From: Amoebophrya sp. A120
Taxonomy: Eukaryota > Protista > Dinoflagellata
Reading direction: 5' to 3'
NCBI GenBank assembly: GCA_905178155.1
Contig: CAJINV010000004.1
Location: forward strand, 3,001,014-3,065,013
Length of the DNA: 64,000 nucleotides
The position numbers and the translations under genes are program-made. This document shows, piece after piece, positions 1 to 64,000 of the stretch. How positions within the stretch are numbered: position 1 is the first letter of the stretch; each line of letters starts with the position of its first letter. A model generated the notes under the pieces. That model saw only the letters and a program-made list of their open reading frames with translations, had not been told where the DNA came from and did no database searches.

Positions 1-1560
1 CCCCCCCCAGAATTGGGCGAGGGCGGTGCCCGGTTTCTCGCGCAAACTGGCACGGGGACACGAAGCAAAGCCGCGGCCAGAACCCTTTTCCGCCGCACTG
101 GCACACGGAGCAAAACCGCCCCCCCCCCCCAGAATTGGGCGGGGGCGGTGCCCGGTTTCTCGCGCAAACTGGCACGGGGACACGGAGCAAAGCCGCGGCC
201 AGAACCCTTTTCCGCCGGGCCGCACTGGCACACGGAGGGAGCAAAACCGCTCCCCCCCAGAATTGGGCGAGGGCGTTGCCCGGTTTCTCGCGCAAACTGG
301 AACGGGGACACGGAGCAAAGCCGCGGGCAGAACCAATTTCCGCCGCACTGGCACACGGAGCGAAGCCGCTCCTTTCCAGAATTGGGCGAGGGCGGTGCCC
401 GGTTTCTCGCGCAAATTGGCACGGGGACACGGAGCAAAGCCGCGGCCAGAACCCTTTTCCGCCGCACTGGCACACGGAACAAAACCGCGCCCCCCCCAGA
501 ATTGGGCGAGGGCGGTGCCCGGCCGGGTTTTTACGCAAACTTGCAAGGGGACACGGAGCAAAGCCGCGGCCAGAAACCTTTTCCGCCGCACTGGCACACG
601 GAGCAAAACCGCTCCCCCCCAGAATTGGGCGACGGCGGTGCCCGGTTTGTCGCGCAAACTGGCACGGGGACACGGAGCAAAGCCGCGGCCAGAACCGCCT
701 CCGCCGCACTGGCACACGGAGCAAAACCGCGCCCCCCCCAGAATTGGGCGAGGGCGGTGCCCGGTTTCTCGCGCAAACTGGCACGGGGACACGGGGCAAA
801 GCCGCGGCCAGAGCCCTTTCCGCCGCACTGGCACACGGACGGAGCAAAACCGCCCCCCCCCAGAATTAGGCGACGGCGGTGCCCGGTTTCTCGCGCAAAC
901 TGGCAAGGGGACACGGAGCAAAGCCGCGACCAGAACCCTCTTCCGCCGCACTGGCACACGGAGCAAAGCCGCTCCCTCCCCCCCAGAATTGGGCGAGGGC
1001 GGTGCCCGGTTTCTCCCGCAAACTGGCACGGGGACACGGAGCAAAGCCGCGGCCAGAACCGCTCCCGCCGCACTGGCACACGGAGCAAAACCGCTCCCCC
1101 CCCCCAGAATTGGGCGACCGAGGGCGCTGCCTGGTTTCTCCCGCACACTGGCATGGGGGTGCACGGCGCAAAAGTGCGGCCCGAAGCTTCGCAGAATCAG
1201 CCGGGCGAAGGCGGTGCCTGCCCGCTTTCTCGCGCAGACTGGCTCGGGGACATGGGGCAAGGCCGCGGCCTGCGCTTAGTTTCCCAGACTTGGGCGCAGG
1301 CTGTGCCCGGTTGGGTTTCTCGCGCCAACTGGCGGGGGCACACGGAGCAAAACCATGGCCAGAGGCTCCCCAGAGTATGGCGAAGGCGGTGCATGGCTTC
1401 TCGCGCGAACTGGCACGGGGACACGGACGAAAACCGTGGCCCGAAGCTTCGCAGAGAAAGAGTCGGGCGGCCGACGGCGTTGCCTGCCCGGTTTCCCGCG
1501 GAGGCTGGCAGGGGGACACGGACGAGCGGGCTGCCAACGTCTGCCGCCGGCTAGCTTCCA
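1..1560. repeat. GC-rich tandem array, ~120-128 bp unit, ~10 good copies (1-~1140) decaying to ~1560
   Basis: CCAGAATTGGGCG...ACTGGCACGGGGACACGGAGCAAAGCCGCGGCCAG...ACTGGCACACGGAGCAAAACCGC recurs near 7, 129, 257, 376, 496, 619, 738, 860, 983 and 1104. Confidence 0.95.
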
Positions 1561-2204
1561 AAAGTCCGCCAGCGCTTTCAGAAATCCGGGACCGGCCTCG
1601 CGACGTTGGTCGGCGGCTTGCGGGATTCCGGCCGGCGCAGACATCCAAAAGCGCGGCCGCATTGGCCAAAGAAAAGCCGGGCGGCGACTTCCGCAAGGCT
1701 GGGGGCCGCTTCCTTCCGCAGGTATGCCGCCGGCTTTTAGAAGTTAGGCCGCCCGCCCAGCGCTTCTCTCCTGAAGTAGGGCCGCCAGGCAGCGGCGCCC
1801 AATAGCCCGGCGCCGACTTCCAAAGAAACGCCTGCCATCAGCTTGCAGGCCGGTGCCGGAGTCCTGCAAGTGGAAGCGAACGCGCCACCCCTCGGGCGCC
1901 CATCGGGGCGCCCTATGTGGTAGCCCGCTGGGGATGGCGCGGCACTGGCCATTCCTCTACTTCGCGACGCGCGTCCCCGTTGCGGTTGCGTTCGAATGTC
2001 GCGAGGAGCAAGCCCGCCCGGCCTCGGAAACTGCTCCGACGGACCGCCCAATGCCCTCCAAAGATGCAAGGTCTCTGCACGGGGGCCCCAGCCCCCGTGC
2101 TCGGACCTTGTTTGTGATGCTGAATTCACTTGGGGGACATAGATCTGTCATGCATGACTGCGATTTTAATAGTACTGCGAGTACGATCCTTTTTCCATTC
2201 GATA
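1..2204. mobile_element. Right part of a large satellite-carrying intronic TIR element (family B); left end is outside the window
   Basis: Ends GAGTACGATCCTTTTTCCATTCGATA at 2204 (family-B-like terminus). 2093-2120 is the reverse complement (1 mismatch) of 18032-18059 in element 17990-20881. Confidence 0.7.
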
Positions 2205-2919
2205 CCTGTTCGTTCTTCACAATGGCTGCGTTTTGTTCCTCGATGGTCGCCGACGGGGGCGCGGGGGTGAGCGCCGCATCGAAATCCTTGTGGCCGGGGA
2301 GGTGAAAGGCCGAGCCGGAAAAAACGATGTTTACGGCGTCCTTCGGATCGGTCTCGACGTGTAGCGGTCGGCAGTGCGCGGACGCAACGACAGTGCTACT
2401 GGACGAGGGCCCGTCGGCTGGAAACAAGTCGGGCGACATGTAGAAGGTGTCACTAGTATCGGTCGTGGAGGGCGCATCCGCGTCCCCGGCGAGGGCTTCG
2501 TACCCGTTGTCACAACACTCGAAAGAGGAATTCTCAATTTTCGCGTTCAGGTCATACAGGGCCTGCATATTCTCTGAGACGGTTGTGGTAACGGTCTCGG
2601 ACGACGTTTCGTCGGATTTTTTTATTTTCCTGCGAAGTTGCAACAGTGTGGACTTTTGCTTTTCAGAGGCATGATTCTGCTTCAACATGTTGGCCTCGAC
2701 GTTCTTCGGCATGGCGACAGCCTTGTTATCCTCGGAGGTCCCCGCTCTTGATGCCGTTTTTCGTTTCTCATGCTGCAAAGCAGGTCCCACACTGAACGCG
2801 GCCGCGAACAAAGAAGATGCTGTTCTCCCTACCCCTGTCTCCTCGAGGGCGGCCGCAAACAACAGCGCTGCGGCTGACGCTTTTGGTACGGTAGAGCTTT
2901 TGCTTTTGGTTCTCATCAT
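2205..2919 (-). CDS. 5' exon of a hypothetical protein; continues beyond the left edge after the large element
   Basis: ORF 1957..2934; plausible protein runs to ...KNEQ, then AG|GTAT at the element boundary. Confidence 0.55.
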
Positions 2920-4049
2920 GAAAGATTCAATCAAATAAATGTCAGCGGCGCAGCGAAGTGAAGACTCAAAAATCTGCGTTGGCTCAAATAATGCTACAGG
3001 TGTTGTAGCAGGAAGGACTGCAACTCAAGTGCACGCGTACGCGTAGTATGATCAACAAAAAGTAGAATACGGGTGGTCCTTGGGGTTTGCACTGATGATG
3101 GTTACAGACATGTCCGGACTTACTATAGTTTGGTCTTGAAGATGCGCACAGCGACGACGTGGATTCCTTTTGTTTGGTTGTGAAGACAGAGTGTGTGACT
3201 TCTACTAGTGGGACGACATCGTGTACGACGGGTACGACAGACGGACGAGAACGATTGACTCATACCAAGAAACTGAAGAACGAACAGATGCAAAAGACCG
3301 AAGCTAACGTCGAAGCATTTGTATATGGAGTTTTTCCTTCAGCGTGACGAGCAATGTTGAGACGAGGTGAACAACCGTAATACCTGGCCCTCTCCTTATG
3401 TTGACGCAGGCGAAGGAAGGAACAGGAAGCGGCGACCGAGAAGTTGTTGTCTTAGTCCTCAAGCTCAAGTACTACTTGGTTGTCATACTCTACAAACAAA
3501 CCAGCAAAATCGGTCTCGGGACAAGATCAAAAGAAAGCTCGGAAACTGGTGGATTGTGATTTCGTGTCGGAGTGAAAGTGGCAGTGGTACAGCAAAGAAA
3601 TTATTTGGAAGTGGTGCTGGCGCTAAGTACTTGATCGCGCTGGGCCATCGAGCCTTCACCATGTTGACCACGCTTATCTCGTCCACCTCTAGCCACGTCG
3701 ATTTATCTCTTCAAGACGCGTGATCCGACAACAGAAAGAACCGACCAAAAGGTTTGAGTATTTGTATTGACTGTTACTAGCCTCACGACTCTATATCAAC
3801 TTTTAATAGATACAGCTAGTACTGCTCGAGTGTCATTCATTGTTTTGATTTTTTCTTGGAAACTAGAGAGATGCATGGAAGTAGTGTATCAAAGCACTCA
3901 ATCGGCTAGCGAGTGCCTTCACGACGTTCGGAAGGAGTACTTCTAGGGCCTCCCTCCTGCTGGCTGCTGCTGTCCTGTATTGTTCCTGCGGAGGTCTTGT
4001 TGATGACGCCAGATTAAAGTTTTTCGTTACTTACTCAAAGTTCCGCTTC

Positions 4050-7000
4050 TCATTTTCCCTTTCTAGCAGGTTCTGGATTCTCACTTACAAGCTCGGATTG
4101 TGCAGCTGCAATAGACTCCCTACTGGTCGTCCTACTGCTGACCGGAATCTTCCCAGCAAGATCGTTCTCGTTGCCGCTGTATTTGTTCCTCCCTGCCGCC
4201 GTGGTGATATTTGGGTTCTTACCAGGGAAGTCTTTCGTGGAAGTTGAACCGCGACTCGGAGCCGGGCTCAGGATTGCAGAGGCTTGATGATCTTCATCTG
4301 TTCCAGCAGTTGCACCAGGTCCTGCTCCCAGTGGCAGACGTTGAACAACTTGGACTTGGTCTATTTCTGAGGTAGAACTCGGAGAAAGGGACCGCGCAAT
4401 TCTCGCGGGCGTTGCGATGCTGAACTCCTCCCGCGGCGGACCGCCGTCGTGCTGCGACGTAGACCGGGGTGTCGGAGAGGTGAATTGGTGCGTCGAAAAG
4501 TGGTTCGAGGACGATGTATGTCCCAAATTCAGCCGGGGGAGTTGTAGGTGATTTAATTTACCTGACGTTGTCGTTGTTGAACTGCTTGTCGCCGCATGAT
4601 TTTGATCTGTGGACGTCGAGTTGCAGCTTCTGGCTGCAGCACCTGGAGTACCAGCAATCGACCTCCTGACAGGAACAACGACATTTGGATTTGCACCACC
4701 ACTGCTCCCGACCAGGAGATCTTTTGCGACTGAATCAGCAGTATCACATGCAAATATATCTGGGTCTGGAAGACTGGAAGCGGAAGGTTTGTCATTGTCA
4801 TGCTGGGCCAGCATGACTCTCATTTCTGTCATGCACGTTACCCCAAAGTAGCAAACGCTACTTTTTCAGAAGAAGAAACGCAATTTGCCGTGCAGAAGAA
4901 GCAACACGTAGAAGCAGCTCAAAAAGTTGTCATGCTTGGCCGTCAATCGAGATGTCCGCATGATTGTCCACCCTGCATCACAAGTTTCCAGACGAGACCC
5001 AGACATCTTCGCAATGCATAAGCAGCAGCACGATGGTCCGCAGCGTGGTCCATGTCCAGTCCGTAAAATACGTCGAGTGCGTCAAAACGCGAATTGTTAA
5101 TACCGTCAGCATGGAGTACACCACTGTTGATGTTGTCATGATCGTGGTTCGCATGATCAATGTTCTTGTCGAGAGTAACTGCATGATCCTCTTGCTCACT
5201 GTTGTAATTATACTGCAAAATAGCCGGGGAATCGTAGATTTCGACGTCGGATGCATCCCACGGGGCCGGGGCGGGGGCGGGCTGGTGCTGGTTATGACCG
5301 AATTCACCGACAACATGATCGCCATGTTGATGTACGCGACCTTCATGCTGGTGCATCTTGCCGGTACTCCTACTCGACGAGGGTGGGAAGTAGAAGACCC
5401 CTGCGCGGACGGGGTCGTGCGTCCTCGGAGTGGTCATGAAGTTCCGGTCCTCGCGGGACGTGGTTGTAGCTCCTCCGAATCGCGATGAATAATAGCCGTC
5501 ATGCTGCTCCTCATACGGATGCGGGTCTCTCATCGGGTGAACCAGGTTACTGCGCAATAAATGCTCTCCATCTCGTCCATCTCGTGGCGTCGGCCCAGCA
5601 GAAGACAGGATTGCTCCACGACGAGCGGATCGAACCCCGCGGGCACTCGGCGCTGCAAAGCGGAACGCAGCGGCATCAACAGGATTCTGGTGGTTTTTAG
5701 AATCGACATTCCCATTTTCATCGCGTTGCGCTCGTCGCTCTGCTTCTCTTAGCGCTAAATCATGTTGATGTTGTTCCTGTTCTTGATATGCTGGTCGTGA
5801 GTGTGCAGAAATTTGCGGTGCATCTGCACCATCTTGTTCTTCCCCGCAACATTCCAGATCCACCAGCCGTAACGACAATTCCCGCAAACGCGCCACTTCC
5901 TGCTCCTTTTCCGAAGACAGCCGCTCGAGGTTTTTCCTCACTACCTCCCGCTCCAATGCCAAAACCGTCCGACACTGCTGCTTGGAGCGCTGCAACTGTC
6001 CGGTTTCCCGGGCAAGGATGGACAAGAGTCGGCGGCCGACACTTCGTAGCGAAGGTGCTGCGGAGGTCGGGGAGGTCGTGGTGGTAGAGGCAGCATGACG
6101 ATCATCTACTGCACCTCCAGTAGTACAACCATCAACCGGCCGGACGAAATCGGCGAAAGAAGATGATGAATCGTAGAACATCATAGCTCGTCCTGGCGGA
6201 GGTGACCTAGGATTGTCATTGTGAATGTGATTCAGATTCTGCTGGTGCTGTTGGTCTCCTTCAGGAGCTTGCTGTCGTATCGTGTTGCTGGCTTGATGAT
6301 GAGCTGGTGCTGGTGCACCACTCGGAGTGACACTTTCAAATTCCTTTTGCTCACCTTCTCCGTAGCTGCTGTCCTCCTGAAACAGCAGGTCGTAAAGTTG
6401 CAGCCACAGTTTTCCGTCCGCAGCCCGGCCCGCGTGGTACATCCAAGTGAGGGCGAAAACAATCGCCCGCGCTTGCAAGTTCCACGTCAGAAACGAAGTA
6501 GACCCGGCAAGGCCTGCTGCTGCACCGTGCTGCAAGGCTAGGTCGGTGACAGAAGAAGAGCCACCAAATCCACCCCCGAGGAAGAAGGGGAAGAAAGCGG
6601 AGAGTAAGAAACCCTTCCCCGCAATCGCCACGCCGAGGCACTCGTGCAGGAACGCAGCCTTTTCTACCGTGCGAAGAATATTGTAGGCGGACGTGGAGAG
6701 GAAGGCGTCCAAACGGAACAATTGCGCAAGGAGAATGGCTTCGTGTTGCGGATCCTGTTTTTCAACATGATCTCCGTCACGACGTCCGAATGCAGCAAAT
6801 CGTTGCGTCAACTTTTCTTGCTCTTCGTTGCTTTGCAGCAAGCGGAGACACCGTGTCCGGAGAAAGATCTTGTAGCTGGCGAGTAGACAATCCGACGCGC
6901 TCCAGAGAGACACGAACCACGGGTCTCCAGCACCAGTGCTGCCCCCTGTCGCCGAGCTGAGAACGACATTGGCGCCGAAGCTGAAGAACGTGCCGAGTCC

Positions 7001-8263
7001 GCAAGACAGGTCGCGGTACAGATCCATCTTCGTGAAAAACTGGAGTTGGCGCATCTGCAACGGTGCCAACATCGCGGCGGCAAGCACGTCGTCTTTCTGT
7101 TCAAGGATTGCGTCACCGAATTGAGATTTTTGGGTTTGTGTGGCCGCCGGATGATGTCGCTCTATAACTTTTGTGCCTTTTCTTCCTCTATTTACGTTCT
7201 TCCCTCTACTAGAGCGGCCCCCGGTCAAGCCCGCGGAAGGTGCTGCACCCCCTCCGCCAGCGAGATAGGTCAGCAGCTGACTTAGGTACTGAGAGGAGGC
7301 GGGACTTGACGTCGCTGAGTCATCAACACCTCCTGCGACAGTTGTAGGCCTTGTCCTTGATGATCTTGTTCCGGCATCAAGCATTTCTTGCATTGCGTCT
7401 TCTTCATCTGCAGCAGGAGCTTGGGTCCTGCTCAGGGTCTTGCCTTGTTTCTTGCCCGTCGTGCCAGCGGTCGCGAAGCCTTGTAGTTGTCCAGCATCTG
7501 CACCATCTCCATTAGGAAAACCATCATCGCCCTCTTCCAAATCGGAAACGCCTCCAGTTCCACTGAGCAGGTCCACTCCCCCTGCAGATCCATGTAGTTT
7601 GCCTGTGCCTGTAGCCTGGTTTGTTTGATGTGTTTCATCTTCTGCGCCGTGTGACCCATTCGTCTCGCGGCCTTGTTGACGCCGTTGTACCACAGATGGT
7701 AAGAAGAACTCGAAGCCGGTCACCTGCAGCGCCGCACTGGTAGCCAAGCCCCCGATCAGGCCAGAAATGGCGGCGGCACCGACCGTCCAATCACCTCCAG
7801 TGGCTGTCGTTGCAGCTTTGGTGCTCCTCGTTGGTAGTGCAGCAGAAGGGTCGTCGTGTGCTCCTTCTTCGACAGGAGTATGATTTGTGATGGTGTTAGT
7901 CGTCGTAGGAGATGTTGGTGTTGCGCTTGCGCCGGCTACAGTGTTCTTGCCACTAGAAGTACCGACGTCCCCCGTGTTCTTTTCGTCCCCCAGGAAGGAT
8001 GCGACGTGTCGAGTTTGCTCTCTACAATGTCCCCGCGGAACTGTGAAAGTAATATCAGCAACGTCTCCCGTTCCGGCCGACACTAGTCCTCCGCCTCGCA
8101 GAGGACCTATTTGTCTCGAATGAAGTTCAGAACTTGTTTTCCAAGAATCGAATGGCTGTCGTGAGCTACAACCTGCGGAGGCGCCTCCATTACAACTGTT
8201 GAAGAAGGAAATTCCCTGCTGGCAGAAATGTGCAGCGGTCGGAGCTGCGCCGGCGTGTGGCAT
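4050..8263 (-). CDS. Large hypothetical protein with hydrophobic central segments and a coiled coil; one TIR intron
   Basis: ORFs 4943..8314 and 4050..4832 fuse in frame (RAAA|DSVAK) when 4742-5020 plus one DR is removed. Confidence 0.75.
4742..5020. mobile_element. Intronic TIR element, family A
   Basis: TATCACATGCAAATATATCTGGGTCTGGAA...CCAGACATCTTCGCAATGCATA; DR AGCAG. Confidence 0.9.
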
Positions 8264-9023
8264 GACTTCGAAGGAAAACGAGGCACACGAAGTCAATCTG
8301 ATGTAATTACACAATTGTTAGTCCTCGTTACTAGTTTAATACTGTGTAGGCACAGAAGATGATTGCACTAGAATCACAATCAAGAAAGACAAAGAATAAC
8401 ATAAGAACAACTACAAACACGACGAGAGGGCGAGCACGGGGCGAAAGATCTCTCGCGCTCGAAGAAGTATTGACGAAATCTTGATGTTGATGTTCACTCT
8501 AGCACAAGCTGAGCCTACAAGGACAAAGACAGAGGCTTTACTTCACTGCTCTCACGAGAACAAGATCTCTCGTCAAGAGCCACGGTCTCTTGTACAGTAG
8601 CTGACTGGCTCTCGTTTGGGTTATTTGCCTCGTCTGGGTGTTCGTTGGTGACCGACGTATTCACTCAAATGTTTTTGTTCGCCTTGAAGACTTAGTAGTT
8701 CGCGCTGTGAAGAAGTTGCGATTTTTCCCTGCTCTAGGCACCATGCTCTTGGTCCCGTAGAGCAGGTGAGAAGTTTGGTTTGATTAATGTACGAGCGTGC
8801 GTGTTTCATGATCATGTGAAGATGATCACTGATTTTATCAAGAGAGCTGAGGTCGTTGATGATGATGTCGCTTGTTTTACTACAGCCACAGTTCTTGCTG
8901 CGTGCGGGTCGTTTAGTGGTAAATAGTGCTGGCCCGGCGGCGCGAAGGCGAAACCAGCACAGCAGAATGGATGCCAAGAAGAAGCACAGCCAGAGCCACA
9001 GACCACAAGGGAAATAAAAAGCA

Positions 9024-11560
9024 CTATCTCTCCCCCATCTTCCGCATTTCCTTGAGCTTTTCGTCGCGCATGCGTTGTTGGTCCTGCTGTTGCTTTTCGA
9101 ACAGTTCCCGCCTCTCCCGCACCTTGGGGTCCACCCACGCCGAGGTCCAATCTGTCGTGTCCGCTTCCTTGAGGGACTTGTGCTTGACCTGCCCCTTGAA
9201 CCCGAAATTCCCGCGCCGGACCTGCATGGATGCTGGCAGGAGTTGCTTGTCGAACTTCTCGGAGTCCAAGGCCTGGTTGACGTCTCTGCGGTAGAGCATC
9301 TCCGACCCGTCCTATGACAGCGCACAACTCCCCCTCCCCCTCATTTGTATGGCATGGCCGGCAATACAAGCATCAGCGAGAAGTTCAACTTTGCATGACA
9401 AATTTACACTAGAGCGTATGGCTATTTGGGCTACCAGAACTTGTCATGCAAGCAGTGCTATCATCATCATGTAGTGGACACCCGCACCCAGCGCCACAGG
9501 TCAAGGATCCCCTCCCCGGGGGGTGGGCGAGGAAGCACTTTCGGCGACCTCATCGTACAAAAGTACGAAGCGGAAAAACTTCCCCAAGCCCATTTTTCAA
9601 AAATTTGCAGTGCTAAGAGGCACAGTCTGGATTTGGGGTTTTGCATGACAAATGAGGGGGAGGGGGGGTTGGGCACTCTCATACGTCCATCTTCTTGTCC
9701 ATAAAGTACCCGCCCTGATGGTGGTACTTCTGCATGAACCCGAACTGCGATTTTTCCGCCTTGCTGGCCATCAGCGGGTTCTCCTTGTCCATGCGCTCGT
9801 CGTCCTCCTGGCGCTCCAGGTCCGTCATCTGCCTTCGCTTTTCCAACCTTTCGAACTCCTCGATCCGCTGCGTGCGCAGCTTCTGCAAAGACAGAACGCG
9901 CTCCAACTCCCGAATCTTCCAGAGTTCCATGGACTCCGCGGTTTCATCCTCGTCCGAATCTAAGCTGTATTCACTCTCTATCACAGCAAAAAGTGTTAAC
10001 GCTAACGGAATTTGCGATGCAGCAATGCATCACAAAACATGCCAAAATTTGTATATGCATAGCATGCATATTGCACGACATTTGTGATGCATAACTGCAA
10101 TCGTCAACGTTAACACTTTTTCTTGTGATACTCTCGCTGTGGATCACCCTGTCCTCGTTGATCGCATCGATGTCCTCCTGGGCGACGCGCTCCGCCACCA
10201 TGCGCTTCGCGTCCTCCTTCTTCTGCTTCTTCAGGATCCGGTTCTCCTGCTCGAGCATCTGCTCCTCGGCCACTTTCGCGGCCTTCTCCCGCTCGGTCGC
10301 GCGCATACCTGGTTAGGGTGGATAGACTTGCTTATACTAAGTTCGTTCTACAAGAAAACAAAAGTTGCACGAGATGATACGTACGTAGCAGGACTGCTAC
10401 ATCAACCCAGGTGCGTTGTAGCTGTTGTAGCTGGTGCACTTACAGGAAGTAAGGACTACAAATAAAATCATTCGCATTATGTACCTTTTGGCACGAAGAC
10501 CGGCTTCGCCAGTTTGGCCCCGGGGCCGTCACTGTCACTTGAGGAACTTGTGTCACTATCGCTGTCGTCGAGCACTTTGGAAACCGCCGCCCCGCCGACC
10601 GGCTCAAGTTGCAAGAGCCCAGCACCTGTTGATGTACCGCCAATTCCACCGACTTTGCTGCTGCTCCGGCTTTCCTTCTCCTTTTCTCTGTCCTCCTTTT
10701 CCCTCTCCACCAGCTCTGCCTGTTTTCGGGCGCGCTCCAACGCGATGCGGCGTTTCTGCGCAGCGTCCTCGGCGACTTCGGAGTCCTCGGAATCCGACGC
10801 GGAGTCGTCGTCATCGTCGTCAACATCTCCCCGGCCAGGCCGTGGGAGAAGCGGCTGGGCGAGCGGCGGCTGGTCGGGCCTGAAGAGCGTTTCTCTATTT
10901 TTCAGAAGCTTTTTTCAGAAAAAGTAAGCGGTCGAACTCGAAGCGGAATTGTTCTTCTGCAACATTCATATGCAAGTGGTCACGAAGAGATAATTGAGAG
11001 GGAAAGTTGCACTTTTTCAGCAACACAAAATTCGTTGCATCACGGCCTTCTTGTTGAACAAAATCAGTATACCGGTCCGCTTCGTCCCCCGTTCCACCTC
11101 CGTCGTCGGAGTCGTCGTCCAATTCCACTGCGGCCTGCAGCTTTTGCCTCTTTGCTATTCGGTCGTGCACGGTTTCGTTGATCGTCCGACTCGCCACTTC
11201 TGTCACCCTTGTCTGCGCCACCCCCCCGTAGACCTTCTGTCGCGCGTGCGCGGGGGGCTTCGACGGTGCGGAAGTAGACGATCCATGGTGTCGCTCCGCG
11301 CGCAAGTGGTCCGCGGCCGCCCGGAGCCCGCGGGACTGCTGCTGGGCTTGGAGCAAGGCGTTTTGCCTTTTTATCCGCTCCTCCTGCTCCTGCTGCCGCT
11401 CCTGCTCCTCTAGCTCCTTTTTCAAAAACGCTGGCTCCGCCCCGGCGCGGTGGCGAAAGGTTCTGTTTTGCTGCTTCTCGCGGTTCTTGGGCACAAACTG
11501 GGCCGTGGCCGGGTTCTCGCCCTTGTACAGGATGGAGTGCTGATACTCGAAGGAAGCCAT
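9024..11560 (-). CDS. MFAP1: MFAP1 / Spp381-like spliceosomal B-complex protein; GT-AG introns 10309-10484 and 10895-11072 plus two TIR introns
   Basis: ELWKIRELER, FMQKYHHQGGYF, LLPASMQVRRGNFGFKGQVKHKSLKEADTTDWTSAW match the MFAP1 C-terminal domain. Confidence 0.9.
9313..9683. mobile_element. Intronic TIR element, family E, with a nested insertion
   Basis: TATGACAGCGCACAACTCCCCCTCCCCCTCATTTGT...ACAAATGAGGGGGAGGGGGGGTTGGGCACTCTCATA; DR CGTCC. Confidence 0.92.
9461..9606 (-). mobile_element. Short non-LTR retroposon-like insert with an (ATG)n tail
   Basis: 9-bp TSD GCAGTGCTA at 9452-9460 and 9607-9615; (CAT)n at the left end; first ~100 bp shared with 15900-16003; empty site seen in the family-E copy near 62875. 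Confidence 0.8.
9979..10130. mobile_element. Intronic TIR element, family F
   Basis: TATCACAGCAAAAAGTGTTAACG...CGTTAACACTTTTTCTTGTGATA; DR CTCTC. Confidence 0.92.
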
Positions 11561-12864
11561 CTTTTTTTTCTAGCTCAGGGCTTTATTAGCAAAATGTGCA
11601 AAATAATGGCACAATCCAACTGCAGCGAGATGACACGGCAGCACTGCATCAAGTTGGGGTCGTCGCGTACTATGGAATTATTAGGAGCGAGCCTGTACCT
11701 GCTACGCACTAAAAGTAAAGCCACAACTTCTACCTTTATTCATCCATCACCTCCATCATCATGTTCAATCTCGTTTCTAATGTCATCTAGATGCTAGAAG
11801 GATATATGAAAACAAGCGTAAAATAGATAGCCCTGACGGAGGAACAGCCGTTTTTCTGTTCGTGGTGAAACTAAATGGCTAAGTACCTCCTTGCGATAAA
11901 AACGAACTTCAAATATTTCAATGGGGTCCTGCGCATTTTGAGGTTGCCGACGAAAACGAATCCACATCGATCAACGTGCTTTGCGGTAGTCTCAAAAAAA
12001 TTTGGCTATCGCCCCATTCATATTTGTAAAGGAAGTCTCCTGGCGTTATTTCCACTTATTTGCGATGAAATCCTTGATCCAGCAGGTGTTGCGGATCATA
12101 GTTCATTCTGGACAATCAAGCGGCTCGAAAGTCGAATTTCGATCGCCTCGCCAACGAATTACACCAATGTTGACAAAGTACTACTACTAGCACCAAGCAA
12201 CCTTGATGGTGCCAGAAGGAAATTGATATTTGTGATCATCCTCGACGAATGCAAGACGCTCGTCGATTCTGGATCTTTGTCGGGAGGACTCGGAACGAGC
12301 ATCGTCGACATATCGTTTCGACGGTGCCCTTGAACAATATGTGGATCTTCTCGATCACGACTGGAAAGCAGCTCCACAACGCCACTTACGTGTGAGTGCG
12401 GGCGTTGAACTCGAAGTTGTATTTGTCAATATTCATCCATCACGTCTTGCAAAAGTTGCAAAAAAGTTACGAGCAGTTGCTGCGTTAGGCAAAAAGCGTC
12501 CAAGAACCAAAGGCGCGACATCAAACGCGGGTCATCATTTTGTTTTACTCATAATCAATCCTCGTGCAGCTTGGGGAGCCGGAGCGCAACCAAATTTGAA
12601 GAATTATTATGAGTATACATACAAAATGAAAACGTCCAAGGAGTATAGTAAACTGCATTGCCTATACTTCATCTCCCAACACGCGGGTGGTAGAAAAAAA
12701 AGCTCGGCACAGGTACACATGACGCGGCGACAGGCGTGATTTTTGAATCATGACGATCTTCGTTATGTGTCGTGGTAGCCTTCGTCGAGAAGTGGTGGAA
12801 ATTGTTGACAGCAGCCCCTATTTCTGAACCCGGTGCTGAAGGTGGATGAAGAAGGATGTGGAGG

Positions 12865-13926
12865 TCCTGCGAACGGTTATCACGAACGTACTTCTCCCTC
12901 GTAATATTGCGCCGCTTCAGACTTTGAAAGAGCTGCCCAAGCCCTGTCCGGGCTCCAGGGCAATGGTGGCCGTAAGCAAGTGGCCCAGGGCCCCAGGCAC
13001 TGGTGACGAGATCAGCCCCCGAAGGCGTCGTAACGATCGACACCGGAGAGGGACCTGTTTGGGTGAGGGGAAATGGATCATAGCATGCTGTCTAGAGATG
13101 ACGTTTACGGTTTTTTAGGGTAGAGGAGAAATCCGAGGAAAAAAGCATCAATTTGGTACCATTTCGAGGCCAAAAATTGCAAATCCCAGAAAAACCGCAA
13201 ACACCTTACCTAGACAGCACGCTATGATCCATTTCCCTCCAGTCAAACTGGGGCAAGCACGCGAGCACACTTTTTGGACAGGGAAATCGAGCATAGCGTG
13301 CTGCCTAGAGAGCATGTTTACGGTTTTTGGGGTCGATTTCATACAAAGCAGCACGTTTTCGGAGGGATGGATCGATCATACCATCGTGGTTAGGTAACAT
13401 GTTTACGGTTTTTTGGGTGCCGGCAAATTTTGGGCTTTTTGGTACCCAAAATTTGCCAATTTCCCACATCCTCAAAAATGCGACTTTTTCTCCAGTCATG
13501 GGGAAAATTTGGCTAGAAGTTCCAAAAGTTCCGAGATGGAAGTTAGGAAGGCCGCACAGCGATAAAGTGGTGGAGAGGCCATGCAGATGCCAGCTCTTAG
13601 ACTCACAAGTCCGAGCCACAGCCACTCCTCGGGGCTGGACCGTCCTGACCCGGGTCCAAAAGCCGACGTTGAGGGAAAGGCACAGCATCAGGTGGCTCCG
13701 GTGGGCGACATTCCGCGTCGCCATACCTTGCGCACTGGCTAGATCCAACCCAGTGAGCTACTGCAGAGTCCCGCAATAGCTAACAGAGTCAACGAGCCAA
13801 TTTGAATGTGTAAAAAATGCCCCCAATGCACAGCCAAAAAATTTTTAATCTAAAAAACGACAAACCGTAAACGTAAACACTTTTTCTTTCGATATCCTGC
13901 GAACGGTTATCACGAACGTACTTCTC
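12865..13926. mobile_element. ~1 kb insert flanked by a 32-bp direct repeat, with four ~48-bp internal modules
   Basis: TCCTGCGAACGGTTATCACGAACGTACTTCTC at 12865-12896 and 13895-13926; modules near 13068, 13190 (inverted), 13281 and 13365. Confidence 0.65.
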
Positions 13927-14544
13927 GTTCTCCCTCGTCTCTTCCTACAACGCCGACAGGGCGGCCAGAATACCTAGCCACAAGATAACAAGAAGACCGA
14001 CTAGTATTCGTAGTTCTGCTACTTCTGTCCTGCGTCGTGAGCGCGCTGACGATTGCTGAGCCGCCGTGATGAAGAGAATGATGTGCCGCGGGCGCGTCAC
14101 TACAGCCTGAGCTAGTACAACTCGCCCTCCCGCCTCCTGATGATCTGCACGTTTCTTACGTCGTCGTCGACCAGGCACGGTAAGAATGAATCTTCGAGAC
14201 AACTACGCTGGCTCTGGCACCCAGGCGTCGCTGCAAGTGCAAAAACTGCAACAAGCGCGAGCGCATCACGAGGTGCGAGCGGCTGCAGCTGATCCCGCCC
14301 CGGCTGCTCGTCTGTGAAGCGCGTAGGAGGACGACGCGGCCGCTCGAGCTTCCGGCCGTTCGCGGCGTGCACGACGATCTCCGCCGCTGCTCCGGCTAAA
14401 TACGGAGATGCAGCACTGCCACTGCGTTACAACTTCTGGGCAGAAATAATTGCAGCTGCGTCAATCTTCCTGTACAGTGGGAGGTACCAGTTGGCAGCAG
14501 CAGCTCTCGACGACAACATCGGTGGCCGCCGTGCTGCTTTTTAT

Positions 14545-17500
14545 TTAGAGCGCCAGGTCCTGGTCGTTGACGTCGTATTTCGCGATGCACACCAGCGTGT
14601 CCCCCAGGTGCAGCAACTCGTCAAACACGTGCGGCGCGGCCATGATAAACCGCGGCTCGATGTCTTTGGTCAGTTCTTTGATGGCGCTGTCCTTCGGGGG
14701 CGGCGGCAGTTCGTTGGGGTTGAACTTCTATCCTGTGCAAAAGTATCGTAATATTCGTATAAATGCATTACAAATTTCCCTAGCATGAGAAATAAAATTT
14801 GTAATGCTGATTTACCTAATGCATCATCGCAATACGAGTACGAAGATGCTTTTGCAATGCATAACTTCTTCCGCTTCTCGGCCTTCTCGTGCTTGATCAG
14901 GCGCGCGATGCCCACCGGAATCAGGTTGTGGTGCCACATCAAGGACTCCATGAAGTTCATCAGAGGCATATTACAATGAAAAATGCCCCCACCCCCGAAC
15001 TTGAAAGCATTTGTATTGCAAACCTTTCCAAATGAAACATTCGCCCTCTTGCATGTATCAGCATCACAGATTTCCGATCGTGAATACCAAAAATTTGCAT
15101 TGCAAAAGATCCCAGCAAGAGCGGTGCTTGTCATGCAAGCGATGCAAAACACGACTAGACTCTGCATCAGAAAGATTCGTACTCCTTTCATGCATGACAA
15201 AAAGTTTTCATTTGGAAACTTCGCAACACAAATCTTTGCAACTTTGGGGGTAGGGGGCACTTTTCACTGTAATAAGGCATGCCCACCCAGTTCTGCGGCA
15301 CGTCCACTGTGGCGCCCTTGCACATAATCATAGCCTGCACGAGGGAGACCAAACTTATCCAGGAAAAAACACCCAACTTCTACATCCCCATCCATTTTTT
15401 GCATGACAAACGCTGCTTTTAATGCATGTTAATGTTTTGCATTTGACAAAGTGGATAAGGAAGATGGGTGATCTTCTTTCGTGGATAAAACTCGTGTTGT
15501 ACAGAATGTTGACCATCAGACTGGTGATCATACTCGAGCAAAACAACTTCCCGCAGCAGTATCTCGGCTGTCGCAGCAGGGCCGCCCGGTGGGCCGCCAT
15601 GTCGGCCTCGTCGGACAAGTCTCCGCCGTCGTTTATCCTGAGCAAAAACGTTCCCGCCCCAGCGCCAAGATGGGAAATCCGCTAGAGGAATCAGCCACCT
15701 CTGGTTGTTTCGCATGACAAGTTGATCCTCATAGTGTAATCCTGTTTAGCTAGCTCCGAAGCATCACAGATCTAGCATATTGTCGTGCTGATTCTAGCAT
15801 TACAACTTCAAAAACAGGAAAAGAAAATGGCTCTCATGGGGCTCCGCATCATCATCATCATCATCATCATGGGGCTCAGCATCTCATGGGGCTCCGCATC
15901 ATCATCATCATGTAGTGGACACCCGCTCCCAGCGCCACAGGTCAAGGACCCCCTCCCCGGGGGGTGGGCGAGGAAGCACTTTCGGCGAGCTCATCATACA
16001 AAAGCCGAGCGCTACCACGGCAAGTCGCCCCATGAAAAGTACCAACCAGTCGGGAGCTACCCACCACACCTGATCAGTACAGCCCGGCCAGCTAGCCGAG
16101 CGCGACAGCCCAACATACAGAACGATCCAGGACCCGACCCATTTTACGCCTTACGTTTTTGTTCCCACGGAAGAGACGACGTACCCCTTTGGGTTAAGGG
16201 GCGAGACTCTCCCTTAAGCCGCAACCCCGCCCGGACAGGGGAGGCTGGACCGTTTGCGCCTTACCTGCGGCACGGGCGAACCGGGCAAGTGCACGGACCA
16301 CAGACCACCGGGCAAGTGCCGCATGAGAAATTTTTTTGGCATGCAGATTTGCATGACAACTCTGGTGTGGGGACGTTTTTCCTCAGGATATCGTTCGCGT
16401 CGTCCTCCGACGTGATCTTGCCCTTGGATCTTAGCGGAACCAGGTAGTAGTTTTCGTCCACGAGCAATTCGAGAATGACGCTGGTGGTGCAGAGGGGCGG
16501 CAAACTTCCCTCGATCAACTTGCAACAGAAGATGCCGTCGCTGTCCACCATGTTCATGTTGTGCGGAGCTTTGTAGGTGTCCGCGACGAACTGGGCGCTG
16601 GTGCTGGCGGGTATGCAATACAAATTTCCCGTACATGTAAGTACAAGCTGCATCACAAATTTCGCCAATTTGGAGCGTACTAAAACTTGTCATGCTAAAC
16701 TCGGATCGAGTTTAACTTTTGTCATGCAGAGACCGCATTTGTACGTGTACGGGAAATTTACTGTGGATAGCGGAGCTGGTGCGGTACATCTCGCGGTAAT
16801 CCTCCGTCTGCTTGCTGAACACTTTGCTGCCCTTCGCACCCGCGCCCCGCCGCCGTTTTCTCCCCGCAGAGCCGGCGAGGATGACGATACAGGAGGTATG
16901 AAAGCCTCAGAATGGAAATCCTCAAAGTGGAAATAACTTGTGATGCATGAAATGCAAGGCAAAAAAGACTGTATTGCAAAGGAGACAATGGAGGCCGACT
17001 ATTGTCCTGCTAGGGGTGAAGAATTGGGCTGCTGATTAGCACGACAGAAGGGCACCCCTTTGCCTAACTAACATTACAGGCACGTTTTGAGTGCCCGGGA
17101 AATTCGTCATGCGCCGACTACAAACGGCACTTCAACTGGAGTCGTTTTCTTGCATTACAAATTATTTCCACTTTGAGGATTTCCAACCTGAGGCTTTCAT
17201 AGGAGGCGTGTTCGAAGTTCGCCCGCCGCAGGTCAAACATGTTCATATGGCGTTCCCAAGTGTTACATTCTCAACTGTTACGCGATTTGTAATGCAGAAT
17301 CGCAATCAGAATCGACACGATCAAGCTGCTCCGCATGACAAATTCTCGAAGAGCCAAGCAGGCTGAGAATCTTTGCCAGATCTGTCATGCAAGACGCGCA
17401 AGGTGACCCCTTTCACTTTTGCTATTCTTGCATCACAAATCCATGTAACAGCTGAGAATGTAACAGTTGAGAACGCCATAGTTCATGGGGTTGCCGTGCA

Positions 17501-20500
17501 GCATGTAGATGCCCTTCGCTTCCAACACGCGGTACCAGTCCTGCGGAACGGCCTGGGAGAGAATGACGAGCGGAGCTTTGCTGTGGAGCCGCAGCGTGCG
17601 GATCGCGGGGTAGATCCGCACCTGGCACTTCATTGCGTTCCCAAGACAGCTATCAACTGCAAATATGTCTGGGTCTGGAAGAACGCAACTTGTCATGCAG
17701 ATTTTCCATGACCCATGAGGTCTGGAATGCGGGACGTAGCATTACAAACTCTGCGAGGTCTCTGTCATGCCTATCCTGCATGAGAAATCCCCTCCCAACT
17801 TGGTCGAAAGTCAGCAGCCTTTTGCACTCATGCAACACAGATTTTAGCATGATTCAGCTTTAGCATCACAAGTTACTGTCTTCCAGACCCAGACATATTT
17901 GCAATGCATAACAGCAGATGATCAAGTGGCCGCCCGGGGCGAGCACCTCGTTCGGCGGCGGTTTCGGGTCGGAATGCGCAATGTGCATCTATCCTGTGCA
18001 AAAGTATCGTACTCGTACTAATTGCGTTTATGCATTACAAACAAGGTCCGAGCACGGGGACAGAGTCCCCGTGCGGCGACCTTCCGGCAATTGTCTGGGA
18101 CGAGTTCGGGGGTTGTGGTGGCTGGCACTGGGCAGGCAGGCCCCTGCAGCCCGGTGTCTCTGTGTGGCCTGCGCCCCCTGATCCGCGGCAGATCTGCGGA
18201 CGGAGCCCCTCTGCTTGCCCACACTAGGCCCGTTGGCCTACCGCGAACAAAGAGAACACAAAGGAAGAAGCTGGCGCCGGATGTGTAGCTGGCCCCTAGG
18301 TCATGACGCGGGGACCGCGTCCCCGCGCTGACCTAGGGCTTTCGCCCCTGGGCCGTGAGGTTGGTTTCCGGGAAGCGCCCAAAGCTGGCCCCTAGGTCAT
18401 GACGCGGGGACCGAGTCCCCGCGCTGACCTAGGGCCTTTGCGCCTCGGCCGCGCGGTTAGTTTCCGGGAAACGCCCAAAGCTGGCCCCTAGGTCATGGCG
18501 CGGGGACCGAGTCCCCGCGCTGACCTAGGGCTTTTGTCCCTGGGTCGTGCGGTTACGTTAGTTCCCGGGAACGAAGCCCCCAAAACTGGCCCCTAGGTCA
18601 TAACGCGGGGACCGAGTCCCCGCGCTGACCTAGGGCTTTTGCGCCTCGGCCATCCAGTTAGTTTCCGGGGAGCGCCCAAAGCTGGCCCCTAGGTCATGAC
18701 GCGGGGACCGAGTCCCCACGCTGACCTAGGGCTTTTGCGCCTCGGCCGTCCAGTTAGTTTCCGGGCTGCGCCCAAAGCTGGCCCCTAGGTCATGACGCGG
18801 GGACCGAGTCCCCGCGCTGACCTAGGGCTTTTGCATTGCCCCTGGGCAATGCGGTTAGTTTCCGGGATGCGCCCGAAGCTGGCCCCTAGGTCATGACGCG
18901 GGGACCGAGTCCCCGCGCTGACCTAGGGCTTTTGCGTTGCCCCTGGGCCGTGCGGTTAGTTTCCGGGAAGCGCCCAAAGCTGGCCCCCAGGTCATGACGC
19001 GGGGACCGAGTCCCCGCGCTGACCTAGGGCTTTTGCGCCTCGGCCGTGCGGTTGGTTTCCATCCGGGAAGCGCCCAAAGCTGGCCCCTAGGTCATGGCGC
19101 GGGGACCGGGTCCCCACGCTGACCCAGGGCTTTTGTCCCTGGGCCGTGCGGTTAGTTCCCGGGAAGCGCCCAAAGCTGGCCCCTAGGTCACGACACGGGG
19201 ACCGAGTCCCCGCGCTGCCCCAGGGCCTTCGCGCCTCGGCCGTGCAGTTAGTGTCCGGGGGGCGCCCAAAGCTGGCCCCTAGGTCATGACGCGGGGACCG
19301 AGTCCCCACGCTGGCCTAGGGCTTTTGTCCCTGGGCCGTGCGGTTAGTTCCCGGGAAGCGCCCAAAGCTGGCCCCTAGGTCATGACGCGGGGACCGAGTC
19401 CCCGCGCTGCCCTAGGGCTTTTGCGCCTCGGCCATGCAGTTAGTTTCCGGGGAACGCCCAAAGCTGGCCCCTAGGTCATGACGCGGGGGCCGAGTCCTCG
19501 CGCTGACCTAGGGCTTTTGCCTTGCCCCTGGGCCATGCGGTTGGCTTCCGGGAAGCGCCCAAAGCTGGCCCCTAGGTCATGACGCGGGGACCGAGTCCCC
19601 GCGCTGACCTAGGGCTTTTGCATTGCATGCCCGTGGGCCGTGCGGCTAGTTTCCGGGAAGGGCCCANNNNNNNNNNNNNNNNNNNNNNNNNNNNNNNNNN
19701 NNNNNNNNNNNNNNNNNNNNNNNNNNNNNNNNNNNNNNNNNNNNNNNNNNNNNNNNNNNNNNNNNNNNNNNNNNNNNNNNNNNNNNNNNNNNNNNNNNNN
19801 NNNNNNNNNNNNNNNNNNNNNNNNNNNNNNNNNNNNNNNNNNNNNNNNNNNNNNNNNNNNNNNNNNNNNNNNNNNNNNNNNNNNNNNNNNNNNNNNNNNN
19901 NNNNNNNNNNNNNNNNNNNNNNNNNNNNNNNNNNNNNNNNNNNNNNNNNNNNNNNNNNNNNNNNNNNNNNNNNNNNNNNNNNNNNNNNNNNNNNNNNNNN
20001 NNNNNNNNNNNNNNNNNNNNNNNNNNNNNNNNNNNNNNNNNNNNNNNNNNNNNNNNNNNNNNNNNNNNNNNNNNNNNNNNNNNNNNNNNNNNNNNNNNNN
20101 NNNNNNNNNNNNNNNNNNNNNNNNNNNNNNNNNNNNNNNNNNNNNNNNNNNNNNNNNNNNNNNNNNNNNNNNNNNNNNNNNNNNNNNNNNNNNNNNNNNN
20201 NNNNNNNNNNNNNNNNNNNNNNNNNNNNNNNNNNNNNNNNNNNNNNNNNNNNNNNNNNNNNNNNNNNNNNNNNNNNNNNNNNNNNNNNNNNNNNNNNNNN
20301 NNNNNNNNNNNNNNNNNNNNNNNNNNNNNNNNNNNNNNNNNNNNNNNNNNNNNNNNNNNNNNNNNNNNNNNNNNNNNNNNNNNNNNNNNNNNNNNNNNNN
20401 NNNNNNNNNNNNNNNNNNNNNNNNNNNNNNNNNNNNNNNNNNNNNNNNNNNNNNNNNNNNNNNNNNNNNNNNNNNNNNNNNNNNNNNNNNNNNNNNNNNN

Positions 20501-23500
20501 NNNNNNNNNNNNNNNNNNNNNNNNNNNNNNNNNNNNNNNNNNNNNNNNNNNNNNNNNNNNNNNNNNNNNNNNNNNNNNNNNNNNNNNNNNNNNNNNNNNN
20601 NNNNNNNNNGTGTCTGGGGTGTGTCTGGGGTATGTTTATACCCCACCTGTTGCTTTTTCGCCAAAAATTTGCATTCAGGTCGTGATTGACTGCCATTTGC
20701 ATACCCCTGACACACCCCCGAACATACCCCCGAACATACCCCTCGCATGCATTTTTGACCAGCTGCTGCAGTTTAGATAGTAATCCTTTTCTTAAGGCAA
20801 ATCCGCATGACAAATTCCATTTGTCATGCTGAGTCAATTTGTATTGCAATTACTACTAGTACGATACTTTTGCAGTTCATAGCATCTCCCGCGCGCGAAT
20901 GTCCGGGCGCACGCGCAGCTCCAGAAACTCCCGGAGCCGTTGCCGGTGCTGGGCGGCTTTCAGTACGTTCTCCTCGTCCGCGGTCTGCATCTCGAGGCAT
21001 CCTGAGTAAAAACGTCCCCATACCAGAGTCGAGATGGGAAATTTTTTTTTTGCCCGGCCCCCAATTTTTTCATCATTCAATTATTCTAGTCGGGGCGGTG
21101 GGCGTTTCCAAAAATGTGAAGAACCCCTCCCACCCTCCATGTTATTCACATATAAGGAATTGCGCAGGTATACGGCATTTTTTTCCCGATTTCTTACATT
21201 CGTAGCCCGGTCTTGCAGGGCTCTCGCCCTGTTGGCACTCGAGCGAGTCGAGATGGGAAATCTGCTAGACAAATCAACCAGCTTCGGTTGCTTCGCATGA
21301 CAAATTTGTCCATGTAGTGCAATCCTGTTTCAGTAGTTCAGCAGCATCACAGATCTAGCATATCATGGTGATTCTAGCATCACAAATTGCAAAACACGAC
21401 TAGAAAATGATTCTCCTGGGGCTCCGCATGAGAAACCTTTTTGCCATGCAGATTTGCATGACAACTCTGGTGCGGGGACATTTTTAATCAGGATACGAGG
21501 CCGGTGGTATTCAGCGCTTTCATATCCGTCACCGCATGAATCTCTGCGAGCGTGCGCTTGAACCTGGTTTTGGTATAGGTGTTTCCTTGTTGTGTAGTAG
21601 TTCACAGATGAGTCTCACAATCAATCTTGCAACTTCTGTAAATGCTCTGCTTGCTTCAAGTAGCTAGTAAACGTGGTCCTCACGACACAACTTGTGTCTC
21701 TGGCAAAAAACATCAACATAATCAAAATCGAATCACATTCAAACCAACAAGCACCTTTTCCTTTCCAGCATGAGGCCGCCGGTCCCGGTGCGCCATCCAC
21801 AGTAAATTTCTTGTACATGTACAAATGCTTTTTCTGCATGACAAAGCTTTCTCATGATTCTGTTCAGCATGACAAGCGGCATGTTCATCCAAGTTGGTGA
21901 AATTTGTAATGCATTTTTTACATGTACAGGAAATTCGTATTGCATATGCGCCACACAGGGTCCACAACGTTGGGAATTTCGTCCATGGTTGTATTCGGGT
22001 ACTGCGTATCCACTGCAAAAGTATCGCGCTTGTAATAATTGCGCCACAGCATGACAAATCTTCCTCGACTGTTGAATCAGCATGACACATCTCACTGACT
22101 TCATGATCTTCTCCTTCTGAAAAAAATTGCATTTGATTTCCACAAGTTTCAATACTTTTGCAATGCCTACTCCAGATCCAGGTTGCGCTGTACGCTCGGC
22201 ACGCCGTACAGCTGTGCCAAGTCCCCGCTCTTCGAGGCCATGATTTTTTCTTTCAGGCTCATTGACTTCGTGATGTTTTTCTTCTTCGAGGCCTCCTGTT
22301 CCTCCATCTTCCGCTGCCGCTTCTTCTCCAGCGCCGCCAGCCGGGCGTTGCCCCCGGCCGCCACGGACGCGTCCGCCTGCATGCGCGCCTTGGCCTTGGC
22401 CGCGCCGGCCTGCAGCGCCTGCTGCTCCGCGCGGTACTTCAAGCCAACGTCGTCCACGCCGGGGAGGTAAAACTTCTGCGCCACGGCGGACACGTCGGGT
22501 GCGATGAAGACGCCCTTGACCTTGCGCTGCGAGAGCTGCGGCGAGTCCTTGTAGGTGGGGTCAAACACCCAGGCGGCCACCCGCTCCCCGGCGCCGGGGT
22601 TCAGCTTCAGGATCGGCAGATCGGTCAGTCCGTACTCGACAATGCCGATCATCAACACCTCCCCCTCCGAGCGGTGCAGCAAGTCCAATACGATTTCCCC
22701 GAAGGATAGGCCGTAGTATGCCTTGGACAAATCAAGTTCGTAGATTTCCTTTTCCAGTCCACTGAAGTACATTTTTTCCCAGGGCATGAACGCGTCCGGC
22801 TGGCTGGTTTCGGTCTTCGCGGCAAAGGAGGGCGCGACCGTTTTGAACAGGTTGCAGATGAAGCACGCGAACCCGGGCAGAAAGCAGGACTTCATCGCGA
22901 TCGAAGCCTTGAAATCGTCCAGACTCACCATGTACTGGTCGGCAACGCCGGCGGACCGCAGCAGCTCCTTTTTTTCCGAGACATGGAGCAGCTATGCAAT
23001 GCAAAACTTGTAGTATCTCTATCGTTGTACTCCTCGCATGACAAATCTAAACATTCAACCTTACCCAGCACGACAAATTGCGTTTTTCTTCTTCGAAAAA
23101 TTTGTCATGCCTACTCATACGAGGACACTTGTTTCATCGCAATGCATAGCAGCACCACGATCCTGATGTCCAGCAGGAGCGAATTTTTCATCTGCAGCAC
23201 TCGCATCACGTTCGACTGATCGTCCTTCTCGATGTCTTCCGCGTACAGATTGGGCAAGACGAAGATCATTAGTGCGTCGTAGGCCCGCGCGGGGATGAGG
23301 CCATCCCAAACCGACCCGTTGTACACAAACACGCGGGACCGATACTTGACGTTTTCGCGCTTGTTGAGCCAGGTCCGCACCCGGTCGCAGGTCTCCGGGT
23401 CCTCGAGTAACACGACGGTCTCCGTGTTCAGCCCGGTCGGGGGCGGCTCGAACTCGGCCGACACCGGGGGCGGAATCACCATCTTCTCTTCGTGATAGAT

Positions 23501-25907
23501 TTCGGTGACAAAGTCCTGGATCTGCTGGAAACACGGCGTGCCCGTGACCACCACGTGTTTCACCCCGCGCTTCTGGATGTAGGCCTGCTTGCCCTCCAAC
23601 ATCGTCTGTGTTGTAAGTGTTTTTGGTTGTTCTTACGACAGCGTATTTCGATTTGTTTTTGTAGTCCTCTTCCTGTCTCCTCTCCTGGAGCTGCATCGAC
23701 ATAATCTCCATCTCGCCCGCCGGAGTAGGAAACATGAAAAACTAAAACATGAAGAAAGCAAGTCGAATTACTATCACGGCGGGACACATCAAAAGCTATT
23801 CGTGGGCCCATCGAAGCTCATAAAGTTGTATCTTTGTGCAATAAAAAGAAGTTCAAGTTTTTAGACTTAGTACCCTGTACAGCCTCCGGCATTCCTTGAG
23901 AAGTGTGAGAATGGAAACTAGCCCAAAGGCCAGAGAAATAACTGTCATCACTCGGCCAAGCAGGGTCGCGGGTGTGAGATCTCCTGGGCCGATTGTGAGG
24001 AGGGACATGAAGTATTCACAGGAAATTCCCCGTGGTGCACGACGTCCAAATAGAAGACAAGAGGAGGTGCGATTTCTGCATTACAAACACAAAACTTGCG
24101 ATGATTCGATAGATCCCAGTCTTCAGCATAACAAGTCCCCACGCCAAGTTGGTGTAGTCATGCACGATTCTGTGCGCCGCCGTGTAGAAGGGAAAATTTG
24201 TATTGCGTATGAAGTAGAAGTAGGCAGTGGAAAGCGGCGTCCAGAGTGCGTTGTAGGCGTTTTTGTAGTCTACCTCCGGCACCTTGTTGCCGCCCGCCAC
24301 TGGCGCCCACAAACGGCCGTAGAGGAAAAATGGCATGCCCATGCCGTATGGGTCGGCGAACGACTTGCGGTTGAGAACGGCGTACCGGTCTTCCGCGAGC
24401 GGGGGGCCTTTCAGGTACCACCGGGTATCGAACCCGACCTCCTCAAAAATGGCAATCGACACGGCGGACACGAACAGAAACGGGAAGGTGACCTATCCTG
24501 TGTAAAAACGTCCCCATACCAGAGTCAAGATGGGAAATCTGCTAGACAAATCAACCAGCTTTGGTTGCTTCGCATGACAAGTTTGTCCTTGTAGTGCAAT
24601 GCTGTTTAGGTAGTTCAGCAGCATCACAGATCAATCTAGCACATCATGCGGATTCTAGCATCACAAATCTCAAAACACCACTAGAAAATGCTTCTCATGG
24701 GTCTCCGCATGAGAAACATTTTCAGCATGCGGATTTGCATTACAACTCTGGGGTGGGGATGTTTTTACTCAGGATATGACCAGGGGCGTGTTCATGCCGC
24801 GAAGCACATGGAAAAACACCGTGTTGGACACTGGTAAACTCGTGAACCACCGCCGCCACACGTACATCAAGCGGAAAACGATGAACTGCGTCGGCACATA
24901 CCTGGAATACAGGATCATCGATTTCTTCATCTTACGGACGAGGTCAGCGCTAGAAGCGGCAGTGAGTCTCAAACACGTTCTTAGCCTCCCTTACGATGCG
25001 CCAGGACTCCGTATTGTCATGCGTTTCTTTACTGCGGTATCAAAAACAAAATAACCAATTGCTTTGCAATATCGAATTAGAAATGTCAAACCATGTCTTC
25101 GGCTGCACGCTGGTGACACTGTCGTTTTCCGGGACGGTGAGCGCGTCGATCTGGTCTGTGGTGTCGTAGTCTATTCTGCCCAGCATGAAGCTGGAGACGA
25201 TGATGGTGAGATCGATCGGAAACCTGGTGAAGCACGCAATCATGGCCACCGCCACGGGCGAGAACATGGCGTGGAGAAGCCCCGCAATGAACTCGATGGT
25301 CACCAACGCGCCGAAAATCAGCTCCAGCGTGCTGTGCAACGGCGCCACCTGCTTGGACTCGAAGCGGTCGATGAAAAAAAATAGCTGCACGAAACAAGAG
25401 GAGAACACCAGCAGGAACCACTTTCCGTGCGTAGCGAACCAGTACTGCACGCCGACCACCCGGTCGACCGTTTCTTCCGTCACAGGCACGATGCCGAACA
25501 GGTTGCGCTCGCCTGGGGTTGTGATAAGGTATGAAGCAGGAAACGGAATAAAGTCGCTTCGGATCATTCAGATTCACAGTGTTGGGTTGATCTTGATCAT
25601 GATAATTTATTTGTTTCTTGAACAACGATTACGTTATAATTAAGACGTTGCAACGATCCAATCCGATTTTTCTCAATGACGAGCTGAACAGTCAAAAATG
25701 AACATGAGGATAAGTACCTGTAACCCAGGTCCTCAATGTGGAGAGCAGTGCGAAGCTCGTCGCCACGAGCCACGCGGTGAAAATCAAGTTCATGATTTGC
25801 TGGATGTGCAGCCATCCTGGCGCGATGCAGGTGCCGCCGCAAACGGAGCTGCCGTCCACCGTCGGCGCGACCAGCGTCACCAACGGGGCGGCGGTGACGT
25901 CTGCCAT
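14545..25907 (-). CDS. Slo/BK-type (Ca-activated K+ channel-like) protein with TM region, pore and RCK1/RCK2; split by 15 TIR elements plus GT-AG introns
   Basis: Reconstructed motifs YFYFMSLLTIGPGD..TLLGR, KHVVVTG...DFVTEIYHEE, DQSNVMRVLQMKN, SLDDFKASIAMKSCFLPGFACFICNLF, WEKMYFSGLEKEIY, GHLIICC and PRYCCGKLF align by eye to BK motifs. Confidence 0.88.
14729..14863. mobile_element. Intronic TIR element, family B
   Basis: TATCCTGTGCAAAAGTATC...GATGCTTTTGCAATGCATA; DR ACTTC; frame restored KK|FNPNE. Confidence 0.9.
14969..15274. mobile_element. Intronic TIR element, family G
   Basis: TATTACAATGAAAAATGCCCCC...GGGGGCACTTTTCACTGTAATA; DR AGGCA. Confidence 0.92.
15356..15487. mobile_element. Intronic TIR element, family H
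   Basis: TATCCAGGAAAAAACACCCA...TGGGTGATCTTCTTTCGTGGATA; DR AAACT. Confidence 0.85.
15634..16390. mobile_element. Intronic TIR element, family D, enlarged by a nested insertion
   Basis: TATCCTGAGCAAAAACGT...ACGTTTTTCCTCAGGATA; DR TCGTT; compare the empty copy 24494-24776. Confidence 0.92.
15849..16318 (-). mobile_element. Longer copy of the (ATG)n-tailed retroposon-like element
   Basis: Inserted at GGGGCTCCGCAT|GAGAAA of family D; (CAT)n runs with stuttered target copies at the left end; CCGCAT repeated at 16319. Confidence 0.75.
16612..16769. mobile_element. Intronic TIR element, family C
   Basis: TATGCAATACAAATTTCCCGTAC...GTACGGGAAATTTACTGTGGATA; DR GCGGG/GCGGA. Confidence 0.9.
16897..17201. 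mobile_element. Intronic TIR element, family I (~50-bp TIR)
   Basis: TATGAAAGCCTCAG..GGAAATCCTCAAAGTGGAAATAA / TTATTTCCACTTTGAGGATTTCC..CTGAGGCTTTCATA; DR GGAGG. Confidence 0.93.
17246..17480. mobile_element. Intronic TIR element, family J
   Basis: TATGGCGTTCCCAAGTGTTACATTCTCAACTGTT...GAGAATGTAACAGTTGAGAACGCCATA; DR GTTCA. Confidence 0.93.
17651..17910. mobile_element. Intronic TIR element, family A
   Basis: TATCAACTGCAAATATGTCTGGGTCTGGAAG...CTTCCAGACCCAGACATATTTGCAATGCATA; DR ACAGC. Confidence 0.93.
18288..19666. repeat. Tandem array of ~96-bp hairpin-forming units, at least 14 copies, running into the gap
   Basis: GCTGGCCCCTAGGTCATGACGCGGGGACCGAGTCCCCGCGCTGACCTAGGGC... at 18288, 18384, 18480 and onward. 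Confidence 0.97.
19667..20609. other. Assembly gap (N run)
   Basis: Run of N. Confidence 1.
20998..21495. mobile_element. Intronic TIR element, family D, with a nested insertion
   Basis: CATCCTGAGTAAAAACGTCCCC...GGGGACATTTTTAATCAGGATA; DR CGAGG. Confidence 0.9.
21043..21244 (-). mobile_element. ~200-bp poly(A)-tailed retroposed insert (SINE-like)
   Basis: 17-bp TSD GAGTCGAGATGGGAAAT at 21026-21042 and 21245-21261; T-run at the left end; absent from copy 24494-24776. Confidence 0.8.
21794..21946. mobile_element. Intronic TIR element, family C (reverse orientation)
   Basis: CATCCACAGTAAATTTC...GAAATTCGTATTGCATA; DR TGCGC. Confidence 0.9.
22007..22169. mobile_element. Intronic TIR element, family B (DR decayed)
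   Basis: TATCCACTGCAAAAGTAT...ATACTTTTGCAATGCCTA; removing element+5 nt gives LE|YPNTT. Confidence 0.8.
22993..23148. mobile_element. Intronic TIR element
   Basis: TATGCAATGCAAAAC...GTTTCATCGCAATGCATA; DR GCAGC; frame restored IVVL|LHVSEKK. Confidence 0.88.
24013..24209. mobile_element. Intronic TIR element, family C-like, in the channel pore helix
   Basis: TATTCACAGGAAATTCCCC...GGGAAAATTTGTATTGCGTA; DR TGAAG. Confidence 0.85.
24494..24776. mobile_element. Intronic TIR element, family D (uninterrupted copy)
   Basis: TATCCTGTGTAAAAACGTCCCCA...TGGGGATGTTTTTACTCAGGATA; DR TGACC. Confidence 0.93.
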
Positions 25908-27913
25908 AATTTTTCTTCGTTTGTTTCCTTGTTGTTACAGCGACGGCGATGAAGCACGAGGCGGAGGTGGACTGCAGGAGCTTGTTAAGACGACACCGCG
26001 ACCCCCTGCTACAGTGCTGATGGGACGTCCTCGGACAACTACGATAGGACACAGGATACGTATTTCATTCTGTCGTGGTGCGCGCAGAAGTCCTCGTAGT
26101 CGTAGATGAAGGCGGATATTTTTAGCGGCTCCTCGTGGCAGCCCCAGCCTCCACCTCGTCCGGTGATAACGAACTAAACCTGGAAGATGAACTTGTCCAC
26201 CATCCCTAAGGATTTGCCGTCCGTTTCCAAACCGTCAGCCTCGAGGAGACAGAGTTCGTGCCGAAAAAGATATGCCGAAGATGTAATGGCGTTCATAAGC
26301 ATAACTGGAGAACGATCAGTCCTCGCACCCAGCACACGACGCACGACGATCTCGATCTTGAGATGCTGCAGTAATGCCGCAACCACAGCCGCAAGAAAGA
26401 CAGCAATTAGGTGCTGGCATGAATAGCCTTTGTTCATGAAACAGAAAAAGCTTATTAAGCATCGATGCGGAGCGCGTGGTAGAAGGCAAGAACTCGTTAA
26501 CTACTAGTCTGAAGAACTACTTATAGAACTATAGATGCTGAAATTTTTTGCCGTTTTTCTCCTTAGTATTCGCCTCTCGTCCGCCCGTAGTTACTGCTAG
26601 GCACTCGAGCAAAAACTGCTCTTGCTTTCCTTTGCGATGCTGTTGGTTCGAATGATTGAAATTTGAGCGGTTTTGGTAGTTTGCCGTGTACCTAATGTTG
26701 ACACTCTCTACCTCTCTCGTCGGTCTCTCCGCGACTTGGGAAAAATAAAGCACATATTAAGCTGCATCGTCCTAGTCATCATGTGGTGGTTGTACACAGA
26801 CACTCTTAAACTACGCGGCCCCGAAAATAACGACCTGCAATAGGAATGGCCTGCGTTTTGCTTTTCCTTTGCATGTGCCTTCATTGTTTTTTCTTTTTTT
26901 CCGCGAAGATGTATTTGACTCTTCGAAAAAGTTCGCTCGAGTTTATCCTTTCCTTCGAGCAGCACGACTTTTTGGGACAGGAGTGGACGCAAATTAATAA
27001 GCGAATAACCACGACGACGACATGTAGAAGATCGAAGGAAGTTGGCATAAACATCTCTATTTTTTGTTTTTCCTGTTCAATGACATCAAACCCAAGTCGG
27101 ACCATGCAACCAGTACCAGGGAGGTATTTGCATATGCATTGGCATTTGCAATGCGTCACGTTGCAGCTCGCCAGCCTTTGATGTCTTAGGGGAGCGCTTG
27201 CTCTATTTGAGTAATCCAAGAACTGATTGCGATTTTCTACCCATCAAAACAGCGACATGGAAATTCAAAGAACTAAGCCAGAGTTTTTTGTATTTTTTCA
27301 AGGTGGAACTTAGTTGTAGGACAACACGTACGTTCTAGCGTTAATACGTAAAAAGCTGATTGCTCTAAGTTTCACAGTTTGTGACTATTTCAGTTCAGAA
27401 ACCCTAGAGGAGGATGCTGTGGCATTTCTGCGAAGAACATCAACAAACTTTACGTCTAATATTCTCAAAACTTCAAAAAAAAACCAGCACCGCTTCAACT
27501 ACATGAACCTTTCTGAGATAAGCATCCAGCTGCGTTGGGTCTGCAAGTACATCTGAAATTCTTGATACTTACTCTGTTTTCCCTAATGCTACTTCTAGTT
27601 CGACTTACATACGAGGATTCCGTCGAGTACTACATCTCAAAACTGCAGCATAATCATAGACGAGAGGCGTTTCTGGATTGTTCAACCAAAAATTGCAGAT
27701 TAGTAATACGTACATTTTTGTATTTGGTGGAGGAAGATGGGACGTCACTCACAAATACACAACTCATACTCAAACAAAGCCTCCTGCTACCCATAAATAC
27801 TCATTTTTTTCCGGCCTTTCGGTTGTATCCAACATATTTATAATCGATTTGGTTGCACATGCACAATACCAGCCCGTGTTCTACTTGATATCCTTTTTCA
27901 CAACTTATAGAAA

Positions 27914-30900
27914 CTACACATCCAACTTCCGCACGAGCCTTCCACGGTAGTAAAACTGTACCTCCAGCGGGCGGCAGGGCGCGGAAGGAAGCCTGCCTAG
28001 CACAGGATCCACCCATTGATGGAGGAAAATCTGCAGAGTTTTCTTTTCCCGCTCGTCCTGGTCGTCGTGTAGTTCTCCATCGTGATGAAAATTAACCACA
28101 CAGTCATGTTTTGACGGCTCGGTCATGCTATCGCTTCCGCGTCCGCTCATGAGCATGTTAATGCTCTTCTTCTCGTTGCCATGTTTCATGTTCCTGTTTT
28201 TGCAGCAGGTAGAAGTTCTTGCAATGGAGGTTGCTGGTGCTGAGCCCTCCTCTGCATCTTCAGTGATCATCGGCGGGAAAGGTGCTGCGGGTTGTTCTTC
28301 TACTCCGAAAGTAGGCTGATGTTGCGTACTAGTTGTGCTATCGAAAGATATGGCATGATTGCTAGATTCGTTTTTTTTTGTTTTGCAGACGCGGTGACAG
28401 AAATAAGAAAAGAAACCAGGACTCCGGGTCGTCTTAGAGGGCGATAGCTGTTCGTCACCGTCTCGTTCTACTACGTGGTCATCTGGCCAGGAGGAGGTCC
28501 TCAGCGTCGCACTTCTACGGGTGGTCGTCGTCGTGTCGCGCGGCCTCATCTCACGAGGACCCGGCGGGAAATTATAGTGATCCTTGGCGTAGTCGGAACC
28601 GGAAGGAAGATTCGCTTGTTCGACCGCGCGGTCATTATACTGCGGCGCCCTTGTTGGTGGACTGGCGTCCAAAAAAAAGCCCTGATCAAGTTGGAAATAC
28701 AGGTGGTCAATGGACGATGGTCTCGTAGTTTTGTTGGAGCTGCTGCTAGAAGAAGCGCAGCCTTTTATGGACTTGGACGATTCATCTCCGCGGCGAAAGT
28801 GCGACGCAGTAGGAGAGGTGGGAGCGGTTCGAGAAGAAATCGCTGCGCTCTCGAAAAAGTAGTCCTCCGCAGCGTGATGGTTGCAGCTTTCCACCTCGAG
28901 ACTGTCAAGCTCAGCTGCAGGAGACCCTGCGTGCGCGGATCCAGACTCTGTAGTTGTTGCAAGCGGTGTAGAGGTTGGACCTCCTCCACCTCCAAACGCA
29001 GTCGAGAAACTTCCGTTGGTGTCCCCAGCTAGAAATCCACTTGTACAAGTCGTAATATCGTCCAACGGAATTTTCAACACGCGCACATCGTGGTCGTGAC
29101 ACGCCTGGAATGCGGCGACAAGGTCGCGGACTTCGAGCAGTACGACGTTATTCGGGCTTGATGCAGCAGCTCCCTGCTGTACAGCTCTTCGACTTGATGT
29201 TGATGTGCCTGCAGGTGCTGGCCTCATGATCCCACTACTGCATGCGGTTTGTGTAGTCTCTCCTCCAGATCCAGAACAAGTCCACCCTTCGTCATTGTCG
29301 TCCCCAGTAGAAGCTGACTTCGCTTTGATGTTTCCTTGATTCAAAAATGTTTGGCTTCTTCTTGCTGGAGAGGTACATCGTTGACGCTCGCCTTTCTCAG
29401 GCACTTCCGGAGCTGCAAACCCTAACCCTTGTACAGTCGGAATTTCTGTTTCAACTTCAAGCGTTGAGGTCGAGGACATTATAAAACCGTCTCCTTTTGT
29501 TCTGGCCGGATCGGCAGGTTCGGTCTTTCCATCGACGGCATCTTCGCTTTTCTTGATGCAAGAACTTGAATCCGAATTCCTGAGATGTAAGTGCAAAACC
29601 GCCATTTTTGCGGACCCGCCCCTGCTCCGGGGACGAGCTTGTCTTTCCGCGCCGTCTGTTTTGCTTTGATCTTGTTCCTGTTGCAACATCTCCACATCTC
29701 CAGATTCAGTGAAACTGCTACGTGGCGTTGCCGCTTGCGCTTCCGTTTGAGATTGAGAAGATCTTGAGCTGGTAGACGTAGACTTTTGTTCAGCATGATC
29801 AGGTTGCGGTAATTGCAGGCCTTCATCCGCCCCGAGCATTTGATCCTGTTGATCTTGGAGACAATCTTGAATGCTACATGTTGCCTCAGCGCCGACCTCC
29901 ACTGACTTAGAAGATGTTGGTGTTGGTGTTGCCCCCGTCTTTGCGGCCAGACTGTGATGCTGCGGCACTTGTGGTTGATGTTCACCTGATGCCCCTCCCG
30001 CACCACCACCGGGCATCAAAGATGGCACGACCACGGAGCGCCAGCCAGTCACGGTCTCTAAGAACGACGTGGGCGACGATGATTATGCAAGACAAATTTC
30101 CATTCCCGCACATGCAGAAGATGCATCACAAATTTCGCCAATTTGGAGCGTCAAACTTGTCATGCTAAACTAGAATCGAAGCCAAGTTTTGTCATGCACA
30201 GACCGCATTTGTTGTACAACGTATACGGGAAATTTACTGTGGATAATGATCCCGATGACGCACCAGTAGATCTCTGCGCGATGTCGGTGTCTCGCAGCAC
30301 CATGTTAGCAGCGGCGAGAAGAGTCGAACAGTGCGCGAGGTTGGTGATTTTTCCGGTTCTTGGGCGTATCGCTTCCATAGGACTCGGAAAGATCAGCTGC
30401 CGGTACGAGGGCGCCAGACGGTTCTGAGCACTAGGCTGAGCCGGAAGACGGTAGATCAGCTCATCCACTATAGCTTCGCCTTCTCGTCCGGCACCGCCGG
30501 CCGCTTTGCCGGGTGTTCGATTTTTGTGAAAAAAGCGACGGGCAGAAGAAGTTGCATCATACGCACACGACCCAGGATTCCTGTTATAATGGAGCGAAGT
30601 GGAGGTCGTGGTCCTCGTCCCTGCACCTGGAGCTTCGTGGTCCTGGTCTCTCTTGCTGTCTATAATTCCCACCTGTCTCTGGCTCTGCGTGGTCTCCTGG
30701 TCGTGTTTCCCCGTACTACTACCGCCGCTATCCTGCGGATCCTGCACGGTAAGCACGGTGGCTGCAGCACTGAGCAGCGGCAAGTGCTGCTTGTACGTGA
30801 AAAAGTGCTTCTTCTGATGCGTGGCACCGCGAGCCGCCCCGCTGGCACGGGCTCCGGCGGCGCGAAGGGCGAAGGCTGTGGTGACTGTGTTTTTGTGCGG

Positions 30901-30996
30901 CGCGATGAACGCGAATAGCACCCAGGACCACACCCAGAACAGGTGCGCGTAAAGGAAACTACACGAGGACAAGTGCACTCTTCTCGTGTTCGACAT
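27914..30996 (-). CDS. Hypothetical low-complexity protein with an N-terminal hydrophobic segment; one TIR intron
   Basis: ORFs 30160..31122 and 27914..30052 join in frame (GS|SSPTSFLETVTG). Confidence 0.7.
30084..30245. mobile_element. Intronic TIR element, family C
   Basis: TATGCAAGACAAATTTCC...GGGAAATTTACTGTGGATA; DR ATGAT. Confidence 0.92.
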
Positions 30997-31937
30997 GGTT
31001 TCGGCATATGGCTCTACGATGAAAGCGCGGGCACTAGAAGCTATACTTCCGAGGATGAGGCTGCTCTTGAGCTTTGTACGAGAATTTGACAGGTTCAAAC
31101 AAGCTGCACTACGATAGCCCAATCTGTCAGCTACTGCTCCTTTAGAGAAGTTTGTTCTTGTTCAGTATCTAAATTACATTTTTTTCAGAGAAAAGACGTG
31201 AAAAGTCAGGAACTACAACTACTTTTATCAAAAAGAAAAAAATCCCTCACTTTCTTGTAACATTGCATTTACACTCCTTGATCGGCAAAAAGCACAAGGA
31301 ACGCTGCTATTGTGCGCTTGCTCCAAAAGCATACCAAAAAATGAGCCTCGACATCCAGAGAAATTTACCAACAGCAATATACACGTGCAATAAAGCATGA
31401 TCTTCACAAAACGATGAAGTAGTGCGTGGGTGGATCATCAACATGAGTCGTGTCTTTCGGGACTATAGCGCATCAACGCCGTCCTCCTCCTGCTACCTGC
31501 GTTTGCGACTTCAATTATGAATCAAATTTGATCGAACATCGTGCTGGAGCTTCTTCTTGTAGTTCGCCATAGACCTCCATACGAGGGAAAATATCGGCTT
31601 GGGATTAAGCATATTGAGCTTCCCCCGACATCACTGCAATGAATAACAACAAACCTGAGCTTCTGTGTTCTTATCAACACCCAATCAGCATCAAGACCCG
31701 TGCAGCTCAACACGATGTAACTGCCAGGATTTTTGTATTTTGAGCCATTGTCCTTTCGTACAGTAGCTGCTCACCGCACGACTTTTGCGCAAATGGAAGA
31801 TGATCTTGTAGTTGTTCTAGCCGAGGCAATAAACGAATTCAGGCAGCTGCAAATTCGGAAAAACGAGAATGGCTGCTGCTGCATCAAAGTCGCTGATGTC
31901 TATGCGAACTACTCATGATCATGATGGTGCCACCTTA

Positions 31938-33181
31938 CTATCTCTTCCGCACGCCTTTTCCTTTGCCCTTCATCTTACCGGCCTTTCCCTTGCCCTTCTT
32001 TCCAGCCATCTTTTTTCCTCCGCCTTTGTTGCCTCCGTTGCCCTTCGACCCTTTTCCGACAGCTTTCTTACTCCCGCCCTTCCCGCCACCGCCCTTCTTG
32101 CCTTCGCCTTTATAACTCGCTGCTGCGCCACCTCCACCTTTTTTCCCGCCGCTACCCTTTTTCCAGTAGTAGCCCTTGCCGGTGTGCGTCCGTGGCGTTT
32201 CGAAAATCTCGCACAGCGGTATGAGAGTGCACAACTACCCCTCCCCCTCATCGGTCACGCAAAATTCCAAATCCACCTCCAGCCTTTGCTTCCTGGCACT
32301 TTTCGCATTTTATTCACAGGCACAGGTTCTGGCAGCTGCCCTGTCTCCTGTGTCATACGAACCCGCATTCTTGCGGACGCTTGTTGTATTGCTGTTTGTG
32401 CCACATAAGTACAAATGAGGGGCACGTCGACCAGGGGGAGTTGCTGTGTACAAGAACTCTCATAAACGTCTCTAGCGAAATTTCGTACCGCTGCAGCTGC
32501 GTGTTCCACTTGTTTCCACGACGCCCGGAAGGGTGCTTCAGGCTGGTGGTACAGATCTTATCACAAGAAAAAAGTTGTGTCACAGTTATCACATTTGTTG
32601 TAACTTCAGCAACACAAATTTTCTCTGTGTGGCAGAGAAAACTTGCCATGCAGACATCCTAAGGGAAAACACGCAGGAAATGAAGTTCGCAAGAATTTCT
32701 TGCATGACAAAGGTTTTCTGTCTTGCGGCTCCTGCAACACCATGTGTAACTGCAACACTTTTTTCTTGCGATAGGTCTGGGTGTTCGTCCAGTACTCGAT
32801 CACTTCACCTTTCCCGCGCCGCTGTCCAAAGGAAGAAACTTCTACTCCACCGTACACGACGAGGACGAACAAATCTAATCGACATGAACATGATGCGGAG
32901 ACAGCATGAGGAAACTTCTTAATTTCCGTTTCCCAACATATGCATACTCAGCATGACAAGTTCCATGTCCAATTTGTGTTGCATTTGTGCGGGAGCAACT
33001 TTATATTTCTTTGCATACCCGCCAGATCTTGTGTCCGCCGTTCTGCTGCTTGCTCTCTTCCCGCGACCAACCGTGCTCCTCCGCGTGCTCGTATATCTCC
33101 TTGGGGAGACCCATTTTCGCAGAATACTTCGGAGCCGAGTGCCGGCGGATCTTGTTCAATAAGTTCTACTTTTGCCGCCAA
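31938..33181 (-). CDS. Small protein with a ...TQLQR..IFETPRTHTGKGY motif and a Lys/Gly-rich tail
   Basis: Reconstructed across one GT-AG intron and two TIR elements: GEVIEYWTNTQTCTTSLKHP...ETLCEIFETPRTHTGKGYYWKKGSGGKKGG. Confidence 0.7.
32220..32464. mobile_element. Intronic TIR element, family E (DR decayed)
   Basis: TATGAGAGTGCACAACTACCCCTCCCCCTCAT...GAACTCTCATA; DR AGCGG/AACGT; element+5 restores frame. Confidence 0.82.
32559..32773. mobile_element. Intronic TIR element, family F-like
   Basis: TATCACAAGAAAAAAGT...ACTTTTTTCTTGCGATA; DR GATCT/GGTCT. Confidence 0.88.
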
Positions 33182-34157
33182 TGTGATTCCGAAGGACGAA
33201 AAGGAGCGAAGTAATATTATACTTTAGGTGAAGCTGGGTGGTAGTACGGTCAACGAATGAAGAAAGAAGATGCTGGTCGCGAAATGCTGTAGTTTTCAAA
33301 AAAAAGAAAAAACCTAAATGATCTTCAAACGTATATCACGGTCAGCGAGCGTAGGTGTACGTTTTGTCGTGACGAAAAATTAAGGAGACTGCTAGGGACC
33401 GTCAGCGAGACGAAAAAAAATCGAGCCGTTGGTTCGGTAAGCACCAAAAAAAGAAGTGCAGGGATCTGTCATATACCTATACCTCAATTTGTGACACTAT
33501 GTTTTTGATGTTGTACGTGACATTCACATTCCTGCTCAAGCTCTATGATTATGAATGTTCGCCATGGATAAATAGCAATACTTTTTTCAAGCGGCTAGAG
33601 GTAATCTGATACTAGTAATGCAGCGCTCCTGAGGATCTTCCCTAGTTCGGCTTTTGTCGTCTTTGAATCTAATTATCGAGTCATTAATCCGCAAACGAGC
33701 AACAACCCACGGCAATGCATCCAGGTACAGGTTCGCGACCAAACTCACTCCCGGGCGTTGCAGTTCTGTCGCTTTCATCGTAGAATAGATCGAAGACGTA
33801 ATTCCTTGGCATGAGCAGGGGCAGATGTTGTAGTTGCCTCTCGCTGTGCATCCTTCGATCCAGCCAACGATGTTCTTCCAGTTCTCGCCCGGAGGCCGTG
33901 GCTGGCGTCTAGGTCGTGCAGTTTAACTTCTCGGCTTTATTCTTTGCGATTCTGCACGATCAGTAGACGTAGAAAGGGAACTACTATATTGCGTTTGCAA
34001 TTTCTACGCGATCGTTTACTTAGTACAACAACTCTACGCTTCGATCGCGATATGAAAGAAGATCCACAGGATCCAACGAATCCCCGTTTGCCGTAGAAGA
34101 TGTCTTCAGGGACAGGAACCACCAGCGGCACGAGTTCATCTTCATCATTCGCTACCG

Positions 34158-35537
34158 CTATCCAAATGGATTCGTTGTTGCTACCACAGGACTTGGTTTC
34201 GGTCTGGCGGCATGTTGTTGCGGCCCACCACCGCCGTCTTCACGAACAGCAGCTTGTCCCGTGCCGCCTGCCCTACCTCGTCTTGGGGTCGTGACTCCTC
34301 GAGCCTTTGCAACATGTGCAGCTGGAGAGGAACAAGACTCCGTGTGGCCTGGCGTTATTGCATTTGCAGCGGAGGTCGTGTAGTAGTTAGAGGCGCCCTC
34401 AAATGATGAAACTGAAAGTCCACCGGGGGCAGCACCACGAGGACCACCACCAGAAGGAGCTCCATATGGAGCCCCAGTTGTTGTGGTTGCGCCGAAAGTA
34501 GGATGAACAGGGAGCGATGTTGTCGCCGGTTCAGCCGTGGTCGGGGGGACTACAAAAGGAACCGTGTTTATGGGAGCGCCAGGATTGAAATCGTCAAAGT
34601 TGAAATAGTTTGCCATGCATAAAGTGCAACCCACAAAGTGCGTGTCTTGCAGAGTAGGCAAGTGAGGCAGATTGTAAGTCTGTCGAGGGATAGAAATAGC
34701 ACTGCTAAAGTAGCATGACAAAACGCGTCTTCCTTACCCAAACAGCATTACAGAGTGGATTTCGGCTCTACCCCAATTTGTCATGCGCCACTTGAAAACT
34801 AGCCGCCAACTGGTTTCCGTTTTCTGCATCACAAATTATTTCAACTTTGACGATTTCGATCCTGACAATACCATAGTGTTTGGTCCGTACGCCACATCCT
34901 GCGCTCGCTGGTTCAATCCCCGTTCCACGTTAAGTTCTGCGAGGGTTTTGGGTATCAAAGCTCCACTGCCGCCGCCCGTCCCAGCATGATTTTTACTTCC
35001 ACCTCCGAGCTGGACTTCCAGCCCGGTGGTCCAGTCGGTGTAGCTCCAATGCGCGTTTTTTTCCTCGTTAATGTTCCTCGCGAAGGCTTCCTTTTCGGCG
35101 GCGGTCCGCTTGTCCGGTGGCGGGGGTGGGACGTACGCGGCGGCGACCGCGGCGTTGTAGGCCGGGAGCTGGGCTTGCGGCCCCACAAACTGCATGTTCG
35201 CCTCAATTTGCGCGGACGTGAGGCCGGATCGCTGGAGCGCCTCGACGTGCCTATGGTGGCGCTGCTCCTCCGTTTCGCCCTGTTTTTTCCAACATTTGTC
35301 GCTTTGGTCGTAGTAAAAAAGATTCTCCTCCGCTCCCAAATCCGCATTGCGGTACCCGTCGCTACTGTAATGATAATTGTCTCTTGCAGCTGCTGCATTT
35401 TTGTAGTCGCTATCGACAAAAAAACCCACAAAGGTCTGCCACAACTGCACCAGACGGTACTTGAGCGGTGGTGCGGGAGCCTCCTCCGGGTGCCGGTCGA
35501 CTGGGGCGGGAGCCGCTGCACCAGGTGCGTCGATCAT
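34158..35537 (-). CDS. Hypothetical Pro-rich protein with an LGAEENLFYYDQSDKCW motif; one TIR intron
   Basis: ORFs 34836..35798 and 34158..34721 join in frame (GPN|TVPF). Confidence 0.7.
34569..34875. mobile_element. Intronic TIR element, family I
   Basis: TATGGGAGCGCCAGGATTGAAATCGTCAAAGTTGAAATA...TATTTCAACTTTGACGATTTC..CCATA; DR GTGTT. Confidence 0.92.
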
Positions 35538-37346
35538 TATCGTATTCCTTTTCTTGCTGCTAGTGTTCTTTTCTATATGCTGTACGAACAAGTACAAGAA
35601 CGATAGGTCGTGCTGGTGATCCGGCCACGATGATGAACATATGATTTTTACTGAACGTGGGGCGGCGAAGATGTATGGTGGGAAGGGGAAGGGGTAGGGG
35701 ACTAGGTCCAAGTAAACTAATACATGTTGCCATTGATGCCTTCCTAACGAATATATTAGGGAAATCGACACGACCAAATCGAAGGAATCTAACCGCAAAA
35801 ATTGGAATTGCGTCCTGCACCAAAAAATGTTCTCCCGTGGTCCAGGTCGTGGAAATTATTGGAAAAGTGAGATTCTTCCTCTTCAGCTTCATCACCAGAA
35901 GATCAAATTTGGATGAATTCGCAATCGCAAATAAAGTGACCTACTTCACCCACATTGTGACTACCACCTCCACAACGGAAAAATGTTGAAAGTAGATCTT
36001 GTAAATGTGCTTCATCTTTCTGCTTCGCCCAAATGCAAATCGCGAAGGTGAGGAGCACCGCCCGGCAGATCATCGACGGTGCAGCTGCCCAGAAATAAAA
36101 CTTCAGCTGAAAGTAAGACTCGACGTCGGGTTGAAGTTTAGAGAACAAGCAAAGATCAAGATGGTCCATCCATTCTCACCTTCGACGGCGGCCGCCATGA
36201 GATCGATAATCCAAATCATCATGCTGCGTAGTTGAACACCAATAAACTTCTGATAGAACAAGCAGGTCAACAGCTTCATATCTGTGACCACTCAGCAGGC
36301 ACCTCGCGCTAGCAGCGTCGTGTTTTTTTTTTCGTGGTGATGAAAGTTTGAAAGCTGGTGACTCATCATGCCAAACGATCTGGTTGCTCTAATTTTTTTG
36401 CTTTTCTCCCGACGTCCACATCCACATCGGTCGTCCTCGCGGCCGTCAGCTTGATCCTTAATTTGTCTCCTGCTCCTCGACCTTGCGACGACGCTGCTTC
36501 AGCTCTTCAGCTCGTCGCCTCGTTGTCGTTACTCTTCAGGATGTTCAAAAAGAAATAAAACACTTAGAAGGCTACTGAATGTGATGCGGACGCGTTTTCA
36601 TTTCCCTGTCCAATCGTTTGTACTGATACAAAAATGTACTTCATCGATGATAGATTTCCTTTTACTTATGTACCTATGTACTATCATCTTACTCTTAGCG
36701 AACAAAAAGCGTATATACGTTCTCGTTATCGTTTCTACTGCGAAAAGTTCACCTCACCTGTGTAGTGCTGGAGGCTCCTCATCGCGGAGGTGATAAAGTC
36801 AAGGCCCTCGTCGAATTGACAACAACTCGCCGAAAAATTCGTACTAGAGAAATAGTGGAGACCATAAAGACAAAAGTGCAAAAGTTAAAGTAGCAAAATA
36901 GTGATTCAGCAGATCGTAACAATAGAAATGGGCGGCCGCGGCTGGTCATGAGTTTTACAACATGAACATGTACCGGGTCAGCATACGTATGAAGTAACAG
37001 CCAGAGTCCCTAATACACCAGTAAGTAGAAGTGCCTCTCCTGTGTCAACAGCTAGGAGCTCTGGCTCTGCAGCCGGTCGCTGCACAAAAACCACGATCAT
37101 TGGGACATCACCATGTCCGCTGTCGTGGGTGAGGTATTACGACATTATGGTTACGATCATATGATTAAGTTGTTCTTCTTCCTCTTCTTCTCCGATGGAT
37201 GTTGAAGCCTACTGAATCATCATGATGTAGAATTGTAAACGCTGATCTGTTATTTTCCAGTTCCGGCGCAGAAGCGTTCATCCTTTTCGTTCGAAAATGT
37301 AGTTCTTCCGTTGCACCAGCCATAGTTTGTTTATTCAGCAGCTTGT

Positions 37347-38493
37347 TTATTCATCCCCGTCACCGCCAACGCGATTTCCCGCCCCGGAAAAGGGCGTGAA
37401 GGTATTTTGCTGCTGCCCCCGGGCGGAGGGTGTGGAGCCCAGCTGCCCGCTGCCGTAGTCCTGCACGCCGCCTCGTTCGCTCCCGAGCTGATTGTCCGGC
37501 TGGATGGGCGCGTGCACACCACCCATGTTCTATCCTGAGAAAAAAGTGTAAGTGTTGCAGTTACACGACACTCTGATGGAAGACAAGCAAGACAGACGAC
37601 CTCTGTCATGCAGGAAATCAAGAAGTGCGTCGTGCCAGCCTCATTTCATATCGTGTTTTTCTTTATAGTGGTCTGCGCATCACAGGTTTTCTTTGCCATG
37701 TCGAGCGACTTTGCGATGCAGAAACTCCAACAAATGTTAATGTGTAGCTGTAACACTTTTTTCCTCTGATATGTTCTCGAACTCCTCCACTGTTTTGTTG
37801 TAGACAATGAAGCTGGTGATGGACACCCCCCAAAGCGCGATGATGCCGAGAAGCGACAATGCGGAAATAAAGTTCCACTTGGTCACGGACACACCGTCCG
37901 GCATCTTGCTGGCGTCGTTGGTGAACATCGGCGGCGATTTTGGCTTCACCATGCGGTCGATCAAAATCACGATCGCAAAAATTCCCTGCAGAAACGTCAC
38001 CATGCCCCAGGTTACCTATGTCCGGATATGGATTCAGCGTGAACTCTATACTATGTGGACGCTTGTTTCATCTGTTGGATGTATTCTATTTACTAATAGT
38101 TGCGTCACGTATGAGTACTACGACATACTTACATTGCAGCTTGTGCAGTTGCATCATTTTAGCCCAAGTTCAACATCTCCATTTGCATTCATCGAAGCTA
38201 TTGTTACTTCTTCTTCATCTATCCATCAAGACGTCTATAGTCGTAAAAATACGTCGTGGAGGAACTTGCTTCTATACCAGGCACTGCATGTCCACGGAGC
38301 CATCGCGCAGCGTGAAGAGTCCGACGGAGGCCAGCAGCATGGTGACGAAGCCGCCGAGGATGTCTAGCATCACGAACTGCTGCACCGCGTGGGCAAACAG
38401 GAAGAGGATAAACACAAACAACACGTAGCGTGCCCGCAACGCACAGCGGCTGGGCGTCGGCGCCACCGCCACAGCTGGAAGAGGGATCACCAT
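37347..38493 (-). CDS. Four-TM membrane protein with a C-terminal SHP-box-like motif; GT-AG intron 38016-38277 and one TIR intron
   Basis: Hydrophobic ORFs 38272..38493 and 37737..38003; last exon ends FTPFSGAGNRVGGDGDE*. Confidence 0.75.
37531..37771. mobile_element. Intronic TIR element, family F-like
   Basis: TATCCTGAGAAAAAAGTGT...ACACTTTTTTCCTCTGATA; DR TGTTC. Confidence 0.9.
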
Positions 38494-39846
38494 AATTTTC
38501 TTGTTGAGTACAACTTCTACGGAGCTTGTACTTAGTTGGTTCCCGTCTGATTATAGCAGGACGGAGATGATCTTGTTCGCAATGCGCAGCACGATTTCAG
38601 GGACATAAAAGTTGAATTTGATGTAATCAGGGTATAAAATTATTTCAAAGAGGTAAAGATTAAGGCAAAAGAAACGGTCATGATAGCCAAACGCTGATGG
38701 GGTCAACGCCTGACATAAAAATTCTTCTAAACATGAACATTCAGGAAAAAAGTAGACATACAGAAGATTAAGATACAATTACAAATATTTTTATATTCAG
38801 GTGCGATAAAATGACTCTTGTCAGTTCCGAAAGGAAATTTCACCAGTGCCACACCTGTAGGAAATTCATATTCAACAACAACAATTTTCAAGACGCAAGT
38901 ACGCAATCAAGGTTCTCTAAAAATCCAGCATCATGGGGATTCGGAAAAATAGTACAAAACACACAAGAACGACTAGTACACGGGCGCACCATTAGAGCAA
39001 GCACTACATCACCGAGGAGTTTGAATAAGACGAAAAGCGCGGCAAAACCGACCACAGTGGTATCATAATACTGCACCACGACTTGGCGTCGTCCAATGGC
39101 TGCAGGCAGAACCGAGTTTATAAAGTTGCAGCACTAGTTGTAGTAGTACCGATGTTGACTGTGAATAAATCGTTTTCATGTTGTGGCTCCTCTTGTACGA
39201 TGGAGTCCTCAACGGGCGTCAAGTGTAATTCTACTTGCAGGAAAACGACAACCGATATATGGATTTTTTTTGTCCATCATGATCTACGACATTGCTGATA
39301 GCACAAGAAATAGTACGAGCTCTTGCAACAGCGACAAGTAGCACCAAACCGACAAGGCATTTCCATCCGATACCGATTCCGAATCCGACGTAGTTGGTTT
39401 TTGTAAGCATAAACTATCGACGAGAAAAAGAACATAAACAATTCTCCGTGCACCTTTCTCGCATGTTCCAGATCTACTGTTCACCTTCAGAACCGTCCTG
39501 ATATGTCAAAACGATGAAAACAAAAAGAAGTTTCTGACAAACAAATCCTCGGTAGGATCATTGGTTATGCTTTTTATGATGTGTGCGCCGGTTTTGTATG
39601 TATTTTTATACCAGTTAGTTCATCATCATCTTTTGCTAGGTGCTGCCCAGGAGAAGAAGCTGAATCTGAGTGCTTGCTTTGAGTTTCTTGCTAGTAGCTG
39701 GACGCAGCAGTGGACGCGGAGCAAAGTTGAGGTTGCATACTGAACAAGAACTAATTTGCACACCACTCAATGGTAACACGCAGCTATTCTCCGCTGTCGT
39801 CGTCGTGGATATCTTGAGTAGATGAACAAGTGGTCTTCTACTTCTT

Positions 39847-42056
39847 CTAAGCCTTCGTCTTGGTCATGCGGTCCTCGAATTCTTTCATCTTTTGCTCCGC
39901 ATCCTGTTCTATCAAATGCAAAAATGTCTGGGTCTGGAAACTTGTGATGCAAGGAAGGGAATACAGTGTGACACTGTAATGCGCTCCCCAGGATGACAAG
40001 TTTTTCCGTGGTTCAGAGTTCTTGCGTACTCCGCATGAGAAACTGCGTTTTTGCATGACAGACAAGAGGACCTCTTCGCGGGCACGCAATACAGAGTTTA
40101 GAGTCATGCCAGACTAGCATGACAAATCTCGCAATCTCCCAGACCCAGACATATTTGCAGTTCATATGTTCGCGTTTCTGCTGCACCCACTTTGCCCGGT
40201 CGCGCAGATACTCCAAATACACGTCGTAATATTCCTTCCGGGCCTCCGGAAATTTCACGGATAGCAGCTCCTCCCAAAGATTTTCCCCCGTGTGCGCGGA
40301 CACGCTGCAGGAAGCCATATTCATGTAGAATTCCTCCAGCACGTGCGACATCGACCTGGGATGTATTGTGCGACGTGAATGAGAATGAAGATCAAGACAC
40401 CCAAATCTATCAGATAGATTAGGGAATCCGCTTCTGATGTATCTGTTGAAATAGGTCGAGGCTGTACGCCTAAACTTTTCAGGATGAAAAGCGTTCGACT
40501 CAAGATACTGACACAGGATATCAAACCTGCACCTGCTCTACTTCGCATTGCTGATGAGTCAATAAGTAAATTGAAATTTCCATTTTGTTTTTTTACCTGC
40601 TCAAGCTTTCCAGGTAGCTGTTTTCGTCCTTCCGGAGGGCTTTCGAGAAGGCCTGCTGATCCGTGAGCCAGTTTTTGACGTAGCCGCAGCCGAGCACGTC
40701 GCACTTGTTGAAGGTGAGCACGAAGGGCAGCTGAAACTTGTACAGGATGGAGCACGCGTACAGCATGTTGCTCATGAAGCTGACCGGGCGAGTGCAGCGG
40801 GCGGTGTCCACCACGTAGTTGATCACGGTCGGGTACCCCGACAGGGGGTTGTCCCGCGAGGGGGTGGCCAGCGTGTCCGCGATAATTTGCCCGGACGCGC
40901 TCCAGCCGAAGACCTCGATCTGTCCCGGCGTGTCGACCAACACGTAGTCGTAGTCCTTCGACCGCTTGTCCAGGATCTGCAGCACCTGGTGGAACTTCAT
41001 GGCAAACAGCCCCAAGGAGGTCATGATCGCGCCGTTGGGCCCGTGGCCGTAGTCCTCCATCACCTTCTTGTAGTCCACGGTGTCCCGGATGTCGATGTGG
41101 CGTGGGTACTTCAGGTTCTGGACCGCGGGGTCCAGGTTGATCATGTACACGCGCTTCTTTTTCGCGATCAGCTCCAGGTACATGCGGTGCATCAGGGTCG
41201 TCTTGCCGGACCCCGCCATGCCCACGTTCAGAATCACCGTCGGCAGCTGCCGCGGATCCTTCTCGGAAGACAGGAGGAGCGGAGTTGTTGTAGCCGACGT
41301 GGTTCTTCTTGTTTCAACAGGAGCTTTAATATCGCCGGCAGAAGCCGCGGATGACGAGGAGGTGGAAGTACTACTACCCGACAAATTTTTCAAAAGGTTT
41401 TGTCGCATATTAACATCTTCATTATCTTCGCCACAGATCTCCATAGACAATGTTTCGGCCGGTCGCTGCTCTTGTTCTAGGCCCTCCGTGCTAAAAAAAT
41501 TCGCGTTGTCCTCGAACTCCCGGATTAGCTCCTTTTCCTCCTCCGCGTTCAGCTCTTTTTGACCGGCGCGCCCTTGTGGCCCTTGATGGTGCACTAGATC
41601 TGTACTTCTCAAATTTTCTGACAGAAGTGCCGCAGCTCCATAATTCTCGCAGGCGGGCGCGGTCGTGGTCGTGGCGGTGACAGCACTTCTAGTAGTTGGT
41701 CTTGTCCTAGTACTACAAGTTTGCGGCTCGACGTCGGCCTGTCTCGTCATCATGCTCATCCCATCTTCTACATCTTCTTGGCCGCCCGCGTCTTCTTCAT
41801 CTTCCACAGACAGTTTAAGATTGAGAAAGGAATTTATCGTTCCGTGGACATCATCTTCGTCCTGAAGATCGTCTTTTTCGTCATCTTCAGCGGCGCATGG
41901 TCCGCGATTCATGTCCGAAGATAATTCCTCTTCATCGCTTGCCGGGGGCAACAGACGCTCCACGGTGCCCCCCGGCGCGCAGTTTTTCTTCTTGCTGCTC
42001 CCAGAGCTGGGAGCATGCTGCGACGTGGACGTCGTGGAAGTGGAGGACATTGACAT
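39847..42056 (-). CDS. GPN1: GPN-loop GTPase 1 (Npa3/XAB1); GT-AG intron 40356-40596 and one TIR intron
   Basis: GMAGSGKTT, INLDPAV, IDIRDTVDYK, GPNGAIMTSL, DTPGQIEVFGWSASG, FMSNMLYACSILYK. Confidence 0.95.
39910..40166. mobile_element. Intronic TIR element, family A
   Basis: TATCAAATGCAAAAATGTCTGGGTCTGG...CCAGACCCAGACATATTTGCAGTTCATA; DR TGTTC; frame restored KRE|QDAEQ. Confidence 0.93.
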
Positions 42057-43021
42057 TTTTCGTTTAGTTATTTTCGCCCTATGATGAAGATGTGCGTACA
42101 ATCGATTTTGCGCTAGTTCTTGTATGCGGTCGTCGGAGGTGCAATTTATTTATTTTTCCGTCTGGGTCTGCTGGTTTCCGCTATCGCTTCAGAGTGAATG
42201 GAAAAGCTTCCACTGCGGTTTTGAAAGCTGTTGCGATTATCAAGAGCAAGTTGCGATAATCATACATAATTTCTGGTGCTGATAGTACGACGAAGTCGGG
42301 GGCTATTTTTGTAAAAGGAGTTCCGTCGACTGATTCTCGGCATTTCATTTTTGATCGTATTATTTGTTTCTGATCGTGGACCCCGCTCCTTCAAGCGCAA
42401 AAATGCTTCTAGAAATAAAGCAATCTACTTCAGACAAATTTCAGGATCTGGATCAATTCTCGCAGGTCTTCATCTTCAATGATCAAGCACATCACTTCCT
42501 TCGCTAATAGCAGATCACGTTGGTCAGGCTCATGAGTATGGTTACTCGCTTGCTTCTACGCTTCTTCTTCTTTTTTAGGGAACGATGATTTTCAACTAAA
42601 AATAGTGTACTAGCGACACTGGATCTAATCTTTGCAACAAGTTCAAGTGTTTTGCGTTCGAGCACTCTGATCCTTTTTCGGTCGGTCCCGCATCTGGGCG
42701 CGAGAGCAAAAATGGAGCGTTAATTTATGACGAGCACGCGATCGTCGGCACGCAGAAAATCACCGAGGAACACACAATAACCCCCGCAAGAGCCGAAAGC
42801 ACATAGTTGCGTCCCGCGTTCCACCGTTCTTCACAAATAAGCTAATAATACGTCGCTTACACTTACTCGGGGTAAAATAAGAGAGTTGATCTTTTTGTGC
42901 AGGGAGAGGGATGTCTGGTGAGAAAAGTGCGACGTTTTTTTTTTCAATTTCAATTTCATTCAATCATCATCATGACGATCATCGTTCCGTCCTCGCGACG
43001 TGCGCATGCTGCTCACAATCT

Positions 43022-44407
43022 TTACTTGATTTTGTCTGCCAGAGCACCAGACCCTCGTGGTCCGGCACCACTTGCAACACTCGTTGTCGTAGCCCTGCCG
43101 CCACCTCCTCCTGCTCCACCAGCAGGTCCCGGCGGAGCGCCAGTCTTTATCCTGTGCAAAAGTATCGCACTCGTATTGCAGTCATGCATTAGCATTGTAA
43201 TGCATTTATATTACGAGTACGATACTTTTGCAGATCATAGTCTTCTTGAGCACACAAGCGGGAGGACACAGCATTTTGTCGACCCACCTCGCCGGGAGAA
43301 ACCGGCGCCACATCTTTTGCGCCATCTTGGCAAAGTACGTGTGTCGGCCGGCAAGGGTCCCAACCGTGAGGAGGATCAGCGTGTAGACGGGCGACACCAG
43401 AAAGATGCTCAGCACGCGGTAGCTATTCGGGCCGTCCTTCAGCGATCCGACGAGGCCCACCTTGGCCAACGCGGGTCGGACAAGGGTCACGCTAGACGTG
43501 CCGGTGATCTGATGCGAGATCATGTAAGTTTTTTATGAGGTGGTGTGATTTCGCTTTGTTGATTCAAAAGCTATATCATTCTGCTAGCCGCATGGGCAAC
43601 ATGTACCGAGGAATGCTAGAGCAACTACAACATCCTGTACTAATTATTTTCACATTTTTCAAGCCCTTCTTCAACAAGAAGGAATAGAAATACTGCAAAG
43701 ACGGTGCATTTCAGGAGTCCATCCAACCACCAGTCTTGTGACCAGCGCGCCCTCTCCGGTTCGGCTTTGGTAGTCCAGGCCCAGAACCGCTCACAAAGGG
43801 AGAGCTGCTCCTGCTGGTCCCCGTTCCGACAAGGGATCGTCATGCGCGTAAAGCTCCTCTTCGCGCTTGCTGTTGTTCGTCCCGACGCAGCACTAGGCGA
43901 AGTAGAACTGCGGAAAGAACCTGAACCAGTGAAGAAGCGACGGCTCCTCGCGCCGCACCCGTGTCGCTGGAAGTAGAACAGATTTGGCACCAGACGTGTC
44001 TTAACAAACAAGTACGCTTGCGACGCGATGCCCCGGGCCCTCGCGGGCGGGCTACTTGTTGTTCGGCCAATGCTTGGCCTCAGAAGAGCACCACGGAGAT
44101 GGCCCAGAGTCAGACTTTGCTTGAAGAACGAGGTAGATGTGTTTAATATTGTTCCACCGTAGCTAGCCCTCGCGTTTCTAGCTGCACGACCTATGGTGCC
44201 AGACACGTGGTGCGAAAAAAACCGTGCTGGAGTAGATGAGGGCGCGAACCTGTGAAACGTCAAAGCTTGCGTTGTAATTCTCTGCGGCAAAGGTCCCAAT
44301 ATTACCGCGGAAGTAGTTGCAGCTCTCCTCGTTGCGTGAAGACAGCTGCGCCGAAAATACAAGAACAACTCTACTGGACGACGAGTGTTCACTCCAGCAA
44401 CCCACAT
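43022..44407 (-). CDS. DUF6787-like membrane protein with a long Arg/Ser-rich (targeting-like) N-terminus
   Basis: Spliced VFA|ITGTSSVTLVRP...YRVLSIFLVSPVYTLILLTVGTLAGRH.YF; family assignment from memory of the motif. Confidence 0.6.
43148..43239. mobile_element. Intronic TIR element, family B (shortest, 92 bp)
   Basis: TATCCTGTGCAAAAGTATCGCACTCGTA...TACGAGTACGATACTTTTGCAGATCATA; DR GTCTT. Confidence 0.93.
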
Positions 44408-46613
44408 GCTGCCTAGTAAAAGCAAACAGGCAGTAGACGACGAGAGAACTGAGACGGACGTCGGAACAATGGAAGAAAGAGTCTGCGCATGTTGATGTTG
44501 ATGGTGCCGTCCTACATATCAGAGCGAAGATCTTGGCGGTTGGTCGGTGCCTCTACTTTAACTTTTCTTCTCTTGCCGCACCAAAAATAAAAAATCATAA
44601 AAATAAAGGTAGACAAATAAGATTCAAGAAGTCGTCGTCGTGAGGGAAGTGAAAATGATGCTACTTAACAAGTAGGTAGATGAATCCACGAGCCAACATC
44701 AAGCGACGATCGAAGGTCCATGTGCAACATGTGCTGACCCTGACCCTAGCGCCGCCCTTTGGGATTTCACCTGTTAGTGTTACAGAGGAAGATGCAAGAT
44801 GACGCGCTGCAATAATTGCGGGTCGTGGGCTGCATCATGGCAAGATGATCAAGCATCAACGCAACGATTGATTACCGATTACATTCGCCTCCCTCGGTGG
44901 ACTGTCCTTGGGCACCAGCTGACAAGGGGTCAGAAAGCAGAACTAGAATATTTTGAAAAGAGAAAGACACAGGACGAAAAGTAGAGAACTACAGCCGCAG
45001 AGCAGATTCTGATTCGAACTACAGCTTCAGCTTCGCAGGACAAATAGGCTTCCTCTCCAAATTTCTTCTTACTAGCACGACAATTTATCATTACCAAAAC
45101 CCATGCACAGGAAACAAAAACATCAATGAGCAAGAGTACGTAGCGGAACACTTGTGAACGCCGAGAACCCGAAACAATAAATGCGCAAAAACACTGTCAT
45201 GCTCTACTACGTACTCCGCTTCTTGGTAGAGAAGTTGTGCGGAGCGACGAGCAGCAGGATGAAGTTTACGCTTATCTTTATAGTTACATACTTTTTTGAA
45301 TTCGAGTCGACATTTTGTGCGGAGATTCGTGCTTTTTTTTTTCGTATCTTTTCTCAAGTCGCTGGGAGCAGAGTCGGAATTTCTACAGCTGTTTCTATCC
45401 AGGAGCGGAAGAGCTCTTGCGCCACGTTGAAGATCACTGAGAATCATCCACGTGGCCGGCGCCGGCGCGTGCTGGCAGCCCGGGCATTATTTGTTGTATT
45501 GCTGTGACTGTGTAAGTGAAAAATCGTCCCAGAGTGAGGGGCGTTTGTACTCCACATAAATTTCCGACACCACTCCCGGTTGTAGTTTCTTCTTGAAGTC
45601 CGGGCGATCATTATCGCGACACTAGGCAAAAACAATACTAGATGAGAAAACGAAAAACGAAGTACAAATCAGCACAATGGTATTGAAAAGCACTTTGATT
45701 AACAGTAATTTGTAATTGGATAAAGAGGGCTGCATCAGATGAAAATTAAATGTACGCGTTGTAAACAAACTCACGAAACCCGTCCTCATAGCATTAAGTA
45801 TTCAATATCAAAAATAGAGCCACCTCCATGCTGATAGAGCGGAAGACCCCGCCCATAAGCATGCCGGGCAAGAGAAATAAGCTAGCGCTCGAGGTAGTAA
45901 AGAAGTCGGTGATAGCAGATATTAGTGGAAGCACTTCTTCGTCATCGTCAAGGCTTATAAGAAACAACAGGAACTACAGAGTGCGCCGATGATGTGGCCC
46001 ACTCAGTTTCGCCTTCATTGGAAGTCAAGCTGGTGCAATGAAATGGTAAAAATAAAATGAAAGAAACTATACTAATACTTCGCAAGTTGGGTTTTTTATT
46101 TTATTTTTATTTGGCTACTTGAGTATAGAGTCGTGTGCTTGCAGAAAAAGATCATCCACTTAAGCTCCATGCGCGGATGAAGTAGAAATTTGGGAAAGCT
46201 ACAGAAGCCTCTAGCTCTCCGAACTCCGATTTCCAGGAATAAAAGGCGACCGAGGTGGAGATCGGATCCGAGCGACGAGTAATGATTGACTGCTAGACAC
46301 AATATCTTGTTCAAAGTTGTTGCTCCTTAGAAAATGAGTAAATGTAAGTACTGGCTTCTGCTGATAGAATGAAAATCGCTGATGAATCTGAATGCTAATA
46401 GTACGCAATGGAAATGATAAAAAAACAAGTACAACGTAGGAATCGAAACAGAAAAACAGTGGCTCGTTACAAAAAATGTATGTAAGTAAACAAATTTACG
46501 AAAGATATAGTGGGAGTTTATGTTTTTGAAGTTGTTTATAGCTCGTCACGGACCTGTCCGTCGCAGTGACAAGTTCCCCCTTCTTGCTCTGCTACGACTG
46601 CTCCTCGTCGGGT

Positions 46614-49600
46614 TTAGGGTTCAGGACGAGGCTCGTCCTGCGGTTCAGGACGAGGCTCGTCGTGCGGTTCAGGACGAGGCTCGTCCTGCTGAGCGGCCGG
46701 AATTTCCGGCTGAGCGGCCGGAGGAAATAGCAACTTTTTCGCCTTGCCCCACAACTCTTGGAACTTCTTCACCGAATTTGTAGCAAAGTGCTGCACGACA
46801 GCAATGAGCTTCTGAAAAACTGAACTGGCCACCTGTTTAACCAGGGCCCAGCTCTTAAAAAGCGCGCGGTCCGTGTACTCTCGCATTTTTGCAGCAACTT
46901 TCCCCGTGGTCTCCTGAGCAAAAACGTCGTCCCCGCCCCAGAGTCAGGATGGGAACTGGTGGGTACCACAAGTCCAGAAGTTTTGGGAGTCATGCGTGCG
47001 GAGAAAGCGCGCTGCCTTTGCAGCGTAGTCGTGCCAAGCTAGTACTAGTAGTTCACCTCCAGAAACATTGGAAATCCGCTTGATTTTTATCCTGATTAAT
47101 AGCGCAAGACAGATTCGTTTTCGTCCCAGGCGCGACCATTTAGAAAACATCTCTCATGTTGGTGGAGACCCGCAAGACAAATATCCTGTTCATGCAAATT
47201 TACATGACCAATGCAAATCTTAATCTGGGGAGGAGGTGGGGGCGTTTTTACAAATGATACTGGGTGAAGACTGCGTACGTGAGAGTCCGTATAGCGATCG
47301 GAATGCTCGCGCCTACCGGCGTTCTGGGGGTGTAGAAACGAAGGAACGTGATCAGCTGGAGCCTGGCGACGGCCGAAGTGAGCATGGATATGGCGTTCTC
47401 AAACGTTACATCCTCAACTGTTCCATGATTTGTCATGCAAAATCACAATTAGAATTGATACGATCAAGCTGCTTCGCATGACAAATTCTGGAAGAGCCAA
47501 ACAGGCCGAGAATCTGTTCCAAATCTGTCATGCGAGACGCGCAAGGACACCCCTTTGACTTTTGCCATTCTTGCATCGCAAATTCATGCAACAGTTGAGA
47601 ATGTAACAGTTGAGAACGCCATAATGGACATCATGGAGTTGTAAAAGGACCGCGCGTATGCGTTGCGAACATGTCTGGGTCTGGAAGTTTGTCAGGCTTC
47701 TTGTCATGCTAGTAGTCTAGTAGCAACGAACATGATACTGACACTGAACTCTGTAAAATTGGTATTGCGTGGCCAGCAGTGTAAGCTCGTCTTGTCTGTC
47801 ATGTAAAAACGCCCTTTCTCGGGCGGAAAACGCAACACAGAGACACAGAAAACTCTATTTTCTTCCTCATGCAGATGCAGCTCGGTGGTGCATCACAGTC
47901 AGTGCGCCGTGCGTAAGTAATTCACCCAGCACAGGCATCACAATTTTCCAGACCCAGACACATTTGCACTTGATAGCGTGATGAAGTGAAAAATATTCTT
48001 AAAAAAGGGCACTTTTTCTACGACAGTTTCCAGCAGCGTAGTTTCTCCCTTCATTACCTGGCCCTGGCCCCCTCTCCTCGCATCTTCGTCGTCTTGTCCG
48101 GAACGAGCATGCCCACCTTCCCGCGCCTTCCCGGGCACCGGCGCACCATCTTCTCCATCTTCTACTAGCTCGGTGTCCGGAACATCAAGTAGCTTGGTCA
48201 CCGCCTGCTTCAGATTTTCGCCCATGCTGTGGAGGAACCTCTTGAGCGGCGTCTTTTCTCCTCCGCTTGCGCTGCTGCTACTGCTCGCGGGGGAAGCGCC
48301 GGCCCCCGCGGCTGCTGCACTGGGTTGAACATATCTCCGGGCGCGGAGGCCGCTGCTACCGCTCGCGGGGGAACCGCCGGCCCCCGCGGCTGCTGCACCG
48401 GGTTGCCCTCCTTCATCTTGATGTTGTTCTTCCCGTGGTGTATGGGGTTTGGGAAAGAACAACTCCGTCTCGATTTTTCCAATGGCTTCCTCCTGTTCCT
48501 TCGCTTTCAGGAGGTCTTCCCACTTATCCTTTTCCTCGTTTTCGTCGAGACGAGACACTTCGCGGGAAACCTCGACCAGGCTTCCTTGTTCCAGCAGGTC
48601 GTGCTGCTCAGCTTCTACTGCTCTGCTGGAACCTGTGCCTTGTCGCTCTTCATCTTCATCATCCGATTCAGCCGAATCATCGCCGCCAGAACCCTGCTCC
48701 ATCAAGGAGCCCGCCCACGCCTGAAAATCATCCGATTGCCCCAACAGTTGCTCTACAACTGTTGTACTAGCGTCAAAATCAGTTTGCGCATCGTCAACAA
48801 CAACATCTGCTCGGCGGGACAAGAATTTCCTGTTTTGCTTCGCAGCTGCGGTCCTCATCCGCACGCGCGCAGGGTTGCCCGTTCCACCATGCTGTTCCTC
48901 TTCTCCCGCACTGGTGTCCCCCCCCGCGATAGTACCTTCCAGACCTGTTTCAGCTGGCCTCCCCGGTTCCGACGACGAGGGCCGCCGGGCCAGAAAACCT
49001 TTGTTCTCTGCTGGCGCAATCTGGGGTGTCGCGATGTCGGGCGTCGCCGGTAGTTGAGTTCCATCCGCGGTGGTTTCGAGGAAGCTACTGCTGCCAACAA
49101 CTCCTGGCACCACGTCCTCCTCTTCTTCTCCTCTTGCTGGTGCTGTTGGAGTTTGCTGCCCAGCCTCAGCGTCGGTGGGTCGGGGTCCTTCATCCGAGCT
49201 CCCTGCATCAACATCATGCGCTTCACCAGGAAAACCAAAAGTCTCCTTGATTCTCATCAAGATCTTTTTCTTCAACGTGCCGCGAATTACGGACTGGATG
49301 TATCCGTTCGCTTCATCAAGAAAGTGTTCGTAAATTTTGTCGCCCAACTGTGTGGCAGGATCCGCACCTTGAGCACTTCCCGGCTCGTCATCGACGCCCG
49401 CAGCTCTTTCATTAATTTCCAAAAGTGATCGCGATCTAGTATGGGACTCTCAAACGCTACATTCTCAGCTGTTATTCCACGATTTTTCATGCAAAATCAT
49501 TGCCACCAGACTCTACAAAGTCACGTTGCCTCGCATGGCAAGGCCTTGCTTGGAAATCCGTTCCAAATTCGTATGTGCAAAACGCGCAATCTTGTTCCCG

Positions 49601-52600
49601 CTTCCACTCTTGCTGTTCTCGCGTGACAAATCGACTGCTACATGAATTTGCGATGCAAGAATGGCAAAAGTACTTGAAAGGGAGGGCCTTGCGCGTCTTG
49701 CATGACAGACTCTGCGGAGATTTTTATGGCCCTGATTGGTTCCTCTTCCTCGAAAATTTGACACGTGAAGCTGCAGCTTCGTGTCGATTCGGATGGTAAA
49801 AAGTAATTTTGCATGACAAAAATCACGTAAGTGACACCAGTTGAGACTGTAACGTCGTTTGACCACTCCATATTCCGGTGTGGCGGGTAATTCGAATTTC
49901 CACAGCTGCGACACGAGCTGGTGCATCAACAGGCGGAGGATGAACTCGAAAGGGATCAAAATCGGGGCGATTTTGGAGAGCACTCCGAAAATGTAGGGAA
50001 ACACATAATCCACCACGGCGCTAAGCACCACCTCCGTGACCGTACGCACGGAGGCGCCCAAGTTCCGGGCCCCGAGGTTTTTCACATACTCCACGAATGA
50101 AGATGAGCTCGAACGGATGAAACGGCGGACGCGTTCTGTGGCGACACCAAACTTTTGCACCGCGAGCTCGGCACCTCGGTGGGCGTTATCGCGCCACGGC
50201 GTCACGAATTGCGCCACGCGGCCAAGGCCAGTGCGAAGCCATGACAAGCGGTGGCCGCCCGAGCGGGCGGGTGGTGCGGCTTCTTCGTCGCCATCATCAT
50301 CTGCAGTAGGAGGGGCTAAACGCAGGACCTCATTGGACTCGATGTCTTGCGCAATCCTGAATAAAATCGTCCCCGGCCCAGACTTGATGTCATGCGTAGT
50401 TGCATCTACAGGAGCATTTGTAGTGGAGTGTGCCTCTTCATGAGTGGCAGGCGCAGTCGTGTTCTCAACTACATCACGGCCCTCGTATTAAGACTAAAAA
50501 CAGATTAACATAGCCAGCAGATGGCTTTGTGAGCTCCGGCCGTCCCTTCTGAGAACCTGCACTACTAGTACGCGACGAATGGAACAAAATTGGCATGCGT
50601 GACTCCCTACTCATGCTCTTCTGCGTTTTTTGATGTGTTGTAAGTATGCAAAATGATTTCGATCTTGACTTTTGGATTTCTGGGGGCGCTCTTTTCACAC
50701 AGGATACGTGCCCTTTTATCTGCCTTTTCGTAAAAATCCTCTACGTTCTCCCCCGCTGAGATCTCCCCTCTGAGTTCCGCGTCCTCGTCCGGGTCCAAGT
50801 TTGGTACCCCGGAGCCGGCTGCTTGGTGCTTTTGCAGAAATGCCACCCCGCCGTCCTCCGCAACAGCACTGGCACTGCCTGTTCCACCACCGGATGTGGC
50901 CGCGTCCCCGCCCGGGCCTCCTCCGTTGTTTCGCGTGAACGTTGCTGTTCTTGCAACTGTTGCGACCGCAGTCCTTACTACCTGCACGGCGGTACCTGCG
51001 CTGGATCTTGCGCGACCGAACAGTGCCGTGATCTTGCTCCAAACACTTGTCTTCAACGAATTCAGCGCTTCGAGTGCCCGCTCAGGCAGCATTGTGCGGA
51101 GCGAAGTCCGAAGCTTTTCTGCTCCAGCCTTCATAAACTCGACAAATTTCTTAACCAAACTGGGCAAGTGGTCTTTGAGTACGTGTTCCAGTAGTTCGGT
51201 AATCTTGCCTTCGAACTGGATACCCAGGACCAAAACCACTGCCTGCACCAACTGGTTTGCGAGCTTTCCAGTGAGCCAAGCGGGCAGTTTGAAGAGATGT
51301 AGCACCCCGAGCACGAGGTCGGAAACAATCGCCGCCAGTTTGAACAGCATTGCATTGTACAGCACGCTGGAAAACAGGCGAGCAATATTTGCAGACAGCC
51401 ACTCGACCATGCCCGCACCTGCACTCCACATCTTGTTCATCACGGTCTCCAACGATATGGAGCCGAAAAGGTCCCGGACCCTCCTTGTCACGCGTTTGAA
51501 AAAGCCCTCTCTACTCTGGTTCTCCGGGTTGCTTGTCTCGGTCTTGACGCTCTCCGCCATTTGTTCGTTGGCTGTTAATGCCAGGGTCTGCACCTCGCCG
51601 CCCACGGCTTCCCAACCCTCCTTCACTTGCGTTTCCGCTGCGTCCACTTTCGTGTCTGCCTTCACATCATCCAGTGTCTTTTTCAGGCCCTTGTCGTTCA
51701 TTTCATCGTCCACCTTCTCGGTGATTTTATCCTCGTTTTCCTTGTCGTCCGGTACGGATGGATCACGTACTTCTTGTTCTTGAGGGTCTCCTCCTCCTTC
51801 TCCATGCGCAAGCACACCTGAGGAAGATGGCACTCGTTGCTCAACATCCGCCGCCGGCTCGTCCACGTGGTCCTTCTGCGGGGCTGCTTTTTTTTCTCCG
51901 AAGAGCTTGTTCAGAAGGGCCCCCGCAAGCTTTTTGGCTTTCTTCAGCACTCCGTGGCCGAGCTCTGCGAGCTTGCGGGCCAAGTGCCCTAAAGCCGCCT
52001 TGACTCGCCCGCCCACGGCCGTCACACCCCACCAGGCAAACTTCCCGAGGTTTTCGAGCAGGGCGACAACCTTCGGAAAATATGCATTTTTGCAAACCTA
52101 ATGTCTACTCCGTTTGGAAGAATTATGCATCAAACTACTCTTTGTACTGGTCGTGCGCGCCCAACGCCACCTGGCTGGACCACAGCAAACTCTGTGTTCC
52201 TTCATGGGATGTCCTGCTCGGATAACGATACTAGCGATTATTTCTCATGGGGAACGGGTATGGGCATCACAAGGTGGCCTGGGCAGAACCTGTAGCGCCG
52301 CTTTTACGTGCAACATAATTATAATTGATTCGAAACGCAGACCAAACCATAACCATCTGTAGAAGTGTGATCCTGATTTACAACTAAGAGACGCATGACA
52401 GAGACGCGCAATCTTCCAGACCTGGAGAACATGGCAATCATTGTAACTAGTGGATAGAAAAGCGGCGGTAACAAGCTTCCAGAGCTGCTCGAGCGCTAGA
52501 CGCACGACGTATGGCACAATGGACACCACAAGGCGTCGGCCCACGACGTCTACAAGTAACTTGCGCAAGAACTGCAAAGGCCCCTTGTTCATGAATCGTT

Positions 52601-54357
52601 CGACCATTTTTTTCACGGTGCCGTGAAGGTAGTCGCCGATGGGCACCGCGACCCCGGGCACGAATCGAAACAGGGTCGCCTGCGCTGCCACACCAAGGGT
52701 CAAACTGGTGGTCTGCGCCAAGCGGTCGGTCAGCACCCCGAACATACGCGTAAAACGCGCCTCCCCAAGAGTCATCTTGGTAATCCATATCCACAGAAAA
52801 AAGCTCATCCATATTATCCATTTTTTGCATGACAAACAGAGGATCTTACACGTGTATTGCATGACAAATTGGATGATGATGTGGATGGGTGTTTTTTCCT
52901 GGATAATCCACTTCACGGCGTTAGAGCCCGCATCCATCAGTTTGTCCTTCAGCCACATCGCTTTGTCGAGCAGGATATCAAATGCAAAAATGTCTGGGAT
53001 TGGAAGGATGCAACTTGTCACGCTAAATCTGAATCATGCAAAGTTCTCTGTTGCATGATTAGTCGTCCAGTTTTGACCAAGTCGGGAGGGAGTTTCTCAT
53101 GCAGGACAGGGACGATAGAGATCGCACAGAATCTGTCACGCTAGGTCCTGCATTCCAGACCTCGTGGGTCATGGAAAAGCTGCATGACAAATCGCGCACT
53201 GTTCCAGACCCAGACATTTTTGCATTTGATACAGGAACCGGAACGGCTTTTTCAAATCGGGAACCCGCAGTTTTCCCTTCGCTTTGTGCCAGAGCTGCCC
53301 CACAGTGTCGAAGATTCGCCGGGGAAACCAAGCTTGAATCCGCTTCTCTTTTTCCCCACCAGGAGCTGGGCACTTGTTATCCATTTTCGGGAAGACCTCA
53401 GTCGTATCCGGTGCCAACAAAAAGTGTGTCACCGCAGTATGGAATTCTTCAGCTTTTTTACATTGATAGCTGCTACTATGATGTAACAAATGATTAATTT
53501 AGATTTATTTGATTTGTGCAGTAGATGCATAAAAAGCGGAACCGTCAGGGCCAGGGGGGGGCTTGCGTGTCGCGCATTGGAGATTTCGAATGCAACGTAC
53601 TTCTCCAGTCGTCGTGGTCATGAGCAGAGAGGTTACTTATAATGCGCATTAGCTTGAACATGCAATGCATGGGTGCGAGTGATTCTGTGTGGCAACAAAT
53701 GATCATGCAACAGCGATCAGTGTAACGTTTGAGAGTCGTAGTCCCATACCCACGCTCGACTTTGTCATCTTTCTCGTTTTCGACACTTACGTCATTCATC
53801 TCCTCGTCGTCATCTGTTAGTGTGGGTGGTTCCTCATTTTTAACCCGAAGACGATAGTTTTCGGCCTCCTCAGCCGCCTGCTTTCTGTCAGCTTCTTGCT
53901 GGGCCAGCCTGTCAGCTTTTTTCTGGGCGGCCCTCTGAGCTGCTTCCTCGGCCAACCTCTGCTCCCTCTCCCGTACTCCCCTGTCCAGCGCAGCGGCGAC
54001 ATCTGGGTCTAGTCCGAATTCCTGGGCAAACTCCAAACCATAGTATGCCCGTCGCTGTAGCGCAGTGCTCTGCACGACTTGGTCCGTTTCCAGTATCCGC
54101 GGCGAGAGAGAGCGTGTGTCGTCGGTGTTCTGAATACTACTAGTTATCCCATCTGCCTCAGATGAGTCGTTTTCAGTCTCCTGACCCTCCTTCCTTCGCA
54201 GTTCCATCAGCTCTGCAGCAACGAAGAAGCCGGGAAACGTTGGTGCGGTAATCGTGGTAAAAATACCGGTATCAACACTGCCTCCCAGCTCGAGCGCTCT
54301 GGCCAAGAAGAGATGAAATACGCCAAGTGTGAAAATACTACCCAGCAGCGACAACAT
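46614..54357 (-). CDS. Very large orphan protein, probably secreted or membrane-associated, with amphipathic helical and acidic blocks; 7 TIR introns (link to the 5'-most exon uncertain)
   Basis: ORFs 52245..53021, 50607..52025, 49513..50247, 47938..49422, 47248..47436 and 46614..46886 join in frame after element removal (plus one inferred GT-AG intron ~50469-50707); signal-like MLSLLGSIFTLGVFHLFLARA at 54357. Confidence 0.6.
46618..46690. repeat. Coding 21-bp tandem repeat (DEPRPEP x3)
   Basis: GGTTCAGGACGAGGCTCGTC(C/G)TGC, three copies. Confidence 0.9.
46910..47259. mobile_element. Degenerate intronic TIR element, family D
   Basis: TCTCCTGAGCAAAAACGTC...GGCGTTTTTACAAATGATA; element+5 gives FTQ|GKVAAKMREY. 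Confidence 0.78.
47389..47623. mobile_element. Intronic TIR element, family J
   Basis: TATGGCGTTCTCAAACGTTACA...TGTAACAGTTGAGAACGCCATA; DR ATGGA; same length as 17246-17480. Confidence 0.93.
47657..47975. mobile_element. Intronic TIR element, family A
   Basis: TATGCGTTGCGAACATGTCTGGGTCTGGAA...TTCCAGACCCAGACACATTTGCACTTGATA; DR GCGCG/GCGTG. Confidence 0.9.
48281..48406. repeat. Coding duplication (QP(S/G)AAAAGAG(A/G)SPAS x2)
   Basis: Two ~47-bp copies 78 bp apart. Confidence 0.8.
49440..49872. mobile_element. Palindromic dimer of family-J elements acting as one intron
   Basis: Forward J copy to ~49632, then an inverted J copy from ~49642; TAT...ATA ends; element+5 gives TPE|SRSLLEINE. Confidence 0.78.
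52081..52456. mobile_element. Degenerate intronic TIR element, family A-like
   Basis: TATGCATTTTTGCAAA...TTCCAGACCTGG...GGATA; DR GAAAA; frame restored AAF|PKVVALL. Confidence 0.8.
52788..52905. mobile_element. Intronic TIR element, family H (reverse orientation relative to 15356)
   Basis: TATCCACAGAAAAAAGC...TGGGTGTTTTTTCCTGGATA; DR ATCCA. Confidence 0.9.
52976..53231. mobile_element. Intronic TIR element, family A (interior is an inverted copy of 17651-17910)
   Basis: TATCAAATGCAAAAATGTCTGGG...CCCAGACATTTTTGCATTTGATA; DR CAGGA. Confidence 0.93.
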
Positions 54358-55959
54358 GTTGATCGCGAACAAATAGAAAAGGACCAAGACCAGCCCCCTT
54401 CTCCCGCATGATGCGAGCCTTCGACTGCTGGAGTGCTCGCCCTGGTGATGGTGTGCGCGTAAAAACCTCCTGTCCTCAATAACAGCTGCATTGATTTTCC
54501 CGCTGTCGATAGGCGATCTGAGAAAGCCGCCACGGCGCTGAAGACTAAACGGAGGTCGCATCCTCGATGAAGTTGAAGCTCTGCAGCTGCAGCCTTTTGA
54601 CTTTGATATCGTGGCTCTCGATTAAAAGTAGCACCCTTTTGAACTTGTCCCCGAGTGCAACAACTAGGTCGCGTCCCTTGAAGAAGATCGTTCCATCGCT
54701 GTGCTGATCTTCATGATCAATCGAGCCGGGCAGAATCAGAAAGTAAGAACTAAAATCATTCAAAGTGTCGATCTCCTAGGCGGGGGGTGCCTCATCAAAT
54801 ACAAATAGTAAAACTTTTATACTTCAAAATAACATCGGGGTGGGAGAGGTCCTCCTCCTCGTCCTCGTCGCATCACAATTGTAGTTGGACGCACGGCAAC
54901 AAAATGCCAAGAACAAGTTGAAGCTCTGTTCAAATATGACTTGTTAAACATAAATTCGCAAAAAGAAGTTGGATATGCTATTTCGCCTTTTCCTCCATGC
55001 GCGATATCATTATCAATAAACATGTAGTTATGTGTTACTGGCAGCTTCTCTGGCGGTTAAGACGACAGCACCGCGACCAACTTATATCGATGAAGAAACG
55101 ATGAGACAGACCAAAACGCACGGCGGCCGACCGATCAAGACTGACGTCAACATCCATGCCAGAGTCTATTCATATTCTTTGGATGCACCGATCTCGATCC
55201 TAGTCTTATCGCGATTTCTGACAGCCCCTCGACGGAAGGATTGACCGACTCAGACGAATAAAAAAAGTGGACAATTTCTTGCACTAGTAGAAGTCAAGTG
55301 GCAATATTAGAAGTCGACGAGTTTTGCACTAGTGAAAGTGGACGAGTTGCACTCACAGAAAAACCGAAGAAACCACTTGGAAGTTGTAGTTGTAGATACC
55401 GATTAATGTTGTATCTTGAAAAGTAAAACTCCAAAGGGAAGTTGTAGATGCCGATTTGGATTGCAAGTAGGGCTCCTGCACGACAGGGTCGACGATTCAC
55501 AAACCGGATGAGGTCTGATTCTGAACAACATTCACCGAAAAATACAATTCTCGTAGTCGTCGTTGAGGACTACGACCACTAAAGTACTTACAACTACAAG
55601 TTTGTGATGCCAAAGGACCGACTCATTCGTACCTGTAGCGCGGCACCGGCTGATGTGCTCCTCGCTAATCTTATTTCGGGCAGTGCGAGAAAGAGAATAA
55701 AATCCTGAAGGAACCGACGACCGGCGATGAAGCAGAAGCTCCTTGTTCGATTCGAAAATTATAGATACGCACGAACTCGTGCGCATGAAGTGGTCGAAAA
55801 CGCGCGTACGGAAATCAATCATCCCAGGTTGTTCAGGATCGATCTGGTTCTGTTTTGTGTAGAAGTTCTGGCAACAACATAACATTGGCCAGCGATAATT
55901 ACATTTTTACGTAGCAGCACGACACTTTCTCTTTAAACGCAAGATGAACAAGAACATCT

Positions 55960-58787
55960 TCACGTGAGGTCGATTACCTCAACATCATTTGCTGACATTC
56001 GACGCCGCTTCGCCTGAGAGGATGAAGCGACTTGCTGCTGGAAGTCTACTCTTGAAGAAGGTACTACACGAGGTGGAACTGCTGGCGCACCAGAACCACT
56101 GCTCAACATAATTCCGCCTGCACAACTTCTACCCACACTAGTGCCCTCCTCTCGTTGCGCCCGCATGCGCTCCAGAATGGACTTGTTACGGTCTGCGAGG
56201 GAAGAGGACGAGGCCCCCGCCGCGTAGGCGTAGTTCGCGTTCTTGTCATTATCCCTCACTACAGATGAATCCACCTCGGGCCCCGTTCTTCTTGTTGCGT
56301 GGTTTCGTTGATCTTGATCCATATTCGGATAATTTGAAGCGGTGTAACTTGATGTCTGCCCTGTCGTTCCACCACCACCAGCACCTAAGGGTAGTTGTAG
56401 TTGTGACGAGGAACCACCTCCTGATTTAATTTTTCCGGTCGAAGCTGCAACAGCATCTGCCTCTGCTCGTGCTCCACCCTGATGAGTATTATTTTTGGTT
56501 GTTGTGCCACCTTCTGCTTGTGCACCGAACGTGGTGTTAAACGGCGTCGCTGCGCCAAAAAATCCGCCTGTAGTAGCGCCAAAGGCCGCAAACGACCCGT
56601 CGCTAGGGTATGATGTAGCTGCTGGTCGTGTAGATCCCGATCCGCCGAAACTAGTATTAAAAGTATTTGTATTTATTTTGCTGTTCATCTTCGCCGATTG
56701 TTGAGGTGGCTGTACAACTGCAGCTGCACCAACTACGGGTCGTGTCAAAGCTGAACTGCTGCTGTTGAAAGTTTTTGTGTTCGCGCTCGGTTGATGAGTT
56801 TGATTTCCATTTGTATTTCCGCTGGCGGAGGAGGTTCCAAAAGCTGCGGGTTGGGGTTGTCCAGCACCGAAATAATTATAACCAAACTGCAAAGAAGAAG
56901 TAGACGGCGCTGGCGGCATTGTTGCGCTTTGCAGTAGTTGTTGTCCATTTGACACTGCATTCGAAAAAGCTTCTTGCAGCGGGCCACCTAAAAAAGTACT
57001 TCTGCTGCTCATCTTGCCAATTTTTTCAGATTCTTGGTAGAGGTTCCTTGCGTTTATTCTGTTCGACGCCCCAGCCGAAGGTCCACCAGCAGCAAATGTC
57101 CTCGTCGTGCTGGTGTCAAAAGTCGTCGCGTGGTCACCAGAGGTCGTCGGCAGAAGCGCGTGCGCTTGCGCACCTGCGGCCGGTGGATTACTTGGGTTGA
57201 TATCCTTGTTGCTTTTTGCAGCGTTCTTGGCGGATGTGCCAAACGTCGCTGTAGCTTGGAACTGGGACCGCGACGACGAACTTGCGGCCGCAGCAGTGCC
57301 AGATCCAGATGCTGGCATTTGACCCGTAGTTCCCGTAGTGAATACTCTTTCCATTCCACCGGCGAAAGTCGACACTGCGGCTGCTGCTCGTGCTACTGCC
57401 CCAGTGGCAATTATGGAAGCGTCAGGATTGAAATCGTCAAAGTTGAAATAATTTGTGATGCATAAAAAAAACCCACAAAGCGCCTGTCTTGCAGAGTAGG
57501 CAAGGGAGGCCGATTGCAAGCCTGTTGAGGGGTAGAAATAGAGCTGCTAAAGTAGCATGACAAAAGGTGTTTTCCTTACCCAAACAGCATTACAAACTGG
57601 ATTTAGGCACCACCAAAACTTGTCAAGCGCCACTTGCAAACTGGGCTCCAACTGGCATCCATTTTATGCATGACAAAGTATTTCAACTCTGACGATTTCA
57701 AACCTGACACATCCATAGCAATTGTTCCACTAGTTGTACCGGGGGCAGGACCCGCGTTTTCTTGAATAAATGTCGGCCCAAATGTGCCGCCTTGTCGTGT
57801 CCCACTTTTTTCGGTCACGACAACGTCATGACCGGCAGGTCCCGTGGCAAAAGCGAGGCCAAGTCCGCGCCGTAGCCCGCCGACATTGATATTACTACGG
57901 GATGGAGCTGTTGTATATCGTGTGTAAAAACGGGTCCACCCGCCCACAGTTGCCAGACTACAGCAAATAATTATCCGCATGCCTAAAATGATGCTTCTCA
58001 TGCGCAGGAGCACAATAGGGGGCAACTTCTAGTGGTAGTGCTATTTTGTCTGAAAACAAGAAGACCTTCAGAATTTGTCATGCCCGAATCAGGACCAGAC
58101 GCTTGACCTGGAAAATCTTTCCGTCGCTAGACGCGATGACAATGACATTTCGAGCAGGAGCTCGTCATAAGGAAAAACAGCCAAAACTTGATGTTGACTT
58201 GTCGTAGCAGGGTCTGGGGGGGCCAACCGCAACGCAGCAAGAGGTTTTACACATGATACTGTAGGTGGGGGCATTATTAAAGAACCTCCGCCACTGAACG
58301 CCGCTGGCGCGGCTGTCGCCGCCGTGTCAGCACCCACTGTCACTGGTATCGTCATCATGTTCCCCCGGTTATCCAAACTACCGCCCGCACCGGTCGCCTG
58401 ACCTTCCGCGGGCATTGTTGTGAACGTCTGCCCGCCACCAGCTGCACGTGATGATGAACCGCCGGGAGGAACTACGGGCTGCGCGGGCACGTGCGCCGTG
58501 GTCATGATCTGGGTTGGAGGACCACCACCACTTGCAGCTTTCTTTGGCATCGAAGATCCTCCAGAAGGAGCCCTGGTGACTCCCGAGCCCGCCGCGTCTC
58601 CCGGACAACTTCCGGTCTGTAGCGCGGTGTCATACTGTGGCAAGGTTGCCCGGAAGACCCAGTTGTCAACGTGCTGCGGCTGGCGAACGACCGCCACGTC
58701 GAATCCGTACGCCACGGTCTTCATCACATCGCCGCGAACGGTCTCGAACCACGCTGCCTGCTCCAAAAAATTCGTCTTCATGATCAC
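55960..58787 (-). CDS. Hypothetical low-complexity (Gly/Ala/Thr/Ser-rich) protein; two TIR introns; start uncertain
   Basis: ORFs 58089..58787, 57603..58025 and 55960..57519 join in frame (PT|AAPSR; GTI|ATGAV). Confidence 0.7.
57412..57717. mobile_element. Intronic TIR element, family I
   Basis: TATGGAAGCGTCAGGATTGAAATCGTCAAAGTTGAAATA...CTGACACATCCATA; DR GCAAT. Confidence 0.93.
57916..58258. mobile_element. Degenerate intronic TIR element, family D-like
   Basis: TATCGTGTGTAAAAAC...GTTTTACACATGATA; DR TTGTA/CTGTA. Confidence 0.78.
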
Positions 58788-58970
58788 TCTGTTCTTCCCA
58801 GGCGCGGCGGGCTCCTTGATGTCCTTCCTCTCGTCCCAGGCGGGCTCCTCTCGCCACCACGCCTGACGACCTCCGAAGTGCTGACGTCAAGCGCAGGTCC
58901 TCTTCTTGTCCTTCTTGTACAACTAATAAAGTGCTTGATTTCGACGCACCCTCCTGCTGTCCGTTTCGCC

Positions 58971-59510
58971 TCAGGAATAGCTCGGCTCCAACGAGTAGCT
59001 GAAGACCAGTTGGTCGCCGGGGCCCTTGAAGCAATTGTAAAGATCCGCAATGCAGTCGTCGCGTTCGGGAGTGAAGCTGCTTTGCAGGTACAGATACAAG
59101 CTTTCCACGCGCAGCAGTTGTTTCATTTTCCGAAAAAACTCGCCAAACGTAATAAATCCGTCGATCGAGAACGTGCTGTTCTTCAGCTTTGGAGCCATGG
59201 AGATCGGACGCATGTGCAGCTGCACCTTGAAATTCCTCAAATCGCGCAGTGCGGCCTGCAGCAAGCTGTCACTAGACAGCGGGTCGCCGCCGTGGATGTG
59301 ATCCTCCGGCGAAGTAGTAGATGGACAATGTTCGCGAAGGCTACCGTCAACGTCTGGCGGCGTTGTGCTAGTTCTGGGTCTGTCTAAACCTACAGCATGG
59401 TCTGCTACTTCTACTTCGGGCACGGCGGGGGTGGGGAAGTAGGTGGACGAGTGTGTATTTTCGGGATCTGTCTGAAGAAAGGTCGCTTTTTTAAACCCCG
59501 CACTGGACAT
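58971..59510 (-). CDS. ATG12: Ubiquitin-like autophagy protein ATG12
   Basis: KVQLHMRPISMAPKLK..F, ESLYLYLQSSFTP..DDCIADLYNCF...LVFSYS. Confidence 0.88.
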   Translation of the reverse strand: MSSAGFKKATFLQTDPENTHSSTYFPTPAVPEVEVADHAVGLDRPRTSTTPPDVDGSLREHCPSTTSPEDHIHGGDPLSSDSLLQAALRDLRNFKVQLHMRPISMAPKLKNSTFSIDGFITFGEFFRKMKQLLRVESLYLYLQSSFTPERDDCIADLYNCFKGPGDQLVFSYSLEPSYS

Positions 59511-59655
59511 GATGGCGATGCCGCTTCTTGCAGCTCTCCGCTTCGTCAGGTGAGAGTTTGAAACAAGAACGTTTTCGCTAGTGTTGCTGGGTCTTGGCGG
59601 AAAGGCGAGTGGTCAAACTTTAGTGCGTGTACTAGGCAGGAGCATGACCTTTTCA

Positions 59656-60646
59656 ACTCTGTACAAAGATAATCTTCAACTCCTGCACCTAGCTCATCCG
59701 TATTACTGTATACTAGCCCAGAGACGCCGGCGTCCAGGACGCCGGCTGGGCTAGTAGCTTGAAAAATAGTTCCACATATGGAGCGCGCGCCACTCGCGCT
59801 ATTTTGGTTGGTTAGAAGGTGAAGGCATGGCACAGACAGAAATAGGCACAAAAGGCCCCGGAATTCGCGTCAGAAGAAGGGGAGGCAGCGCCGCAAGAGA
59901 AAGCAAAAGCACAGCGAGCGAGGGCTACACAGACCCAGGCACGACCTTCCGGCGCGCCCGCGGGACTGGTGCGATTTTGCTTTGTGCATGGGCTGCCCCG
60001 AGGGAGATTGCTTGGTGCGCCTGGGCCGGCCTGCGCGTGCCTTGGCGGCCTCGCCGCTTTAGCGCTTTTGCGGTCCCGGCGTCAGCCCCTTTTGCGCGCC
60101 CGGACTTGAGAGCGGTTGCGCTTTCCAATTTGGGCTTGGCCAAAAGTGATGGCCAGACAGGGCAGGGAGCTCTTGGCCCCAACATTTGCCCGAGCGAAAA
60201 GTAGTGGCCAGGGAACTCCTGGGCATCCCTTTTGCTTTTGCCCGGCCGGAAAGCGATGGCAAAAAGAGATCGCCAAGGAATTCTTGGCCGCCATCTTTGC
60301 CCGGCGGGCCGGAAATAAAATGGCTGAAGATGGCCAAAAGTGATGACCAAGGGGCTTCTGCTTTTGCCCATCACTTTTGCCGCCGGGCCGGAAAGCGATG
60401 GCGAAAAGTGATCGCTGGCCAAGGAGTTCTTCGCCATCTACCACTTTTGCCGCCGACCCGGAAACAAAGCGAAGGCAAAAAGTGACTGCTGGCCAAGGAG
60501 TTCTTGGCCATCACTTTCGCGCGGCGGACCGGGAAGCGGTGGCCAAAAGTGATGACCAAGGAACCCCTGGGCGCCACTTTTGTCCGGCCACTCTGTACAA
60601 AGATAATCTTCAACTCCTGCACCTAGCTCATCCGTATTACTGTATA
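59656..60646. mobile_element. ~880-bp internally repetitive insert flanked by a perfect 57-bp direct repeat
   Basis: ACTCTGTACAAAGATAATCTTCAACTCCTGCACCTAGCTCATCCGTATTACTGTATA at 59656-59712 and 60590-60646; internal GGCCAAAAGTGATG and GCCGGAAAGCGATGG modules. Confidence 0.75.
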
Positions 60647-61968
60647 TGATCTGTTCCTTGTTAGAATTCTCTGCAGTTGTACAAGTCGAAGTTCTACTAC
60701 CTTTAGTTCTATCTGATAGTGATAATCATGACGGGAATTTTTGCTAGTGTGCACCCCTATACTCCTCTGTCGAAATCAATTCCATAACATGTTCGGAAAG
60801 CCTGTGTCGCTTTGCGGTGCTGGCACCTTTACCCTATTTTTTCTTGTATCGATGGCACTGCCTCCTTTACCATATTTTTCGTCATCTGAACCCGTTTTTC
60901 GCTTTCCGGCAGAAGAAAGCAAGGGCAACCACTGTGGTCGATCCTAGCCGCACAGGATTTTCACTCGAATTATTGCAACTTCTTTCCTCCTCTAGCAGGA
61001 GTGTGCTGGCGTAGGTCTTTCGTTGCAGCAACAGCATAATTAAGTAGAACCTCGTCGTTGTACGTGCAGTACCAAGACCAACGGCAAGCGAAGCTGGAAC
61101 AACAAGCGCCACCTCGTCGTCTCTACCTTCAACGTCTCCGGAGTAATCAAGCCTGAAATACAGGAAAACACAGCGAGTTGCTGATAAACATTCCAAGGCA
61201 CGACATCATCCACCGAGCGTGTTCAGGGTCTGTTTATTCGTCTCGTGTAAAAGTAGTCCTGATTACACAAGAACGACAATCACTCATCTCATGTTTCGGC
61301 GGAGAAAAACACTCCTCCTCAATCCTGCTTTTCTAGAGCATTGGCGATACGGTCCCGAACAACGAATAGCAAGCTCCTGCTTGCAACCTTTTATAATTCC
61401 ATCAGATAGTTCTGCAAGGACCACAAATCTCGCCTTTGCTTTATCTAAAAATCTCGGTTGCTCCTCCCAAACTTACAATACCGGTTTCTGTAAACACTTT
61501 GATGAAAGAGTCTCGACCAGATCTTCTTTCTGTGTTTTTTCTCCTGGAGCGAGAAGCAGGAGCCAACTTACAGACACAAAATAAACGATTCTCGTCGTCC
61601 CCCGCCGCCGCCCCCCGCGCAGAAACATAATCTGCGCGAGGTTCTTGGAACTACCGTTGGCTTGTCGAGCCTAATACTAATACACAATACAAGAAATATT
61701 TTTCGCCCGTCTTGCTGCTCAAGATGGCCGCAAACGGATGTTGTTTACGCTATAAAAAGAAAAGATGAAGAAGTAGTGGAAAAACTACAACAAGGATTCA
61801 TTCGGTACATACTTGTCGTCCGGTAACGTTTGTACATTTCGAACATTTAGTAACAACCTCCTGCTTTTCCTGCCGGACTTTTACGACTAATATGATAATG
61901 ATTATCATTTTCATTCGGTTATGGTTATGAACCCTCATCTTCCACAATAACAGTTCTTCTTTTCATCT

Positions 61969-63715
61969 CTACAGCTCCTCCTTTTCCATGGGCAATTCAC
62001 CGGACTCCTTGATCACCAGCTTGGCGGCCGGCTTTCCGCTTGGAGACTATGCACCATAAATTTCCCGCACGTGTACGTCAAAGTGCATCACAAGTAAGAA
62101 TGGCACCAAATCAAAAACAACTTGTTATTCAGAACCAGAAAAGTTTGTCGTGCGGAAAACTACACATTTGTACGTCGTCTGCAGGAAATTTACTGAGCAT
62201 AGGGAGCCCTTACCCTCAATGGCCTTCACGACGTCCTGGCCTTCGAGAACCTCGCCGAAGACCACATGCTTGCCGTCCAACCACGGAGTTTTGACCTGAT
62301 CAAAATCAAATCAGGAGAATGGGATATAACAATTTCTGCAACAAGGAAGTGCATGGCCACAGATCAGCCCTCTAAACTCAACCAGTATGTAGGAGTAGTA
62401 GTAGACAAATTTTTGCATGACTGGTGAGAAGTGTGATCTTCCTGTATTCATTTCTGTAGTACGCTAATATAGTACCGCACGATGCCTGCACCTGCTTGCT
62501 GCTTGTGCCTAGTAAGTATCTTCCTATGGAAAATATGCGTTTGCGTATCAAAAGCAATATTAAAACAGCTGCCGTATCTATAAAAGAAGTACTGTGGTGA
62601 TGAAGAACTGGGAGCCGTTTGTCCCGGGTCCGGCGTTGGCCATGGAGAGCAAGTACGGCTTTTTGTGCTTGTGCTTGAAGTTCTCGTCCTCAAACTTCTC
62701 TCCGTAGATAGACTCCCCGCCCGGGCTATGAAGGTACAAAAGAACCTCCACTCATTTGTATTTGGCATGAACAACGATACAAGCGTCAGCAAGGGTTGAG
62801 GCTTTGCATCACAAATTTGCACATCAGAAGACCGTAATGCCATGTGTTTAGGCTCCTGCAAGAACTTGCCATGCAAACAGTGCCAAGAGGAAAGGCGTGC
62901 ATTATAGGTGCCTTGCATGACAAATGAGGGGGGTTGCGTGCACTCTCATACGTCCCATCGCCGTTGGTGAAGTCCCCGCCCTGAAGCATAAACTGCGGGA
63001 TCACCCGATGAAACGTGCTGCCCTGGTAGTGCAGCGGCTTGCCCATCTTTCCTTCGCCCTTCTCACCTTGTTTATTTGGGGTACTACGTCTGCATGATCT
63101 CGTACTTCTTCGCGATATTCAAACGAAAAAGCAAGTAAGTTGTAGCCTAGAAGCCCTGGTCTGATTCATCATCTGCGCAACAGTACACTACTTGTGCTGC
63201 ACAAGGTACCGGATGAAGTCCAACAAAATATTCCACCACGCGCTCTCGTGCAGCACCAGGATAGGTGGTATCAATGTAAACAATTTTACCTGTGCACAAT
63301 GCCCTGAAGTTTTCTGCAGTTTTTGGAACGCTCTTGCCGTACAGACCCATCACTATCCGACCTCCATCCTCACCGCCAAGTGTTACGTCGAAGTATACCT
63401 GATATGCACAAAAACTACACAATGTGATACTCATACTTATACTTATAGATCATTCCGGAGTTTTTGCAATCAAACACATCAAGAGTACTACAGCTGTGCA
63501 GCATCAAATAACCGTGACGCTACAACTAGTTACACCTCCCATGCAAAGAAAAGAACTTGGAGTCTGCTCTCGTAAATAAGCGAGAAGAGCGCATCAATCC
63601 TGTTCAGAAATAGAAGTACCTTGCTGGTAATCTTTGGTCCCTTCTTTTTCTTCTCGTCCGCGGCTACTCCACTAGCGGCGCCCAGAAAGGCGAGCAACTT
63701 GATGACTTGCCTCAT
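61969..63715 (-). CDS. ER-type cyclophilin (cyclophilin B-like PPIase) with signal peptide and C-terminal KEEL; several introns
   Basis: [58 protein letters not shown], ends [10 protein letters not shown]. Confidence 0.95.
62048..62201. mobile_element. Intronic TIR element, family C (DR decayed)
   Basis: TATGCACCATAAATTTCCCGCAC...GCAGGAAATTTACTGAGCATA; element+5 gives GKGS|PSGKP. Confidence 0.85.
62727..62950. mobile_element. Intronic TIR element, family E (DR decayed)
   Basis: TATGAAGGTACA..CTCATTTGT...ACAAATGAGGGGGGTTGCGTGCACTCTCATA; element+5 gives GDGT|GGESIYG. Confidence 0.87.
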
Positions 63716-64000
63716 TTTCTGATAAAAGACTTCCCTTGCGAAGGCGTACACAAACGAGCTTTCGAAGAAATTATCGCTAGAATGTGTCTTAGTATGTGTT
63801 GTAACCCTTTCAGATAGTACAAAACAAAGGTCGCGATGTCAGTGAATGCTTACAATTCTTTCGCCAAAAAAAGTGTTGCAGTTTTTGAGTCGGACTTTGT
63901 CGCTGCTATGAAATCGGAGCGCAAAAAAAAATGTACGCAAAAAACGAAGTACATGATCTATCGTTCGCTTTACAACTACAGCGGAACAGCACGGCGAGAA

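What the first reader, a model, noticed from the sequence alone, without database searches (positions are those of the whole stretch)
4742..62950. One excision grammar (5-bp DR + TAT...ATA ends) shared by ~10 otherwise dissimilar TIR families interrupting exons
Seen: 36 complete elements (92 bp to ~2.9 kb) start TAT and end ATA (a few single-base variants) and are flanked by a 5-bp DR of any sequence. In more than 25 cases translated by hand, deleting the element plus exactly 5 nt restores the ORF, including conserved motifs of cyclophilin, MFAP1 and the BK-like channel, and even where the DR has decayed. Most sense-strand DRs (CTGCT, GAACA, AACGA, CTTCA, ATCAT, AAGAC) cannot give GT-AG in any register. 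Established: Amoebophrya genomes are known to contain non-canonical introner-like introns with inverted and short direct repeats, so the class is not new. Inference: the family-independent end rule points to one mobilising enzyme and one precise, non-GT-AG removal pathway.
Basis: partly seen in the sequence, partly recalled or inferred. Interest (0 to 1): 0.85.

Follow-up and report, generated by a model that had tools for sequence, protein, structure and literature searches.

The report
Amoebophrya transposon introns, one-base splice signal
These 38 hairpin-ended inserts are copies of the already published transposon-like introns of the plankton parasite Amoebophrya A120; assemblies of likely RNA runs lack them with exactly one copy of their 5-base flanking repeat, and the cut likely needs only the hairpin and one fixed U, which gives a test of how this unexplained splicing works.

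Summary
I count 38 TAT...ATA elements with 5-bp flanking repeats (26 perfect). The host is Amoebophrya sp. A120 (100% protein match). All 27 junctions I could read in contigs of likely RNA runs remove element+5. A DNA-like run reads through the five it spans. Only 1 of 38 has a GT/GC-AG register.

The class is published for this genome: TAT starts and 3-5-nt repeats (Farhat 2021), and a family noted as '5-bp TSD, TA/TA termini' (Gozashti 2025).

Not found in print:
(1) One cut register, 1 base before and 4 after the element, fits all 27 junctions.
(2) The first T at the transcript's 5' end is invariant (371/371), while its mirror base varies 16 times (p=3e-5). That T is intron +2, the U of GU.
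(3) A GCATNACAA motif lies in 353/371 elements, in both orientations.

The scan's earlier notes on other pieces of this genome already report all three. Likely mechanism: a relaxed, hairpin-guided spliceosome, so 'non-GT-AG' is right but a separate machine is not shown. No transposase was found, so 'one enzyme' stays an inference. The families are not wholly dissimilar.

The parts
4742..5020 (-). element, 279 bp, DR CTGCT perfect
   Evidence: RNA-like contig skips 284 (piece table)
9313..9683 (-). element, 371 bp, DR GGACG perfect, in MFAP1
   Evidence: Pfam pieces abut at profile position 169; joint not among rows shown
9979..10130 (-). element, 152 bp, DR GAGAG perfect, in MFAP1
   Evidence: joint not among rows shown
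14729..14863 (-). element, 135 bp, DR GAAGT, channel gene
   Evidence: RNA skip 140
14969..15274 (-). element, 306 bp, DR TGCCT, channel gene
   Evidence: RNA skip 311
15356..15487 (-). element, 132 bp, DR AGTTT, channel gene
   Evidence: RNA skip 137
15634..16390 (-). element, 757 bp, DR AACGA, carries a module shared with 9313
   Evidence: RNA skip 762
16612..16769 (-). element, 158 bp, DR TCCGC/CCCGC
   Evidence: RNA skip 163, register 0-4
16897..17201 (-). element, 305 bp, DR CCTCC
   Evidence: RNA skip 310
17246..17480 (-). element, 235 bp, DR TGAAC
   Evidence: RNA skip 240
17651..17910 (-). element, 260 bp, DR GCTGT
   Evidence: RNA skip 265
17990..20881 (-). long element, nominally 2892 bp, with 96-bp tandem array (18287-19666) and 943-N gap (19667-20609), DR GATGC
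   Evidence: RNA skip 2897
20998..21495 (-). element, 498 bp, 3' end variant ATG, DR CCTCG
   Evidence: RNA skip 503
21794..21946 (-). element, 153 bp, 3' end variant ATG, DR GCGCA; opposite orientation to relative 16612
   Evidence: RNA skip 158
22007..22169 (-). element, 163 bp, 5' end variant TAG, decayed DR TGGAG/CGCAG
   Evidence: RNA skip 168, register at most 2
22993..23148 (-). element, 156 bp, DR GCTGC
   Evidence: RNA skip 161
24013..24209 (-). element, 197 bp, 5' end variant TAC, DR CTTCA
24494..24776 (-). element, 283 bp, DR GGTCA; the only one with a GC-AG register
30084..30245 (-). element, 162 bp, DR ATCAT; removal joins a 1026-aa ORF
32220..32464 (-). element, 245 bp, decayed DR ACGTT/CCGCT
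32559..32773 (-). element, 215 bp, DR AGACC/AGATC
34569..34875 (-). element, 307 bp, DR AACAC; removal joins a 461-aa ORF
37531..37771 (-). element, 241 bp, DR GAACA
39910..40166 (-). element, 257 bp, DR GAACA, just downstream of the GPN GTPase exon
43148..43239 (-). shortest element, 92 bp, DR AAGAC
   Evidence: at the edge of the laid stretch, joint not resolved
46910..47259 (-). old element, 350 bp, 3' end variant AGA, DR CCCAG/CCACG
   Evidence: RNA skip 355, register 0-1; low-depth intron-retaining contig; DNA-like run reads through
47389..47623 (-). element, 235 bp, DR TCCAT
   Evidence: RNA skip 240
47657..47975 (-). element, 319 bp, DR CACGC/CGCGC
   Evidence: RNA skip 324, register 0-3
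49440..49872 (-). old element, 433 bp, DR CGGAA/CTAGA (2/5); opposite orientation to relative 47389
   Evidence: RNA skip 438, register at most 1
50353..50706 (-). old element, 354 bp, 3' end variant ATT, DR GCACG/GCGCA
   Evidence: RNA skip 359, register 1-2
52081..52456 (-). element, 376 bp, DR TTTTC
   Evidence: RNA skip 381; low-depth intron-retaining contig
52788..52905 (-). element, 118 bp, DR TGGAT
   Evidence: RNA skip 123
52976..53231 (-). element, 256 bp, DR TCCTG; opposite orientation to relative 17651
   Evidence: RNA skip 261
53438..53748 (-). old element, 311 bp, DR GTGGG/CTGCG
   Evidence: RNA skip 316, register 0-1
57412..57717 (-). element, 306 bp, DR ATTGC
   Evidence: skip 311 inferred from record coordinates of X2 record 8
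57916..58258 (-). element, 343 bp, DR TACAG/TACAA
   Evidence: skip 348, register at least 1, inferred from record coordinates of X2 record 8
62048..62201 (-). element, 154 bp, DR CTCCC/GTCTC, in cyclophilin
   Evidence: RNA skip 159, register 0-1; Pfam
62727..62950 (-). element, 224 bp, DR GGACG/GCCCG, in cyclophilin
   Evidence: RNA skip 229, register 0-2; Pfam
14548..23632 (-). host: BK/Slo-type channel ORF, 893 aa after removing 13 elements and one GT-AG intron (21564-21754)
46617..54621 (-). host: 1736-aa ORF after removing 9 elements, no Pfam family on the two exon ORFs scanned
61972..63118 (-). host: cyclophilin, two elements and one GT-AG intron (62296-62592)
9027..10312 (-). host: MFAP1, two elements

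Best explanation
These are non-autonomous inverted-repeat transposons of Amoebophrya A120 that sit in exons with a 5-bp duplication and are missing, with exactly one repeat copy, from contigs of likely RNA runs; they are likely removed by the cell's own relaxed spliceosome, guided by the hairpin of their ends and a single U. Shown: the anatomy, element+5 removal at 27/27 junctions, removal in both element orientations, and that only one fixed register fits all junctions (intron = 1 repeat base + element + 4 repeat bases, N|UAU...AUA NNNN). Shown statistically: the U at intron +2 is the only strand-asymmetric position in the first 30 bases of the ends. Inferred: pairing of the ends replaces U1, the G at +1 and the 3' AG by holding both cut sites at a set distance, while U+2 is still read by U6 as in GU introns. 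Inferred: the GCATNACAA motif 35-54 nt inside the ends is a DNA binding site for a shared transposase, probably integrase-like, encoded elsewhere or now lost. Because 1+4=5, every insertion is removed without a scar, which would explain how the elements spread through exons.
For: Removal. X1, X2, X4 behave as RNA: they skip three GT-AG introns and have zero depth where DNA-like X5 is flat near 43. X5 has depth 0 at all element joints listed and its contigs read through 46910, 50353, 52081, 53438, 57916, 62048 and 62727. Intron-retaining contigs at depth 8-10 beside spliced ones at 67-187 show that element-bearing RNA exists. Register: at most 1 from 46910, 49440, 53438, 62048; at least 1 from 50353 (listed joint) and 57916 (inferred from record coordinates); chance that all 10 informative sites admit register 1 under random registers is 5e-4. 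U+2: T in 371/371 sense 5' ends, 16 variants at the mirror 3' base, p=3e-5; position 3 leans the other way (6 vs 2), so not a strand mutation bias. U6 A51 pairs with U+2 in the yeast P complex (bioRxiv 10.1101/212811, passages). A120 keeps nearly all spliceosomal proteins and U2, U4, U5, U6 but U1 was not detected (PMC7789003 section 10). Same families are spliced in both orientations. Motif: 71 of 76 window hits lie in elements, 62-fold per base; 353/371 elements; 371 vs 406 hits by sense orientation.
Against: No lariat, branch point or snRNA dependence was tested, and no oriented 5-mer stands out in the last 70 nt (best p=0.007 uncorrected), so a branch site is not evident. The spliceosome normally needs G+1, G-1 and A-2 and none is kept; drift towards G at +1 seen in the window (6/12 vs 4/26, p=0.03) did not replicate in 333 other elements (19/75 vs 80/258), nor was AG enriched. 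All spliced contigs come from one study, are assemblies without strand, and the tables showed 15 of 46 and 15 of 51 joints. The lower bound on the register rests on two sites. Strands in the loci were predicted by a codon model (22/25 minus on the window). In 3 of 36 folded elements the minimum-energy structure pairs none of the terminal 25 bases in register. No transposase was found.
Confidence: 0.55

Rival explanations
1. The elements are removed by a spliceosome-independent endonuclease/ligase or a separate splicing complex that reads the hairpin and one U, convergent with euglenid nonconventional introns.
For: No G+1, AG or visible branch motif; U1 not detected in A120; euglenid introns also have paired ends with a longer 3' overhang, duplications and circular excision products (PMC11282704 section 6).
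Against: The only constrained base is exactly the +2 U of GU introns; the euglenid pyrimidine|purine junction is absent; A120 keeps the catalytic snRNAs and splices GT-AG introns in the same transcripts.
Confidence: 0.25
2. Removal is as described, but the families were moved by several unrelated enzymes and look alike only because splicing keeps insertions with TAT ends and a 5-bp duplication.
For: Gozashti 2025 assign A120 introners to several classes, with automated TSD calls of 2-6 bp in the 38 of 58 family rows I read. A filter exists: with a 1+4 cut only a 5-bp duplication is scarless.
Against: Splicing constrains only the 5' U, yet both ends are TAT in about 98% and 353/371 elements carry the same subterminal motif in both orientations. 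Many 3- and 4-bp repeat calls in my scan are the same elements read with shifted ends (my reading).
Confidence: 0.15
3. The elements are excised from DNA in somatic or stage-specific nuclei, or are absent from the strain sampled, so the 'spliced' contigs are DNA.
For: X1, X2, X4 are only guessed to be RNA by the tool; cut-and-paste anatomy.
Against: The same contigs skip GT-AG introns, have no depth in silent stretches and match exons with 0 differences; the DNA-like run shows no joined form and reads through elements.
Confidence: 0.05

Closest known systems
Introner elements of Amoebophrya sp. A120 (Farhat et al. 2021, PMC7789003; read: abstract, sections 10, 11, 12, 16, 32, supplement legends)
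   Same: Same organism and same elements: IRs starting TAT, seven looser bases, then As; 3-5-nt direct repeats (5 bp in Fig. S19 legend); non-GT-AG; RNA-validated; no transposase in A120.
   Different: The paper leaves the border position unknown and the repeat variable. Here: strictly 5 bp, one register (1+4), invariant U+2, shared internal motif. Figures S19-S25 themselves could not be seen.
A120 introner families in Gozashti et al. 2025 (PMC12130899; read: passages, 38 of 58 A120 rows of supplement file 8)
   Same: Mostly TIR DNA elements of 150-320 bp; family 38 is annotated 'Ginger, 5-bp TSD, TA/TA Termini' with integrase-like homology.
   Different: They report mixed TSD lengths, splice sites and mechanisms across families; no common rule, register or motif is stated in what I read.
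Ginger2/Tdd DNA transposons (PMC2836005, passages)
   Same: TIRs; TDD-4 and TDD-5 make 5-bp TSDs; TAT differs from TGT at one base.
   Different: Termini are TGTNR, not TAT[G/C]; no integrase-type transposase was found here; most Ginger2 make 4-bp AT-rich TSDs.
Euglenid nonconventional introns (PMC11282704 section 6; PMC12621601 passages)
   Same: Ends pair, TSD-like repeats, no GT-AG, more unpaired bases at the 3' end, mechanism open.
   Different: Stem starts at +4/-6 (CAG/CTG) rather than +2/-5 (TAT/ATA); pyrimidine|purine junctions; circles shown there, untested here.
Fritillaria borealis MITE-derived non-GT-AG introns (PMC11282704 section 6)
   Same: Transposon introns with TIR and TSD removed by an adapted spliceosome.
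   Different: They keep preferred dinucleotides (AG-AC, AG-AT); here only U+2 is fixed.

Membership tests
Amoebophrya A120 introner elements | Host is Amoebophrya sp. A120 | tested here: met
   Window GPN GTPase exon 100% identical to an A120 protein, 78% to A25
Amoebophrya A120 introner elements | Terminal inverted repeats starting TAT, then about seven looser bases and an A run | tested here: met
   T 73, A 75, T 74 of 76 ends; A 49, 57, 68 of 76 at positions 11-13
Amoebophrya A120 introner elements | Direct repeats of 3-5 nt at the borders | tested here: met
   5 bp, 26/38 perfect; 285 of 455 short pairs in other A120 DNA
Amoebophrya A120 introner elements | Repeated in the genome | tested here: met
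   23 of 38 have blastn hits at E<1e-20 within 614 kb of other A120 DNA
Amoebophrya A120 introner elements | Removed from RNA without GT-AG | tested here: met
   27/27 junctions read; 1/38 has a GT/GC-AG register
Canonical U2 spliceosomal intron | G at +1 and AG at the 3' end | tested here: not met
   G+1 in 10/38; GT..AG in register 1 in 0/38 and 9/333
Canonical U2 spliceosomal intron | U at +2 | tested here: met
   371/371, strand-asymmetric
Canonical U2 spliceosomal intron | Branch-point motif near the 3' end | tested here: inconclusive
   No oriented 5-mer or fixed-distance motif; a degenerate site is not excluded
Canonical U2 spliceosomal intron | Lariat product and snRNP dependence | not testable with these tools
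   Only assembled contigs mapped; raw RNA runs X8 and X9 barely mapped
Ginger2/Tdd transposons | TGTNR termini | tested here: not met
   TAT[G/C]; TGT in only 4 of 666 oriented ends in the loci
Ginger2/Tdd transposons | 4-5-bp target duplication | tested here: met
   5 bp, as in TDD-4/5
Ginger2/Tdd transposons | Integrase-type DDE transposase | tested here: inconclusive
   None in the window or 614 kb of loci; whole genome not available
Euglenid nonconventional introns | Paired ends with TSD-like repeats | tested here: met
Euglenid nonconventional introns | Pyrimidine|purine junctions, CAG/CTG at +4..6 and -8..-6 | tested here: not met
   All four bases occur at the junctions; ends are TAT/ATA at +2..4 and -7..-5
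Euglenid nonconventional introns | Excised as full-length circles | not testable with these tools
   no suitable reads

The most novel reading that the evidence does not exclude
A120 has a splicing mode in which an intron is defined only by a terminal RNA hairpin and one U: no U1, no G+1, no 3' AG and no fixed branch sequence, with the 3' cut measured four bases past the stem. It is matched to one unknown transposase whose 5-bp stagger equals the 1+4 cut, so any of hundreds of families becomes a scarless intron at any site and in either orientation.
Probability: 0.4. Interest if true: 0.75.

Novelty: already known. Interest (0 to 1): 0.42.

Why it matters
The elements are published, but how A120 removes more than half of its introns without GT-AG and without a detected U1 is open. 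A fixed register and one required base turn that into direct tests: map lariats or circles at known ends, re-annotate the roughly 30,000 element borders, and change +2 in a reporter. If the spliceosome does it, this would be among the loosest natural splice-site rules described and would explain how a transposon becomes a scarless intron. The shared motif is a bait for finding the missing transposase.

Tried and rejected
Whole-genome scan: no genome is held; 147 loci (614 kb) from another A120 assembly served as a sample, seeded with one family's end pattern, so that family was excluded from the unanchored count.
Transposase: the 2.9-kb element is array plus gap; 14 ORFs from long elements and side inserts had no Pfam hit; short integrase, hAT and Tc1 motifs (recalled) gave one hit among stop codons; a 6.2-kb candidate in L072 was a false pairing of two short elements; the end pattern is absent from viral contigs; no earlier scan note holds all the words of my transposase query.
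Motif as branch point: rejected, since its distance to the 3' cut runs from 39 to over 300 nt or it is absent on the sense strand, and it has no orientation bias.
Drift of old elements to GT or AG: seen in the window, not replicated.
Preferred +1/-1 pairs (G/G, A/C): not clearly enriched.
Raw RNA runs X8 and X9 gave 166 and 2 partial reads only; no RNA holder is listed on record.
Roy et al. 2023 (Curr Biol) is not held and may bear on novelty. Paper searches found no Amoebophrya paper holding the motif words; I saw no statement of the register in the sections read; supplement figures are images and were not seen.
Full report
Identity. A GPN GTPase exon of the window is 100% identical to a protein of Amoebophrya sp. 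A120 and 78% to A25. No whole genome was held. Farhat et al. 2021 (PMC7789003; abstract, sections 10, 11, 12, 16, 32 and supplement legends read) describe this genome's introner elements: inverted repeats that start with TAT, 3-5-nt direct repeats, about 29,850 copies in 1,954 families, U1 not detected, no transposase in A120, border position unknown. Gozashti et al. 2025 (PMC12130899; passages and 38 of 58 A120 rows of supplement file 8) class most A120 families as TIR DNA elements and note family 38 as 'Ginger, 5-bp TSD, TA/TA Termini'. The class, the TAT start and a 5-bp repeat are therefore in print.

Observation. An anchored scan found 20 TAT..ATA pairs with perfect 5-bp repeats among 58 pairs, and none in five shuffles. 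With a relaxed scan, RNA joints and curation the list is 38 elements, 32 with exact ends. The duplication is 5 bp and no other length (identity 0.89 against 0.20-0.32). Without fixing the trinucleotide, 17/17 window elements with a perfect repeat start TAT. A pattern scan returned 147 loci (614 kb) from a second assembly whose tested protein is 100% A120. There 285 of 455 short pairs have a perfect 5-bp repeat, against 33, 10, 3 and 0 for 2, 3, 4 and 6 bp, and 147 of 156 non-seed elements start TAT. The longest window element contains a 96-bp array and 943 N. Blastn gives 23 groups rather than about 10.

Removal. Contigs of runs X1, X2 and X4 (guessed RNA, one study; X1 and X4 one sample) were laid on 4000-23500 and 43100-63090. 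They match exons without differences, skip three GT-AG introns and have no depth in stretches where run X5 is flat near 43, so I read them as RNA and X5 as DNA. At 27 of 27 element junctions that could be read the skip is element+5. Of these, 24 are listed joints and 3 come from the piece tables. The tables were cut (15 of 46 and 15 of 51 joints shown) and 11 elements were not read. X5 shows none of these joints and reads through seven elements. Low-depth contigs that keep an element (depth 8-10) lie beside the spliced ones. Removal restores an 893-aa channel ORF, a 1736-aa ORF, cyclophilin and MFAP1; 24 of 38 would shift the frame if kept. Only one element has a GT/GC-AG register.

Register. 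Where the repeat copies differ, the RNA shows which base is kept. Four sites allow at most one upstream repeat base in the intron; two require at least one (50353 listed, 57916 inferred from record coordinates). The only register that fits all 27 is 1+4; under random registers the chance is 5e-4. The intron thus reads N|UAU...AUA NNNN. An earlier scan note (e1-10627456) gave me this lead and I tested it on my own joints.

What is read. I oriented 333 of 403 elements in the loci with a codon model (22 of 25 minus on the window; 70 dropped as ambiguous) and added the 38 window elements. The first T is present in 371/371 sense 5' ends, while its mirror base at the 3' end is changed 16 times (p=3e-5). 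No other of 30 positions passes p=0.03, and position 3 leans the opposite way. A transposase would treat both ends alike, so the asymmetry is best explained by selection on the RNA. That base is intron +2. In the yeast P complex U6 A51 pairs with U+2, while G+1 and the branch A recognise the 3' AG (bioRxiv 10.1101/212811, passages). Related elements are removed in both orientations (three pairs), so the signal is in the symmetric ends. Against a simple spliceosome story: no branch motif is evident, and drift towards G+1 seen in the window (6/12 vs 4/26) did not replicate (19/75 vs 80/258), nor did AG accumulate. T is depleted at repeat position 4, which is both exon -1 and intron -1 (35/284 vs 232/1136, p=0.002, one of several tests); this is unexplained.

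Shared motif. GCATNACAA or its complement lies in elements 71 of 76 times in the window (62-fold per base), 963 vs 317 times in the loci (13-fold, with uncatalogued elements counted as outside), and in 353 of 371 elements, mostly centred 35-54 nt from an end and with no sense bias. It is not a branch point by position or orientation. I infer a transposase binding site; pairing of opposite copies inside the RNA hairpin is an alternative. It is the best support for a common mobiliser, but none was found. An integrase-like enzyme is a reasonable guess from the 5-bp duplication (TDD-4/5, PMC2836005 passages) and from family 38, but the Ginger terminus TGTNR is not met.

Mechanism and rivals. Best reading (0.55): non-autonomous TIR transposons removed by a relaxed spliceosome, with the terminal stem replacing U1 and the AG and U+2 still read. 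Rivals: a separate endonuclease/ligase pathway as proposed for euglenids (0.25; PMC11282704 section 6); several mobilisers filtered by splicing (0.15); DNA-level loss (0.05).

Novelty. Already known as a class, in this same genome. The fixed register, the U+2 asymmetry and the motif were not found in the papers searched or in the sections read; Roy et al. 2023 and supplement figures could not be seen. Earlier notes of this scan on other pieces of the genome report the same three points; they are unchecked AI notes and not independent support. Interest 0.42: the system is not new, but the refinements make an open splicing question directly testable.

Noticed in passing
window 59656-60646: A 934-bp insert flanked by a perfect 57-bp direct repeat, with a 74-bp internal array and a GC hairpin ending in CTAG next to one repeat (Helitron-like 3' end, recalled). 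RNA-like contig X2 skips it, and a GT..AG register exists on the minus strand inside the repeat (59689-60622); an assembly shortcut across the repeat is not excluded. No Pfam hit, no copy in the loci.
   Followed up: partly
window 12865-13926: About 1 kb flanked by a 32-bp direct repeat, with nested inverted repeats at 13054-13328; covered end to end by its own contig in X2. No Pfam hit, no copy in the loci.
   Followed up: partly
window 1-2204: A 119-bp tandem array (1-1158) followed by an element-like right end near 2204 with two motif copies and sequence resembling the start of the 17990 element; likely a second array-carrying long element whose left end is outside the window.
   Followed up: no
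window 9460-9563 and 15901-16004; L028:6433-6573: A 104-bp module 96% identical between two otherwise different elements and present in another locus; it suggests exchange of cargo or a nested smaller element.
   Followed up: partly
L017:505-1608; L075:7024-7995: Long copies of ordinary families that carry non-coding cargo between normal ends; 5-bp repeats perfect. L017 ORFs have no Pfam hit and L075 has no ORF of 90 aa.
   Followed up: yes
window about 10896-11071: RNA-like contigs start at 11072 next to an ATA end with a weak inverted partner near 10896 and no flanking repeat; possibly a very old element in the MFAP1 gene, not counted.
   Followed up: no
oriented repeats, window plus loci: T is depleted at repeat position 4 (35/284 vs 232/1136, p=0.002), the base that is both last of the exon and last of the intron.
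   Followed up: partly
whole window: All genes that I could orient lie on the minus strand, as expected for Amoebophrya co-oriented clusters; element density is very uneven (13 in the channel gene, none in several long exons).
   Followed up: no

Follow-up and report, generated by a model that had tools for sequence, protein, structure and literature searches.

The window, a 64,000-nucleotide stretch of the Amoebophrya sp. A120 genome, contains many transposon-like elements that differ in sequence and share one short internal word, and the question arose whether this word serves the mobility of the elements or their removal from RNA. The initial annotation had described it as a tag of about ten bases, GCAT(G/C/T)ACAAA, and had taken it for the binding site of a common factor, either a subterminal transposase site or a mark for the machinery that removes these non-canonical introns. 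All 14 coordinates named there are exact matches to GCATBACAAA, which was found 49 times in the window (35 on the plus and 14 on the minus strand); 100 dinucleotide shuffles gave 0.58 matches on average and never more than 3. With the exception of an exact match at 55601..55610 (minus strand), these sites (48/49) are located within TAT...ATA elements with 5-bp target site duplications (TSD). The 38 whole and 2 interrupted elements comprise 10,278 of 63,057 non-N bases, and the density of the 10-mer amounted to 4.67 per kb within elements and 0.019 per kb elsewhere, the two interrupted pieces being delimited so as to take in their motif. This confirms the enrichment over background and the near-absence from exons and spacers. 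Since the tenth base is only weakly kept (A at 0.62), the core of this real motif is the 9-mer GCATBACAA, i.e. GCAT(G/C/T)ACAA. None of the four RNA-confirmed GT-AG introns of the window contained a perfect core and one contained a one-mismatch site. That elements usually carry the tag several times was overstated for the strict 10-mer, of which 12 whole elements had none, 12 had one and 14 had two or more; for the core these numbers are 5, 11 and 22, and a site with at most one mismatch is present in 38/38. Outside elements, 35 one-mismatch sites were counted in 52.8 kb, which puts their chance rate at ~ 0.66 per kb.

Twenty-five elements of the window are skipped in contigs that are presumed to be RNA, some of which skip GT-AG introns too; their joints show removal, not its efficiency. 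Spliced elements with strict 10-mers are located at 9313..9683 (9393+, 9643+), 9979..10130 (10027+, 10081−), 14729..14863 (14765+, 14798−), 14969..15274 (15192+), 15356..15487 (15401+), 16612..16769 (16650+, 16718−), 16897..17201 (17152+), 17246..17480 (17286−, 17333+, 17430+), 17651..17910 (17739+; its family served for the collection scan), 47389..47623 (47429−, 47476+), 52788..52905 (52827+, 52859+, on the same strand and 32 bp apart), 52976..53231 (53182+), 57412..57717 (57452−, 57555+, 57587+, 57668+) and 62727..62950 (62806+, 62915+). Spliced elements described by their cores are 4742..5020 (TSD 5/5, three cores, strict 10-mer absent), the 757-bp element 15634..16390 (three cores), the 92-bp element 43148..43239 (a single core, hence one RNA form only), 47657..47975 (two cores), 52081..52456 (weak terminal inverted repeat (TIR); one core, near neither end) and 62048..62201 (one core), which interrupts a gene that we take to be cyclophilin-like. 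Decayed elements were spliced as well: 46910..47259 and 53438..53748 have neither a perfect core nor a near-end site, 50353..50706 has no perfect core, 49440..49872 has one 10-mer (49811+) and in 57916..58258 the only perfect site is 58074−.

Further elements with strict 10-mers are 20998..21495 (21295+, 21377+), 21794..21946 (21836+, 21903−), 22007..22169 (22049+; TSD decayed), 22993..23148 (23036+, 23101−), 24013..24209 (24078+), 24494..24776 (24658+), 30084..30245 (30123+, 30188−), 32559..32773 (32702+), 34569..34875 (34713+, 34777−, 34826+) and 39910..40166 (40117+). The element at 32823..33017 has one core, the decayed element at 32220..32464 has no perfect core, and 37531..37771 has no perfect core and three one-mismatch sites. 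The right end of an interrupted element (2111..2204; 10-mer 2111−) adjoins a GC-rich insertion. A 2.9-kb element (17990..20881; TSD 5/5; 10-mers 18032+, 20805+, 20820−) contains an insertion of GC-rich tandem repeats as well as an assembly gap; its in-silico removal gives back an ORF of 416 aa, and no RNA joint was seen for it.

The initial annotation considered this a candidate for an undescribed system, but the elements match the introner elements of Amoebophrya A120, for which inverted repeats with TAT, seven weaker bases and an A-run, direct repeats of 3–5 nt at the boundaries, a mean length of ~ 240 nt and removal in RNA are described (PMC7789003; PMC12130899); most of the A120 family rows among those listed are classed as 'TIR DNA, unknown' (PMC12130899). 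TAT/A-run repeats, short direct repeats, co-oriented genes and RNA removal are common to both, and the median length here is 259. The system is therefore already known. The internal motif was not found in the literature searched: the searched text of both papers, figures excluded, does not describe a shared internal motif, the motif string had no match in the supplementary text searched, and among the listed full-text matches to the motif string no related use was apparent, as judged by title.

From 639 kb of related loci (related assembly), 482 more elements were collected, requiring a TSD match at at least 3 of 5 positions. The core occurred 1177 times within and 57 times outside elements (7.87 vs 0.117 per kb; ~ 67-fold enrichment after masking), and only 6/482 elements had no site with at most one mismatch. 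The TIRs, which had been called dissimilar, are not wholly so: in the logo of the 482 elements they begin with TAT(C/G) and, after some six free bases, carry an A-run at positions 11–13. The TSD is 5 bp, with a perfect 5-mer in 370/482 and a 6-bp match in 0/481. The median length of 259 given above is that of these 482 elements. TIR, fixed TSD, many copies and recent presence/absence, all found here, are hallmarks of MITEs, and two presence/absence differences between loci L019 and L071, each leaving one TSD, speak for DNA mobility. Because the finder prefers intact tips, change rates of TAT and A-run are lowered, while the strand polarity of the tips is unaffected. A search for long intact elements found none, the TIR pattern had no match in a collection of viral contigs, and the 91 longest of 132 long ORFs of the 639 kb gave no hits to transposase or integrase Pfam domains. 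Two raw-read RNA runs from 2026 contributed 167 and 2 partial reads, which lay on element sequence only and not on genes.

The motif keeps defined distances from the element ends. In the 482 elements the site nearest to an end peaked at 31–33 and 39–43 bp with none at 12–20 bp, the core was missing from the first 20 bases save for two sites within the repeats themselves, and 54% of ends (group-weighted) had a site 28–48 bp in. Copies on the same strand peaked at a spacing of 30–33 bp. End distances followed a period of 10.5–11 bp (R 0.38–0.40) in a test that took 76 groups as independent, though many singletons are kin, and some spacing classes were better fitted by other periods (15–16 bp). 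The distances are symmetric at both ends and family-specific, and they are not fixed relative to either splice site. Nor does the motif prefer a strand: 374 strand-called elements gave a split of 363 vs 371 (p = 0.79), 0 of 16 families had an orientation bias, 38 elements carried only one RNA-strand form and 36 only the other, and within loci motif strands were not concordant (p = 0.17). The transcript-strand bias seen in the window (22 vs 46, p = 0.0015) was not replicated in the 374 independent elements or in any subset tried and was rejected. In predicted folds, motif paired with motif at 241/470 sites; as a general feature such pairing is excluded, since 88/520 elements have one orientation only.

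Trees of 22 subfamilies with 248 copies gave observed/expected ratios of motif changes of 0.17 on internal, 0.49 on terminal and 0.65 on short terminal branches (p = 0.0085 for the short ones), and the variable fifth motif base and the remainder of the TIR changed at about the neutral rate. The initial annotation reported persistence of the motif in decayed elements, which is not upheld, and proposed to test whether its positions diverge more slowly than their neighbours. Elements begin with 3–7 sites, and perfect cores averaged 0.63 in the 8 window elements whose TSD has decayed and 2.1 among the remaining 30 (p = 0.001); the site at 58074, given as an example of persistence, is the last perfect one in its element. 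Per TSD mismatch, the motif had a slope of 0.012 (95% CI 0.004–0.021) and the interior one of 0.003 (− 0.009 to 0.015); with TIR divergence as the clock, the slope was 0.234 for the motif, 0.237 for the interior and 0.077 for the TAT tips. Along both ageing clocks the motif decays as fast as neighbouring bases, which is largely the outcome that the initial annotation had named as refuting its view (a relic transposase site with no role in removal). In the only diverged orthologous pair (L019 19332-19440 vs L071; about one fifth of positions differ, by eye) the first motif site had changed at the variable base only. In sum, the motif is constrained in transposing lineages and relaxed after insertion. 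The sub-neutral rate on terminal branches can be explained by unsampled parent copies, but also by weak selection after insertion.

The cut sites in RNA follow the tips of the elements. A single register (1,4), in which the intron is N-TAT...ATA-NNNN, fits 25/25 joints, the next best registers fit 23 and 21 of 25, and the (0,5) register is ruled out by the elements at 50353 and 57916; those at 46910, 49440 and 53438 constrain the register further. In contrast, the splice sites of A120 introner elements are described as 'variable' relative to the hairpin (Fig. 3, PMC7789003). The cut is tied to the TAT/ATA tips, whereas the motif distance differs between families. Changes at the tips are polar with respect to transcription: tip position 1 had changed once at the RNA 5' end and 19 times at the 3' end (p = 4e−5), tip position 3 12 times at the 5' and twice at the 3' end (p = 0.013). 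Register and polar tips give a 5' nUAY, resembling the host GUAY (4/4 host GT-AG introns begin with GTAY), and an invariant A at −7; neither rule was found in the literature searched. The nine commonest non-canonical intron ends of A120 all have T at +2 (Table S4, PMC7789003). An excess of G-U over A-C in the TIR stem, as expected from selection for an RNA hairpin, was absent in the loci (sign-flip p = 0.41); in the window one of five bins was nominally significant (p = 0.013). An Rfam search of the window gave no matches. The removal signal appears to be located at the tips and not in the internal motif, and these outer tips are likely required for clean excision from mRNA.

Could the motif nevertheless be the primary removal signal at the RNA level, read by a guide snRNA or an RNA-binding protein? 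It is nearly universal in the non-canonical introns and its perfect copy is missing from the four GT-AG introns, no U1 was detected in Amoebophrya (PMC7789003), and the window by itself has a strand bias. This bias is, however, absent in the 374 elements, and the cut register is fixed while the motif distance varies by family. Three spliced elements (46910, 50353, 53438) have no perfect core, and neither RNA form is needed, as four spliced elements have GCAU only and three UUGU only. Transcribed-strand specificity, a fixed relation to a splice site and retention in old spliced introns, all expected of an intronic splicing signal, are missing. This reading is already largely refuted and we regard it as highly improbable; the removal-mark option of the initial annotation is not supported.

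A dual use, in which a protein bound to the mobilisation site on DNA (a domesticated transposase or a host factor) also boosts co-transcriptional removal, fares better. Strand neutrality does not speak against it because a mark bound on DNA is expected to be strand-neutral, the terminal-branch ratio is below 1 (0.49–0.65), and a site with at most one mismatch is retained in all 25 spliced window elements and in all but the six mentioned of the 482; if sites are redundant, the decay of each copy would be almost neutral. Retention of such sites is less telling in view of the chance rate and the initial 3–7 copies, four spliced elements (46910, 52081, 53438, 57916) have no site 28–48 bp from either end, and the motif ages with the slope of the interior, which makes dual use unlikely. 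Only slightly less probable is that elements exploit a sequence-specific host protein (architectural, chromatin or silencing) rather than a transposase. The motif word presumably resembles paired-domain and ApiAP2-type sites, helical-turn spacing would suit a bending or architectural factor, and the motif is common to families in which the inner part of the TIR evolves at the neutral rate; moreover, no transposase was reported for A120 by Farhat et al. (PMC7789003). Native host use is not visible, though, with the motif rare outside elements (0.06–0.12 per kb), and one end grammar with one TSD length in all families is as expected for a single transposase lineage.

We favour, with a probability of about two in three, that GCAT(G/C/T)ACAA is the repeated internal word of one large family of TAT...ATA miniature transposons removed as introns and, judging from the sequence, likely a subterminal double-stranded DNA site for the mobilising transposase or an accessory protein, removal being separate and tip-based. 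In its behaviour the motif resembles a DNA site on which mobility depends rather than a removal mark. Of the two functions proposed initially, the transposase option has indirect support from fixed end distances, 30–33-bp spacing, strand neutrality and constraint in transposing lineages. The shared grammar of TAT tip, A-run at 11–13 and motif 31–43 bp in might be read by a single integrase-like DDE transposase, and this would account for its presence in families of otherwise drifting sequence. Removal from pre-mRNA would be a separate function, in which the tips may act as relaxed spliceosomal signals, the 5' nUAY mirroring the host GUAY, with the invariant A at −7 as candidate branch nucleotide from which the 3' cut would be measured and the terminal hairpin possibly assisting.

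Similar arrangements are described for other transposons. The P element has 10-bp internal transposase sites (PMC7776569) and Lemi1 binds to repeats in the subterminal regions of the MITE Emigrant (PMC1636448); as here, copies of a short word lie inward of both ends, at set distances from the TIR. Unlike there, one word is used across dozens of families, the elements double as introns and the binder is putative. IS3EU/GingerRoot elements share the TA..TA termini, but their TSD is usually 6 bp (PMC10045372) and not 5 bp, the comparison covering ends and TSD; their transposase is integrase-related, which fits the integrase-like ORF reported in A120 family 38 (PMC10045372, PMC12130899). Euglenid nonconventional and Fritillaria non-canonical introns are, like these, MITE-derived with non-GT-AG ends and terminal pairing at fixed offsets; here the pairing runs from +2 and −5, while in euglenids CAG/CTG occupies +4 to +6 and −8 to −6; a shared subterminal word, present here, is not mentioned for them in the parts of PMC11282704 available.

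In Amoebophrya A25 and A120, non-canonical introns make up over 60% of the total, and their removal route is stated as open (PMC7789003). Tentatively, one undescribed integrase-like system with TAT tip, A-run and helically phased GCATBACAA sites may have made most of the introns of this lineage; its symmetric tips would be recognised by a modified spliceosome as nUAY plus a branch A at −7, the position of the 3' cut being measured by a ruler, so that insertions would be removed without a scar whatever their orientation and target. Transposition may further be coupled to this splicing by a protein that reads the internal site on DNA. The analysis separates two signals, the internal word and the tips. 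The shared word provides a bait for the mobilising protein and points to a single system behind dozens of 'families'; the rule N-UAU...AUA-NNNN replaces 'variable splice sites' and would permit tens of thousands of introns to be re-annotated exactly.

The motif GCATBACAAA (B = G, C or T) is real and near-universal among the elements, the TIR transposons that lie inside genes and are removed as introns (introner elements). The window holds 49 matches compared to 0.58 expected and a maximum of 3 in 100 shuffles, and all 14 coordinates named in the initial annotation were exact matches. Searches for TIRs and TSDs, together with RNA joints, delimited 40 elements (38 whole, 2 interrupted), each built as TAT...ATA between two copies of a 5-bp TSD; together they span 10,278 of the 63,057 non-N bases. 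Within them lie 48 of the 49 strict 10-mers and 72 of the 75 copies of the 9-mer core GCATBACAA, in agreement with the claim that almost none occur in exons or spacers. The motif was also said to be present in all families, usually several times: a site within one mismatch was indeed found in 38/38 whole elements, but the strict 10-mer was present more than once in only 14, once in 12 and not at all in 12.

An independent sample was gathered by a scan with the TIR of one window family, which gave 156 stretches; 147 loci, all from one public assembly, were examined, and 638,653 bases were left after dropping 7 redundant loci and trimming 5. A motif-blind element finder recovered 28 of the 38 window elements, made no false calls there and gave no elements in two shuffles. 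In the loci it yielded 482 elements, with the bait family over-represented (204 of 520 elements including the window). Core density was 8.0 per kb inside elements and 0.49 outside, and after similarity masking 1177 cores lay inside and 57 outside (7.87 vs 0.117 per kb). A perfect core was present in 440 of the 482 elements and a core within one mismatch in 476. The group-weighted profile reads G C A T B A C A A, followed by a weaker A and T. The first site from the nearest end peaks at 31–33 and 39–43 bp, with none 12–20 bp in, and the spacing of same-strand copies peaks at 30–33 bp. In 76 groups, which are not fully independent, end distances of outward-pointing sites fitted a 10.5–11-bp period (R 0.38–0.40), those of inward-pointing sites did not (R 0.11), and a 15–16 bp period was as good or better in other spacing classes.

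Although the initial annotation spoke of an undescribed system, the elements themselves are known: their ends (TAT, then C/G, six free bases and an A-run) match the description of A120 introner elements in PMC7789003, and this match is the basis of the assignment. In PMC12130899 (Gozashti et al. 2025), most A120 families among 21 of 58 rows are TIR DNA of unknown superfamily, and family 38 is reported to have an integrase-like ORF. TA..TA ends are shared with IS3EU/GingerRoot (PMC10045372, in part), but membership was rejected because TSDs are 6 bp there and 5 bp here. P elements (PMC7776569) and the Emigrant MITE (PMC1636448) provide established examples of subterminal sites. The accessible text of the literature, including PMC7789003, PMC12130899, PMC11282704, PMC9860276, PMC11453091 and 10.1101/2022.06.08.495308, mentions neither this motif nor a fixed register for Amoebophrya; a search of this scope does not establish absence from print.

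The minus strand of the window holds the element-bridging long ORFs and all four RNA-confirmed GT–AG introns. Once all elements were taken out, an ORF of 1,716 aa that bridges 9 of them was restored, as was one of 416 aa that bridges 10. A GPN-loop GTPase in the window was 53–66% identical to the 120 matches listed, dinoflagellate and Perkinsus names included. Contigs of the RNA-type runs X3 and X4 (one study; putative RNA) had 0 differences to the exons in long pieces, and one listed piece had 1. These contigs skipped at least 25 elements, with exactly one TSD copy left each time (23 from one joint table and 2 from another, among the joints listed), and some of them also skipped GT–AG introns. 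Two low-depth contigs retained an element, which shows presence only. Besides, an X4 contig (12867–13924) covers an expressed stretch with internal repeats (12860–13930), in which a 28-base word is duplicated at about 12870 and 13897. An X4 contig also skipped 934 bp of GC-rich sequence (59656–60590) flanked by direct repeats of 57 bp. The skipped sequence has neither TAT...ATA ends nor the motif; it could be an insertion that is polymorphic, an intron of a different type or an artefact of assembly. Raw reads of the RNA run X9 matched only the TIR region (16897–16955) of one element (90–95%, flanks unrelated, 152 loose ends), suggesting that a related element is expressed in another strain or locus.

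For 374 of the 482 locus elements the transcript strand was called with a codon model that had been trained on window sequence; its agreement with 36 of 38 window elements is no independent check. The two RNA forms of the motif numbered 363 and 371 in the 374 elements (p = 0.79), without bias at either end, and orientation bias was found in 0 of 16 families. A strand bias seen in the window only (22 vs 46, p = 0.0015) was not reproduced in any subset of the locus elements. Spliced window elements carry the GCAU form only (43148, 50353, 53438, 57916) or the UUGU form only (46910, 52081, 52788). A reader of a single strand is unlikely, because both forms are equal in number and elements with either form alone are spliced.

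In a comparison suggested by the initial annotation, the motif indeed diverged from the family consensus more slowly than neighbouring bases, at 0.44 of their rate (444 copies), a value that mixes constraint before and after insertion. Trees were built for 22 subfamilies, which comprise 248 of 520 copies. The context-corrected ratio of motif change was 0.17 for internal branches, 0.49 for terminal ones and 0.65 for the short ones among the terminal branches, compared to 0 and 0.15 for the TAT tips, 0 and 0.29 for the A-run and 0.97–0.98 for the remaining TIR. When TSD mismatch served as the clock of time since insertion, in the 449 of 520 copies that had been assigned to a consensus, the slope was 0.012 (0.004–0.021) for the motif and 0.003 (−0.009 to 0.015) for the interior, with a difference of −0.002 to 0.022; the clock is weak, as the interior interval itself includes zero. 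Against TIR divergence, slopes were 0.234 for the motif, 0.237 for the interior and 0.077 for the tips. The claim that the motif persists in decayed elements is not borne out: eight window elements with decayed TSD, six of them spliced, had 0.63 perfect cores each and the 30 others 2.1 (p = 0.001). In the loci, cores fell from 2.07 to 1.89 and 1.67 for TSD scores of 5, 4 and 3, and three spliced window elements have no perfect core. Branch ratios, ageing slopes, core loss and spliced elements devoid of perfect cores fit a site that is needed for transposition and has little further function after insertion; it may still make a minor, redundant contribution to splicing. We regard the motif as most likely a subterminal mobilisation site, with a probability of roughly two in three.

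Two GC-rich tandem-repeat insertions (1–2110 and 18042–20776) have different repeat units but a similar hairpin, which was not found in the loci. Both start directly after a motif copy, and a second element targeting the motif is possible (n = 2). The insertion at 18 kb is seemingly without TSD and has minus-strand ends which we take to be Helitron-like. Between two near-identical locus contigs, L019 and L071, two elements (L019 4931–5080 and 17275–17557) are precisely present or absent, with one TSD left. Precise loss is possible at 4931–5080, because there the copy that is present already carries a mismatch in its TSD, located on the predicted intronic side. The orthologous element at L019 19332–19440 differs from its L071 counterpart at about 20% of positions as judged by eye, compared to a few percent in the flanking exons, which hints at gene conversion between copies or at rapid evolution of introns.

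Among all cut registers that produce the spliced sequence observed, only the one in which the intron, read on the RNA, begins 1 nt before TAT and finishes 4 nt after ATA fits 25 of the 25 joints listed, adjacent registers fitting 23 and 21; most joints are uninformative, their TSDs being intact. At TIR position 1, a single change was seen at the 5′ end of the RNA compared to 19 at its 3′ end (p = 4e-5; 0 vs 9 in the loci, 0 vs 3 in the window and 1 vs 7 in further copies). At position 3 there were 12 changes at the 5′ end and 2 at the 3′ end (p = 0.013), with 8 of 9 5′ changes in the loci to C. One mutational bias would not be expected to yield both opposite polarities. Together they therefore indicate an RNA 5′ end n-U-A-Y and a near-invariant A at −7 of the RNA 3′ end. 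Judged from sequence, the tips may represent a 5′ site that lacks G and a candidate branch A. The A at −7 presumably resembles the bulged-A branch distances of group II introns, and the 5′ tip, we assume, the +4 U of lineages lacking snRNP27. All four host GT–AG introns in the window start with GTAY. In three of them (10309–10484, 43509–43693, 62296–62592), an A lies five bases upstream of the 3′ end in branch-like surroundings, which suggests that branch and AG are very close together. Among the non-canonical intron ends in Table S4 of PMC7789003, the nine commonest of A120 all have T at +2 and those of A25 start with TT; the Fig. 3 legend terms the splice sites variable. The fixed, tip-defined excision rule is the more surprising by-product of this analysis and opens the question of how the elements are removed to direct test.
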